Shown piece after piece: positions 1 to 64,000 of a stretch of 64,000 nt of DNA. The first letter of the stretch is position 1, and every line of letters begins with the position of its first letter. Location of the stretch: the NCBI RefSeq assembly GCF_006345805.1, contig NC_043000.1:89466001-89530000 (forward strand), given 5' to 3'. The notes under the pieces are model-generated. The model was given only the letters and a program-made list of their open reading frames with translations. It made no database searches and was not told the origin of the DNA. This stretch comes from Octopus sinensis. Its lineage: Eukaryota. Position numbers and translations under genes: made by a program.

Positions 1-3000
1 TGTGTGTATCGGCATATCCCAGAGTATGGTTACTTCTCGTTTTCTGTGACCTTTTCTGGTGTGTGCCTATACCATCTTTTTCTGTTGTTATTCCATAATG
101 TTGGCATAGCTTCCAATGTATGTATGTTCCAACTCTGTCATGTCTGTGAATATATTCCTTCTTAGCCAGGACTGGCAGCTAGAGATAATATGATTTATTG
201 TTTCTTGTCCATCACCACATATTCTGCAGTTACTTGTAATATTTCTTTTCATTACATGTCTTCGGTAATTTCTGGTGGGGAGGCTTTGGTCTTGTGCTGC
301 AATTAAAAATCCCTCTGTTTCTGCTTTGAGTCCTGAGCTTATCAACCATTGCCGGGATTTTTCTTTGTCTATTTCTTTTGCGTTTAGTTTAGTCCAGTAT
401 TTACCGTGAAGGGGTTTTCTTGCCATCGTTTTATCATGGTTCGTTGCTGTTCTATTTTTAGTTTGGATTTCATTTGTTTTATAGATTTTGTTGTTTCTTC
501 ATCTTCTTCTTCTTCTTCTTCTTCATATTTATTAGGTGGTATGATTTCTTGTTTGTATTTGTCAGCTTCCTTAAATACTGAGAACAATTTTTCGTTTTGC
601 TCGTGTTTTGCCGCTATTTGTATCAGTTTTCCTTCCTTCTGAAGTAGATATTTTTGCAGTCCTATGGTGGTTATTTTATAGTAGTTTTCCAGTTGTATAA
701 GGCCTCTACGATGTATATATAGTCTTTCTATGTCAGATTTTGGGTGATGCATCCTAGATCCTGTCATTATTTTTCTTGTTTTCCTATCTATTTTGGTCAG
801 TTCATTTAGTGCCCAGTTAAGGATATTGTAGCTGCAACTTATAACTGGGACCGCTAAAGTGTTAATACCTATTATCTTGTTTTTAGCATTGAGCTCTGTT
901 TTTAGTATTGATCTAACTCGTCTATAATATTATTTTTTATTTTCTCTTTCATTTGTGTGTGTTGTGTCTTATCTAGTTCATGGATTCCTAAGTATTTGTA
1001 AGTTTGGCTTTGGTCTAATTCTCTTATTTCATTGGTTTTATCTAGTATGATGTTGCTACTCTTAACTAGTTTTCCTCTTTTCATGGTTACTTTGGCGCAT
1101 TTTTCTAATCCAAATTTCATATCTATTTCTTTGGTAAATCCATGAACTGTCTTTAATAGTGTTTCCAGCTGTTTGTCATTTGCAGCGTATAGTTTTAGGT
1201 CATCCATATATAAAAGGTGGCTGATCGTTTTGCCGTAACATTTATATCCGCATCCAGTTCTATTTAGCATATCAGATAGAGGTGACAGTGCCAAGCAGAA
1301 AAGGAGTGGAGAGAGCGTGTCTCCCTGGAATATTCCTCTTCTAATGGGGATGTCTTTGGTTTTCATGAGTCCCTCTTTTGTTTGGAGGTGTAGGACTGTT
1401 TGCCATTTATTCATAGAGTGCCCTATGTTGGTGCTACTTTGTTAATGGCTAGCGTTTCGAGGATCCATGTGTGGGGGATGCTATCAAACGCCTTTTTGTA
1501 GTCAATCCAGGCCATACTGAGGCCTTTCTTATTTCTGTGGCTGTCTTCAGTTATGGCTTTATTAATCATTAGTTGATCTTTACAGCCATATGACCCTTTG
1601 CGGCATCCTTTCTGCTCTTCTGGGAACAGTTTGTTTTCGTCCAGGTGCTTGTTCAACCTTTGCGATATCACTGCAGTAAATGCCTTGAACATTGTAGGGA
1701 GACAGGTATTGGTCTGTAGTTTTCTGGTTTTGCTGTCTCATTTGATTTGGGAATTAAGATGGTTTTCCCCTTCGTGAGCCATTCAGGCATTGTCTCTGGC
1801 TCTGCTTGTATGTTGTTAAAGTTTCAGCCAGCTTTTTGTGCATTCCTTTTAGATATTTCAACCAGAAGTTGGGGATCTTGTCATGCCCAGGTGCCTTCCA
1901 GTTGCTTAGTCTTTGCAGTGCCTGGGTGACCTCTTCAGTTGTTATGGGGGTCCAAAGTTGTTCAGATGCCGAGTTTGTTATTTTGATACTCCTTTTTTTT
2001 TGGTTGTTCGTTCGCCGACCATATTTCTCTCCAGAATTCTTCCACTTCTTCTGCTGTTGGTGCTGCAGTGATTTCTATTTTATTTTTGCCAAGTTCTTGG
2101 TAGAACTTTTTGGGGTTGGAGTTGAACTTTTTGTTTTGTTCAAAGATGCGCTGGCGTTTCTCGTACCGGCGGATCCTTTGTGCTTTGGCAAGGATATCTT
2201 GCTTCAGCTTTTCTTTTATCTCAGGTAAATCTTTTTCTGTGATGTTATATTTGCGGAGTATTTTTGTTTTCTTTTTGTTGCTCAGTAGTGTTGATTGTTT
2301 GCTGATTTCATTAAGAATCGACAGATCTTTTCTCATTTTTTGTATTTTGTTTTGGATGTTATTTATCCACAGGGTTTGTTTGGGTGGTGGTACTCCTGTT
2401 TGGATGGGTTTGAGTGAGTATCCAGCTTCATTTGTGGCTGCAGTGGCTGCTGCGTATATTAAGTCATTTAGCTCAGTGATATCGCTTTTTGTTTCAGTGG
2501 CTATTAGTTCCGTGACGGCTAGGTTTATGCTGTTTATAATTGGTGTTGTTGTTTCGTCTATTTTGATTCTTGGGAGGTATGGTCGGTGGTCCATTTTGAG
2601 CTCTGTGGTTTTCAGTTCTTTGATTATTTTACTTTTTATATTATCATAATCATTAGGCTCCACTTCGTTGTTTACATCTTGTTTGTTGGGAATGTTATGT
2701 TTGTCTTCGTGTTTTACTGTTTCAGTTTTTATATTATTGGGCATTGTTGTGTGGCTTCTATCTACATTTTCCTGGTGTATTTTTTCTTTTAGATGTTCTA
2801 TTTCTATTTCTGATATTTTTTGCGTTGAGAATGTATCTTCGTACGTTAGCTAATTTATTAGGGTTCATTGCTGTATCCAAGTCTATATTTATGTTATTTT
2901 CCTTCCATATTTTAAATGTATGTGTTGTGTTTTCATTTTTTGGGTAGAGCACTGCTATGAAGTATGCGTGTAAGATAGAAATGTATTCCTTACGTGTCCA

Positions 3001-3596
3001 TTTATGTCTTTTGGGTTTTATTTGCGGGACATGAGGTACAACGTCCGGCCCATTATTTTGACGGTCGTCATTTTCGTAGGGTACCGGTCCGTTCATTGCT
3101 GTTGTCACATTGTTTTGCACGTGTAGTTTTTCGTACATTTTGTGTTGTAAGTTTAAAGTACGTACCGCTCGATTGTTATTCTTGGGTTGAATAATATTGG
3201 TGGCATTTAATTTCTTCGTAGTTCCTTTGTACATGGTGTTTGGGGTCGGGGATGATCTGGTGTTAGTGGATCGTAATGTTCCACGCATGTTTACATGTGT
3301 TGTGTTAGAGGTGGAGATTATATCGAGTCAAAATACATCATTTCGTTTTGAAAATAGTAATAAATTTCAATTAGTATTACTTACTCGGATACAGTCCAAT
3401 CCTTTGTTAGTAAATCTTTGGCTCCATACGATGTCCTTGTTTTCGATGTTTGTAGATAGATTTCGGAGCTCTGTATTTTCCTTCTTACATCTTAAACGTC
3501 CCTCGGTGTTCTTAAACGTCCCCAGGTGTTCTTAAACGTCCCCCGGTGTTTAAACGTCCCCCGGTGTTCTTAAACGTCCGCCGGTGTTCTTAAACG

Positions 3597-3598
<2 letters not shown>
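1..3598 (-). mobile_element. Near full-length, frameshifted R4/Dong-clade non-LTR retrotransposon (family A); 3' end runs off the left edge of the window
   Basis: Consecutive minus-strand ORF pieces 2758-3288, 1962-2744, 1423-1692 (QKGCRKGSYGCKDQL, AWIDYKKAFDSIPH), 902-1414 (RGIFQGDTLSPLLF, LLYMDDLKLY), 384-767 and 88-426 (CRICGDGQETINHI zinc knuckle). The 5' end abuts (TTA)n at 3599-3642. Confidence 0.92.
3491..3598. repeat. About 5.5 tandem copies of a 20-bp unit (CTTAAACGTCCCCCGGTGTT) at the 5' terminus of the R4 element
   Basis: Units start at 3491, 3511, 3531, 3551 (18 bp), 3569, with a partial at 3589. There are no spacers. Confidence 0.95.
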
Positions 3599-3642
<44 letters not shown>

Positions 3643-3643
<1 letters not shown>

Positions 3644-4012
3644 TGTTTGACTTTTGCTTTATATTTGTACAAGTTTCACCCACAGACCTCAAGAGACAAC
3701 AGGTTGGAAGTTCATATTGTTGTTATGCCTAGTGTGCCATATATTTGGTTTTGTATTTAGTGTTGTACTAGTGAATGCCTAAAAAAATTGTTTGTTTTAA
3801 AACTTGAGATTACATAGAAAGTATTTTGCGTAGGATATGAGCAGTTCCCATGAGCACTACCTTTTGAATTTCCGCCATTTTGAGGTTTCCTGGTATCTGA
3901 GTTAGGTAGCGATCAGACCCTTTTGCTATCATTCTTAGGGCACCTATGACAACAGGTATTGTTTTAGTCTTCAGGTTCCACATTTTGCTGATTTCTATTT
4001 CAAGATCTTTAT
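3643..4012 (-). mobile_element. 5'-truncated R4-type retrotransposon 3' end (family B; RLE C-terminus plus 3' UTR)
   Basis: Minus-strand translation KDLEIEIS-MWNLKTKTIPVVIGALG...GTAHILRKILSM. (TTA)n lies on both sides. Homologous to 47913-48310. Confidence 0.85.
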
Positions 4013-4025
4013 ATTATTATTATTA

Positions 4026-4090
<65 letters not shown>

Positions 4091-4099
4091 TATTGTTAT

Positions 4100-4295
4100 T
4101 ATTAGCATGCCGGAAAAAGTGCTTAGCGGCATTTCGCTTGAATTTACGTTCCGATTTGAAATACCGCTGTGGTCGACTTTGCCTTTCATTATTTCGCTGT
4201 TGATAACGCAGTAGCACTGCGGGGGCGGGGTTGATGTAAGCCACTAGCCCCCTTCCACAAAAATTTCAGGCCATGTGCCTACAGTATAAATTATT
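4100..4295 (+). mobile_element. tRNA-derived SINE, group 1 (tail type b)
   Basis: Matches the other group-1 copies: GCTTAGCGGCATTTCG, degenerate B-box, GTCGACTTTGCCTTTCAT, and tail AATTTCAGGCCATGTGCCT. Confidence 0.75.
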
Positions 4296-4659
4296 GTTCT
4301 TATTACTATAAGATGTTGCACAGTATACAATATTGTGATGTTGTAGATTGAAGTTACTGTGTGCACCGGGAATTTGTGCTATCTGTCAAATCACAACAAG
4401 CAACTGAGATAGCACTTTAGGCAGTATGCGCGCAGTTTTAAGTAAATCCGATATTTCCTATACATCAAGCGTGTAGGGTATTTCTAAACTGTCCAGATGT
4501 TTCTTTACTGTGGCTAGTACTGAACATAATTATTAGACGCGCTTGCTTATCACTTTCAAAAGCAACTATATCCGGCCTTCAATGCTCTAATATATTGCCT
4601 TTCTGGAAGTCAAAGTCTTTGCCTTTCCATTTTCTTCCATTAACTTTTCCACTTATTTC

Positions 4660-5475
4660 TCCTCATAGCATTTTTAATTTTGTTCATGCACATTGTTTCA
4701 GATTTTGTCGACTACACAGTAGAGTCAGTTGTGCACATGTAAGACAAACAGCACCATGACGCAATTCACTCTACCAGAAATTTGGAAATGACATGCTGTA
4801 CTGCTTGACATTCGCGCCATAAGCTCCAATACAGACTTTTCAGAGAGTTTGGGTGTGAATCTGAGGACAGTGCAATCTGAGGACATGTATCGAGTGGGAT
4901 AAAACAAAACATCCTATCAACATCATGGTATTTGGAGTGATCACAAGTGATGGTGATGGTATGCCTCCATTCATCTTCCCACACAGCCTGAGACTCAACA
5001 CAGAGGCCTACAGCAATTACTCGGAAGAGATAGTGCTGCCCTGGGTCAAGAGGGTGGCTACTGGAACAACCTATGCCTGACAAGAGGACTCTGCACCATG
5101 CCACACAAGCAAGTGAACCCAGTCATGGCTGCCAGACAGTTTCTGCGACTACATCACCCCTAACATCTGGCCACTTAACTCCCCATACTGCAGACAATGT
5201 GATTATTATGTGTGGGGCGCAAAGGTGAACTAAAGGCAAGGATTAGATCAGCATTCACCAACTTAAACAACGAGGCCGTCCGGAAAAGTTGCAGGAAATT
5301 CCGAAGTCGTCTGGAGGCGGTGCTTGAAGCCAATGGTGATTTTATTGAACATGCTTACTCTTTTGTATTTCAAGATATTTTAATGTAATTTTGCTAAATA
5401 TTTCTGTCAAAATGAGATGTCAGTGTTACTTTCACGTTTGCATAATTTAGAGGACAGTTTATTCACCTCAGCCTG
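4660..5475 (+). mobile_element. Degenerate maT/DD37D Tc1-mariner transposon with internal deletion
   Basis: Translation near 5088-5220 reads DSAPCHT...WPLNSPYCRQCDYYVWG, with 37 residues between the last two Asp. The right end ...CTG is followed by TA at 5476. The left end is not resolved. Confidence 0.75.
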
Positions 5476-5483
5476 TACACACA

Positions 5484-5541
<58 letters not shown>

Positions 5542-5688
5542 AACACACCCACGCACACACACACATTGTGTATTATTATCAGAAAATAGATATTTTCTCG
5601 TGTTAAAAATTTCCAGACAAAATACTATTTTCTTCTGATAATTTTATCATTTTTGTATATATTCCAATTTTTGTTTTGTCTTTTATAG

Positions 5689-5868
5689 AGTATGTTTCAT
5701 TTGTTATGCTGAAAATATATTCTAAGCCAGCAGCTGAAAAACTTATTGAACAAGGAATTACAGCAACAACAATAGCCAATAAAAATAGTATGGTCTGGTA
5801 TTGTTACAAAGTTATAGGATTCAGCAGAGAAATGTGTAACCAATTTAACAGACTCCAGTACTTCACTG
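5689..5868 (+). CDS. Candidate 180-nt internal host exon (phase 1-1), product unknown
   Basis: T-rich tract plus TAG acceptor ending at 5688, an open 60-codon frame (YVSFVMLKIYSKPAAEKLIEQGITATT...RLQYFT), and a CTG|GTATTT donor. No homolog recognised. Confidence 0.35.
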
Positions 5869-5994
5869 GTATTTAATTTATCTAACTCTAGAGAATATTA
5901 TACTTTAATAAGTAATACAATACTGCTAGGTATTTTATCAGCAAGTCTAACCTTTTTTTTTTTTATTTAGTTAAAATAATAATTATTATTATTG

Positions 5995-6640
5995 TTATTT
6001 CACATGTTGGCACAATGCCAGCAATTTCGAGAGAAGGGTTGAGTTAATTATATCGAACACCGTACTTTGCTGGTACTTATTTTATCGATCTCGAAAAGGG
6101 GACAAAGTTGGCCTCGGTGGAATTTGAACTCAGAACGTAAAGTTGGACTGAAATGTCGATAAGCATTTCGCCATCATAATTATAATGATCATAATAATAG
6201 TCCTTTCTACTATAGATAGAAGGACTGAAAATTTTAGGGAAGAAACTAGTCCATTACATCGATCCCAATATTTAACTGGTGCTTATTTTATCGACCGCGA
6301 AAGGATAAAAGACAAAGTTGACCTCAGCTGAATTTGAACTCAGAACATAGCGACTGGCGAAATACTGCTTAGCATTTCACCTGGCGGGCTAACAATTCTG
6401 CTAGCTCGCCACTTTGATGATCATGATAATAAAGGCTTCAAATTTTGGCACAAGGTCAGCAAGTTCGGGGAGGGGGTAAGTCGATTACATCGACTTCACT
6501 GCTCAACTGGTACTGTTTTATCCCGGGGGATCAAATGCAGAGTTGACATGTGTGGAATTTGATTTCAGAACGTGAAGTCAGACGAAATACTGCTAAAAGT
6601 TTTGTCCGGCGTTCTAACGATTCTGCCACTTCGCAATAAT
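5995..6640 (-). mobile_element. Three consecutive group-1 tRNA-SINEs (tails c, b, c)
   Basis: Three copies of the GAATTTGA..TCAGAAC core (reverse complement of the B-box region) at about 6120, 6330 and 6555, separated by short ATA repeats. Confidence 0.85.
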
Positions 6641-6667
6641 AAAAATAAAATCAACAACAACAACAAC

Positions 6668-6705
<38 letters not shown>

Positions 6706-6853
6706 GGTCGCGCACATATGGTTGTGATGCATGTGCCTAGTGTACCCTTATCAGACGGGTAGTGATGATGTGTGTACTGGATTTCGTATATTTTACCCCA
6801 GTGTCACTTTGATGGCATGCATTGTTCTCTCAAATAATAATAATGATAATAAT

Positions 6854-6895
<42 letters not shown>

Positions 6896-6902
6896 CTTAC
6901 TC

Positions 6903-7308
6903 TTTACTCTCTTTTACTTGTTTCAGTCATGTGGCTGTGGCCATGCTGGAGCACCGCTTTTAGTCGAGCAAATCGAGCCCAGGATTTATTTTTTTTAAGC
7001 CTAGTACTTATTGTATCGGTGTCTTTTGACCAACCGCTAAGTTACGGGGTCGTAAATACACCAGCATCGATTGTCAAGCGATGTTGGGAGGACAAACACA
7101 GATACACAAGCCTACACACACATACGTATATATATATACATATATACGACGAGCTTTTTTAAGTTTCCGTCTACCAAATCCACTCACAAGGCACTGGTCG
7201 GCCCAAGGCTATAGTAGAAGACGCTTGCCCAAGGTGCCACGCAACGGAGCTGAACCCGGAACCATGTGGTTCGTAAGCAAACTACCTACCACACAGCCAC
7301 TCCTACGA
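6903..7308 (-). mobile_element. tRNA-derived SINE, group 2 (CORE-like central domain, internal microsatellite)
   Basis: Reverse complement reads GGAGTGGCTGTGTGGTAGG...GGTTCCGGGTTCAGCTCC...GGCACCTTGGGCAAG, a tRNA-like head followed by a CCTTGGGCAAG motif resembling CORE-SINEs. Other copies occur in the window. Confidence 0.85.
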
Positions 7309-7341
7309 CTAATAATAATAATAATGATAATAATAATGATA

Positions 7342-7379
<38 letters not shown>

Positions 7380-7382
7380 CAT

Positions 7383-7785
7383 AAGGCCGGATATAGTATC
7401 AGAGATCACCAAGAAAAAATGCTTCCTAATCGATGTATCAATAACAACAGATGACAATGTTTCTCTAAAAGAAAGGGAGAAACTTTCAAAATACAAAGAC
7501 CTGGAAATAGAGGTAACTCAAATGTGGAGGCTAAAAACAGAAACAATTTCTATCATAGTAAGCGCATTAGGTATGATAGAAAAATATTCTGACAAACACA
7601 TAACAAAGATGCCAGGAATTACAAGTATATATAACATACAGAAAATAGCACTACTAGGCACCGTACACATCCTGCGCAAAGCACTTTCAATACAAAAAAA
7701 GAGCACCACGACAAATCACAGCACATACCCAGTTTACACAGAGCTGCACTCGGTAATGAAGTGAAAGCAAGTGATAAAAATAAGT
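7383..7785 (+). mobile_element. Short 5'-truncated R4 family A copy (RLE domain plus 3' UTR)
   Basis: RPDIV...KKCFLIDVSITTDDNVSLKEREKLSKYKDLEIE in ORF 7081-7764. Followed by (TAA)n. Confidence 0.88.
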
Positions 7786-7818
7786 CTACAGAATAATAAT
7801 AATAAATATTATATAATA

Positions 7819-7862
<44 letters not shown>

Positions 7863-7874
7863 TAATAATAATAA

Positions 7875-9578
7875 GGATGACCTAAAACTATACGCGCAAA
7901 TGACAAACAGGATGACTAAAACTATACGCTGCAAATGACAACAGCTGGAAACACTATTAAAGACAGTCCATGGATTTACCAAAGAAATAGATATGAAATT
8001 TGGATTAGAAAAATGCGCCAAAGTAATCATGAAAAGAGGGAAACTAATTAAGAGTAGCAACATCACACTAGATAAAACCAATGAAATAAGAGAATTAGAC
8101 CAAAGCCAAACTTACAAATACTTAGGAATCCATGAACTAGATAAGACACAACACACACAAATGAAAGAGAAAATAAAAAAAGAATATTATAGACGAGTTA
8201 GATCAATACTAAAAACAGAGCTCAATGCTAAAAACAAGATAATAGGTATTAACACTTTAGCGGTCCCAGTTATAAGTTGCAGTTACAATATCTTTAACTG
8301 GACACTAAATGAACTGACCAAAATAGATAGGAAAACAAGAAAAATAATGACAGGATCTAGGATGCATCACCCAAAATCAGACATAGAAAGACTATATATA
8401 CAACGTATAGAAGGTGGTAGAGGCCTTATACAGCTGGAAAACTACTATAAAATAACCACCATAGGACTGCAAAAATACCTACTTCAGAAGGAAGGAAAAC
8501 TGATACAAATAGCGGCAAAACACGAGCAAAACAAAAAACTGTTCTCAGTATTTAAGGAAGCTGACAAATACAAACAAGAAATCATACCACCTAACAAATA
8601 TGAAGAAGAAGAAGAAGAAGAAGAAGAAGAAGAAGAAGAAGAAGAAGAAACAACAAAAGCTATAAAACAAATGAAATCCAAACTAAAACTAGAACAGCAA
8701 AGACCTATGATAAAACGATGGCAAGAAAAGCCCCTTCATGGTAAATACTTGACTAAACTAAATGCAAAAGAAATAGACAAAGAAAAATCCCAGCAATGGT
8801 TGATGAGCTCAGGACTCAAAGCAGAGACAGAGGGATTTTTAATTGCAGCACAAGACCAAAGCCTCCCCACCAGAAATTACCAAAAACATGTAATGAAAAG
8901 AAATATAACAAGTAACTGCAGAATATGTGGAGATGGACAAGAAACAATAAATCATATTATCTCTGGCTGCCCAGTCCTGGCTAAGAAGGAATATATTCAC
9001 AGACATGACAGAGTTAGAACCTACATACACTGGAAGCTATGCCAACATTATGGAATAACAACAGAAAAAAGATGGTATAGGCACACACCAGAAAAGATCA
9101 CAGAAAACGAGAAGCAACCATACTCTGGGATATGCCGATACACACAGATAGAGAAATTAAGGCCAACAGACCAGATATAGTTGTCAGAGATCATGAAGAA
9201 AAAAAATGCTTTCTAATTGATGTATCAATACCGGCAGATGACAACGTGTCTCTAAAAGAAATGGAGAGACTTTCAAAATACAAAGACCTGGAAATAGAGA
9301 TAACCAGAATGTGGAATCTAAAAACAGAAACAATCCCTATCATAGTAGGTGCATTAGGCATGATAAAAAAATATTCAGACAAATACATAACAAAAACACC
9401 AGGACTTACAAACACATATAATATACAGAAAATTGCACTACTAGGTACTTCACACATCCAACGCAGAACACTTTCCATACAATAACCATCAGAGCATCAC
9501 AACAAATCACAGCACATACCCCAGGCACACAGAGCTGCGCTCGGTAGTGAAGTGAAAGCACGCTATAAAAAAAAAAAA
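7875..9578 (+). mobile_element. 5'-truncated R4 family A copy (end of RT, thumb, CCHC knuckle, RLE, 3' UTR, short polyA)
   Basis: ORFs 7993-9180 and 9132-9485. Near-identical to the reverse complement of 1-1213. (TAA)n on both sides. Confidence 0.93.
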
Positions 9579-9645
9579 TAATAATAATAATAATAATAAT
9601 GATAATAATAATGATAATAATAACAACAACAACAACAACAATAAT

Positions 9646-10804
9646 ACGGTGTAAACTTTCAGTCCTGATATCAGAATGGAGTTCGGAGTGAGAAAGTGTA
9701 GTGTGTTAATCTTGAAGAAAGGCAAAATCAAATGTATTTACGGTCTATCGATACCGTCGGGGGAGGTTATGAAGCGGATGGAAGAAGAGACGTGCTATAA
9801 GTACTTGGGGGTTTTGGAAATAGATAAATTGATGGAGAAAGAAATGACAGAAAAATTTAAGGTGGAGTACTTGCGCAGACTGAGACTGGTCCTTTAGTCG
9901 AAATTAAACGTACAGAATAAGATTGAAGCTATCAATACCTGGGCGGTTTCACTCCTTAGATATGGAGCAGTGATAATCGCATGGACAATAAACGAACTAA
10001 ACAGCTTAGACAGAAAGACAAGGAAGTTGCTAACTATATATAAGACACTCCACCCAAAACGTGACACAGACAAACTGTATGTACCAAGAAAAATAGGGCG
10101 AAGATGACTTATTGGATACGAATACAGAATTAGTGCAGAAGAAAACAACAAATATGTAAAAACAAAGACGTGGTATGAGAAAACCCCAGGAGTTAAGGAC
10201 CAAATACGTGAAGTGCAGCGACAAATACAGAATGTTTAGTGAGAGGGGTGAAACAGTATGATACAGTTACCGAATGCTCGAAATTGGCACAACGCGAATA
10301 CAAAAGACGCCATGACAATGTGGTAACAATGAGCCATTTGGAGTTCTGTGGAAATCACGGTCTACAAAGAGCAAAGACGTGGCATGAGCACACCCCAAGA
10401 GTTACCGAGAATGAGAATAGCAAAACCCTGTGGGATGTCGTAATTCAGTGCGATCACCTGACTAGACATTGTTGTGGTGAATAAAAAAGAAAGAGCATGC
10501 ATGATAAGCGGTATAGCATACACCGGTGACAACATGTTCAATGTGAAAGAAGAAAAAATAAACAACTATGACGATTTGAAGCGGGAAATACGAAGGTTGT
10601 GGTCAATGAGAGTAGACGTGATACCAATGGTAATTGGTGCACTTGGAATTATCAGTACTCAACTACCAATATGACTGAAAAACATTGGTGCAAGTGTGAA
10701 GGTAGAACACCTACAAAAATCAGCATTGCCTGAAACTGCAAGAATCTTTCTCAGCTGTGTACAGCTGACATCATACCCTGCAAAATAAGCTGAGTTTTCA
10801 TCGC

Positions 10805-10806
<2 letters not shown>
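9646..10806 (+). mobile_element. Degenerate 5'-truncated R4-type element (family C)
   Basis: MEFGVRKCSVL..YKYLGVLE, EYKRRHDNVV, KEEKINNYDDLKREIRRLW..VIPMVIGALG. (TAA)n-type repeats on both sides. Confidence 0.85.
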
Positions 10807-10862
<56 letters not shown>

Positions 10863-10863
<1 letters not shown>

Positions 10864-11055
10864 CCTTTCTATTAAAGGCACAAGGCCTGAAATTTTAGGG
10901 GGCGAAGCTAGTCGATTACATCGACCTTAGTATTTCACTAGTACTTAATTTATCGACTCCGAAAGGATGAAAAGCAAAGTCGATATCGGTGGAGTTTTAA
11001 TTCAGAACGTAGCGGTGGGCGAAATACCACTAAGAATTTTGTCTTCTGTGCTAAT
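10863..11055 (-). mobile_element. Group-1 tRNA-SINE (tail b)
   Basis: GGCACAAGGCCTGAAATT tail, GTCGATTACATCGAC and GAAAGGATGAAAAGCAAAGTCGA blocks. Confidence 0.85.
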
Positions 11056-11065
11056 AATAAATGAT

Positions 11066-12360
11066 GATTTCTTTTATTGGCCACAAGGGCCCAAAACATC
11101 GAGGACAATATCGAAGGACGAGTTAAAGTACAACAAAAAAAAGAAAACGTGGTGTTAACATCAATCAAGGAGAGATACTACCACATTAAAGGATATAACA
11201 GAGGATGTATAATAGAAACTAGAGAAATGAATAATGAATAAATAAAATTAGAAACCCCTAAAGCGCGACAGTCCACTTAGGGTAATCCGGGGTAAACCCG
11301 ACACAAACTTCCCAGATTACTCTGCAATCTCCAAGATATGGGAAAGTGCCTTCTTCCAGTTTATTTCCTCCTGCTTAGAAAAACATATTCAGAGTAGGTC
11401 CATTCAGTCTCACCGCCGACCACCTTTTGATAAACACATTAGAAAGCAGCAGCAGCCTCTCGACCCTCACCTTCCTCTTCAAATGATATTTGAAGAAACT
11501 GATGTGGACTTGACCAGATAAGAAAGTGACTGTCTTCAAATCTTTCAGACGGGTCCACCACACAGCCTCTTTTGCCACAGCCACTAAGCAGAGAAAGTTC
11601 TGCCTTCCTACTCTACTAAGAGAAGGTAGTGCGTCGATCTTCACTATACAGTCGGCAGACAGCTGAATTCGTCTTACACGCTACAACAGCTGCTCTACGC
11701 AATCCCACAACTCTCTAAGGCACGGACACTGTATTATTGCATGCAGGACGGTTTCATCCCCTGCAAGCATCTCGGACAGGTTCAGCTGTTGGCACTTTCA
11801 TGTCTGAAGAGCTTGTCTCGAACGGCCAATACCCTTCTTTAGCAGTTGCCAATCCCAAAACTTTTGGAAATTGTCCATTATCTTCGGCCCGAAGGTTCCC
11901 TGGAAGTGACTACTCAAACTGTTCTTGTCGATGCCTAGATTTAATCCATCATTTATGCCCTCAAATAGCCCCCGCTGGAAATCTTGGTCTGTTTTCTCGC
12001 TAACGCTTTTGAGCAGCTGGCGCAATGCAGTGAGCGCCTGGCAACATTCTAGATGCCAAACACCTAACCTTGGCCTACGTTTGCCCCATGACTGCAGTTC
12101 TGTTAATGAGATGAGCTGCGGAAAGACGTTTTGTACGAAAGACGCCCACACCAGTTCACCCTTATTTTCGTCGTCGCGGTCCACATCTTTGCAGTGATTT
12201 AGATATTTCTGTAAATGCGACACCCTCAAAGCGTGGCGACGCATCATTAAAGATGGCATCCCAAGACCACCATTGTGTGGTCCCCCTGTTGCCAGCTTTT
12301 GGACCATTATCAGAGGGGTAGTCATGATGGGTATATTGGGCTTCGTGTCACTTTGATAGC
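11066..12360 (-). mobile_element. 5'-truncated Tx1/L1-clade LINE (degenerate ORF2 C-terminus plus 3' UTR), copy 1
   Basis: ORFs 11798-12448 and 11375-11644 (FGPKIMDNFQK, AKEAVWWTRLK, HLKRKVRVER) are homologous to 33550-34209. The 5' end abuts (ATA)n. Confidence 0.75.
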
Positions 12361-12363
12361 ATG

Positions 12364-12422
<59 letters not shown>

Positions 12423-12645
12423 TCCAGATTTTGGCACAAAGCCAGCAATATTTAGGGAAGGGGACTAGACATAGTTGGAATTCAACCGAACAAAAAAGCT
12501 TGATGTTGGTGTTCCATTGAAAAATTACTTCTTGTCTGAAAAATGTCTCCAAGAATGTGTGAAGAGAAAAGTGATGTGACATTGTTTCCGAAAAGCGGAG
12601 GGTGCGCTCAGTGTGCCCTCAACAGAGCATCTCCAGGAAATTCTA

Positions 12646-12715
12646 GCCGATATGTGAAGTGATTTTCATGGAATAGTGAAAGTTATTCAAACGCGTCTGT
12701 TCGGTTATCGAAATT
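12646..12715 (+). ncRNA. Decayed minimal hammerhead-like motif, probable Penelope-like relic
   Basis: GTGAAG, then a 9-bp stem TGATTTTCA/TGAAAGTTA, then TTCAAACGCGTC. The palindromic ACGCGT+C is kept; the core is mutated. Confidence 0.35.
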
Positions 12716-14019
12716 GACGTCAAGACGAGACGATAAGCAGAGACAGTACGACATTCTAAGTTTCATACAGCAAATACAAGAGTGACAATCTGTGTCATTT
12801 TAATGAGAATACCAACTGACATGATGTCACTTATATAGCAAAATATGAGCAGCTGGTCGTGGTGGCCAGTGCTGATGCAACGAAATATATTTTTTAATGA
12901 ACCACCGATGCCAAGCTTCTTTGTCAGTTTGAAGTTTGTCTATATTTGAAAATTATCTATGCCGAGCAGCATTACCAGTAAGAATGTTTCCATTTTCCCT
13001 CTCATTCTCGCTGAGCAAATGCTTTGCTGTTTTTTATTTTGTTGTTTTTATTTGGTTGGTTCTTTTGTTTTGTTTTCCTTTTTTATACCCATTGTTTTTG
13101 TGTTATTACCAAAAACATGTTGTTCTCACTAGTATTAATTTCTGCAGAGATATTCCTTCAAAAGAATATCCCTGTGTTCTCTGTTGCAAAAATACCCTTT
13201 ATCTCTATTTTTCTTTTACCTGATTGTTTTTTTTTTGTTTGTTTTTTTTTTGTGTAGTTGGGTTCACTTGTATTTTTCTTTGAGAGTTATTTTCTTCCAT
13301 CTCCTGTCGACCATTTCAGTTGAAATTTTTTATTTAAAAATGTATAAATATGGCTAACCTTAACAACAACAGACTCTAAGGTTCAGAAATAAAAGTGGGA
13401 GACTGAAGGTCTAATAACTGTGACTCCAAACGAGTGTAAATATTCTAATATGTATATTATCAAGAACTATTGTTCTTGATAATAAACATATTAAAATATG
13501 CTGAAATTCAGCATGTGTTAGGTTTGGTGGTGCCGTTAATAACATAGTAATTGGGTATACTAATCTGGTGTCAGAACATATCAAAAGAGAGATCAGGGTT
13601 TACTAGAAGGAAATTAAGCACCCAACTACTGGAAAAATTCATATATCCCTGAGACAGTAACACAAAAATTAAAATGATTGCAGAGAGACGTGAATGTATC
13701 GACAGGACAACCTTATAAAAGACAACAGATCTAGATTATGGGCACCTCAAATCATTAGGCCACATAATAACATCTGGGGAAATATGGCTGAAAATCTCTC
13801 CAAGTATAAAAACCAAAATCGAACTAGTAAGAATACAGAATACAGAGGGAGTGTGTGAGAGAGAGAGTGTGTGTGTCTGAGAAAGAGAGAGATTGCGTGT
13901 GTGTGTGTGTGTGTGTGTGTGCGTGTATTTATATTTCATTGAACAGGAAGTCACTGCTGCGAGGCTTGTTTTGTTTGTTGTTACATGTTTTATTGTTATC
14001 GTTTGGCGCGGTTTCTATT

Positions 14020-14120
14020 ACAGTACTTGCTGCTGTTGCTGTTGCTGATGCTGCAGTTGTTTACAGTCCTGCTTTGTTGTTGATTTTCTCTCCCCCCCCC
14101 TGCGCCTGTTGCTGGTGTTG

Positions 14121-14152
<32 letters not shown>

Positions 14153-14157
14153 GGTGG

Positions 14158-14188
<31 letters not shown>

Positions 14189-14460
14189 ACTGATGCTGGT
14201 GCTTGTGCTGGTAGTTGTATTGATGCTGGTGTTCGTCGTCGTCTTCATCGTGGTCCCACTGTTGTTTTTGATGTTGCTATTCTTGTTATTGAAGAGGATC
14301 ATGATCATGATGATGCTGATGATGATGGTAACGACGACGACGAGGATAATGATGAAGCCAACGACAACGTCTACAATGATGATGATGATACTGTGGTCGC
14401 TGCTGCCGCTACCGCTGTTGTTGTGGTGATTGTTACAATCGCGGTATTGTTAGTAGCGGT
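14020..14460. repeat. Compound trinucleotide microsatellite (GTT/GGT/GCT/GAT/GAC)
   Basis: Read directly from the sequence. It explains the spurious ORFs 14018-14308 and 14109-14429. Confidence 0.9.
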
Positions 14461-15223
14461 GGATGTCACCTTTGTAATTTTAATGAAGCTTGCTTTCCCT
14501 TGAACCAAAAGAAAAGTTTATTGGCTCGCTGCGCGGGCAAATAATGAAGTCTCTCCATAATCTCAATTTTATTCTTAATGTTGTGTCCATTATTTTTTGC
14601 TGTAGCTGCTTCAACTTCTACTTGTCTTTTTCAATCATTTTTTAGTAACATTTTACTAAAGACGCAAAACTGGGGACTCTTAATATGATCCTATTGCTTT
14701 TCTTCTTTCTTTTATTAGATACTATGGGTCTTTACGGTTCTATTGCTCTTTGAATCATCTACGGCAGCTCTTTCATCTCCTTTTGTGGAGAATATTATTA
14801 CGCTATCATGTTTTAATGAAATTACCGACGTTTAAAAAAAAAAAGGTTACGGTGATGACACAGTCCAGAAGCGAGAGCGTCGTAAAAAGAAAAAAGACAC
14901 ACGTCACTGAATTGCAAGTCAGTTTTTCCACGAGACTGTCGACTATAGCTAATGCGTTTTAATCAGTTTTTAGAGCAGAACAGCAAACAATTGACGATAC
15001 ATCCGTGATGACAAGGACAAATAGAGTTAACAGACAGGAAGTTCTGCCAGTATTGTTCAAAACCAAAGTAAAAAGACGTGGTATAAACATACTCCAGAAA
15101 ATGACAAGACAACCATCGTCTTGTATGTTTGTATGTATGTGCGTATGCATACATAGATAGATACGCACACACATACACATATATAAGTACACACACACAC
15201 ACGCACATATATATATATATATT

Positions 15224-15278
<55 letters not shown>

Positions 15279-15461
15279 CATACACACACATAAATATACA
15301 CATATAAACTCAAACAAACATTCATATAAAAATAAGAGCATATTTATTCTGTTATTCTTTTATTCTTCTATAGGTTTCAGTCCTAAGGCGGTGACCATGC
15401 GTATCTTTTCTATGCTGAAGCACTGCCTTTAAGGGTCTTAGTCGAACATGGGTTTTAGTCG

Positions 15462-15499
<38 letters not shown>

Positions 15500-15938
15500 A
15501 CTGTTCTGTTCTTAATTGGGTCAACACAAAATTTACTCTATCTAATGGGAAATAGATATAATTTATATACACATTGTTTAAATATGAGGTGCTAATGGTT
15601 TCATACTATGGAAACGCAATAATTCGGCATATAAGACATGATATATAAATCTACCGAATTATGCGTTTCCACAACATGAAAAATATTATAGTATACTGTA
15701 TATATATATATCAAAGTGTCAATAAGACAATCGGAAATTGTTATACACCGCTGATTATAATATGCTTCCTCACATTGTTGATGCTATTGTTGTTGTTGAG
15801 ATAATTTCTCTTTCTTTCCTGATTAGAAGATAACATTATATTACACCGTTTATTCCTTTGGAATAAAACCAAAGTTGCCTTCGAAACATATGTTGAAAGT
15901 AAAAGAATTTGAATAACATCTGCATTCAACTCCATTTA

Positions 15939-16322
15939 TCTCTCTATATATAACGGCAGTTTGTCTGTGCGTGTTTCTGTGTGTCTGTTTGCTTGTACCC
16001 TCACCCTGACCACGGCTTTCAACCGATTCTGATGAAACTTGACACACACATAGCCCAATGTCATAATTCAAAACTAACGCAGCGAAAATTTTGAAAAGTT
16101 CCCCCAGTTCTGAAAAAAATCGATAAATTCGACATGGGGTCGAGAATCAGAAACACAAACCACAAACTGTCTAAGGGAACGCAACTCCACCTTTTTTAAC
16201 TCTCACAAAAAATTTACCATCATTTTTTTCCATTTTTTTGCTATTTTTTGGCTATAACTCTCTAAAAATGCTTTATAGTTATTTCCCTTACAAACCTGAG
16301 CAACGCCGGGCGATACTGCTAG
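15939..16322 (+). mobile_element. Non-autonomous Helitron
   Basis: A|TC 5' end, internal GTCT/GTGT microsatellite, subterminal GC hairpin (CCTGAGCAACGCCGGG), and CTAG|T 3' end, consistent with an AT target. Confidence 0.8.
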
Positions 16323-16483
16323 TTTACTTATACTATACAAATTTCTGCACATTAATCCGGAGTTTCTACCTTTGAATAGGTCGCTACATCCTTGTTACTT
16401 GCATGAATTTTGCTACCCTGGTAACTGTTTATTGAATTTTCCGTGTTAACTGTAAACAAAGGATAATTCGTTCATCCATTTCC

Positions 16484-16541
<58 letters not shown>

Positions 16542-17194
16542 TATATATATACACACACACACATAAATATGTGTGTATGAATATATATGTGTATGTGCGT
16601 GTATGTACGCGTGTGTGTGCGTATGTTTGTGTGTGTAAAAACTGCACAGAAATGTGGTTTTTTGTTCGGTTTCACTGCATGTCATCTTGGGCAAATATAG
16701 CCTCGGACTTATGAATGATTTGTAAATATAATTATAAGACGGAATTCTCCTTTCTCTCTCTCTCTCTCTCTCTCACCCACTCACACGCACACACACATAC
16801 ACACATATACATACATGCATACATACATGCATACATGCATACATACATACATACATATACGCACACATGCATTTCCTACCTACATAAATTTTTGTACATG
16901 CACGCATGTACGTATATATATGCATGTATATATGAATATATGGATATGCATTGCTATAGTCATGTGACCCAGCATAGCTGCAGTCCGTTAAGTAAATATG
17001 TAAAAGACTAAAGGAATATCAGACATGGAAATGCATCATTTTGAGAAAATATATATAAGTTACAAAAGGCAGTCGTTAACACATGTACGGAATTGTGACC
17101 AACAAAATTTGATATATATATATATATTGGAATATAAGGATACAAATAAATCTATATGATAATTAGCGTGTTCGTTCGCCCGTTATAAATTAGT

Positions 17195-17578
17195 TAGTTA
17201 GAGAGGTGGAGGTGGAGTGAGTGAGAGGGAGAGAGAGAGGAAAAAGTGTGAGTAAAGAAGGAAGACGTGAGAAAGCAGTAGTGAACGATATATAACAGGG
17301 CCAAAATGTGACACGTGGTTTGTTACAAGCAGAGGCGAAGAGCGAGAGGAAAAGACGGTAATAGGAAAGAGCAAAGGAGTACGAAAGGAGGAGGAGGAGG
17401 AGGAGGAGGAGGATAAGGAGGAATGAGAGAGGAGTGGGAGAGGAGGGGTGAGAGAGAAAGAAGGAGAGAGGAGGAGTAAGAGAGTAAGAGGGAGAGAGGG
17501 GGAGAAGGAGTGAGAGAGGAGGAGGAGTGAGAGAGGAGGAGGAGTGAGAGAGGAGAAGGGGTAAGAGAGGAAGAGTGA
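17195..17578. repeat. Polypurine (GAG/GAGA/AAG) low-complexity tract
   Basis: Mostly G/A on the + strand, almost exclusively so in the 3' half. Confidence 0.8.
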
Positions 17579-17815
17579 CCATGTTGCTCGATTTTTCGAG
17601 TTAGACCCTGCCTACCGTGTTCTCTTCAGTGAGGATCCGGATGGGATGATGGCCCATTTTAGTCGACCACATGCCACATGGTAACGGCAAATGACGAGGT
17701 ATTTCGCGGAGATGAGGAAAGACTGGAGTCCGCTCGACGTGTTGCCCGGAAGGACTCGGGAATATACCGACAAATGCTGCAGCGGCATATGCCCAAACAC
17801 CTGACCTGGTCTGGC
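17578..17815 (+). mobile_element. 3' fragment of an RTE/RTEX-like LINE with a CCTGA-type tail
   Basis: Translation HVARFFELDPAYRVLFSEDPDG...RPHATW. Ends ACCTGACCTGGTCT. Confidence 0.5.
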
Positions 17816-17879
17816 ATATGGTTATATTGCTTCCGAAATATATGTAATAACATGGCAAAATATAAAACATATAATGATA

Positions 17880-18065
17880 AGGCACCGAGCTCGCAGACTC
17901 GTCAGCTCACCAGGCAATATGCTTAGCGACATTTCATCGTCTTTGCCTTCTGAGCTCTCAAATTCCGCTGAAGTCGACTTTCGGGGTTCATAAAATAAGG
18001 ACCAGTTAAGCATTGAGGACGATGTAATTCTCCTCCGAAATTGCTGGTCTTGTGCCAAAATTTTA
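17880..18065 (+). mobile_element. Group-1 tRNA-SINE (tail c)
   Basis: TGCTTAGCGACATTTC, TCAAATTCCGCTGAAGTCGACTTT, and tail TTGCTGGTCTTGTGCCAAAA. Confidence 0.7.
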
Positions 18066-18129
18066 AACCAATATAATAGAGAAAACAATAAAAACTATAA
18101 ATGTAGTAATCATATTGTTAGTGAAAATA

Positions 18130-18478
18130 CCAATAGAGTAGAGCTTCTCCCTCGCTCAACGACGAGGATTCAGCTATTCGATCAGCAAACTATCTGCTTC
18201 CGAATTAACATGTATGTGGCTGAAAATTCCATAGATAGGCGTATCCTTAACGTCATTCGGAAGCAGGGCACGTGATACTGTGACTTTTTTAATTAGTGAT
18301 ACAATCCATTCAACGGTCTTCTCTACTCCTTCTGTCTACCCAGTTTGACTTACAAAGGTGGCTCAACCCGAGGTTATAGAAATAACATTCGCTAGAGATA
18401 CATCTCTGTAGAATCGAACTTGCGACCTCGTGGCTGCAAAGTAAAATTCTTAACTATTCGACCACGTTGCGCCTACGC
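18130..18478 (-). mobile_element. Old group-2-related tRNA-SINE
   Basis: Ends GAATCGAACTTGCGACCTCGTGG...GCGCCT, the reverse complement of a tRNA-like head with a B-box. Confidence 0.45.
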
Positions 18479-18639
18479 TAACACTGATCTTACCAAAACA
18501 AACTAAATTATCTATGAAGCAGTCGCAATGGTCATAAAAGAAAGCAGATCTCCATTCACAACTATTCATATACGAAATACAAACAAACATAGAATGCAGA
18601 AAAAAAGTCTAATATTATGTTAGATACGGTGACATGGGT

Positions 18640-19020
18640 AATTGAAATAGACGAAAAGCAAACATAGAAATACTTGGGGATCAATGAACTAGACAGACAA
18701 ATGCATACACACATAAAATAGAGGATTTGGAAAGAATATTAGACACTTTTTTTATAGATGAAATAGAGATAAATGCCAAAATAAGGTAATATGATAGGTT
18801 TCAATATTCTAGCTGTTTCAGACTGACAAACAAGAAATGTAATAACTCATTTAGAATACCACACAAACGCATACAATGAAGAAAGATTACGTTTATCATA
18901 AATACAAGGTGGTAGGCGTCTTTTGCCACTGGAAAATTATGAAATATCTATCGTGGGATTAGAAAAATATCTAATAATAATAGCTGATAAAAATGTTGGT
19001 TGATTTGTTAGTTGAATTCT
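18640..19020 (+). mobile_element. Highly decayed R4 family A relic (thumb region)
   Basis: KYLGINELDRQ, then AGGTGGTAGGCGTC (GGRR) followed by LENYEISIVGLEKYL, colinear with ORF 7993-9180. Confidence 0.6.
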
Positions 19021-19724
19021 CCAGTCACGCTTTACTTTGTATAGAAAGAAAGCAAAAATGAGACGCAGAGAGAGAGATAACTCAAGGGGTGTAGAATGAG
19101 TGAAGAGAAAGAACCATAGGCATAGAAGAGGAAGAGCTGGAGATGAAGTAAATGAAAGGGTGAAATTGTACAAGTGCGAAACATGTTTTCATTTTATTTT
19201 AAGTTTTTTTTTTTTTTTACTTTGAAAATTAGTATTCATTTCTTCATTTTGAATAAGCACCAAGAAACTTAATAGAAGTTAAATTATAGTTATTGCTACA
19301 TATGCCATATTTCTTGATATTACCAACGGTAGCGAAAGTACATTTCTGAAGTTACTCGTCATTTTGGGATCGATCCAGTACCGAACAGCTATTCCGGATT
19401 ATTTTTCCTGTTTTTTTTTACTTAATTTTTAAGAGCGGTCGGTTTCATTTTTAGTATTCTCGTTTGTGAGAGCAGTCGAGTTTATTTCAAATATTCTCAT
19501 TTTTAAAATCACCTCTGACTAATCGTTGAGAGGACGTTTGTGTTGCCTTGGCGGAGGTTATCCCTCTCTGAGAGCTCTTGTTTAATATTATGCTAAGTTA
19601 ATAAACTTTGTGCAGGAGTAATTAGTATTCATTCATAATTTTGCATAAGTACCCAGAAAATTGATAAAATTTAAATTATCATTATTTTATGCATTCCATA
19701 AATCTTCGTATAAATATTAATTTC

Positions 19725-20125
19725 AAAATGTTGGCACAAGGCCAGTAATTTTGAGGAAAGGAGATGAGTCGATTACATCGACCCCGGTACATAACTGGTA
19801 CTTATTTTATTGACTCCAAAACGATGAACGTTCCCCGTTCATCGACAGAATTTGAACCCAGAGCGTAAACCCGGAAGAAATGTCGCTAAGCAATCTGCCA
19901 GCTCACAGCCTTAATTCCTAATATCAATAATGGTTCCAAAATGTGACAGAAGGACAGCAATTTCGGGGGAGGGTGAGCCGATTACATCGACACCACCTCC
20001 CCAGTAATCAACTGCCATTTATTTCAATGACCCCCGAAAAGGAAAGGTTGGCCCCGGGAAATTTGAACTCAGAACGAAAAGATGCATTTTGCCCGAGTGC
20101 TAACCATTCTGCCAGTTCAACGATT
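19725..20125 (-). mobile_element. Two group-1 tRNA-SINEs (tail c)
   Basis: Two copies of the GATTACATCGAC...AATTTGAA.(C/T)CAGA core. TTGGCACAAGGCCAG tail at 19732. Confidence 0.8.
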
Positions 20126-20888
20126 TGTTCCTGATGATACTACTAAAGGCATAAGTATATTTCCAGAGTTACTTGTCACATGACAATCGGTATAACGCTC
20201 TAGTATATAATAATTAGATGAATAATGAATATAAATAGCTATAAAACATGAACAAGGGTACGGTTTCGTGACCTGTAGCAGTCTGTCGGCATCTTTTTTT
20301 CGTCTTATAAGGGAAAAAAATCAAATCTTTCTGCTGCTTTCACGGCTATACTACGTTCGAAATTTACTTTCTTGTCTGTAAAATACTAAATACATTCGAC
20401 GCTCCCAAAGTTTGTTTATAAAATGTTGTCGAGTTACAAAATAGATAAATAAATATTTTTCGTTTGCAAGGAAGCCGATGAATATCAAGGAGAAAGTAGG
20501 GTAAAAACCTGTTGTGAAGAGGATGGAAATATAATGATATAGATTATTTTAAAAATAAGATTTAAAAAGTAAATGGAATTATAAATGCTATGTGAAGACG
20601 TTGGAAAGAAAGGCATAACCAAGCACAATATTCGGAAAGACTGAACTCTGAACTACATAAATGTGAATGAAAGTAAAGAAATCATTGGCCGATGAACACA
20701 GAACTCGGAGCTGATATTCAAAGATTTCGTTATCGTAGCACAAAAACTTAATATTTTTTACGAGAAACCTTCCAAAATCGCATAAATGAAGTAGAATACA
20801 CAACATAATTAAGATATTTGGCGGTTCTGAGAAAAATAAGAAATTACATTTTAATGATAGGAACAGTCCGAATGAAGTAAGGAATATA

Positions 20889-20930
<42 letters not shown>

Positions 20931-20933
<3 letters not shown>

Positions 20934-21277
20934 TCATGGCTCGGCTTCGCGAACGAAGATCAGGAAGGCTCTCCACGTCGCGTGCATGCACGCTCATGAC
21001 TGACAAGTTCGATATGGGAAAGGCAGGTCTGTGAGCAGTGTCCACAGACGAAGGTAACATCCGGTGTGGTGTCAGAGGCGGCTCGCGCCTTCCTCCTGCA
21101 TCTCTTGTCTTTAAGTGCGTCTCTTCTTTGTTCCTCAAACTTGCTGACTGCGTTGAAGATCGTGTGGCGCCAGACATCACGGTCCGCAGCCAGGTCTGAC
21201 CAGCATTGGTGGTTAATTTGACATGATGTTATAGACTTCTTGAGGCAGTCTTTGTAGCGTCTCCTCGGAGCTTCTCT
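20931..21277 (-). mobile_element. 5'-truncated RTE/BovB-type LINE 3' end inserted in (TA)n
   Basis: ORF 20960-21280: PRRRYKDCLK...DRDVWR...CGHCSQTCLSHIELVSHERAC, an RTE-type terminal C2H2-like motif. (TA)n on both sides. Confidence 0.8.
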
Positions 21278-21299
21278 CACTATATATATATATATATAT

Positions 21300-21860
21300 A
21301 TAATAACAATTTAACAAATAAAACATATGCATACATAAAACGTAGAACACAATGAGAAACAAAAACATAAAAACAAACAAGGAAACGGACTTTTTTTAAC
21401 AACGAAAAAGCAGGGTAAAGGACAAACAATACAAGGAATATTCCCCTTCATCAGCTGCCCCTGGTTCGACCCAATGCGTGTTTCGAATGTAAGGGCAGAA
21501 CACGATCCGGCCGAAGTAGTACTTCCTGCAAAATGAATTACATAAAATTCTTTTGCAGAGGGGTAAAAAAAGAAAGAAAAAAAGTGACAAGAACAGGACG
21601 TAAAAGCAATACAAATAAAAATACAGTATTGTATTGTATTGTTTGTTTTTTCGTTGTTAAAAAAAGTCCGTTTCCTTGTTTGTTTTTATGTTTTCGTTTC
21701 TCGTTGTGTTCTACGTTTATTTGTGGTGTCCTGTACTCATATATGTATATGCATGTATATATACATATAGATGTAGGTATGTACATATATGTATGTATGT
21801 ATGCATATGTTTTATTTGTTAAATTGTTGTCATATGACTGAGCGCCCCGCGTCGTTTCTT
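21300..21860. mobile_element. Non-autonomous element with inverted-repeat architecture (Penelope-like relic, copy 1)
   Basis: 21302-21410 is the reverse complement of 21640-21830, apart from a microsatellite block. Homologous to 24040-24815. Carries CTGATGAAG on the minus strand. Confidence 0.55.
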
Positions 21861-21877
21861 ATCCTCCAAGCGGGTTT

Positions 21878-21937
<60 letters not shown>

Positions 21938-23159
21938 CAAGGCAGCTTACGAGATATCATACATTATATTCTGTAGTAATTTTAGATACCTTGAAGACAT
22001 ATGAACATATTTTCATTTCCTGAACCAAAACAGTATGAGTGGGACTCTCGGCAGTGTACACTATTCATTTGGAAAGCCTGAAAAATATTTAGATGCGATT
22101 GATGTAAAAGAATGTTAGTTTTTTCTTATAAACTTCTACAATATTACCATAACTATCTAAACCGAAAACTATCAGCTTTTCTCCTATATCTTGTTTGCAG
22201 AAATTGATTAAAAGTCCAATTAAAATCATATCGGAATCGTATGATTAATTAATGTATAAAAAAAGTATATTTATACTATACATAATAACAACAGAATATA
22301 TCACTAGGAAACCGTTTAATTACAATCATTCTCGTAATGTTAGTTTATAAAAATGGACAAAGATATTTAAAGTTTTGAAACGAGTGAAAGTTTGTTTCAA
22401 TTCTGCCAGCTGCATGATAACACATGTAATTGTAATAAGAGCAATAAAATATATGAAATAAATATTATATTCCGTTTTGATTTTGTTATTTCGTGTTTTG
22501 CTTTTTCTTACTTTTTTTCTTTGTTTTTTCTTCATTCGGAATGAAATTGTTGAAACGGGAGTTTTAGAAAATAATTTTGTTTTTGTGTGCGTATTTTATT
22601 TCGTTTCGTTTTCCTTATTTTTCTTTCATCAATAATGTATGAAATTCGTAATGTCTGAAATGATATCGTATGCGCCATATAATAGCTGTTGTCTGTATGT
22701 AAAATTCTTGTCACAAAAATTAGTATAGTGAGAGAGTGAAAAGGAGAAGAAGAGAAAGAACGAGAATATGTGTGTATATTTGAATGCAATAAATAAAGGG
22801 AGTGAACAAGAATGTGAAGTGCATGAAATTGTGTGTTTACCATATTCTTTGCTACCTTTGTTGCATTGAGTACGTAAATGAACAGATTGTTTCGGAAGAC
22901 ATTACTACAAAGAAAAGTAAAAGAAAGAATTTCACAAATTTTAATTTTAATGTACAAATGCTCAAATAAATGAATACGTTCTAGTATTTTCATTACTTGT
23001 CAACATAAATTCATATTAGTTTTTAAAACATTCTGTAATAGAGTAAGGATAAAATGAAATAAACAGATATTACTATAGCAGAAAGCAACCTTTTCTTGAT
23101 AACAGTTCTGAAAAATACATGTATATTAACAAATATTTATTTTCACTCTTTTATAAATT

Positions 23160-23295
23160 TATTCCACCTTCATCATCTTTGCCTTTCATCCTTTCGGGAT
23201 CGATAAATTAAGTACCAGTAGAGTACAGGGATCGATGTAATCGACTTAGCCCCTCAGCGAAATTGCTGGTCTTGTCCCAAAAAGTGAAACCAATA
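23160..23295 (+). mobile_element. Partial group-1 SINE (tail c)
   Basis: TTTGCCTTTCATCCTTTCGGGATCGATAAATTAAGTACCAG...TTGCTGGTCTTGTCCC. Confidence 0.75.
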
Positions 23296-23439
23296 TTTTA
23301 TAGATTTAGGAATTTGGGAGGTTAACTTAAATAGATGACCGTCTTCGATTATGGCCTTCGACTAAGCCCTATATATATATGTATATATGTGTATATATAC
23401 ATATATATATATATACATATACATATGCATATATATATA

Positions 23440-23684
23440 TATGTGTGTGTGTGTGTCTTTGCGTCTATGATTGTCCCCCAACCACCACCAGCATTGCTTG
23501 ACAACCGATCTTGGTGTGTTTACGTCCCCGTATCAAAGTGGTTCGGCAAAATAGACCGATAGAATCAGTATTAGGCTTAAAAAGAATAGACCTCGGCGTC
23601 GATTTCTTCGACTAAAAAACTCTTCAGGGTGATGCTCCAGCATGGCAGCAGTGAAATAACTAAAACAAGTAAAAGAATAATAGA

Positions 23685-23685
<1 letters not shown>
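23440..23685 (+). mobile_element. Group-2 SINE, 3' half
   Basis: Reverse complement of 6903-7100: CTTGACAACCGAT..GTTTACGTCCCCGTA..GCTCCAGCATGG..AAACAAGTAAAAGA. Confidence 0.8.
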
Positions 23686-23715
<30 letters not shown>

Positions 23716-24039
23716 TCGGAAAAATCTATGGGTGGAAGGTGACGTCACCCTTCCTGCGCATACGTGAAAATTTATGCGCTGGTAAGCCGTTTCAGTTTCT
23801 AACTGTTACCCTTAGAGCACAGATGTGTAATGTGGGCAAAAAAGAATAACCGTCTCGAAATGCAACAATTATATATATATAAGTCTTTTGTCTTTTATAT
23901 TTTACATGTTTTAGTCATGGGGAGAATTTTTGGTCGAATGAGTCGACCCTAGTATTTTTTTAAAGCCGGATACGTATTCTATCTACTTACCACACAGCCA
24001 CTCCTGCGCGTATATATATATATATATATATATATATAC

Positions 24040-24815
24040 AACAAATTAATAAATAAAACATATGCATATATACATACATATATGTACGTACCTACATCTA
24101 TATGTATATATACATGCATATATGGGTACAGGACACAAAAAACGTAGAACAAGAGAAAGGGAGAGAAAAAAAGGAATGGTTGTCTTGCTCCTCCTCCTCC
24201 CTCCCGTCGTTGACCCGTGACAAGAGATTTGCTACTGTCTTTCTGACCTGGCTTCCTTCAAGTGTGGATGGCTTTCCTGTCTCTCTCTCTCTCTTGCCGT
24301 CCTCAAAAGCGTTCATAATATTTTTTTCTTTCGTTCTGGCTTAACAGCTCTCAATGTTTGTGTTACTGTTATTCCCCTTGTCCTGTCTGTTACTGTTTAT
24401 ATTTTGTACTGTCTTTACTGTCCTGTTTTGTTACCATTTTTACCCCTCCGCAAAAAAATCGCAAATTTTATTTAATCTGCTTGTGCGGGAAGTACTGTTT
24501 CCACGAAGTCGTGTCTCGCCTTTACCTTCGTAACGCGGTGTAGATGAAACAGAGGCGGCTGAAGAAGGGGAATTTTCCTTGTGTTGTATGTCTTGTACTC
24601 TATTTTTTCGTTGTTTAAGAAAAATGTCCATTTCCTTGGTTTTGTGTTTATGTTTTCGTTTCTCATTGTGTTCGACGTATGTTTGATGTCCTGTACCCAT
24701 ATATGCATGCATATATACATATAGATGCATGTACGTACATATATGTATGTATATATGCATATGTTTTGTTTATTAATTTGTTATTATATGACGGAACGCA
24801 CGCATCCATTTCTAA
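24040..24815. mobile_element. Non-autonomous inverted-repeat element (Penelope-like relic, copy 2)
   Basis: 24040-24150 is inverted relative to 24670-24785. The internal part is homologous to copy 1. CTGAAGAAG at 24559. Confidence 0.55.
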
Positions 24816-24825
24816 GTAAGTTTTA

Positions 24826-24874
<49 letters not shown>

Positions 24875-24950
24875 TTCTCTATCTCTCTCTCTATATATAT
24901 ATAATATATATATGTGTGTGTGTGTGTGTATAAATATATATATATATTAT

Positions 24951-25023
<73 letters not shown>

Positions 25024-25029
25024 ATATAT

Positions 25030-25250
25030 ACACTCACGACATCTACCAAATCCAGTCCCGAGAATTTGGTCGGCCCGAGACTATAATGGAAGACTTGCTC
25101 AATATGCCACACAGTGGACTGAACCCAGAACCATATAGTTGGAAGCAAGCTTCCTACAATGCAAGTACATGTTTGTGTGTATATGCGTGTGATGGGCTTC
25201 ACACCGTTTTCTGACAACAAATTCATCCACAAGGTATTGATCGACCCGGT
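25030..25250 (-). mobile_element. Group-2 SINE head
   Basis: CTTGCTCAATATGCCACACAGTGGACTGAACCCAGAACCAT matches 7220-7270. Confidence 0.75.
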
Positions 25251-27160
25251 GGCATGTCATTACGCACGCAGCGTCAGCCACCGAAACTACGTTGTTACGA
25301 ACCGAAATTCATAAACACACTGCAATACCTGCGTCTTTATATACACATATATATATGCGTGTGCGTGAATGTGTATGTATATATACCTAGATGTGCATAT
25401 ATATATATAATATATACATGCCTTGACACACATATAAGCGCCCTTTATGATTCTTCGTTTTCAAAGCAAACCCATATTGATGGTGATGGTATATGTATGT
25501 ATGTGTGCATGTGTCTGTATCTGTGCGTGCGTGCGTGCGTGTGTGTGTGTGCATGCATACGTCATTGCTCTCGAGCAAGTGTGTGTGTGACTGAATGTGT
25601 TCATTTGTATGTATCTATGTGTATGCGTTATTGCATGCGTGAATGTATAGAATTGCCCCCTGCTTAAGACGAATGCTATTCTTGCACTCAGCCATTGTAT
25701 TCAATTGAAAATGTGTAAACAGTTTCATGTGTTGTCGTAGAAGGCAAATCCTGTTACAAAATATTTTGCGGAACGGTATTTATTTTCACTGTGCACTCAG
25801 TAAGAACACAAACAATATTCACTTGAAATATTTGGTTTTCAATGTTCATTTCTATAATTACACATATCGAGAAAACACGTAGCATCAGCTACTTCGAATC
25901 ATGTTTAGTCTTGCGGTAAATTTTTGGTTAAAATTCGATAATGAGAGACGGAGACAAAATAAGAGAAGGAGCAGAGAGGGAAGTACAAGTCATCATTATT
26001 ATTTCACGTCTTGTCAATATCACATATTTCTACCGTTATTTATCAAAACATCCAAACAACTTTTTTAACAATTTTGTGATACTACAAAAGGAAAGGGAAG
26101 GAGTGAAATTGTGTTTGTACAATTCACAGATAAGGGTGATGCATTCCACTGCGTGTTTAATATGTTTTAAGCAAGGATGTTGTACTTGTTAGATGCTGAA
26201 TTACATTTTTCTTGTTCTGAAAGGAGAGCGGCAAGAATCGCTACGAAAACGCTTGTGCTGTGGATTCACAAGAAATACATAAATCAAATGAGTTTTCATG
26301 CTTGATATTATTTTATCGATTTTGTTATATGTAAAATCCCGTTCTTGCTCATTGGTTTAGGATTAGATTACATAGCATTTGGCTTAACAGACAGAACGAG
26401 AGATACAGCAACAATGAGCGTTGAGGATAGACAGTAGAAATATCTGACTCAACTATGTAGGGATTTGTCGCCTACATCGATGGGTTAATAGGGGCACTTC
26501 TGGTATCGCAGTGGAAAGGGACCGAAATGCCTACAGAGCTGCTTCACCGCTTGATGAAAGACTCCTGCATTCAGAGACGGAGTACAACAGTACCCTCAAT
26601 ACATGTGTTTACGATATAATTTGCGTTACTGTTTTTTCCCCTGCCGTCTATATAGTCTCCTGCTGCTTTGGTATTCACCGAGAGGTTCAGGGATATATTA
26701 ATTTAAGCCTATATAAATAAGTTTAAATTAATGTTCATAATTCTCTACAATTGTGTGGAAACACTACCTCGTGGTTGCATTATCATCCGTCTGGTCATTG
26801 CTGCCTTTGCTGTCGTCGTGCACGCAAATGTATTTGAGGGAACCAAGGTTGCTTTAGACATTAGACCGGATAATTATTTATTTGCTTCACTGAACATACA
26901 CAATATATGATAGAACCAACTCAGTTTGACGTTTAATAGATTACGATACTTCGTTAGTTTTCTACGATGATTCACCTGGCAATACAGAAAGCTGGGGTTG
27001 ATGTGTTAAACACTCCTAAAGTGCTCGAAGAAGGATATTAAGGCGTTGATACTAAAAATCGCTCACCGTAATGTTTCACTTGTTTTAGATAATTGATAAA
27101 TCGGTAAAAGAGAATCTTGCCAAAGTGGGAATATATTATATATACGTGTGTGTGTGTGTG

Positions 27161-27195
<35 letters not shown>

Positions 27196-27829
27196 GCGTA
27201 CATGTCTTTATACATACACACACTCATATATATACATATACGTATATACATATATGTATGTATATATTGATATAATTCTCTATATATATGTGAATGTACG
27301 ATGTATGTATATATATATATATTGAAAAGATTTCCTACGTTATCTTATTAAGTATGCTCGAAATTTTAGCGGACCTGTTTCTATGGCTACATGAAAATTC
27401 CACTGATGAAACAGATGTGGCTAAACAGAGGAGTATCATCTATGGAACATTGTTATAGAAATTGTCACAATTAAGACACTGAGCAAAAATAAAAACAAAA
27501 ATTAAAGAACAATAAATAGATGTAAAATGAAAGTAAGTAAAAGAGATGTAAACACTATTCACGAGTCACTTTATTCAGTAAATGTATTAGTCAACCTACA
27601 ATATATAAACACACACACATACACAAATATATATACATACATACACACGCGCTCATACATATATACATGCATACATACACGTGCACACACATACATACAT
27701 ACATACATACATACATACATACATACATACATACATACATACACACATACATACATACACACATACATACATATATATAATGGTGGTAAGCTTGCCTATG
27801 TATAGAAAGAATTAAGAATAGACACAAGT

Positions 27830-28290
27830 TTATATTATAGTTCCTGTTCGAGTTTTACCATTATAGTTGCAGAATTAATGCCAAGAATTATTTGGGTATT
27901 TTGGTCAAGTATGTCCATCCTACGGTGCAAACATTTTTTTCATTGATGATAGTGCGATCTTTCAGGACGATGACGTGCCGATTCACGGATCTGATATCAA
28001 CCAAAATCAGTGCATAGTGCGCAGAATCGAAGTAAACCAATTGGATTAACCCCACCCCAATAATCACCTTTTACTGTGCATTTCGGAGCAGTAAATGGAA
28101 GCCACTTGCCTCCATCATCGCTGTAAAATAGAACAAAATTCCAGCAGTAAACCGTTCAGAAACAGTGCGTGTCAGTTCCTCCAATTATTCATGCTATGAC
28201 TGACATGACATGTAGACCAACTTCGAATAAAAAATTAAATGTACTAATGTGTTTTCGCTATTTTTCTGAACCCCTGTATACATACGTCTG
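27830..28290 (+). mobile_element. Tc1-like transposase relic with right end
   Basis: RINAKNYLGIL...AIFQDDDVPIH (a Tc1 FQDDNAPIH-like motif). Ends ...AACCCCTG followed by TA. Confidence 0.6.
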
Positions 28291-29652
28291 CATGTATATG
28301 TGCGAATGCATGTAATAGTGTCACAATCCAGGTAAAATTCTGTCATTAATAGAAAGATGCTTAAAACCAATACCATAAATACACAAATGTTCAAATGACA
28401 ACACCGGCATCCATTTTGTTCAATACATTTTAAAAGTACTTCATGAACTAAGTCTTCTTTTATTAAACTATACGTACACAGCTAAATAACAAACATTTCT
28501 AAACATTTTCCACAATAAACATAAATTAATACATTTAAATTATAAAAACTAGAATTTACATTACAATATAATTTCCCTTTTTTAAAATTAGTTTCAATCA
28601 AACTGACATTTTACGCTAAGAAACACAATATTACCAAAATGCATGAGTGATAGCGTAACACATTTTCAAAACAGCTAATTGATTGAAAATACAGATAAAA
28701 CAGTTTTAGGCAACCAATGCAAGTTAGAAATAAAGTGATGAAAGCAAAAGGAAAATAAAATAGTAGTTTGCACTTTTACTTAGAATTTCAATGATTTGGA
28801 TTTCAAATCCTCTTATCAAGGGAAGATAGAGGAAGATGATGAGGTGGTATCTTTTGCACATATGATGTACACAGATAATTAAACAGATAATTGAAAAGTT
28901 AATTACACTCCTTTGAAGAAGATACCTGCTTACTACCATCCTCCATTTTCTCTTCATGGAGAAGGTTTGAACCTGCGGTAAGGAAATATAATGTAAAAGT
29001 GTAAACTGTTGGATTTTTTGTTTTACTTTGCTTGTTTTGCGTTGCTTTTTTTTCACACCTTTATTTCCACGTTGAATTAAACTGGTAGCTTTCGCTCCAT
29101 TTCACAATACTACATATAATCTAATTAAAAACAATTATACTCAAACATATATACATGTACATATGCTCGCAGGGTTGTATGTATATGTTTTTATATGTGT
29201 GTGTGTTGCTAAGCTGTGAGGAAGGCAGCTCTTCTGGGAGAAAAATACTCTTACATAAAATTGCAGTCAAAATCAATGTTTGTCACTGGAACCAATTATG
29301 GCGACCGAGAGAATAGTAAAAGTGTTCGTGCCAGCTGTGACATAGATTGCCTCACTATCATTTCATTTCTTGATTCATTTTGTATTTAATAAACACCTTT
29401 GGCGATCGATACGTGGCGTGAAAAGTCATATCCTCGCATATGCAGGAATGGAAGTAAATCAGAGGAATCGGATTGAATGAGGTGGCCATCTGATAAGAAG
29501 ATGCAATCCATATGTGCGTCCATTTCTAGTTCCTTGCATGTGTAAGTGCATGTTGACGCAGATGTATTTATGCTTCCTTTATTGACACTGAAATTGCGAC
29601 TCACGACTCTCGAATACACGTCATTCCAACCATCAGACGAAACTGTTACAAC

Positions 29653-29718
<66 letters not shown>

Positions 29719-29913
29719 ACAGATGGATTATGTGTTAGTAGACTACAGCTGTTTCCAACGTATTTCTAATTGATTAATGGAGACATTACATCTTTAGAAA
29801 AAAACAGTTTTCAACACAACATTCTAAAATATTCATAGCCGACGGCATGAGCACCTTCCAAATTGGACTAACAAATTCATTTTATGACCAGCAGGGGTTG
29901 TAAAATCATGATA

Positions 29914-29987
29914 AGCTAGTACTCGAGTTTCGAACTTTCCAGAATACGTTTGTTATCGTAAATCTGGTTAGTCTTCTTCAGCTAGGT
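29914..29987 (-). ncRNA. Apparently intact minimal type I hammerhead ribozyme (Penelope-like LTR relic)
   Basis: Minus strand: ACCTAG-CTGAAGA-A-GAC..CCAGA..TCTGG..GTTC-GAA-ACTCGAGT-A-CTAGCT. Core CUGANGA and GAAA, GUA cleavage triplet, palindromic stem III. Confidence 0.65.
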
Positions 29988-30368
29988 TCACCGTAGACGA
30001 AATTTAAAATATCCGCTACATCAATGCCTGTATTTTCGGTTGATACGCCTAGGCATAAACAGAGCCGAGATCAGTGAAAAAGTGATGCTATTTTATATAC
30101 GCATATATTTGTACTTGAAGATCCGGTTCCAAATATCTGATAGCTATACATTTAATAAATGGCTGAATGTTTCGTTAATGTTTTTATAGTGATGAATAAA
30201 TATTTATTTGGGTTTATGGTGCGTGTATATGCTTCCGAGTTGTATGTGTCTATTTGTGTAGCAATTTGTATTTCTTTGGAATTTGGTTTACTGACGTTTC
30301 CTCAAGGAAATATACTCGTATGTGATTGTGTATAAGTGGATGGGTACAGGTTAGAGTGATCCAACGGT

Positions 30369-30480
30369 GTGCAGATCAATGACTCTGCGATGGACATTTG
30401 TTTTTTCAATGATAAAGTGAGAGAGTTAAATGGAGATGAGGTAGTAGTGAGTTTCAATATCGGTAGCCATATCTGTCTCT
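30369..30480 (+). pseudogene. Possible Penelope-like RT micro-fragment
   Basis: KVRELNGDEVVVSFNIGS resembles the PLE RT 'DE.LVSFDV.SL' motif and lies next to hammerhead relics. The match is short. Confidence 0.3.
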
Positions 30481-31627
30481 ACAGATATCTTTTTAATGAA
30501 TGGTGTTGTATGACTGAATGGTTATACATAGACACACAAGCACACGTTCGTGTGTGAGTGCACATACTTACATACAAAACATACATACATATAACACATT
30601 CATGTACACAGATATATAAATATATCATATACACAAATACACATAAATATATATTACATATACCTAAACATAAATAATATAAATGTATATATGTGTATAT
30701 GCGTTATATACATGACGATGTATATATATATATAGTATATCTATGCATATATATGTAATATGTTTATATATGTGTATATATGTATGTGTATATGTATGAG
30801 TTATACGTATAGGTGGATAGATACATATATACATACGTTCATACATACATACTAGTGCAGACATACAAAATAATTTATTGCACAACAAAAATAAATTATT
30901 TTCCCATGATGTTGGTTGCAAAACGATAGTCATCCTATGGATATCAACTGGTGAAATAAATATATTTATCTCTTACCTCCTGATTTTTTTTTATTATTCT
31001 ATATACTCCACATGAAATAATCACTGACTAGATTTACTGAATTTCGGTTGCATAGGACTCTATATTACACTCCTACGTATTGGTTTACTATAAAATTTGT
31101 AGCCCGGTCCACTAAGGAAGCCTTTTTATGATTACCACCGTATTATATAGATCCATATGGTATATGATGTATATTATATATATATATATATATATCTGTG
31201 TGTGTGTGTGTGTGTGTACAGGTATATGTAATCAACCATAAAAATACCATCTACTAAAAAATATATCTGCCACTATAGATTGGACTTGTCATAAAGAAAC
31301 TAACCTTCACCAGACCTCTCACATTTTTATGTTTTGTCCCTCAATCACTGAAAAACAATACGCATCGTAGATTTAGACATTTGCACACCAACTGACCACA
31401 CAAACACACGGGTCCATTCTCTTATACACATACATATACCCATATACACGTGCACACACACACACACTCATACAAGCACACCCACATATACATATCCATG
31501 AAGAAAAGCCAATAAAGCAAAATCTAGGGAAATAGAAATTGCCTCATACACACAAAGTTATTAGTCCAAAAGAAAATTCCATGGGAATCAGATCTCCTCA
31601 CAAAGCAATCCCCAAAAGTATGTATGT

Positions 31628-31685
<58 letters not shown>

Positions 31686-32490
31686 ATGTATGTATGTAGT
31701 ATATGTATGTAGCATGTATGTATGTACGTATGTATGTATGTATGTATGTATGTATGTATGTATGTATGTATGTATGTATGTATGTATGTTGCCATCTTAA
31801 ATTACGGTCAACTTATTTACACCAACTACACGTTTTGAAACCGATATTTCGTTAGACAATCGTTCTCAGCACGATAAAGAACTGCGCGGATTTTGAAAAA
31901 ACACTCTTCCAACGAGTTTGTAATTTTGGAGAAGAAATTCAAAAAATAATATTCTCCACATTTGGAATTTAAATTGTAAACTACATAATTATCTTATAGA
32001 ACAAAATTCTCTTTCTAACAAGCAAATTTATCGGAAATTTACCTGCATACTAATTATATCGTTAAATCTATTTTTTTAGAATGTATAATAGCGCTTCACA
32101 GATTGTTTTGCTTTAAATTTTGTTCTATTTAAGTTACAAAAATTATTTTATTTTGTTCAGATTAAAATAGTTTTCTTCCACTATTTGGTTTGAATTTAAA
32201 AGTATTTCTTTGACTTTAAATTTATCTTATTTCATACTGTTGGTCAATTGTTAATAATTCAAGAATATATTATTATAGCTTTCTTACATAACCTCACATA
32301 TTTTCTTACAACATATTATTTAGCCGAAAAGTGATTTCTTAACTATTTATGTCTATCAAATTAGCGACGAAAATACAGAGTTATTTTATTTAAAATACAG
32401 AAGTATTTATTTTATCAGTTCCATAGAATCATCGATATTAAATAAGTGGATAAACTACGTTTCAGTATTTGAGAAGATAGATAGATAGAT

Positions 32491-32830
32491 AAGTTTCTTT
32501 ATTGGCCACACAGGGCTGCACACAGATGGGACAAATTACAAGGTAAGAGATGGGTAGAGAAAAGGTATGGGCGAGAGGATACCAAAGTGAGTAGTAGTTT
32601 TAGTTGTAAAATTCAAAGTGGATAGAAGAATACATGGATGTCAAATTTCTATAAATAGACGTATGTATGTTAGTGTGAAGGTAGGAATCAGAGAGAAAGA
32701 AAGCCGGTATAATGACATACGTACGCGCGCACACACGTACATATACAAGTGCGCATATACATCATTTATACACACATACATACATATATATATATATATA
32801 TGGATATACACTCACATACATATATATACA

Positions 32831-32869
<39 letters not shown>

Positions 32870-34209
32870 TATATATAATACATATATATATACATGCATA
32901 CTCACGCGCATCCGTAAATGTGTTCATACACGCATATGCGTGCGCATACATATGCTCATACGTACACATACATACGCGCTGGCGCACACGCGCTTACGCA
33001 CAGTCACATGCACGAGCGCATACAGCTACATACGTATGCATATATACACATACACACACTCACTCATATATATTTGTATGTAGATTTTGCAAGTACATAT
33101 ACACACACGTACATATATATATATATACATATGTAAATATATATATATATACATATACCCACATACATTTTCTTTTGTGGGATGAAAAAAAAAACAAAAA
33201 AAACAAAAAAAAGAAACAAAAGAAAGTGGCGTAGGTTTTCGATCAAAAGGGATCGTAAAAGGGGAAAAAGAAAAAAAAGAAAAGAAAAGAAAAAAAAGAA
33301 AAAGAAAAAAAGGAAAAGAAAAATAAAAAAGGAAGAAAAAGGAGAAAAAAAGGGGAGAGAAAAAAAACGATCAATAGGGATCGTGTATCACAGTGTCATG
33401 ATGTACGGTGTAAAGGGGAAAGCAGATAAGGTTTATCCGTGGGAAGAAAAGCCTACGAAAAAGACCACGGTAACCTCGGTCAATATTGTTATATGTTACC
33501 ACATTTGTTTGCAAGTGGGTAACCCTCTATTTTCAATTTCTGGGTTCATAGGATTATGCTCAAGGTGGCTTCGTCATTCATACGTGCCATCCTTGCTACA
33601 TTCACCCATCTTTTTTTAAAACATTCGCTAGACAAAACATGCCTTTCTACTCTCACTTTCCTTTTCAAGTGTTACTTGAAGAAGTTGATGAAAGATTGAC
33701 CAGAGAGGAAAGTGTTTGTCTCCAATCCTTTCAGACGCGTCCACCAGATACATTCCTTCGCCATAGCCACAAGGATGATAAAAATAGCTCTTCCTTCCCG
33801 TTTGAAGGAAGGAGGCGTGACAATATTGACGATAGACTCAGCTGATAAACCGACTCGTCCCACACGTGACAGCAGTTGTTCGACATAAGCCCACAGGTCG
33901 GAAATTGTTGGACACTGCACGAGTGCGTGCAGAACAGTTTCGTCGCTCTGACCGCATCTCGGGCAGGTCGGCCCCGTGTTTCTCGAGCCGTGTCTGTAGA
34001 GCTTATCCCGAACGGGTAGCGCTTCTCGGTAGCACTGCCAGGCCAGGGATCTCTGGAAGTTGTCCATGGGCCCTGGCCCGAAAGTCGTCCCGAACAGGCG
34101 GATCAGGTATTCCTCGTCGACGTCCAGGTTCGCTCTGAGCTCGTCGTCGTACCTCCCCTCCACTAATCCCCTATAGAATGCTTTGGTTGTGATGGAGTCA
34201 CTCAAGGTC
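32491..34209 (-). mobile_element. 5'-truncated Tx1/L1-clade LINE (zf-RVT C-terminus plus 3' UTR), copy 2, inserted in (AGAT)n
   Basis: ORF 33672-34289 contains LAWQCYREALPVRDKL...CPRCGQSDETVLHALVQC (RT-associated zinc finger) and a nonsense codon at about 33672; the frame continues to about 33550. (AGAT)n at 32475-32490 and 34210-34283. Confidence 0.85.
32544..33168 (+). repeat. About 625-bp direct copy of 36825-37438 embedded in the Tx1 3' UTR
   Basis: Near-identical from TAAGAGATGGGTAGAG to ACCCACATACAT; differences are mainly microsatellite length. Confidence 0.9.
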
Positions 34210-34284
<75 letters not shown>

Positions 34285-34863
34285 CTCATTAAAATTCCTT
34301 CGTATCAGCGTACCAAATGTTTATATTTCATTTGGAACAATAAATTTCCTAAATTTATCTTTCTCGACGTTTCTAGGTTACATGAGCTCCATCTTCAGAA
34401 GGAGGTATGATTTCGGCTTCTTTTCTACCCTTACATTTGTGTTTATTTAAATATTAGGTGTTCACTAAATGATAAAAGGCGAATGAGGCAGAACATCCTG
34501 CAAATGGGAGTGTTACAGCCTGGAAACATTGAAAAGATGAATTTGAGAAATTTATTGTTTAATATATATCTGCCCAAATTTGAAACCTATATATGTCTAT
34601 CAGTTTCAGTGTGTGCATAATTTAAAGGAAAAGAAGTTAAGATAAATAAATCAAAGCGGCAAAAATCAGATTCAATGTAAAAAGAAAAGACAATTAAACG
34701 TTAATCAAAGTATCATGCATTCTGAATTCTTTAGTTGCAATGTAGTAGTTGAGATCAATCCAAATAAGGAGAAGAAATATTCTGAAGGATCAAACTGTTG
34801 TGTGGACGCACCCAGACGATTAAATAGGCTAGCCCAATACGTAGATATAGTGGGAGAAGCCTA

Positions 34864-35090
34864 TTTCTTTACTACCCACAAGGGGCTAAACACAGAGAGG
34901 ACAAACAAGGACAGACACACGGATTAAGCCGATTATATCGACCCCAGTGCGTAACTGGTATTTAATCGACCCCGAAAGGATGAAAGGCCAAGTCGACCTC
35001 GACGGAATTTGAACTCAGAACGTAGCGGCAGACAAAATACTGCTAAGCATTTCGCCCGGCGTGCTAACGTTTCTGCCAGCTCGCCGCCAT
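34864..35090 (-). mobile_element. Full-length young group-1 SINE (tail a) with a 36-bp target-site duplication
   Basis: Complete head (reverse complement GGCGGCGAGCTGGCAGAAACGTTAGC, A-box) and B-box GAGTTCAAATTCC. Direct repeats at 34828-34863 and 35091-35126. Confidence 0.9.
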
Positions 35091-35682
35091 GCTAGCCCAA
35101 TACGTAGATATAGAGAGAGAAGCCTAGACGTCAATGAGAGAGCAGAGTTGAGTAGTAGAGGCACCAAACGAGCGACATAACACAAACATACTTCGAAACT
35201 AATAAAAGCAGTTAGCTGGTCTGGTAGCAAAACAATAGTTGTGGCAACTGTTTCTGTATCAATAAGCGTCACCAGCATTCCACTAGGCCATAAATGCATC
35301 CTACATTTTTTTCTTTGTATATGACTAAGTATCTGGTCTGATGCATTCATAAGACAATGCAGTATTGATGAGTTGAACACGTACGCACAGATATTTCCTT
35401 GTCTGCGGACAATCAGATTAATTTTTCTTAATGTCTAAGTCAATATCGGAATATTCTTTCTTCTTCTCAATCACTTTTCATTTGGAATTAATCGTTCTTG
35501 TCTCAGTGCAGTAATAAAGCAAGAATTTATCTTGTACTTGAGTTTTATTCATCTTTTTTATATAGATGTGTATGTATTTGTGTGTGTGTGTTTGAGTATG
35601 TGTGTGTACCTGTGTATGAAAGTTTGTGCGTAAAGTATGTATGTGTACTTATATACACACAGGCGCACACATATTCATATAC

Positions 35683-35738
<56 letters not shown>

Positions 35739-36171
35739 AATTAAATAAATATAAAAGAAATTGGGGAAGCGTTTACATTGAAATATGTATATATATACAC
35801 ACAGAAGGGCTTTACTACCGAAAAAAAACTGACACTTTTTATTAGGTTCTTAGTATCGCAAATAATAAAATACATATGAACGTACACACACACACACATA
35901 CATACATAATACATACATACATACATATATATATATGTGTGTGTGTGTGTGTGTATGAAAGGTAATGGTATCTAGAAGACCCAAAGAGGGGCAGGTAACG
36001 CTAAGTGCTATGAACAGACCGTACTTAAACTTTGGTTCGATAGTGATACGAGTGAGGAGTCTAATGTAGGTCTTGTATTAGCATGCATGTATATATTAGA
36101 CAAATTGAGATAACAAAGCCAAGACTGCGAGGAGTTTTCAGGACATTTATAAGGAGAGAGATATAGATAAG

Positions 36172-36219
36172 GTCTTACAGCTCTTTGTGGGATATCATGG
36201 ATATACCCTCATCAGAGAC
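36172..36219 (-). ncRNA. Decayed minimal hammerhead motif
   Basis: GTCT-CTGATGA-GGGTAT..ATATCCC-ACAAAGAGCTGTA-AGAC. Stems I and II are intact; GAAA is mutated. Confidence 0.45.
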
Positions 36220-37111
36220 GATGTAAGTTGGTTAAATAGAGGTAAATATTTGAGTTCGAAATAAGGATTTATTATGGAAAAGGAGGAGGTAGGGAATATA
36301 GAGGGAAATAAGTGAATGAAAGACGAAATAAAATATAAAATATATGAAGATATTATAGTTTCAGTTCCATTATTCTAGGAAAGTGGTGTATAGAAATGGC
36401 GCAAAAGCTTCCTGTACATGGTATGTAAGTTCCAATAGTAGTTCATGCTTAGTCATTTCAAAGTATGTAGCCGTGGATTCTGTGTTGTTCATTCGAAAGT
36501 GTCTTGTAGTGTGAAAGAAAATTTCAGAATGTATTGGTAGCATTTGTGGATAGATGAGAGGAAAGAAGTGCGTATTATTAGAATGAAAAGATATGTCAAA
36601 ATGAAAGCAGGAAACGAAAATGAGAGGAAGAAAGAAAGAAGAGAAAATGAAAAAAGAAAAAAGGGGAAATGGGCGAAAGAAGTGAGAAAAGGAGTGTTAG
36701 TTGGTGGTGAAGATAATGTGAGGAGATGATGCGAGAGCAGTGGGGAGGAATAGGAAGAGATGAGAATGTAAGGAGTAAATAAGTGTGAGATATGTGAGTA
36801 GGGGTTGATGTAATAGAGCTGCATTAAGAGATGGGTAGAGAAAAGGTATGGGCGAGGGGATACCAAAGTGAGTAGTAGTTTTAGTTGTAAAATTCAAAGT
36901 GGATAGAAGAATACATGGATGTCAAATTTCTATAAATAGACGTATGTATGTTAGTGTGAAGGTAGGAATCAGAGAGAAAGAAAGCCGGTATAATGACATA
37001 CGTACGCGCGCACACACGTACATATACAAGTGCGCATATACATCATTTATACACACATACATACATATATATATATATATATGGATATACACTCACATAC
37101 ATATATATACA

Positions 37112-37148
<37 letters not shown>

Positions 37149-37869
37149 CATATATATATACATGCATACTCACGCGCATCCGTAAATGTGTTCATACACG
37201 CATATGCGTGCGCATACATATGCTCATACGTACACACATACATACGCGCTGGCGCACACGCGCTTACGCACAGTCACATGCACGAGCGCATACAGCTACA
37301 TACGTATGCATATATACACATACACACACTCACTCATATATATTTGTATGTAGATTTTGCAAGTACATATACACACACATACATATATATATATATACAT
37401 ATGTAAATATATATATATATACATATACCCACATACATATACATACATACACAAATATACATGCACGCACCTTTACACAAACGTGTATCCGCTGCATGTC
37501 CATATATGTAGTATTAAATGATTGAGATCCTTAATGTAAGATAGGGGAGTTCAAAAATTAAAGATTAAAAATTAAAATGAAGATAAAGGAAAGTTAAGTA
37601 GGATTATTGGGGATGACGTAAGGGAGGTTGTGGATATTTGCTGTGTGGTTATTGAGGTTGCATTTAGACATGTGGTAAAATTGGAAGGTATGAGAAAAGC
37701 GTTAGTTGCATGTACTTAAAGCCCCATTATATTTATTTAGTAGCGTCGAGAAATCGCGTTTTAATATGTGGAATGTCTCTTTTAGGCATAACTTACAGGC
37801 TAAGCATTGATCTTGGTATGGAAGCCCTGAATCTATTATGGACCATGAAAAATTGTAGGGAATATTTCT

Positions 37870-38080
37870 ATTTTTGAGATGATGTATGTGACTTCTACTA
37901 TAGCAAGTGTCTTCTATTATAGCCTCAGGCCGACCAAAGTCTTCTGAGTGGATTTAGTTGACGGAAACGGAAAGAATCCCGTCGTATGTATATATATATA
38001 TATGTATATGTTTGTGTTTCTGTGTTTGTCCATCCACCATCTCTTGACAATCGATGATGGAAACTTAGCGATTCGGCAAA
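37870..38080 (+). mobile_element. Partial group-2 SINE
   Basis: GCAAGTGTCTTCTATTATAGCCTCAGGCCGACCAAAG...GACGGAAAC. Confidence 0.75.
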
Positions 38081-38086
38081 TAACAT

Positions 38087-38136
<50 letters not shown>

Positions 38137-38226
38137 TATATATTGTATATCAAACACAAAGCTGCTATACTTCATTTGTTTATCCGCATAATTAACTTTC
38201 TCTCTCATTCTCTCTCTCCCTCGCTT

Positions 38227-38300
<74 letters not shown>

Positions 38301-38399
38301 TATTTATTTATGTATATGCACACACAAAATATTAAGCTAACGTGAGTCAGAATGCAAGAATCAGAAATTAGGAAATTATGTGATTTTACGATGCCATTT

Positions 38400-39100
38400 C
38401 TTGGATAGCCACGACTTTCATCGGAATTAACTGAAACAGAACTGAATGAATACCCAGCCATCAGTGTCTCAGACGGTAAATTAAATATCTTTCAACTTCC
38501 AACAGTGTCTTTCAAAGGTACAAAATGCACTTAAACTTTAACTATTGAAAATCAACACAGTCTATGCACATGTGAATCAACGTCACAATGTAGCTCTCTG
38601 GAGTTAATACAATATCAAAAACTGTAATTTTATCGAAAGCCCTGTGGAGAGAAATAGTTGTATTGGGTTCGAAGTATTTTCAAAATAGTAAAGAGCCATT
38701 TCGGACTCACCAAAACCGCTCCAATAATGAAATGTAGCTTAGAAGATGTTGCGAATTATATGATCAAAAGTCGTTTGAAGCTTGTGGCCAGTTTAATCTT
38801 AAGAGGAGAAGGAATTTTGTTTTTATTATTTGCTAGTTTCATAAAATTCTAATCATTCTACTTTGGAACAAAAGAATGTTTTTGATCATTCAGAAGCACT
38901 GGAAAATCTTATAAACAATGAAAATCCAGTTCTTGACTACTTTGCTATCATAACAGAAGTTTTGTTAAAGCATGGTTTAAGAACAAAAGCAAGCAGCTGT
39001 TACATGATATTATGCAAGACAGATACTGAATCGAGTTTATACTGTTAATTTCTTTGTTCTGCTCGGATTCTGGAATAAAATTAATTATTATTCGGATTAA
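38400..39100 (+). pseudogene. Possible highly decayed hAT (GTF2IRD2/SPIN-like) transposase
   Basis: KIVK...LEDVANY...LILRGEGIL...LEQKN...LDYFAIITEVL loosely follows the hAT 'KIVN..LE..Y..WLSRGKVL..LAFL.DIT' order. Weak. Confidence 0.3.
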
Positions 39101-39522
39101 TCTTGTTCTAAACTTACTCATTGATCAGACGATGAACTTATATAATGTTACTTGAGAATTACTACCTAGACTCTTCAAAGTTATTTCTAAACAAATGAGT
39201 CATTGACTAGTAATATCATTCAAAATTGAACTGAAATTATATGATGATGATATTCGAGTAGAAAGCCCATTGAGAATAAAGAAATAAATTATACGTGAAA
39301 AGAAAACCAAGAATCTGGGGTTGCCAGAAGGATGACAATAAGAATTAAAAAAAAGTATTGGTCGGCTTTTTAACGAAATAGAAGGAAGATTTGTTTGCTT
39401 CTATGATTTGGATTTTAAAATTTTAATTCATATTATATACTCGGCAAGTTGGTATTTAAATAAAACAAGGCAGCATCATTCATTGATTTTTTAACCCCAA
39501 GGGAATATTAACAATCTGTATG

Positions 39523-39570
<48 letters not shown>

Positions 39571-39595
39571 ACAAAAGATGAAAGTAGTAACAATA

Positions 39596-39827
39596 CTTGC
39601 TAGTAATGTTTGTCTCCACTTCAACATGGCTATGCCGTACGAACGGAAGTAACTGCGATTTTTTAACCCCAAGGGAACATTTTTTCTAGCTGGTTAATGA
39701 CGGAACCTGCATCCGATATATTGCAAGCAGAGGAGCGAATCCCTACCACCTTCTAGCGACTTGACAGAAGTAATGTCCGTTCGTACGGAACAGTCATGTT
39801 GAAGTGGCAACAAACATTACTCGCCAG
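39596..39827. mobile_element. 232-bp MITE with about 50-bp TIRs and a TA duplication
   Basis: Left end CTTGCTAGTAATGTTTGTCTCCACTTCAACATGGCTATGCCGTACGAACGGA; right end reverse complement CTGGCGAGTAATGTTTGTTGCCACTTCAACATGACTGTTCCGTACGAACGGA. TA at 39594-39595 and 39828-39829. Confidence 0.85.
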
Positions 39828-40358
39828 TATAGGTTCTACTTTTATCTCTTACTGAGAGTTTACAACTAGCTACTTGGATCTGTTCAGATCTCTTCAGAAG
39901 TGGCTATCTGCCAGTAGAGAGAGAAAGAGTAAGGAATGCACGATACTGACTAGAAAGGAAGAGAGGATAACATACGAATAGAACAGAGTGGTGACATTTA
40001 GTAGAGATAACTCTGGAGTTGATCCTCTTCGATTACTATCGCAAACGGCATTAACTTTCTCCAACTGAAAATACGTCGTTGATTGGTTAAAATTACCCAA
40101 TTACGACAACTTTAACACTAAATAACTTCTAAAATACGAAATTTTGTCAAACATGTTCAAAGTAAACCGTGTTCTGGGTGAGAAATTACACCAGTATACG
40201 AAGTTTGAAACTGTTTAGTTAAAAAAAAATATACTTAAAAAAATTGTGAGCCAAACTACTTTGCTAACATACATAATCTGTGAGCCAGCTACTTTGCTAA
40301 CATAAAATAGAAGAGATTACAAAAAGGAGGACATACATACATACATACATACATACAT

Positions 40359-40411
<53 letters not shown>

Positions 40412-40865
40412 TACATACATACATACATACATACATACATACATACATACATACATACATACATACATACATACATACATACGGATGATTATATTATCAA
40501 TGTCGTTCATTTGAGACAACAGGTTATAAGTTAAGGAAGAATTGTTTATTTCTATCTGATCGAACAGCTCCAGAATGGTGTAATCATTGAAAGAATTATT
40601 CCCTGCAGCTAATTACTCTGGGGTCCCAAATAATAGGTGGGGCTGGAATAAACAGGTGGATTGTACATTTGCTTAAATTGATATAAGTAGGTGGGCTGGT
40701 ATGAACGGGGGTAGATGGGAATCAATAGCTGTCAAGTGGATGTACGAAAATTGGAAAAAAAGTTATCTTAAAGTACATATAATGACACAACGAGGCAAAA
40801 GAAATTAACAAGGGGCAAGTGAAATTAGCACATACGTGTGCTTCAAACGTTCACTTTAGTTAAGA

Positions 40866-41292
40866 CTAGCAGTATAGCCCGGCGTTGCCCGGGTTTATTT
40901 TTTAGTCGCGCTTAAAACGGCAGACTTTGATGTCGCGTTAACAAAGTTTTGACATAGTTTCAATTTTTTTTGAAAAGTAAAAATTTGGCATTATGTAGCT
41001 TGTTATTGTCTTTAAGTGAACATTTTTCTGGTTGAAATACACCGAAAACTGGTGACACAGCAGTCAAAAAATAGGGATTTTCATAGAAAAAAAGCACCTT
41101 TTTGATGTAAATAATTTTTGATCTTAACATGGTCCGATTTGAATTTTTTCTGCTACGTAATGAAGAGCAAGCCTTCTTCTATCATACTCTCACTTTTGAT
41201 CAACTTGTGCTGCAGGGTCTTGGAGGAGATAGTGTTAGTTGAAGGCTACCAAACCTGCCACACACAGACAACTTCAGCTTTATATGTATAGA
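40866..41292 (-). mobile_element. Non-autonomous Helitron (second family)
   Basis: Minus strand: A|TC start, CCCGGGCAACGCCGGG hairpin, CTAG|T end. Its 3' 30 nt are shared with 15939-16322. Confidence 0.82.
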
Positions 41293-41559
41293 TATACATT
41301 TGGATGATAAAGGTAAGACATTTGTTAATTATGGTAATCATGGGATATTTTTTAAATGCTGTGGACTAAACAGATATTGATACAAGCAACACGTCTTAAA
41401 AAGAAAGAAAAGTAAACACAATGAAAACAGTTAAATTACCGTTTCGTGAACTTGCAGTATTTATTATATTATACATAATAAAACAGAGCACTATGTAAAT
41501 AAGTATAAATGATAGACTCATGACTTATTGTCACTGTCCTTCTGCAGGTTTCTTGGTTT

Positions 41560-43330
41560 CGATATTCACTTCCTTGCGAGTCGCGGAGCTTCACTTACAG
41601 TTGACATGAGTTTGCTTCGATGTGACAAGAAAAGTGTAGAGGTCTCGTTTTCATCCAACAGTTCTGTATTTTTTCAAGGAACAGTGTATCTTTATTAACC
41701 TGATCATCACTGCTGATTCCAACAAGAGAGATAGAGCTTCCTGTTATCATGTTTGGCAGACCGTACTTTGGCTCTTGCGAAACCTCGATGGGAATTTCTC
41801 CAGATGGGTCAATCACCTCCAAAAGATTCTCAAATGGCTCGCTTTCATCTTCTGACTCATTTTCAACAGCTTTTTCCTCAATGCTGTCACCATCAAATAA
41901 TTCTGAGCCTTCAATAGTGTTTGCACATTTGACCCCTTTCAGTGGAATTTTGTTCTGAAGGACTCGCTGAATAGTATTTGGGCAGGGCTTTGACATCATC
42001 TCTAGACGAAACTCTCGTATCGACGGGTCGACGAGGTGTATGATTCGGTCTGACACCTTATAATCTTCAGAGCCATTGAAAGCGTTTGTGGTCCACGTCG
42101 ACTTGAAAGCAGCTTCGACATCAATGTTGCAATCTGCATATGCTTGATGTAGCATCTGCATCACCTCAGATCGATTGGGCGTGGATATTTTATTCAGAGT
42201 TTGAACTAACTTTCCTTGCGTCTTTGCTTTCTCTATTCCGCGATATTTTGCTTTCAGATGTTTGTGCAAGTGCGTGTCATTAACTTGAACAAATCCGGTG
42301 ATACCGCCACCGATGATGACTAGCACATAATCCCTTTTTCAGAGGGCGTCTCGCATCTCCGGCATCATAAATGGCGGTTTTCATGTGAAAACAATGAATT
42401 GGTTTGGAAGGTTTTTAATAGTACAGAGCAGCTGTCCTAATCTATAAGAACCTTTAGGAGACCATTTATATTTCATTGTAGGTAGGACATTCAGTAACGC
42501 TGGTCTTTTTCCATTTCTTTTAAATGCAAACTCTAGGATAAGATTGATTTGGGGATCATTGCTAACTTGGGTGAACACTATGATACGTTTCCTAGACAAA
42601 TGGTGGCTTTCTTTGACGAATGTATCGTGATTTCTGAATGATAAGGTAGCTTGCCCGCTACTTTCATTCCGGTGCAATAGCATTTGACCTCCATTGATAA
42701 TAGGAGGATCTACGCCACATTTGTCAAAGAAATAACGACGCACACTCCATATGTTATTCAAATAATCCTGAAAACGCTCAAAAGATTGCTCTTTGGTGGT
42801 TGAAATGCTTTTGTTTGGAAATTTCCTGTGATATCCCATACTCTTTTTGCCAACCTTTCATCCAGCCTTTTGAAAAACAAAGCTTTTCCTCAGTTGGTGT
42901 GTCTGGGTGTTAGCAAATCCACAACTCATAAAATTTCTCACCTTGTAATAGGAAAAGAGTTTGAATGCAGCGAAGTTCTAACATCCACAAACCATTCAAA
43001 CAAGACGTCTCTCACGCCTGTTTCGTTTGTTTTACGACAGCCTCCAGCGACTCTGAAACGTTTCTTTGGATATTTTTCAGCGCTGTCAAGTTCGCCTTTC
43101 AGATATTTTGCATAGCAGCGTTTGGCTACTTTAACAGCAGAATTAAATAGTCGATCAGAGTTTTTGACATGGGCCAAAGTCGAGAAAAACAAACGAGATA
43201 TCCCTGTTTCTGGATGTCTGGGACATGGCGTTTTCGTTTTACATCCCAATGTGTTTTCCCTTTCATTCGCTCTAATTCAGAATCATACTCCCCTTTGCAT
43301 TTGTTCACCACGATATCATATACTTGCTTT
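41560..43330 (-). mobile_element. Degenerate pogo-like (CENP-B HTH plus DDE_1) transposase
   Basis: ORF pieces KKRFRVAGGCRK...VRDVLFEWFVDVR (HTH), YLNNIWSVRRYF, and LVIIGGGITGFVQVNDTHLHKHLKAKYR (pogo DDE C-terminal motif). Confidence 0.75.
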
Positions 43331-43929
43331 TCCTCCATAGAATAATTTCCATACGTCGCACCACGAAATACTTTTTCTCTGCCATAATGTTATGAAAAAT
43401 TTCAAAGAGAAATTATATGAGTCGTTTTGATGTTGTTAAGACCTTATTCCATAATAAGCGTGTCCTGTAAGGATAAACAGTTCGTCATTGAAGTTCTTAG
43501 TTTGCGTGGAATTTGTGTTGGTGATTGGTAGAGAAATCGTAGAGAAATTGAAAATGAAGATTTGTTGACGACAATGTTGAGCAGCAGTAAACTCACGCGT
43601 ATGTTACAGACTGGTGCAGTTGTCCAGCCTGAAGTTTTTATAAACTCTGACTGGTTGTAAAGCATATTTTCTAACAGCAATTCCCTTGTTTTCTAAGTAT
43701 CCTGAAGCAGGTATGTTGTGTCTCGAAATGATTTATCTTTTTACGGTTGAAGGTTATCAATGCTCTAAGATGTTGAAAGCTCACCCGCATGAACATTGGC
43801 TACATATTATTGTGGATAAATATTTTTTCCATGCGTTATGAAAACAAAAAGAATGCTCCAGGTTTTTTTCCCATTCCTGTCACTGTCATCTGTTTTTTTT
43901 TTTTTTTGTCAGTCAAAATAATAATGAAT

Positions 43930-44140
43930 TCCCAGAGTTTGTTGTTTTGTAACGGGAGTCAGTTTAATCGACTTACCCCACTTCCCTCTGAGTTCAATCC
44001 CGCTGAGGTTAGCTTTACCTTTCATCCCTACGGGGTCGATAAAATAAAGTACCAGTAATGTACTGGGCCGCTTTAATCCACTTATCCTTCCCCACAAATT
44101 GTTGGCCTTGTGCCTAAATGAGAAATTATTATCTAAAATT
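43930..44140 (+). mobile_element. Group-1 SINE (tail c), partly rearranged
   Basis: CTGAGTTCAATCCCGCTGAGG..CTTTCATCCCTACGGGGTCGATAAAATAAAGTACCAG..TTGGCCTTGTGCC. Confidence 0.75.
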
Positions 44141-44259
44141 TTCTTGGCTGTCACCCTTGATTTTCTTTAAAACCAGAATAAGTTATCTAATTTATATATC
44201 CTATTTACTTTATAACATATCGTATTACTTATAATGTTCTTTCTTTGTCATATAGCTAT

Positions 44260-44294
<35 letters not shown>

Positions 44295-44805
44295 ATGTTT
44301 CTATGTAAAATAAAATTATTATTAGATTCTCCGGCTATTGTATCAATATGAATAGCTTACAATAAAATTTCACCAGAGATAGATAAGCAAAATTTAATAA
44401 GCAGGGGAAAATAAAAACGGGGGGATCTGAAAAATTAATAAGCAGTTGGGGGACGCTTATTCAAGACTCAAGAGTATTTTGTATCACGTTCTTCTAATAT
44501 TTGACTTGAGGGATATGTTGCTGGAAATGTTTGTCATTCATGTTTCCTTTCCTTCGTTAATTCCTTGTTTACTTGCATGTCATTGAGTTTTATATGTTGT
44601 TTTGTTTTGCTTGGATGCAGGTGGGCTATTTTAGATGTTTAGCTAGTATTGTATATTTTATATCACTTATGATGTGTGTATGCGTGTATGTGTTTGTGGA
44701 TAGATAGATAGAATGTGATAGACAGACAGGCAGACAGACAGACAGATATGCTGCATGTGTGCTTTTATCATTTTGTAATCGTGTTAAAAGTATATCTAAT
44801 ATGTA

Positions 44806-45367
44806 TTAGGTTGTCCGGAAAGTTCGTGCCGATTTATAGTAGCTTATCTTTCGATTTGTTTTAGAACATTGTTGAGTCCATAAAATAGGATTTGACTAAA
44901 CCTCCATTTAGAGCACAGTTTAAGCTATCTGTTGGTGGAAGAAGGTTTATGTTCCTATAACCTGTGTTAATTCTGTAACCCTTTAAAATGGAAGATAAGT
45001 TCATTTTCGGCACTTGATGTTTTGGGAACCTGACAAAAATTGCTGCACCTCGGCTGAGATGTGTTACCCCACCTTCCATATTCACCAGATATTGCTCCTT
45101 CGGATTTCCACTTATTCAGGTCTCTGCAGAATAGTCTTAATGGTAAAAATTTCAATTCCTTGGATGACGTAAAAAGATACCTTGATGAATTCTTTGCCGT
45201 GAAACCACCTCGATTCTGGTAAGAATGTATTTTCAAGTTAAAGGAAAGATGGAGGATCATTGTGCAACAAAATGGTTCACATTTGGTTGATTAAAAATGT
45301 AATGGCAAGTATTTATCGACCTTTTTGTTTCCTTTAAAAATCGGCATGAACTTTCCAGACAACCTAA
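44806..45367 (+). mobile_element. Internally deleted mariner (562 bp)
   Basis: 30-bp TIRs TTAGGTTGTCCGGAAAGTTCGTGCCGATTT (28/30 match) with TA on both sides. Transposase C-terminus PYSPDIAPSDFHLFRSLQNSL. Confidence 0.92.
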
Positions 45368-45574
45368 TACATAATTTTGATGAAGCTGGAATCCGCCAAC
45401 TATGTTTCTGTTTCTTGATGAAAGTATTGCCACCAAACTCCTTTGCTTTTGAGTTTGTGATAGCGTTACCGTTTCCATCATTGATGTCTAAATATTCGGT
45501 TTCGAAGACGATAAATGGTGGAAAGTGAGTTTATGGAACATTTTGCCTTGTGATTGTGGTAGTTAGGTGCCTTA

Positions 45575-45820
45575 TTTTATTGCTTATTTCTTATTTCTTT
45601 ATTGCCCACAAGGAGCTAAACATAGAGGGGACAAACAATGACAGACAAAGGGATTAAGTCGATTACATCGACCCCAGTGCATAACTGGTACTTAGATTAT
45701 CGACCCCCAAAGGATGAAAGGTAAAGTCGACCTCGGCGGAATTTGAACTCAGAACGTAGCGGCAGACGAAATACGGCTACGCATTTCGCCCGGCGTGCTA
45801 ACGTTTCTTCCAGCTCGCAG
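45575..45820 (-). mobile_element. Young group-1 SINE (tail a) ending in AAGAAAT repeats
   Basis: Colinear with 34864-35090. Confidence 0.88.
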
Positions 45821-47329
45821 AGAAGTTATTGTAGTGTGGTGAGGTTCGTGTGTAGATTATATAGAAGGCAAACGAATTTTAACACTGACATGCGCCTCTT
45901 CTTAAGCTGTCCGTATTATTATCGTGCCAAGTCATGCTGTGTATACTGAATATATTTCCGCGGATAGTATTTGTGAGTTATGTTGGTCCATATAATCGAG
46001 TAATACCGTTGGTAATGTTACTGGTGTTACGTATTCTTCTATTTCGTACATAATCCGTTTTTGTTTTTGTTTTTTTTTTTCTTAATCCTTTTATCTTACA
46101 TACATTTCTAGTGAATGGTCATGTAGCTTGCGTCATTTGTGTTATCTATGTGCTGAATGTATGACTTTGTGTATGTTATGAGAGTTCGACAGAAGTTTGC
46201 CATGTTTTGCTTCAATGAGGCGTAATTTGGGATTTGAGGAATTGTGATTTGGAGTTGCATCGTTGTTTTTTTTGTATTAATATAATGGAAGTCTTTTATA
46301 AAGAGGATTAACTTTTTCTTTTAGTTCTATATTAATGCTATGTTTCGAAATTTTGAATTTTTATTGTTATAATTTTGTGATATATTTCTTTTTTACTTTC
46401 GCTGCTGATATTAGCGTTGTATGCGTGTGTGATACTTCGATTTTGGTATGTTGTTTGGTTTTATTGCTTTCGTAGTTGAAAACAATTAACAAGACCATTG
46501 TTGGAGTCAGGAAGTTTAATAAAGAAAATAATGGCGGTACTTCCGGTCTTCGGTATTGTTTAATTATGTTTAGTTTCTCCAAAGGAGCGTGATTACATTT
46601 TGTATAGAAGGAAATTAATTTACTTCATTAATTTTTTTCATCGATATTCAAAGTTGTAGTAGCGTAACGTTTCCAGAATATATATTAAGTGTCGATTTTC
46701 AGGACTCAAATACGATTATATTCAATCATAAACGTTTACATTGGCTACGAATCCATAATCATATTATCGTTCATTTTATTTTATTCTCACTAAAAATTTA
46801 TAATTGTTAAATAAATATACTCACAAGCATATGCCAGTAAAAGAAGCCACACCAATATCTATATGAATAAAGTCATTACGCGCTAAGTGCTTTTTCTCCA
46901 AGCTATAAGAAAATACTGTTTATGTGATTCGAACTATCAACGTAGTAACTGAAAATCAGGTAGACAATCGATTCAGCTGCAACTCTCAGTTTCATTTTTA
47001 ATTTTTAAGTAACCTCGAAATACTTCAGTTAATAATTGGACATCGTCCTCTCCTTCTACATATATAATCTCTTTAAATCTATCTTTGTTTATGTATAATA
47101 AACTCGTGTGTATGTGTATGTGTGTTTCTAGATAGATGTGTACATAGGCGGAATTTCTTGTCAAAACAAATCTTAATTACAAAGCTTCAATTCTATCTCC
47201 ATCTTGAACTTTGATACAATCTTTATCTCTTAACTACTTTGTAATTGAATGAAGAACCGGATATAAACGCTTAAAGGAATGACATAGATTATAATGACAT
47301 TATTACCGATATTATTATGATAATTTACA

Positions 47330-47480
47330 AAACACTTAGCGTCATTTTGTCTTCTTTAGGTTTTGGGTTCAAATAACGCCGAGGTCAACTTTGCCATTCA
47401 TCCTTTAAGGGTCGATAAGATAAGTAAACTCGACAATCCCCCTTCCCATAAAAAAATTCAGGTTTTTTGCCTTTAGTAGG

Positions 47481-47490
<10 letters not shown>
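47330..47490 (+). mobile_element. Group-1 SINE (tail b) followed by (ATT)n
   Basis: GGGTTCAAATAACGCCGAGGTCAACTTTGCC..TTTAGTAGGAAGTATT. Confidence 0.7.
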
Positions 47491-47517
<27 letters not shown>

Positions 47518-47599
47518 ATTGCTGTTGCTACTGTTGTTATGGCTTATTATTTGATATTATTTGGGGGTTGACTAAGATTCGATCTTATTCCTGGCTGGT

Positions 47600-47835
47600 T
47601 TTATGTGGGTAGCGGGTTATTACTTCTACCCTTAGATGTCCACTAGCTTTCAATAGTCTTTCAAGTGCTTAGAACCTTCCTGATAATCTTTCCTGTTCCT
47701 TAGACGCAAACTTTTTGTAGAAGCTCTACCGCACCTTATATTTCAATCTCCTTCAACCATTTGTCTGTTTCTTTGCTTACAGTTCCCAGTGTACCAATTA
47801 TTATTAGTGCAACCTTTACACTTTTCATATTCCAA
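47600..47835 (-). mobile_element. R4-type 3' micro-fragment (family D)
   Basis: IWNMKSVKVALIIIGTLGTVSKETDKWLKEIEI, between TTA tracts. Confidence 0.65.
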
Positions 47836-47912
47836 ATATTATTATTAGTAGTATTATTATTATTATTATTATTATTATCACCATCATCATCATCATCATC
47901 ATTATTATAATT

Positions 47913-49020
47913 ATGTGTTTGACTTTTGCTTTGTATTTGTACAAGTTGGCTCCAAATCTCACCCAGAGACCTCAAGAGACAAGTTAGAAGTTCATGTTGG
48001 TGTTATGCCTACAGTGCCATATATTTGGTTTTGTACATAGTATTGTTCTAGAGAATGTTAAGGAAACATAAGAAAATTATGAGTTTGTTTTAAAACTTGA
48101 GAATACATACGCAGTATTTTACGTAGGATATGGGCAGTTCCCATGAGCACTATCTTTTGAATTTCTGCCATTTTGGGGTTTCCTGGTATCTGACCTAGGT
48201 AGCAATCAGCTCCTTTTCCTATCATACCTGGGGCACCTATGACAACAGGTATTGTTTTAGACTTCAGGTTTCAGATTTTGCCAATTTCTATTTCAAGATC
48301 TTTATATTTGCTCTTTTTTTTGGTAGGTCTTGACAGATACATTCATATCGATTGGGACTGTCATATCAATGAGGAGGCATGTTCTTTGTCTAAAGTCTTT
48401 CAATATGATGTCTGGCCTATTTGCATCTATCTTTCTGTCAGTTTGAATGGTGAAATTCCAGAGGAGTGAGATGTGATCATTTTCAAGCACTGAAGCTGTT
48501 TTGTGTTCCTTCTAGTTTTTATCAGTTTTATCAAGTCCAGTTTTTTGCAAATTACCCAGTGAATATATTGTGCAGTTCTATCATGCTTGCTGAGATACTC
48601 TGTAGGCGCAAGAAGGGAGACAACATAAAGACAACATGATCAATGGTTTCATTTTGTTGTTGGGCAGCTGCCGTTCTTTAATATGTTGGCATGGTAGTGT
48701 CTTGTAGGTAGGCATTGATGTTGGGCTGATATGATAAACCCTTCTGCTTCTGATTTTAAGCCAGAAGCCATTAACCATTGATAGGTAAGTGCTTTGTCAA
48801 CATCGGCATTATTAGCGCTCTTTGGGTATTTGCCATTGAGAGTTTTTTTTTTGTACCATTTCTCAGTAAGAATATCTATGGCAGCAGTTTTAGCACGGAT
48901 TTTCATACGCTTAGCCTTTTCTGTGCTTGTTTCTAGTACGTCTAATTTTGGAATTTGTTGTATTTGGAATTCACTTATATATTCCTTTGCCTCTTTTGTT
49001 ATTGGGCTGGTCTACAATTA
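47913..49020 (-). mobile_element. Degenerate 5'-truncated R4 family B copy
   Basis: YQWLMASGLKSEAEGFII.AQ, and LLWNFTIQTDRKIDANRPDIILKD..CLLIDMTVP. The 3' UTR matches 3643-3830. Confidence 0.88.
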
Positions 49021-49339
49021 TTTCCTCCGTAGTTTCTTCTTTAGCTGCAGCTTCGTTCTTTTATCCCTTCTTGTTTAATTTGGTCAATCTCTAATTCAGT
49101 TAGTAATTTCTTCTTCACAATGTTTCTTCTGACTTTGGCAAGTTTGTGACTGTCTATGTAGGGTCTTACTTCAAGGTGTTTCTATCTCCAGTTTAAGTAG
49201 GTTTTTACAGTATTAGATTTATTTGTGGGGAAATATATGGCATGACAGAAGGCCGTAACAACTTCTTCATTATCTACCCTAGACCATTTTTCATTCTTTT
49301 TCTTTTGGTTATTGATGAGAGTATGGATGGCTATCTGTT

Positions 49340-49580
49340 GGTATATTCCCGTTGTAGGGTACTTGCAGTTCCAGTGTTATCAAATACTCGGCAAACGTTC
49401 TCCTTTCACTACAATGTTCTATACTAATTAGTCCTCTTCCACCATTCTTTCAATTCATATACAGTCTGTTTACGTTTGCTTTAGGGTGTAGCGTCCCATA
49501 CAGCGTCATGAATAATCTCGTCCTTCTATTCAGTGTTGATATTTCCTCCTTAGTCCGTTTGAGGATGGATACACTAAGAA
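49340..49580 (-). mobile_element. R4-type thumb-region fragment
   Basis: RRTRLFMTLYGTLHPKANVNRLY followed by GGRGL. Confidence 0.7.
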
Positions 49581-49624
49581 GGAGGAGGGAGAAGGAGAAG
49601 AGTAGAAAGAGGTAGAGGATGAGA

Positions 49625-49830
49625 CTTCGACAAAGCAGACTCGCCAGTACGCCGGACAAAATACTTTGTGACGTTCCGTCCGTCTTTATGTTCTGAGTTC
49701 AAATACTGCCGAGCTCCAACTTGCCTTTCACCCTTTCAGTAAATACTAGTCGAGTAACGGTGTCGATCTAATCGACTTACCCACTTCCCTAATATTTCGG
49801 GCTTTCTGCCTATAGTAGAAAGGATTATTG
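49625..49830 (+). mobile_element. Group-1 SINE (tail b)
   Basis: GTTCTGAGTTCAAATACTGCCGAG..CCTATAGTAGAAAGGATTATT. Confidence 0.75.
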
Positions 49831-51374
49831 TATTTGTTGTTGCTGTTGTAGCTGCTTTCGCCGTCATTGTAATTATTATTTAATTATTGTGACCCTCAGA
49901 ATAGTAAGAATGGTTATGATGTTAGTCGCCTTAGTGGTTTTGATTTTTGAAGTAGCCGTGTCAGTTATTGGCTGTTAGCTGATGTGTGTGTTTGTGAGTT
50001 TATAGAAATGGTAGTGTGTGTACAGAAGGGGTGTGCGTAAATGGAAATTTTCAACAAGATCTATTAATGATCTTATCAGCACTATTCCTCATATCGTGTA
50101 TTATTATCTATGACGTTCAAACCGTCTGTTTTGTACTCAGTTCGACAAGCTAGTGGACATCTCAGTTCGACAAAAATCTGCAAAAACACTTTAAACATAT
50201 GAACATACAAACATACAGGGTGGACGTCAAAGTTCGTCCAAATATGACCTTTTCTTAGACATCGATGGCGCTTAAAGTTCATTTACAATGAAGGACGCAG
50301 CTGCAAGAGCGACAGAAAAAACACACTACCATGTGCCGTCGTGAACGAGAGAACTACCGACATGGTAGATTTTCCTTAGTGCATACATATGTAATAACCG
50401 ACAACCGCAACAACAATAACCTCTTTTGATAGTTGTTCGGAGAAGATCCTGTGCGTAAAATTAAATATGAAAGAAACGTGCACAGATCTGTATCTATGTT
50501 TCGTATAAAGCAGCTTTCTTCTTCTCGGCTGCCTGACATTGACTGAAATGAGGAGAGACTGAATGACCCTATCGTTTGGCATGAGAGAATCCTTCTCCTA
50601 GACAAATGTTAAGTGTTTTTACAATACACTCATTCACCACCTCGTGTATTTCCATAATGTGTTACAAGATAAACGATGATCTTTCACTGGATTCATCTGT
50701 CCTTTTGACTGGTCTTGTTTTTGTGTCCAAATGGGTTTCTTCCAACCCCCTTTTAACCAGGCTAGCTTAGTGAGTGTTGCGGGTTGAGTTACCGACGATG
50801 TTGAACCCAGTTACACGTTACCAGTAATATTTAGAGCAACCTAACTATAAACATATCAATGTACAACCTGTACATACGTCACTTTCAACAATATGTAGTT
50901 CAATTCTTCTACTAATAGAGTTGTCTTCTCTTTGAATTATAGGGCTCGGCACATGTCGTTAATTTTATTATCTTGCTGACTTAGCAGGACGCTTTTAAAA
51001 CTAAGCAGGCTCTTAAAACTACAGGTTGGCGTATCGAAGAATCTTCTAAAGTGTCAGTTTACTCATTTGTATCCAAGTGGTTTGGATAGGATTGAGTCTA
51101 CTTGGTTGCGCCCATGTATACATACATGCACACATAAATAGAGGCATACATACATACATACATACATACATACATACATACATACATACATACATACATA
51201 CATACATACATACACACACACATACATACACGCATGCATGCATACATGTCATAACTGGAACTGAAAAATCTGTAAAATTTGCCTTAGATCTAGGTTAGAA
51301 ACCGGCTCTTTCTCTATTGGCAAGAAAGCTTGAAATAAAACTGTATAATGACATACATATCATCAAAGCAGTTT

Positions 51375-51510
51375 ATCATGGACGAATAGCCGGATTACTA
51401 CCTCCCACTTTGAAGGGTATGCGTTTGCAATCCAGAAACAGGAAATATCAACCAAGTACCTGATGCGCAAAAAGGATAGAGATGCAGGAAAAGCCGTAAA
51501 ATATGACAAC
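51375..51510 (+). mobile_element. Fragment of another RLE-type non-LTR family (E)
   Basis: ITTSHFEGYAFAIQKQEISTKYL, the motif upstream of the zinc knuckle. Homologous to about 54000. Confidence 0.55.
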
Positions 51511-51582
51511 TAATGCAAACTTTGTGGAGTTCACACTGAATGTATCACGCACATCATAAGCTCATCAAGACATATACATATA

Positions 51583-52480
51583 CATATTAGGCGTACATTG
51601 AGTATATATTTAACAGAAAACCATAATAATATTATAACATTTATTGACATAATAAATTATTTAACCACATGAGCGCCGAGAAAGTAACGATCCGATTGTG
51701 GGACGTCTAAGACTGTGATAGCTAGGGACGTAAGGAATATTGGCCGCAAGTTACGTGGGAAACCTGGACAAACAAACAAAGCCATTTTCACCGCCTCCGA
51801 ACTTCCTCCTGAAAACCACCAGAAATCGCATCCTCGGGACCTCAGCTTCCATGCGGAAACCCCTAAAACTGACTCCTCACGGGAGTTTGAAGTTTCAATC
51901 AGCCCAAAATTACATGACGTAAGACATGGGTTGTGTTTTGTTCACTGACGAAACCAGAACAACCCTTGACGAAATTGACGGTTGGGCAAACGGTTGGGTC
52001 TATTTTGGAGATACATGTCACCAACGTTTACGACGTCAACAACAGGGTGGATGAGTCATGTTGTGAGCTAGTATAATTGGAGACAGATTTGTTCGCCCAG
52101 TCAGGGTGCCTGTAGAGGTTGAAGTGACCGCAACCGCCTACTGCAATCTCCTGAAGAAGGTCTTGGATCCTTGGCTAGATGATATACTGCTGTCACTTCC
52201 AAGGAATCTCGAATTAATGCATCATAACCCTCCCTCCCACTCTGCTAGGACCACCTATTTACGTCGAAAGATGTCTTATGGGTGACCATCAAAGCTGCAG
52301 CAGAAGCAGTTCAAACTGCAACTATTAAGAAATTGAAAGATTCCATGACTATTAGGGTTTTTGAAGTTATCCGTCGAAATGGCGCTCATGTGATTAAATA
52401 ATTCAATGTCAATACATATGTCAATAAATGTTATAATATGTTTTTTCTGTTAAATATATACTCAATGTGTGCTTAATATG
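51583..52480 (+). mobile_element. Deleted Tc1-like transposon with about 100-bp TIRs
   Basis: CATATTAGGCGTACATTGAGTATATATTTAACAGAAAA... is inverted at 52380-52480, with TA on both sides. FTDETRTTLD..DGWANGW and MHHNPPSHSART remnants. Confidence 0.85.
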
Positions 52481-52721
52481 TATCGTTAACTTCCGTTTTC
52501 TGAAAAAAAATGGCTATTTTCATTCAAAGGTTATTAGCGTGGTTCACCCAAAAACTGAAGAATCTGAAATAAGAAAAGTGACGTTGCGTGGAATAATGAA
52601 AACATAACAATAGTGTTACCATAGTGTGCAAACCAGTTGGGGAAATTTTATCAAAATCGATTCACAGAAAACCTAAAAATCCAAGATTTCACTCCTAAAC
52701 TATTAGCGTGGTTCTGGGTGT

Positions 52722-52753
<32 letters not shown>

Positions 52754-52853
52754 CCATACATACATACATGCATACATACATACATACATACTACATACAT
52801 ACATACATACATACACACACACCCATACATACATGCATGTATGCATACACACA

Positions 52854-52887
<34 letters not shown>

Positions 52888-53259
52888 CATACATACATAC
52901 ATAGGTAATGTTCATGTTCAATGACTTAACATGGAAAAAAGTGTTTCTCAAATACCAAAACTTTGCAACGATGGTCTGTCTGCCTCTCATGTTACACAAA
53001 ACGCTAGCTACAAATAGCTAGATATTGATGAAATTATATCGTATGAAGGTGCTGTGAACAAAGATGAAATAACAAAAAAAAAAGAAATATTATAACCAAA
53101 TAAAAAAGATTTGGCTGTCAGGGTTTTCTCCTTTAAAGGCTATACACCAAATTGTATTTGCAGTACCGGTACTGTATTAACATTTAGCATATCAACTGGT
53201 CATATGAGGAAACGTGCAAGATACTAACATTAACTGCAATCTTCCAAGGACGTTGAAAT

Positions 53260-53968
53260 TTTGGGTTCAAATTCTGACATTAAGCTTGTTATTTCGGGAG
53301 CGGGTAGGTCGAGTCCATCGACTACGGTGGAATTTGAACTGAGGACAAAAAGACGGGTGAAATACCTAGTTCTTTTCTACCCACAAGGAGCTAAACACAG
53401 AGAGGACAAACAAAGACAGACAAACGGATTAAGTCGATTATATCGACCTCAGTGCGTAACTGGTACTGATTTAATCGACACCGAAATGATGAAAGGCAAA
53501 GTCGACCTCGGCGGAATTTGAACGCAGAACGTAGCGGCAGACAAAATACCTATTTTTTAATTACCCACAAGGGGCTAAACACAGAAGGGACAAACAAGGA
53601 TGGACAAACGGATTAAGTCGATTATATTGACCCCAGTGCGTAACTGGTACTTATTTAATCGACCCCGAAATGATGAAAGGCAAAGTTGACCTCGGCGGAA
53701 TTTGAACTCAGAACGTAGCGGCAGATAAAATACCTATTTCTTTATTACCCACAAGGGCTAAACACAGAAGGGACAAACAAAGATAGACAATCGGATTAAG
53801 TCGATTATATCGACCCCAGTGCGTAATTGGTACCAATTTAATCAACCCCGAAAGGATGAAAGGCAAAGTCGACCTCGGCGGAATTTGAACTCAGAACGTA
53901 GCGACAGACGAAATACCGCTAAGCATTTCGCCGGGAGTGCTAACGATTCTAAAAGCTTGTCGCCCTAG
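53260..53968 (-). mobile_element. Head-to-tail array of three group-1 SINE units (tail a) within an older SINE
   Basis: Units of 184 bp with matching junctions AAATACC|TA(T/G)TT at 53366, 53550 and 53734. Confidence 0.9.
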
Positions 53969-53974
53969 GTGGAT

Positions 53975-54460
53975 AGTAATATTCACATCATGTGTAGCCT
54001 CTCTTGGAGAGACTACACATTTCGAAGAGCGTGCTATTTCTATTCAAGAAAAGGAGATATCTCCGAAAGTTCTGATCAACACATGGGACGATGAAGCTCT
54101 TAAACTCCCAATATACAACCGCAAATTTCGATTATGTTAGTCTTCAGTGGAAGATATATAACATATGTAATTAGCAGCGGCCACCAAATTTCATTCAGAT
54201 ACTACCTCCCACTGAGACATTATGTTCATGCTAAAACAATATCCACTACGTCCGTAGGAAAGACTACTCCGTGATAAATACAAACAACATCTCTCCTACG
54301 GAATACAGCAGAAGTAATAATGGTGGAACATTCCCATGAACATTTCTACCAAGTGCAAGCATAATAGATTACACGTATCTATTTGTGATAGAAAAGAAAA
54401 CTCATGTACAACCATAGAGGTTAGCTGCCCTGTACATGTGACATAATCCTTCCTGCTCTT
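53975..54460 (+). mobile_element. Decayed RLE-type non-LTR element (family E)
   Basis: TTHFEERAISIQEKEI, a CRLC-like knuckle (FRLC*SSVEDI..RYYLPLRH), and KCKHNRLHVSICDRKENSCTTIEVSCP (RPD..IEV-type RLE motif). Confidence 0.6.
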
Positions 54461-55020
54461 CCCAAACAAGCTAGAATGAATACGTCTATGGACAACTGCT
54501 TTAAAATCTGTACCTCTTCCACCTTATAAATTTATATCCATAGCAATACTCAATTATGTTTGTAAATTTCTAAGCCACAATCTATAAAGGCTAGAATTTT
54601 AAATTTAAGAATGAGACCGGCTTACAGGAAATTTACAGATACAATTTGTAAGTGGAACAGTTAAAATGTGCAACCCTTTCCTAAATTTCGATTTGCAACA
54701 ATCATTGCTGTTGTGCTGAGGCTTTATTTTCTCTGTTAGAAACCAGCTTCCACTTTCTAGGAAAAATTCTAATAATTAAAAAACTGAAGTAATACAAACA
54801 CACGCACACACACACATATACATATATGTGTGTGTGTGCATGTGTGCATGTGTGTGCATGTGTGTGTGTGTGCATGTGTGTGTGTGTATGTATATGTATA
54901 TATATATATATATAAATTTAAAATGAGGGTGAGAAATTGGATATTAATTGAATTAAATCTACATCAATTTAACACCAGTTGTCTAGCATATAAAATCTGA
55001 AAGTTCAGTAAAGTGTATTA

Positions 55021-55226
55021 TATACAAATGAGAGAGATGACCACTATGCGGACAGCCCTTATGCTAGAAGCAGATCCGCTGTGGTCTTACCACTAAGAAA
55101 TATTCTCAAGAAAAATTTAGCAGCTAAATTTGCTAAATTTTTCTTGAGAACATTTCTTAGTGGTAAGACCATAGCGGATCTACTTTTAGCATAAAGGTTG
55201 TCCGCATAGTGGTCATCCCTCTCATT

Positions 55227-55232
<6 letters not shown>
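55021..55232. repeat. 212-bp near-perfect palindrome (102-bp arms, 8-nt spacer)
   Basis: 95/102 identity between arms by manual alignment. Begins and ends in TATA and abuts (TA)n. Confidence 0.95.
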
Positions 55233-55267
<35 letters not shown>

Positions 55268-57880
55268 CTTTGGGGAATTACTATATATATATATACAAAG
55301 CAATGAATAGTTGTATTCAAAGCAATAATTAGTAACTTACGAAAGCGGTGTGCTTGACGGGTCAATACTCAGAAACTCGAGTCCGTGTGTATCATAAGTT
55401 GAAGACGGGAAGGATGGCTTCCCTTTGCAAATACTGATAGGGCACAGAAAGTGTGTCTATAGCCAGCTGGAGGAGGTGTCCTCCTGGGGCTACAAACTAC
55501 AGTAGCATCCACCCTTAGGGGTTAGCCATATTTAAATGGCAAATATACGTCACGACTTTTATTTCTTTTATTCCTATCTCAGTTCATCTAATTGTATATA
55601 TCTTTCATTACTTTGCATAAAAAAACCTTTACTTTTTTTATTTACAATGTGCATTTTCGTCTATTTTTCTTACTTTCCCTTTACATTACCACGTGTAGTT
55701 TCTAATTTCTTTTTGTATCATACAAGCATACGAATATACATACCCCCAAACCAAGAAGCGATCTTCAACGCGGTGGCTGGATCTGCTAGAAATAACAATT
55801 AAATATGCCCTAGTTCAAATGTTATCGTCTTAAAATAGGAAAATACAGTTTAAAGAATAAATGATTTCTTACACAGGCATAAGAACAGAAATCTGAAGTG
55901 GAATTATATCGACCTCAGTACTTAACCAGTACTATATTTTAGTAAATTCTGGAAGGATGAAAGGCAAAGTTGACTTCAGGGGGATATCAATTCAAGACAT
56001 GAAGACACAGAACAAGTAACACAAGTTAATTTCATAGGACCATTTAAATAATAAAATTACACACACACACAAACACACATACACATATATATGTAAGTAT
56101 ACATAAATATATGTATATATATATATGCATGTATACATAAATATATATATATTTGTGTGCATGTGTACATAAATAAGTACATATATATATGTGTGCATAT
56201 ATGCACACACACATTATGTGGGTGTGTGTGTGTGTGCGTATAAAGTACAAAAGTACAGTTGTGATGTCACTGATCATAGGCATAACACACAGTTCAGAAT
56301 TGTCAGAGATGATAGCGTGATAAACAACAACATCAGCAATATTAGTAACAAGAAAAAAAAAACAATGACACAGCAATAATACTGTACATAGATATAACCG
56401 TAACAATATCAATGATCATAGATATGATAAATCAGGCTTGACTGGTGGGTGATGCTTAAACAACTTCAATGACAGCAAAAACAGCATAAACGTAAGCAAC
56501 GACGTACATTGATATACAAACGTATAAGACTCAAGAGCCTTGAAGTAAAACAACCGATTTCTGAAGTAGCGTTTTAAGTATTTCAAGATAAGTGTCATCT
56601 GTTGAAACATGCCTTTCCTTATTTCTTTGATTTCATTTGTTTGTGTTCAAGTGTTCAAGGCTGGAACAATATCTATATGTCTATCAGTACGGTTGTACTC
56701 GCTCGAGGACAAATTACTGATTTACTGATATAGAGATATACACATACATGCATATATCCATATATATGTATATTACCTGTAAATACCAAAGCGAGGCAGG
56801 TGCATAGCATTCTGGACAGGTATGTTAGGCTCACAGCCATGTCATAATTTCGTGGGTTCGATTCCTGCGCTGGGTAGCAAAGCACAACATTTCAAATTTT
56901 TCCAGAGTGCTCAGCTAAAGATGCGTACCAACCGATTACTGATTCAACCATGTCTCTTTCTTTTTCTTTGATATTCCATTAGGTTGGAAATGAAAAGGAC
57001 TGAGAGGGTTTATGGCTGCTCGCGACTACACAGGCCCCTAAAACAGTTAGCAAAAATATCGTAGAAGCTAATAGATCATATTCACTTGCGCGTTACGGTT
57101 GAGTAGAATCTGAGATGAATTGACAAACAAGGCCACATCTTACCTAAACATCAAATTTCATCCTCTTTTTCAGGATACTTACATAATACAAGTATTCGTA
57201 GTCATGTGGTTAGACAGTTTGATTCGTAGTCACATGTGTCCGAATTCGAACCAGACTGTAACATGACGAGTTCGCGCCTTCTACCATCTCCAATATCTTT
57301 TGATTTAAAACAAATCTTGTAATGTGAAATTTCGAAGAAAACTATGCAAAAATATGTACTCGTCCTTGATCCCTAGACCTAATTGGTCTTCTGGCCCATA
57401 AGAGCCCCTTGCTGAGTCTTTTTTACTTTTTCTTTTTTTTTTTTTGCTTTTCTTTTTTGCAAAAATTGCGATCTGAACCCTGGTCAAAAAATGTGTAATG
57501 ATTTCTTACTCAATTTTCAATTCCAGCGTAAAGATCCTGTAAAGTCGTGAACACTTTCTTTCTCAGAAAAATACACGCATATACAATAAGAGCAAACTGT
57601 ACTTTCAGTTTGTCGATTCAACGCTCATTGTAAACTCCAAAATTCGATTTGCAAACATAATCCTTCAGAATCTTGATTTGTTTAATGTCCAATATTGCAG
57701 TCTGAAGTTACGTTGACCCGGTGGGAACTTAGATTTTTTCATTTATTAATTAATTAATTTAGTTATATATCTATCAATTTATTAATATATTGAGCATAAC
57801 AGAAAAATAGTCATTGCAACACCGCTAGTTTATTCATGCAGTATTCAACCAATTACACTTTAAATTTATCATCAGGACAT

Positions 57881-58917
57881 TGTGTGTGTGTGTGTCTATG
57901 TTTGTCTATGTGTCTGTGTATGTATACACATACATGTAGATATAAAAATAAAATGTATTATTTAATGTTACTACGTAGAGTAAATACGTGATTATATAAA
58001 TGATGATGCTTTTACTCTCTCTCTCTTTCCCTCTCCCTCCGTCTCTTTCATCCTCTCTCTCTTTCTCTCTCTCTCCCTCTTCCTCTCTCGCTCCCGCTCT
58101 CTCTCCCTCTCTCTCTCTTTCTCCCTTTTGAAACAGCTGTAGGGAACAGTTATATTATGAATCACTTGTGGAGTTTGGGCATTTCTGTATTCTTCTATTC
58201 TAAAGACACGCATGATTTTTACTATTCTAATGGGGATATTTAAAAGGTAAATTTCATGATACAAATAAAATGCTACACACACATACGTATGTGTTTGTGT
58301 GTGTGATTGCGTGCGTGCGTGTGAGTGTGTGTGTGTGTGCGTGTGCGTGCGTGCGCGCGCGAGCGTGTGTGTAAGTGTTTGTGTGTGTGTGTGTGTGTGT
58401 GGTGTCTATGTTTGTCTATGTGTCTGTGTATGTATACACATACATGTAGATATAAAAATAAAATGTATTATTTAATGTTACTACGTAGAGTAAATACGTG
58501 ATTATATAAATGATGATGCTTTTACTCTCTCTCTCTTTCCCTCTCCCTCCGTCTCTTTCATCCTCTCTCTCTTCCTCTCTCTCTCTCTCCCTCTTCCTCT
58601 CTCGCTCCCGCTCTCTCTCCCTCTCTCTCTCTTTCTCCCTTTTGAAACAGCTGTAGGGAACAGTTATATTATGAATCACTTGTGGAGTTTGGGCATTTCT
58701 GTATTCTTCTATTCTAAAGACACGCATGATTTTTACTATTCTAATGGGGATATTTAAAAGGTAAATTTCATGATACAAATAAAATGCTACACACACATAC
58801 GTATGTGTTTGTGTGTGTGATTGCGTGCGTGCGTGTGAGTGTGTGTGTGTGTGCGTGTGCGTGCGTGCGCGCGCGAGCGTGTGTGTAAGTGTTTGTGTGT
58901 GTGTGTGTGTGTGTGTG
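57881..58917 (+). repeat. Tandem duplication of a 510-bp unit bounded by (TG)n
   Basis: GTCTATGTTTG at 57894 and 58404; the units differ only in simple-repeat tracts. Confidence 0.92.
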
Positions 58918-60473
58918 AATAAACAGAATTTCTCAACTATGTTTGTCACTACCTGAAAACTGTTCGTAGAGAGAGCTTTTTTAAAAGAAAACATTTATAT
59001 CGACTAAGGGCAAAATTTTGAGCATAGAAAACAGAAGAAAAGCAGAGTAAGAAAAACATTAAAAAAGGACGAATTTGTATGATGTTATTCAGAAAAAGAG
59101 CATTAATTTGGCGGATGAAACAAAGGAAGAAATGGAGGTGTCTTATTAGATTGGGGTGAGAGTTAATCAATCCTAGAGCGATAAATGGCATTAACCAATG
59201 TTTACGCCAAATATTCCTTGTTTGTAATGGTACTAATAATTTGACATTTGTATATGAAATTGAATTTGTAGCCAGAATTAAATATTTTTTAATGAATATA
59301 TCAAAAAAGGTACGTTCAACATTAATATTCTTTTTCCTAATTCCGATTAATGTTCTGAAGATACATCTATTTTCCATGTGTTAACAGCGATCTCTAGAGA
59401 GAACCAGACGATTTTTGAATACTTATTTAAATCAAAAGACATGAAATATATACTAGCTACCTCTTATTATGAGATTCATTGAATTAATGAGGCAAGGAAT
59501 CAATGGTCTGAAAAAAATAATTACAAATATTAGCCGTGTCCAAATGTTTCATAAACGTAAGGCAATACAGTTTACTGGTGAGAGATAATAAACAGATATT
59601 TTTGGAAAGTTTTGGTAGTGACATAATTACACATCCGTGAAATTAATTTTGGTTATCGATGACTTTTGATTATCGATAACATTGTACAGTCCCTACACAG
59701 TGTTCATAATAAGTAATATGAAAGTTGCTAGTAGTGATGGAAAATTTGGTAAGGCACGAACAACTTTTAAATCACATTAGCAAAAATATGATCCAATGGT
59801 AATAGGCATTGGTCTGTACACGACTGCTACGCGAAATATAACTCATATTAAAAGAATTTATAAAGAGCTAGAGGTGGTGATATATTTGGCAATTAGAAAG
59901 CCTAACCAACCGTTGCCAGTCTAGTAGGTCAACATTCTGGAAGGTCTTAGTCTTTAATTAGTTGTTGGTAGAACTCAATATTAAGTAAATTGCATGTGAA
60001 TGTGAGAATGACCACAATAAATTGTTTCCATGTGTTTTACTACTTGGGACATTAACATTCACATATGCACAACAATGATCTAAATTTGACAGCATACATT
60101 AGCTAGGGAGTGTGATAGTTACAAGTTTTCATTGCATAAAATATTTTAGTTATAAGTGTAATACTATTATAGTTTTTGAATTCTAAAAACAGAATAAAGA
60201 GATAGCGACGGTAACGACGGCGGCAGGACGATGATGACATCGACGGTGGCAATAGCAACGGTGATGATGAACGGGATGATGATGATGATTATGAGTACAT
60301 TAATGATGACGACGATGATATCTAATTAATTTTCTCTCCTTAATGTGTTCTCTTAGATTATATTTATATATACTGTAAATCCACTCTAACTCTCACTCAA
60401 AACTATTCTCATTCTGTTAAACGTTATATACCTAACAGTGTATACATCGTGCCGTCTTTCAATATATACATTC

Positions 60474-60537
<64 letters not shown>

Positions 60538-60876
60538 GTATATATATATACATATATATAGGAGTTTTAAAAGTAACATACGAGTTGATATATATGGAAA
60601 AAAGTCAAGATAGAAAATGCTAAAATAATTTTATAAAAAGCATTTCAGTACCGGTTTCACCCTTATTATTTTAAATTCAAAATTAAATAACTATAGTCTA
60701 TAATCAGCAAAATTCACTGCAGGGAATTATTTTCTGCAGAATTATTTCCGGTATTTTGGCGCGCCAAAACGAAGACTTTTGAAAGATAACCCCAAATGTA
60801 ATTGGTAAAACTGTATACATGTTCAATCTCATGCGGACGTCTCGTGTATAGTCCTGCAAATTATATTTTGCTATGA

Positions 60877-60952
60877 TGATCACACTGATGAGTTGCGGAC
60901 AGTTACGTAAGTAATTACGTAAGTGGTAACAACGAAACCGGATTTGTGATTA
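60877..60952 (+). ncRNA. Near-intact minimal type I hammerhead with extended stem II
   Basis: TGATCACA-CTGATGA-GTTG...CAAC-GAAA-CCGG-ATT-TGTGATTA: 8-bp stem I and canonical core, with one extra A in stem III. Confidence 0.55.
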
Positions 60953-61084
60953 ATCTTTATATTTTGTATCTTTTCATTTGTCTTGTTCGCTTACGTTCTA
61001 GCGTTTGCTAAATTTTATTGATAACAATCCTTTCTTAGTGGTAAGGGGTTTACTTCTAGCATAATGGATGTCCACTTATATCTT

Positions 61085-61252
61085 ATATATATATGTATAT
61101 ATACACACGACGGGCTTATTTCAGTTTCCGTCTGCTGAATCCACTCACAAGGTTTTGGTCGGCCCCATGCTATAGTAGAAGGCACTTGCCAAGATTCCAC
61201 GCAGTAGACCTGAACCCGGAACCATGTGATTGGAAAGCAAGCCTGCGCCTAT
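61085..61252 (-). mobile_element. Group-2 SINE head
   Basis: CGACGGGCTTATTTCAGTTTCCGTC..CTGAACCCGGAACCATGTG..GCGCCT. Confidence 0.8.
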
Positions 61253-61899
61253 ATCCAATATTTAAAAGTTGCTTAATGCAGTGTCGAAGTTATAAGCATT
61301 ATATGGATGCAAATTTATGTTGTCTTCCTATTGATAAAGGAGCGGGGTGAAATATTTCAATAACATTTGGAGAATTGTTGGCGGGGACATTCATAGGTTT
61401 GAGAGTCACTGGTAAAATTGGAATGTATATACTAACCAAAAATCTGTAATTTCCAAACTGATGCACCAGAAGTATTGTTCTCTTTAAGTTGTCAGCGTGT
61501 TCGCACGCACATGACTAACAACCAGTAAACAAAAGATATTAATGTCTGTGCAAACGTTGGTTGCCTAAAATTAAGGAGCAATTAGTAATTATACTTATTA
61601 TAGGTTCAGGCTGCACGTACTTTTGACACTAGTAAAGCCTAGTCCAACACAAGATTAGTTGGACACGTTGGCTACTAAGAATTGGAGATTGAGTTCCTTC
61701 TTGTTTAATTAACTTGTAGCAATATCACCTTACCACACTTACTCACAAGACCCAGTTCAAATCACAGTTACAACCTCCTATCGTTCTGTAGTCACAGCTT
61801 CTCAAATACACAGACACCTAGTTTGACTAATGTACACTGTCAAATTTTCGTAAATATGTAAATATTTGGAGATTCAGAGATAAAGGACTGACCACCTTC

Positions 61900-62600
61900 A
61901 TCATAGAGACTTTGTTAGAATCTAAACATTTGGAACGGTCCAATGTGCTGCCATTTCCGTCAGAGATATTCCACATCGCATGCGAAAGTACCGTACATAC
62001 TTCCAAGTTGTACTCAATTGCGACTTTTGTTTATATAATCTCTCCAAAGATGAGATCACGGTAAGTCATCACTGAATATTCGAGTGAACTGATAGATTCC
62101 GTTTTAAGAAATCTTTCGATAAGCTAGTCAAGCTCAGTCGCTTAATCAAGATAAAAAAAATCAGTTCCGTAGCTCTAACAAAATACGTTTATTTAACGAG
62201 TGAATAAGATTACCACACAATTATTCATAATTCGAATCCTTTAGTCACGATTTAGAGCCAAATTTACATTCATTTTAAAATGTTCTATCGTATCATCGAG
62301 CAAATTTTGCAAGCTTATTTTAAAATTCAATAATTTGCGATTACTGATCGTCAAAATCAACGAAAAAATCATCTCATATTTGCATATCTAGTGAAAATTG
62401 TTGGCAAATTTGCAAGCTTAACAAGTCCAATCATAGTTTTGGAATTTATCTGATGCCAAGTATTGCTCTGAGATAAATTACGCATTTCTATCATTAACAT
62501 AAAATCTATGTAAGCAAATCTTGAGTGTCATTACCTTTACAGATGGCATATAATGATCAGAATGTTGAACTCAGCTGTAAGCTTCATATGGACAATTGAA
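61900..62600 (-). pseudogene. Possible decayed hAT transposase C-terminus
   Basis: Scattered matches only (SMYGTFACD resembles the SMFGSTY.CE dimerisation motif), with many stops. Confidence 0.25.
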
Positions 62601-62657
62601 TGAAATTAAGAATTCAAAGGCTGAAATCCAGTCGCATATATATAGGGATATCACGTG

Positions 62658-62717
<60 letters not shown>

Positions 62718-62930
62718 TAAGGCGGTGAAATGACTGAATCGTTAACACGCCAGACAAAATGCCTAGCGGCATTTCGTTCCTCTTTACGTTCTCAGTTCAA
62801 ATATCCCCTAAGTCGATTTTGTCTTTCGTTCTTTCATGATGAATAAAATAAATACTATTTGAGCATTTGGGTCGATGTAATCAGCTAGTCTCCTCCACTA
62901 AAATTTCAGGTCTTGTTTCTCTAGAAGGAA
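62718..62930 (+). mobile_element. Group-1 SINE (tail b) directly after (TTA)n
   Basis: AAGGCGGTGAAATGACTGAATCGTTAACACGCC head and TCAGTTCAAAT B-box. Confidence 0.8.
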
Positions 62931-62952
62931 GGTTTTATGGGTTTTTGTTAGG

Positions 62953-62991
<39 letters not shown>

Positions 62992-64000
62992 TGTGCACAA
63001 CAGGACAAACGATTGATTCAGTACAGCAGAATCTTACTGATATACATGCCAGTTATTTTAGCAGTGCTATAATTGCTTTTCACCACAACCCAAAATAACT
63101 TAGAAAATCAAATATAAAGATTAGTTCTGTGAGCCATTGAAAATATTGCATTATAAATTCAGAAGCAATGCTCTTGCGAATGTGTTCGTTCATGTGTACC
63201 ATGCCGATACAGCGACAAACGTTTGGAGCAACTAATAGAAAGATTTTATTCGAAAATGGCGAAATACTTGACATTTCTCTAATGAATATTTATAAAGTGC
63301 GCACGTACACGTAATTACAGCTGTATCAGCTATATACACGATAAGATATATTGATTCCTGCATGTACACATATCAATAATAGACGTTGTAAGTGCAGATG
63401 TAATTATCTTCTTATTTGTATGGACATACACGGAGAATTTTACATACATACGTGTGTTCCTCTATGTATGCGTTCTACTAGCATGGCCACAGTCAAATGA
63501 CTGAAACAAGTAAAAGAGTAAAGAGTATATATATGTATAGACATGCATATGTATAATACATGTTTAGTAAAACACGTACATACGGAAACACACACACACA
63601 TACACACACACATATATATATATATACAAAACATATATATATAAATGCGGCAGTGGAGACACTTGGTCATTCTTAAGGTTGTTCCTCCAGTTTGTAGCCA
63701 AAGCTTGATTTACACTGCCAATATAGTGCTCTCAGTCCCTTTTTCCAGTTAGCACCACTGTTTTTCAGCAACATTATTTGTGGCCACGTGGAGCTTATTG
63801 TGTAGTCCCTTGTTGCGCAATTCTTCTTCATGTTATTTCTTTACTTCTTGTTTTGGTTCTCCATTTTTTCTGCTTCCAATACGCCCTCATTCCTTTCTAT
63901 GGGATAGGTATATCAGTAAGCTCCAGAGATCGGTATGTACGCAGTTTTCCAAATTTATCAGTCCCACTCCTCTATATTTCATATAAAATAATAATGAAAT

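Follow-up and report, generated by a model that had tools for sequence, protein, structure and literature searches.

LINE and SINE Copies in the Window

The window, i.e., the whole stretch of 64,000 nucleotides analyzed from Octopus sinensis contig NC_043000.1, harbors two LINE copies and a SINE present in many copies, and a short hairpin, referred to as H1, recurs at the 3′ ends of both. The features are given below with coordinates, strand, and, in brackets, the basis of their identification (CM, match of the covariance model of the H1 region).

11066-12365, minus: 5′-truncated LINE copy 1 (tblastn to P0008/P0009 over 11378-12280; ORFs)
11079-11091, minus: H1 of LINE copy 1, GGCC-CUUGU-GGCC (sequence; CM 11063-11104, 35.7 bits)
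33172-34289, minus: LINE copy 2, ORF2 C-terminus and upstream part of the 3′UTR (Pfam, tblastn, L002 comparison)
32544-33168, no strand: 625-bp TA/TG-rich block splitting the 3′UTR of LINE copy 2 (blastn; junctions read)
32494-32543, minus: last 50 nt of the 3′UTR of LINE copy 2 (nhmmer tail profile, E 8e-13; CM 32488-32529)
34862-35086, minus: full-length SINE with tail a, copy a2 (nhmmer; CM 34858-34899; sequence read)
45594-45818, minus: SINE with tail a, copy a1 (nhmmer; CM 45588-45629, 43 bits)
53370-53961, minus: three tandem SINE-a units (nhmmer; CM 53731-53771, 53547-53588, and 53363-53404)
10860-11054, minus: SINE with tail b, AGGC-CUUGU-GCCU, UUAAUA, GAAAGG, (AUU)n (nhmmer; CM 10860-10901)
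4102-4296, plus: SINE with tail b, mutated loop CATGT, long run of (ATT)n before it (nhmmer; CM)
62723-62936, plus: SINE with tail b, stem decayed, preceded by (ATT)18 (nhmmer; CM)
49633-49827, plus: SINE with tail b, loop decayed (nhmmer; CM)
19716-19900, minus: SINE with tail c, UGGC-CUUGU-GCCA, ACAUUUU, GAAA (nhmmer; CM)
5992-6634, minus: head-to-tail chain of three SINEs (nhmmer; CM)
12416-12457, minus: tail c variant, UGGC-UUUGU-GCCA (sequence; CM)
17886-18073, plus: SINE with tail c, UGGU-CUUGU-GCCA, one G-U pair (nhmmer; CM)
43979-44131, plus: 5′-truncated SINE, tail between b and c (nhmmer; CM, 42.2 bits)
19928-20119, minus: SINE with decayed tail c (nhmmer; CM)
23172-23295, plus: 5′-truncated SINE with decayed tail c (nhmmer; CM)

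LINE copy 1 retains a C-terminal remnant of ORF2 (~11375-12280) and a 309-nt 3′UTR (11066-11374), which is collinear with those of the LINE copies L008, L001, and L006. Past its H1, AAUAAAA and then GAAA (11068-11071) were found, and a short degenerate (ATT)n follows the terminal GAAATC. In LINE copy 2, the zf-RVT domain was detected at 33549-34289 (Pfam PF13966, E 2.3e-8), the segment 33549-34190 matching P0008 at 66% (tblastn), while the adjoining 3′UTR part (33172-33548) features a T-rich expansion and blocks common to L002. Its tail comprises H1 (GCC-CUGUGU-GGC, 32505-32516), AAUAAA, and GAAA (32494-32497), and the start of this tail aligns with the final 22 nt of L002, a match that is weak when taken alone (p ~0.08). 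Tail and ORF2 remnant are separated by ~1 kb, including the 625-bp block, which duplicates 36825-37438 (97%, blastn); comparison with the relative L002 suggests that this block was inserted into the 3′UTR. The preliminary description had LINE copy 2 ending in the hairpin and GAAA, which is correct for the tail sequence, except that the tail is split from its LINE by the block. All ten sites cited there hold the sequences reported, on the minus strand except for those at 18045 and 44102.

A single SINE body accounts for 19 copies in the window (nhmmer), with tail a in five cases, tail b in about seven, and tail c in about eight, so that the earlier proposal of one head bearing three tail versions was confirmed. 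Copy a2 is flanked by a target-site duplication of ~35 bp and ends in ...GGGTAGTAAAGAAAT, and the terminal AAGAAAT unit of copy a1 is present about three times. Among the tandem SINE-a units, the one at 53739-53961 is full length and those at 53557-53733 and 53371-53550 begin at SINE position ~46; each ends in H1 followed by AAUAAAGAAAU, the stem of copy a3 (53737-) being shortened by a 1-nt deletion. The SINE at 10860-11054 adjoins the tail of LINE copy 1 with its 5′ end, and behind the tail c variant at 12416-12457, a long stretch of (AUU)n adjoins the 5′ end of the same LINE. The chain at 5992-6634 consists of copies with tails c (6472-6634), b (6247-6410), and c (6030-6172), linked via ATT-like tails, and the intermediate tail at 43979-44131 reads UGGC-CUUGU-GCCU, AAAUGA, GAAAUU, AUUAU. 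Many copies of tails b and c are decayed in loop or stem.

The SINE head had previously been described as a tRNA head, which was not confirmed: no tRNA was found in the window by ARAGORN, copy a2 had no Rfam match at the gathering score or at E ≤ 10, and the only tRNA-like feature visible in the head is the B-box-like GTTCAAATTCC. The head may nevertheless be an old, diverged tRNA derivative.

LINE and SINE copies are chained via (ATT)n and were often inserted beside such repeats. A long perfect (ATT)n lies directly 5′ of 3 out of 14 SINE copies with tails b or c, and degenerate ATT was seen in about five more (background 0.6%); copies with tail a occupy ordinary, non-repeat target sites.

Classification of the LINE and Authenticity of Its 3′ End

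The comparison of LINE copies drew on the window, a metagenome contig derived from octopus, Argonauta hians, a cuttlefish, and two ENA assemblies. ORF2 of L001 matched PF03372, PF00078, and PF13966, representing an APE endonuclease, a reverse transcriptase (RT), and a C-terminal zf-RVT domain, respectively, and its separate ORF1 encodes 639 aa with one CCHC knuckle (CX2CX4HX4C); a Transposase_22 domain was not found in ORF1 of the cephalopod LINE. Because an ORF1 with one CCHC knuckle is combined with an ORF2 of this composition, the cephalopod LINE is assigned to the L1/Tx1 group by its predicted domains. The best PDB match of its RT was human L1 ORF2p (E 5e-22, vs. 1e-13 for R2), a weak comparison, as PDB holds no RT of CR1, RTE, I, or Jockey elements. 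Families designated 'L1-Tx1' were reported in surveys of cephalopod repeats (PMC13282606, PMC8967140).

In LINE copies from all of these sources, H1 was located at a fixed distance past the stop of ORF2, without an intervening SINE body. The 3′UTR from stop to H1 measures 215-310 nt in window copy 1, L008, and L001 from Argonauta, and L003, a copy consisting of the 3′UTR only, likewise ends in H1. Six LINE copies have collinear 3′UTRs, none of which contains a SINE head, and the four whose contigs extend far enough reach H1. Since the 3′UTRs are collinear, run into H1, and lack a SINE head, the LINE termini are authentic, as the preliminary description had assumed.

The LINE relatives Acanthosepion L009, L010, L011-L014, and L005 end in GGC-CUUGU-GCC ~680 nt past the stop, with a protein identity of only 35-43%, and outside H1 the 3′UTRs of the two LINE groups were not alignable by eye. 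These decapod-type LINEs occur in tandem head-to-tail arrays with H1 at the same place in each unit; no SINE head was seen at the fetched loci of decapodiform-type assemblies, though the LINEs there have H1. In the LINE lineages read, AAUAAA lies at most ~12 nt from the end, with the exception of one Argonauta copy featuring AAGAAA.

Origin of the SINE Tails

Tail a aligns over ~55 nt with the 3′ ends of window copy 1, L008, and L001 and, judging from this alignment, is a copy of the 3′ end of that LINE lineage. Similarly, the tail of the abundant Argonauta SINE equals that of the LINE L003. Tails b and c match the H1 region of two further LINE lineages, seen only in decapodiform-type assemblies: the match of tail b with L011 spans CCCCC.AAA..T.CAGGCCTTGTGCCT, and that of tail c with L013 spans GGCCTTGTGCCAAATTTG. 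The search for LINEs corresponding to these tails, proposed earlier, was successful in so far as L011 and L013 were found; in octopods, no LINE with either tail was found, and both partnerships rest on relatives from other assemblies. GAAA, two nucleotides, and (ATT)n are common to L008, L001, LINE copy 1 (in degenerate form), and SINE tails b and c, the latter two having kept H1 and lacking AAUAAA.

Structure and Covariation of H1

H1 consists of a 3-4 bp G+C stem with an invariant innermost C-G closing pair and the loop CUUGU. CCUUGUG (CCTTGTG in DNA) is unchanged in 14 out of 14 lineage representatives, while the stem beside it alternates among G-C, C-G, A-U, and U-A. Three of the four stem pairs have changed on both sides (GC/AU/UA/GU, GC/CG/AU, and CG/GC), and 91% of the stem cells are paired, compared to 68% after shuffling (0/500) and 20-46% in slid controls; the covariation score was 0.505 vs. 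0.151 for shuffled data. These values bear out the earlier observation that the stem varies while pairing and loop persist. In 30 tails, 89% of the stem cells were paired (67% shuffled, 0/500; 17-49% with the partner slid), many of the tails counted being same-subfamily copies that inflate the shuffle statistics, as cautioned by the tool. The same result for pairing and covariation was obtained for 49 CM-aligned tails. As many sequences are same-subfamily copies, independent compensatory events are few, roughly 5-7.

RNAalifold predicted the 4-bp H1 helix and no other, and all 19 matches of the covariance model in the window (E ≤ 0.5) were located at SINE or LINE 3′ ends. Based on these matches, the predicted helix, and pairing in excess of shuffles, the occurrence of the motif exceeds chance. 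Single-sequence folding energies were mostly no better than those of shuffles (z +0.2 to -2.0), the outermost pair is open in 4 of the 14 lineages, the stem of L005 contains a G.A mismatch, and one Argonauta LINE copy features another loop, AGGU. The octopod arrangement past H1 comprises 6-7 A/U-rich bases, GAAA, and two further bases, to which (AUU)n is often appended. The constant spacing to GAAA noted earlier holds for octopods, and decapod-type LINEs instead have a second hairpin and AAUAAA.

Alternative Explanations

CCUUGUG might act as a conserved linear signal, e.g., a single-stranded RNA site for ORF1p or a host factor, a 3′-processing or termination element near AAUAAA, or a DNA-level motif, with the flanking complementarity being secondary or incidental. 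Its invariance in 14 lineages beside a stem of only 3-4 bp that is thermodynamically weak, the proximity of AAUAAA to nearly all LINE ends, and an outer pair that is often unpaired are in line with this explanation. However, at three stem pairs both bases change with complementarity preserved, far above the shuffled and slid controls, RNAalifold finds the helix unaided, and tails b and c retain the hairpin without AAUAAA, a signal not needed in presumed Pol III transcripts; we consider a linear signal unlikely, while according it some weight.

Shared descent from one ancestral LINE end combined with chance palindromes of no function is more doubtful still. The elements all fall into a single LINE group, with many counted sequences being same-subfamily copies, but CCUUGUG and its pairing partners persist between LINEs of 35-43% identity whose 3′UTRs are otherwise unalignable, and the stem changes are overwhelmingly pair-preserving. 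Moreover, old, decayed SINE copies have lost the motif, indicating that neutral decay proceeds at a rate sufficient to erase H1. An insertion of SINE copies or tail fragments next to LINE remnants, mimicking LINE ends, could be suspected from the extreme density of SINEs in the window, from the LINE copy 1 tail adjoining a SINE head, and from the ~1 kb between the copy 2 tail and its ORF. This is contradicted by four LINE copies from three sources, in which stop, collinear 3′UTR, and hairpin follow each other without a SINE head between them, and by the fetched decapod-type loci, where arrayed LINE units all have H1 yet no SINE head was present, leaving it a very slight probability.

Comparison with Known LINE/SINE Partnerships

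Stringent LINEs require their 3′ stem-loop, and L1-clade cases with compensatory stem changes were described for maize and sorghum (PMC3472496, PMC3747384). In stringent pairs, the SINE tail derives from the partner LINE and carries a short hairpin at its terminus, the loop of which is conserved and the stem of which varies but stays paired (PMC3747384, PMC4176376). Correspondingly, the cephalopod elements possess a conserved 3′-terminal stem-loop backed by compensatory changes (in a short helix and with few events), tails that share homology with an autonomous LINE's 3′ end from the same genome or lineage (tail a and the Argonauta SINE), and short 3′ tandem repeats common to LINE and SINE.

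The tail copied from the LINE, the terminal hairpin, and the 3′ tandem repeats resemble those of eel UnaL2/UnaSINE1 and zebrafish ZfL2 (L2, CR1, and RTE clades), the repeats being (AUU)n here and (UGUAA)n in UnaL2. Unlike UnaL2 and ZfL2, the cephalopod LINE encodes APE, RT, and zf-RVT, its loop is CUUGU, and its stem is shorter. Maize and sorghum LINEs demonstrate that not all members of the L1 group depend on poly(A) (Ohshima 2012, PMC3472496), and share with the cephalopod elements a conserved 3′ hairpin whose stem shows compensatory changes and whose loop bases are conserved, as well as SINEs having the LINE tail. They reside in plant hosts, end in poly(A), and have the loop UCU and flanking CGAG, whereas the cephalopod elements reside in animals, have (AUU)n or AAUAAA at their ends, and include one SINE body with the tails of three LINE lineages. 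In crocodilians, SINEU was tied to Tx1-Mar by a common target preference and 5′ heads, with a poly(A) end (Kojima 2015, PMC4494074). There, too, the proposed driver of a SINE is a LINE of the L1/Tx1 group; unlike the cephalopod case, the argument does not rest on a common 3′ hairpin (PMC4494074).

The position of the cephalopod elements beside (ATT)n recalls microsatellite-specific Tx1 elements. Kibi and Koshi are such microsatellite-targeting Tx1 elements. Mammalian L1, which mobilizes Alu and B1, is of the relaxed type, using its poly(A) tail and having no 3′ sequence in common with its SINEs. It is related to the cephalopod LINE by the RT match to human L1 ORF2p, the cephalopod ORF1 lacking Transposase_22.

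Proposed Mechanism

The reading we favor, and hold to be likely, is that one set of L1/Tx1-group LINEs of cephalopods ends in H1, that SINEs borrow these tails, and that the ORF2 protein selects RNA via H1; the hairpin would thus probably be what the elements use to recognize their own RNA. By analogy with stringent LINEs, we infer that the ORF2 protein picks its template by binding the terminal H1 and that target-primed reverse transcription starts next to it. At targets rich in (AAT)n/(ATT)n, the (AUU)n end probably aids priming. A SINE transcript made by Pol III and bearing the same hairpin would then be mobilized in trans. On this reading, the octopus SINE has on at least three occasions exchanged its tail for 3′ ends of this LINE group. 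Judged by its sequence features, the system is a LINE/SINE tail partnership of the stringent type, a known kind, here in the L1/Tx1 group, for which a terminal hairpin of the recognition type has rarely been reported in animals.

Hairpin-Bearing LINE and SINE Ends in the Window

The window is A+T-rich (31–41% G+C) and dense in retroelements and microsatellites. Neither tRNA genes (ARAGORN) nor known RNA families (Rfam) were detected in it, and neither tool confirmed a tRNA origin for the SINE head. Two LINE remnants, both comprising the ORF2 C-terminus including the zf-RVT region, are associated with the 3'-terminal hairpin H1, a stem of 3–4 bp with the loop CUUGU closed by an invariant C-G pair. 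Their protein relatives were found in Argonauta hians, Acanthosepion pharaonis, and octopus-like contigs, which identifies the window as octopod DNA, in agreement with the preliminary description. The ten hairpin sites cited in the preliminary description all carried the sequences reported there (10/10); those of the LINEs are located as follows:

Hairpin-bearing LINE ends in the window
11066–12365, minus strand: LINE copy 1, ORF2 C-terminal remnant and 3'UTR
11079–11091, minus strand: hairpin in the tail of LINE copy 1, ...GGGCC-CTTGT-GGCC-AATAAAA-GAAATC
33172–34289, minus strand: LINE copy 2, ORF2 C-terminal remnant and upstream part of the 3'UTR (tail at 32494–32543)
32505–32516: hairpin in the tail of LINE copy 2, GCC-CTGTGT-GGC-CAATAAA-GAAAC

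A different LINE family is represented by two inverted copies (1–3288, minus strand; 6731–9640, plus strand) featuring an RVT_1 and a weak zf-RVT match. Its complete 3' end, ...GCACGCTAT(A)12T(AAT)n, is devoid of the CUUGU hairpin, and the (AAT)n repeat complements the (ATT)n of the H1-bearing family.

Using one full SINE copy as query, nhmmer identified 19 copies of the SINE body in the window. Multiple alignment bore out the proposal that one SINE carries three tails, the body being common up to GTCGATGTAATCGACT, after which the tails diverge. Tail a is represented by five young copies, among them copy a2, whose flanks (34825–34861 and 35087–35125) form a target-site duplication that is unusually long, at about 35 bp (AGGCTTCTC..CTATATCTACGTATTGGGCTAGC); because this duplication delimits the element, the end of SINE a was set at ...AAAGAAAT. 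Copy a1 may likewise have a duplication of about 20 bp, in degenerate form. Tails b (about seven copies) and c (about eight copies) share homology, and decay has affected many copies of both. At 53370–53961 (minus strand), three SINE-a units are arranged in tandem as a SINE-derived repeat (period, about 183 bp), the second and third units beginning at SINE position ~46, immediately after the ...AAAGAAAT of the preceding unit.

Authenticity of the LINE 3' Ends

LINE relatives were compared together with their flanking DNA. The near full-length Argonauta element L001 encodes an ORF1 with one CCHC knuckle and an ORF2 with APE, RT, and zf-RVT domains, and its 3'UTR of 215 nt terminates in ...TTGCC-CTTGT-GGCT-AATAAAA-GAAAT followed by ATT repeats. 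The terminus of L008, obtained from a JGI contig, reads ...GGGCC-CTTGT-GGCC-AATAAAA-GAAATC(ATT)n and is identical to that of window copy 1. Some 55 nt of SINE tail a can be aligned with the LINE 3' ends (...TGTCC..TTGT.TCGTCCCCTCT.TGTTT..GCCCTTGTGG..AATAAA.GAAAT). Contamination of the LINE ends by SINE sequences is unlikely, and the interpretation of the LINE ends as SINE insertions was rejected, because the 3'UTRs of six LINE copies are collinear from the stop codon tailward, four of the six reaching into the hairpin, and no SINE head was found within them. The LINE termini are thus authentic, as initially assumed.

For LINE copy 2, the tail sequence was verified, but it is not contiguous with the remainder of the 3'UTR, since a 625-bp block (32544–33168) splits off the last 50 nt. 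In L002, an 81% identical relative of copy 2, both parts of the 3'UTR are only a few bases apart; therefore, the block appears to have been inserted, and the tail probably belongs to copy 2, which revises our first reading of the tail as an unrelated 50-nt fragment. The similarity between this tail and L002 is, by itself, weak (p ~0.08). The TA/TG-rich block occurs twice in the window (32544–33168 and 36825–37438; 97% identity, same orientation), and inspection of its ends revealed no target-site duplication.

Three candidates were set aside. One copy of L003, representing a second Argonauta subfamily, has the variant hairpin AGCC-AGGT-GGCT. Because an adjoining 3'UTR-only copy of the same subfamily keeps the canonical CUUGU loop (...CGGCC-CTTGT-GGCT-AATAAA-GAAATCTATT), the AGGU loop was dropped as a lineage feature and may reflect decay of that copy. 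L002 and L006 were not counted as extra LINE tails, the contig of the former stopping a few bases short of the expected hairpin and the left arm of the latter being mutated.

Structure and Covariation of the Hairpin

RNAalifold predicted a 4-bp helix around CUUGU as the sole helix for 30 tails and, separately, for 20 tails of the a-type. Among the 30 tails, 89.2% of stem cells were paired compared to 66.9% in shuffles (0/500) and 17–49% in slid controls, and the covariation score reached 0.534 compared to 0.166 in shuffles. A covariance model built from this alignment detected 51 sites in 126 kb, 19 of them in the window and all of these (19/19) at SINE or LINE 3' ends; the model-based alignment of 49 distinct sequences again yielded 89.2% pairing. 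An extended lower stem (UCU.UGUU with AAUA.AGA), apparent when SINE a and the Argonauta SINE are folded as single sequences, was discarded, being without RNAalifold support across the a-type tails.

Copy-number inflation was reduced by using 14 lineage representatives (eight LINE tails, three hand-written SINE consensus sequences, and three Argonauta variants). In this set, 91% of stem cells were paired compared to 68% in shuffles (0/500), with the pairs, from outermost to innermost, being GC/AU/UA/GU, GC/CG/AU, CG/GC, and CG, and with CCTTGTG invariant in 14/14, so that the claim of a stem varying under maintained pairing around a constant loop holds. The main rival to a recognized fold is that CCUUGUG acts as a linear motif: the heptamer is the invariant part, the helix is short, most single-sequence folding energies do not stand out (z +0.2 to −2.0), the outermost pair fails in 4 of the 14 lineages, and independent compensatory events number perhaps only five to seven; on the other side stands the excess of pairing over shuffles. 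Neutral shared descent would likewise leave the tails alike, but is unlikely as an explanation for these stems, which differ while remaining paired.

Hairpin Tails in Related Elements

A SINE tail equal to the L003-type LINE tail occurs more than 25 times in the Argonauta flanking DNA (25 kb). More distant LINE relatives (35–43% protein identity), namely L009 from the cuttlefish and L005 and L010–L014 from two ENA assemblies, terminate in GGC-CTTGT-GCC about 680 nt past the stop codon. Among these decapod-type elements, LINEs matching the two other SINE tails were found, L011/L012 CCCCCAAAACTCCAGGCCTTGTGCCTA corresponding to tail b CCCCCTAAAATTTCAGGCCTTGTGCCTT and L013/L014 AGGCCTTGTGCCAAATTTG to tail c TGGCCTTGTGCCAAAATTTG; in the window (tblastn) and in octopod data (protein search with P0014, which retrieved decapod-type relatives only), no LINE with tail b or c was detected. 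No copy of the SINE head was found at the fetched decapod-type loci. Since these loci carry the hairpin without the SINE head, the hairpin is, as deduced from sequence comparison, a property of the LINE group and older than the octopus SINEs. Further LINE or tail copies were not found in metagenome and prokaryote-genome collections (protein-pattern scan; DNA pattern CCCTTGTGGNNAATARAGAAAT).

The ENA elements L010, L011/L012, and L013/L014 (ERZ26052130, ERZ21867824) are repeated head to tail in tandem arrays whose periods are about 7.5, 6.8, and 6.6 kb, and the protein clusters of these arrayed relatives comprise hundreds of members (385, 732). P0011, whose label assigns it to a Herbaspirillum MAG, shares 60% identity with the ORF2 protein of the Argonauta LINE (72% of the query aligned) and most likely represents cephalopod DNA mis-binned into a bacterial genome.

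Sequences Flanking the Hairpin

The proposed GAAA at fixed spacing is present in the octopod lineages, namely the a-type LINEs (the lineage of LINE copy 1, L008, and L001), the three SINE tails of the window, and the Argonauta SINE, where it follows 6–7 A/U-rich bases after the hairpin, but not in the decapod-type LINEs, which instead feature a lineage-specific second hairpin (H2) and then AAUAAA(U)AA. The fold comprising H1 and H2 is the minimum-energy structure for L009, L011, and L013. AAUAAA lies at most about 12 nt from the end in the LINE lineages read, except for one Argonauta copy with AAGAAA, and may serve Pol II 3'-end formation; SINE tails b and c are without it. In the Argonauta SINE, GAAA represents the GNRA-type loop of a perfect second hairpin, AAUAGA-GAAA-UCUAUU (e.g., L001 1189–1204, L003 120–161), with the compensatory variant AUGGA-GAAA-UCCAU in one subfamily, whereas Octopus SINE a stops at GAAAU and cannot form it. 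L001 996–1361 contains three SINE tails repeated in tandem at intervals of about 157 bp.

GAAA is followed by two bases and then (ATT)n in the a-type LINE as well as in tails b and c. Through (ATT)n, LINE copy 1 and the b/c SINEs are linked into head-to-tail chains:

(ATT)n junctions in the window
4042–4101
6636–6705
62658–62717
also 10796–10865, 12330–12415, and 47439–47520

Long perfect (ATT)n directly precedes the 5' end of 3 of 14 b/c copies, and degenerate ATT that of about five more, at a background coverage of 0.6%; SINE a copies do not show this pattern at their 5' junctions. This pattern suggests that b/c SINEs and LINE copy 1 may have inserted into (ATT)n or the tails of earlier copies, as microsatellite-targeting Tx1 elements do.

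Proposed Template Recognition and Its Implications

It is well established that SINEs share the tails of LINEs and that 3' hairpins show compensatory changes, but both are rare within the L1 group, whose members are chiefly known for choosing templates in the relaxed mode, by poly(A). Records of L1-tailed SINEs are very few, and those described are from plants and a green alga (PMC3472496). The crocodilian SINEU elements are thought to be moved by Tx1 elements on the basis of shared targets and 5' heads; in contrast to the SINEs studied here, they end in a poly(A) tail (PMC4494074). In octopus genomes, SINEs were reported as the largest repeat class, and no partner LINE for them was named in the open literature searched. 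Surveys of cephalopod repeats report both L1-Tx1 LINEs and tRNA-Core/Deu SINEs, and no partner analysis was found in them (PMC13282606, PMC8967140). The literature searches yielded no description of the H1 hairpin. Human L1 ORF2p is the best solved relative of the cephalopod LINE; the Transposase_22 domain of L1 is absent from the cephalopod ORF1.

Considering the conservation pattern and what has been established for elements of the L2 clade and for L1 elements of plants (PMC4176376, PMC3472496, PMC3747384), a stringent-type LINE/SINE partnership via H1 appears to be the best reading. The LINE ORF2 protein would select RNAs with H1 at the 3' end, target-primed reverse transcription would be initiated at H1, and SINE RNAs with a borrowed H1 would be moved in trans. 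Taken jointly, an animal L1/Tx1-group reverse transcriptase may work stringently, recognizing a C-CUUGU-G hairpin kept since before the octopod/decapodiform split and integrating preferentially at (ATT)n, while the large octopus SINE expansion may have been driven by one body swapping tails among at least three LINE lineages with hairpin variants; for this combination as a whole, our confidence falls slightly short of even.

The results suggest that at least the youngest of the window's SINE subfamilies was driven by a LINE family of the L1/Tx1 group, and the motif together with the covariance model provides a simple means to find and classify such tails in cephalopod repeat annotation. If the partnership is true, H1 would represent a small, defined RNA element of 13–14 nt for binding, structural, and retrotransposition studies, and cephalopods would offer an animal system for directly testing how template choice in the L1 group changes between the stringent and the relaxed mode. 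The idea that stringent recognition is the ancestral state of the group would then gain support from a recognition hairpin conserved in an L1/Tx1 lineage of animals.
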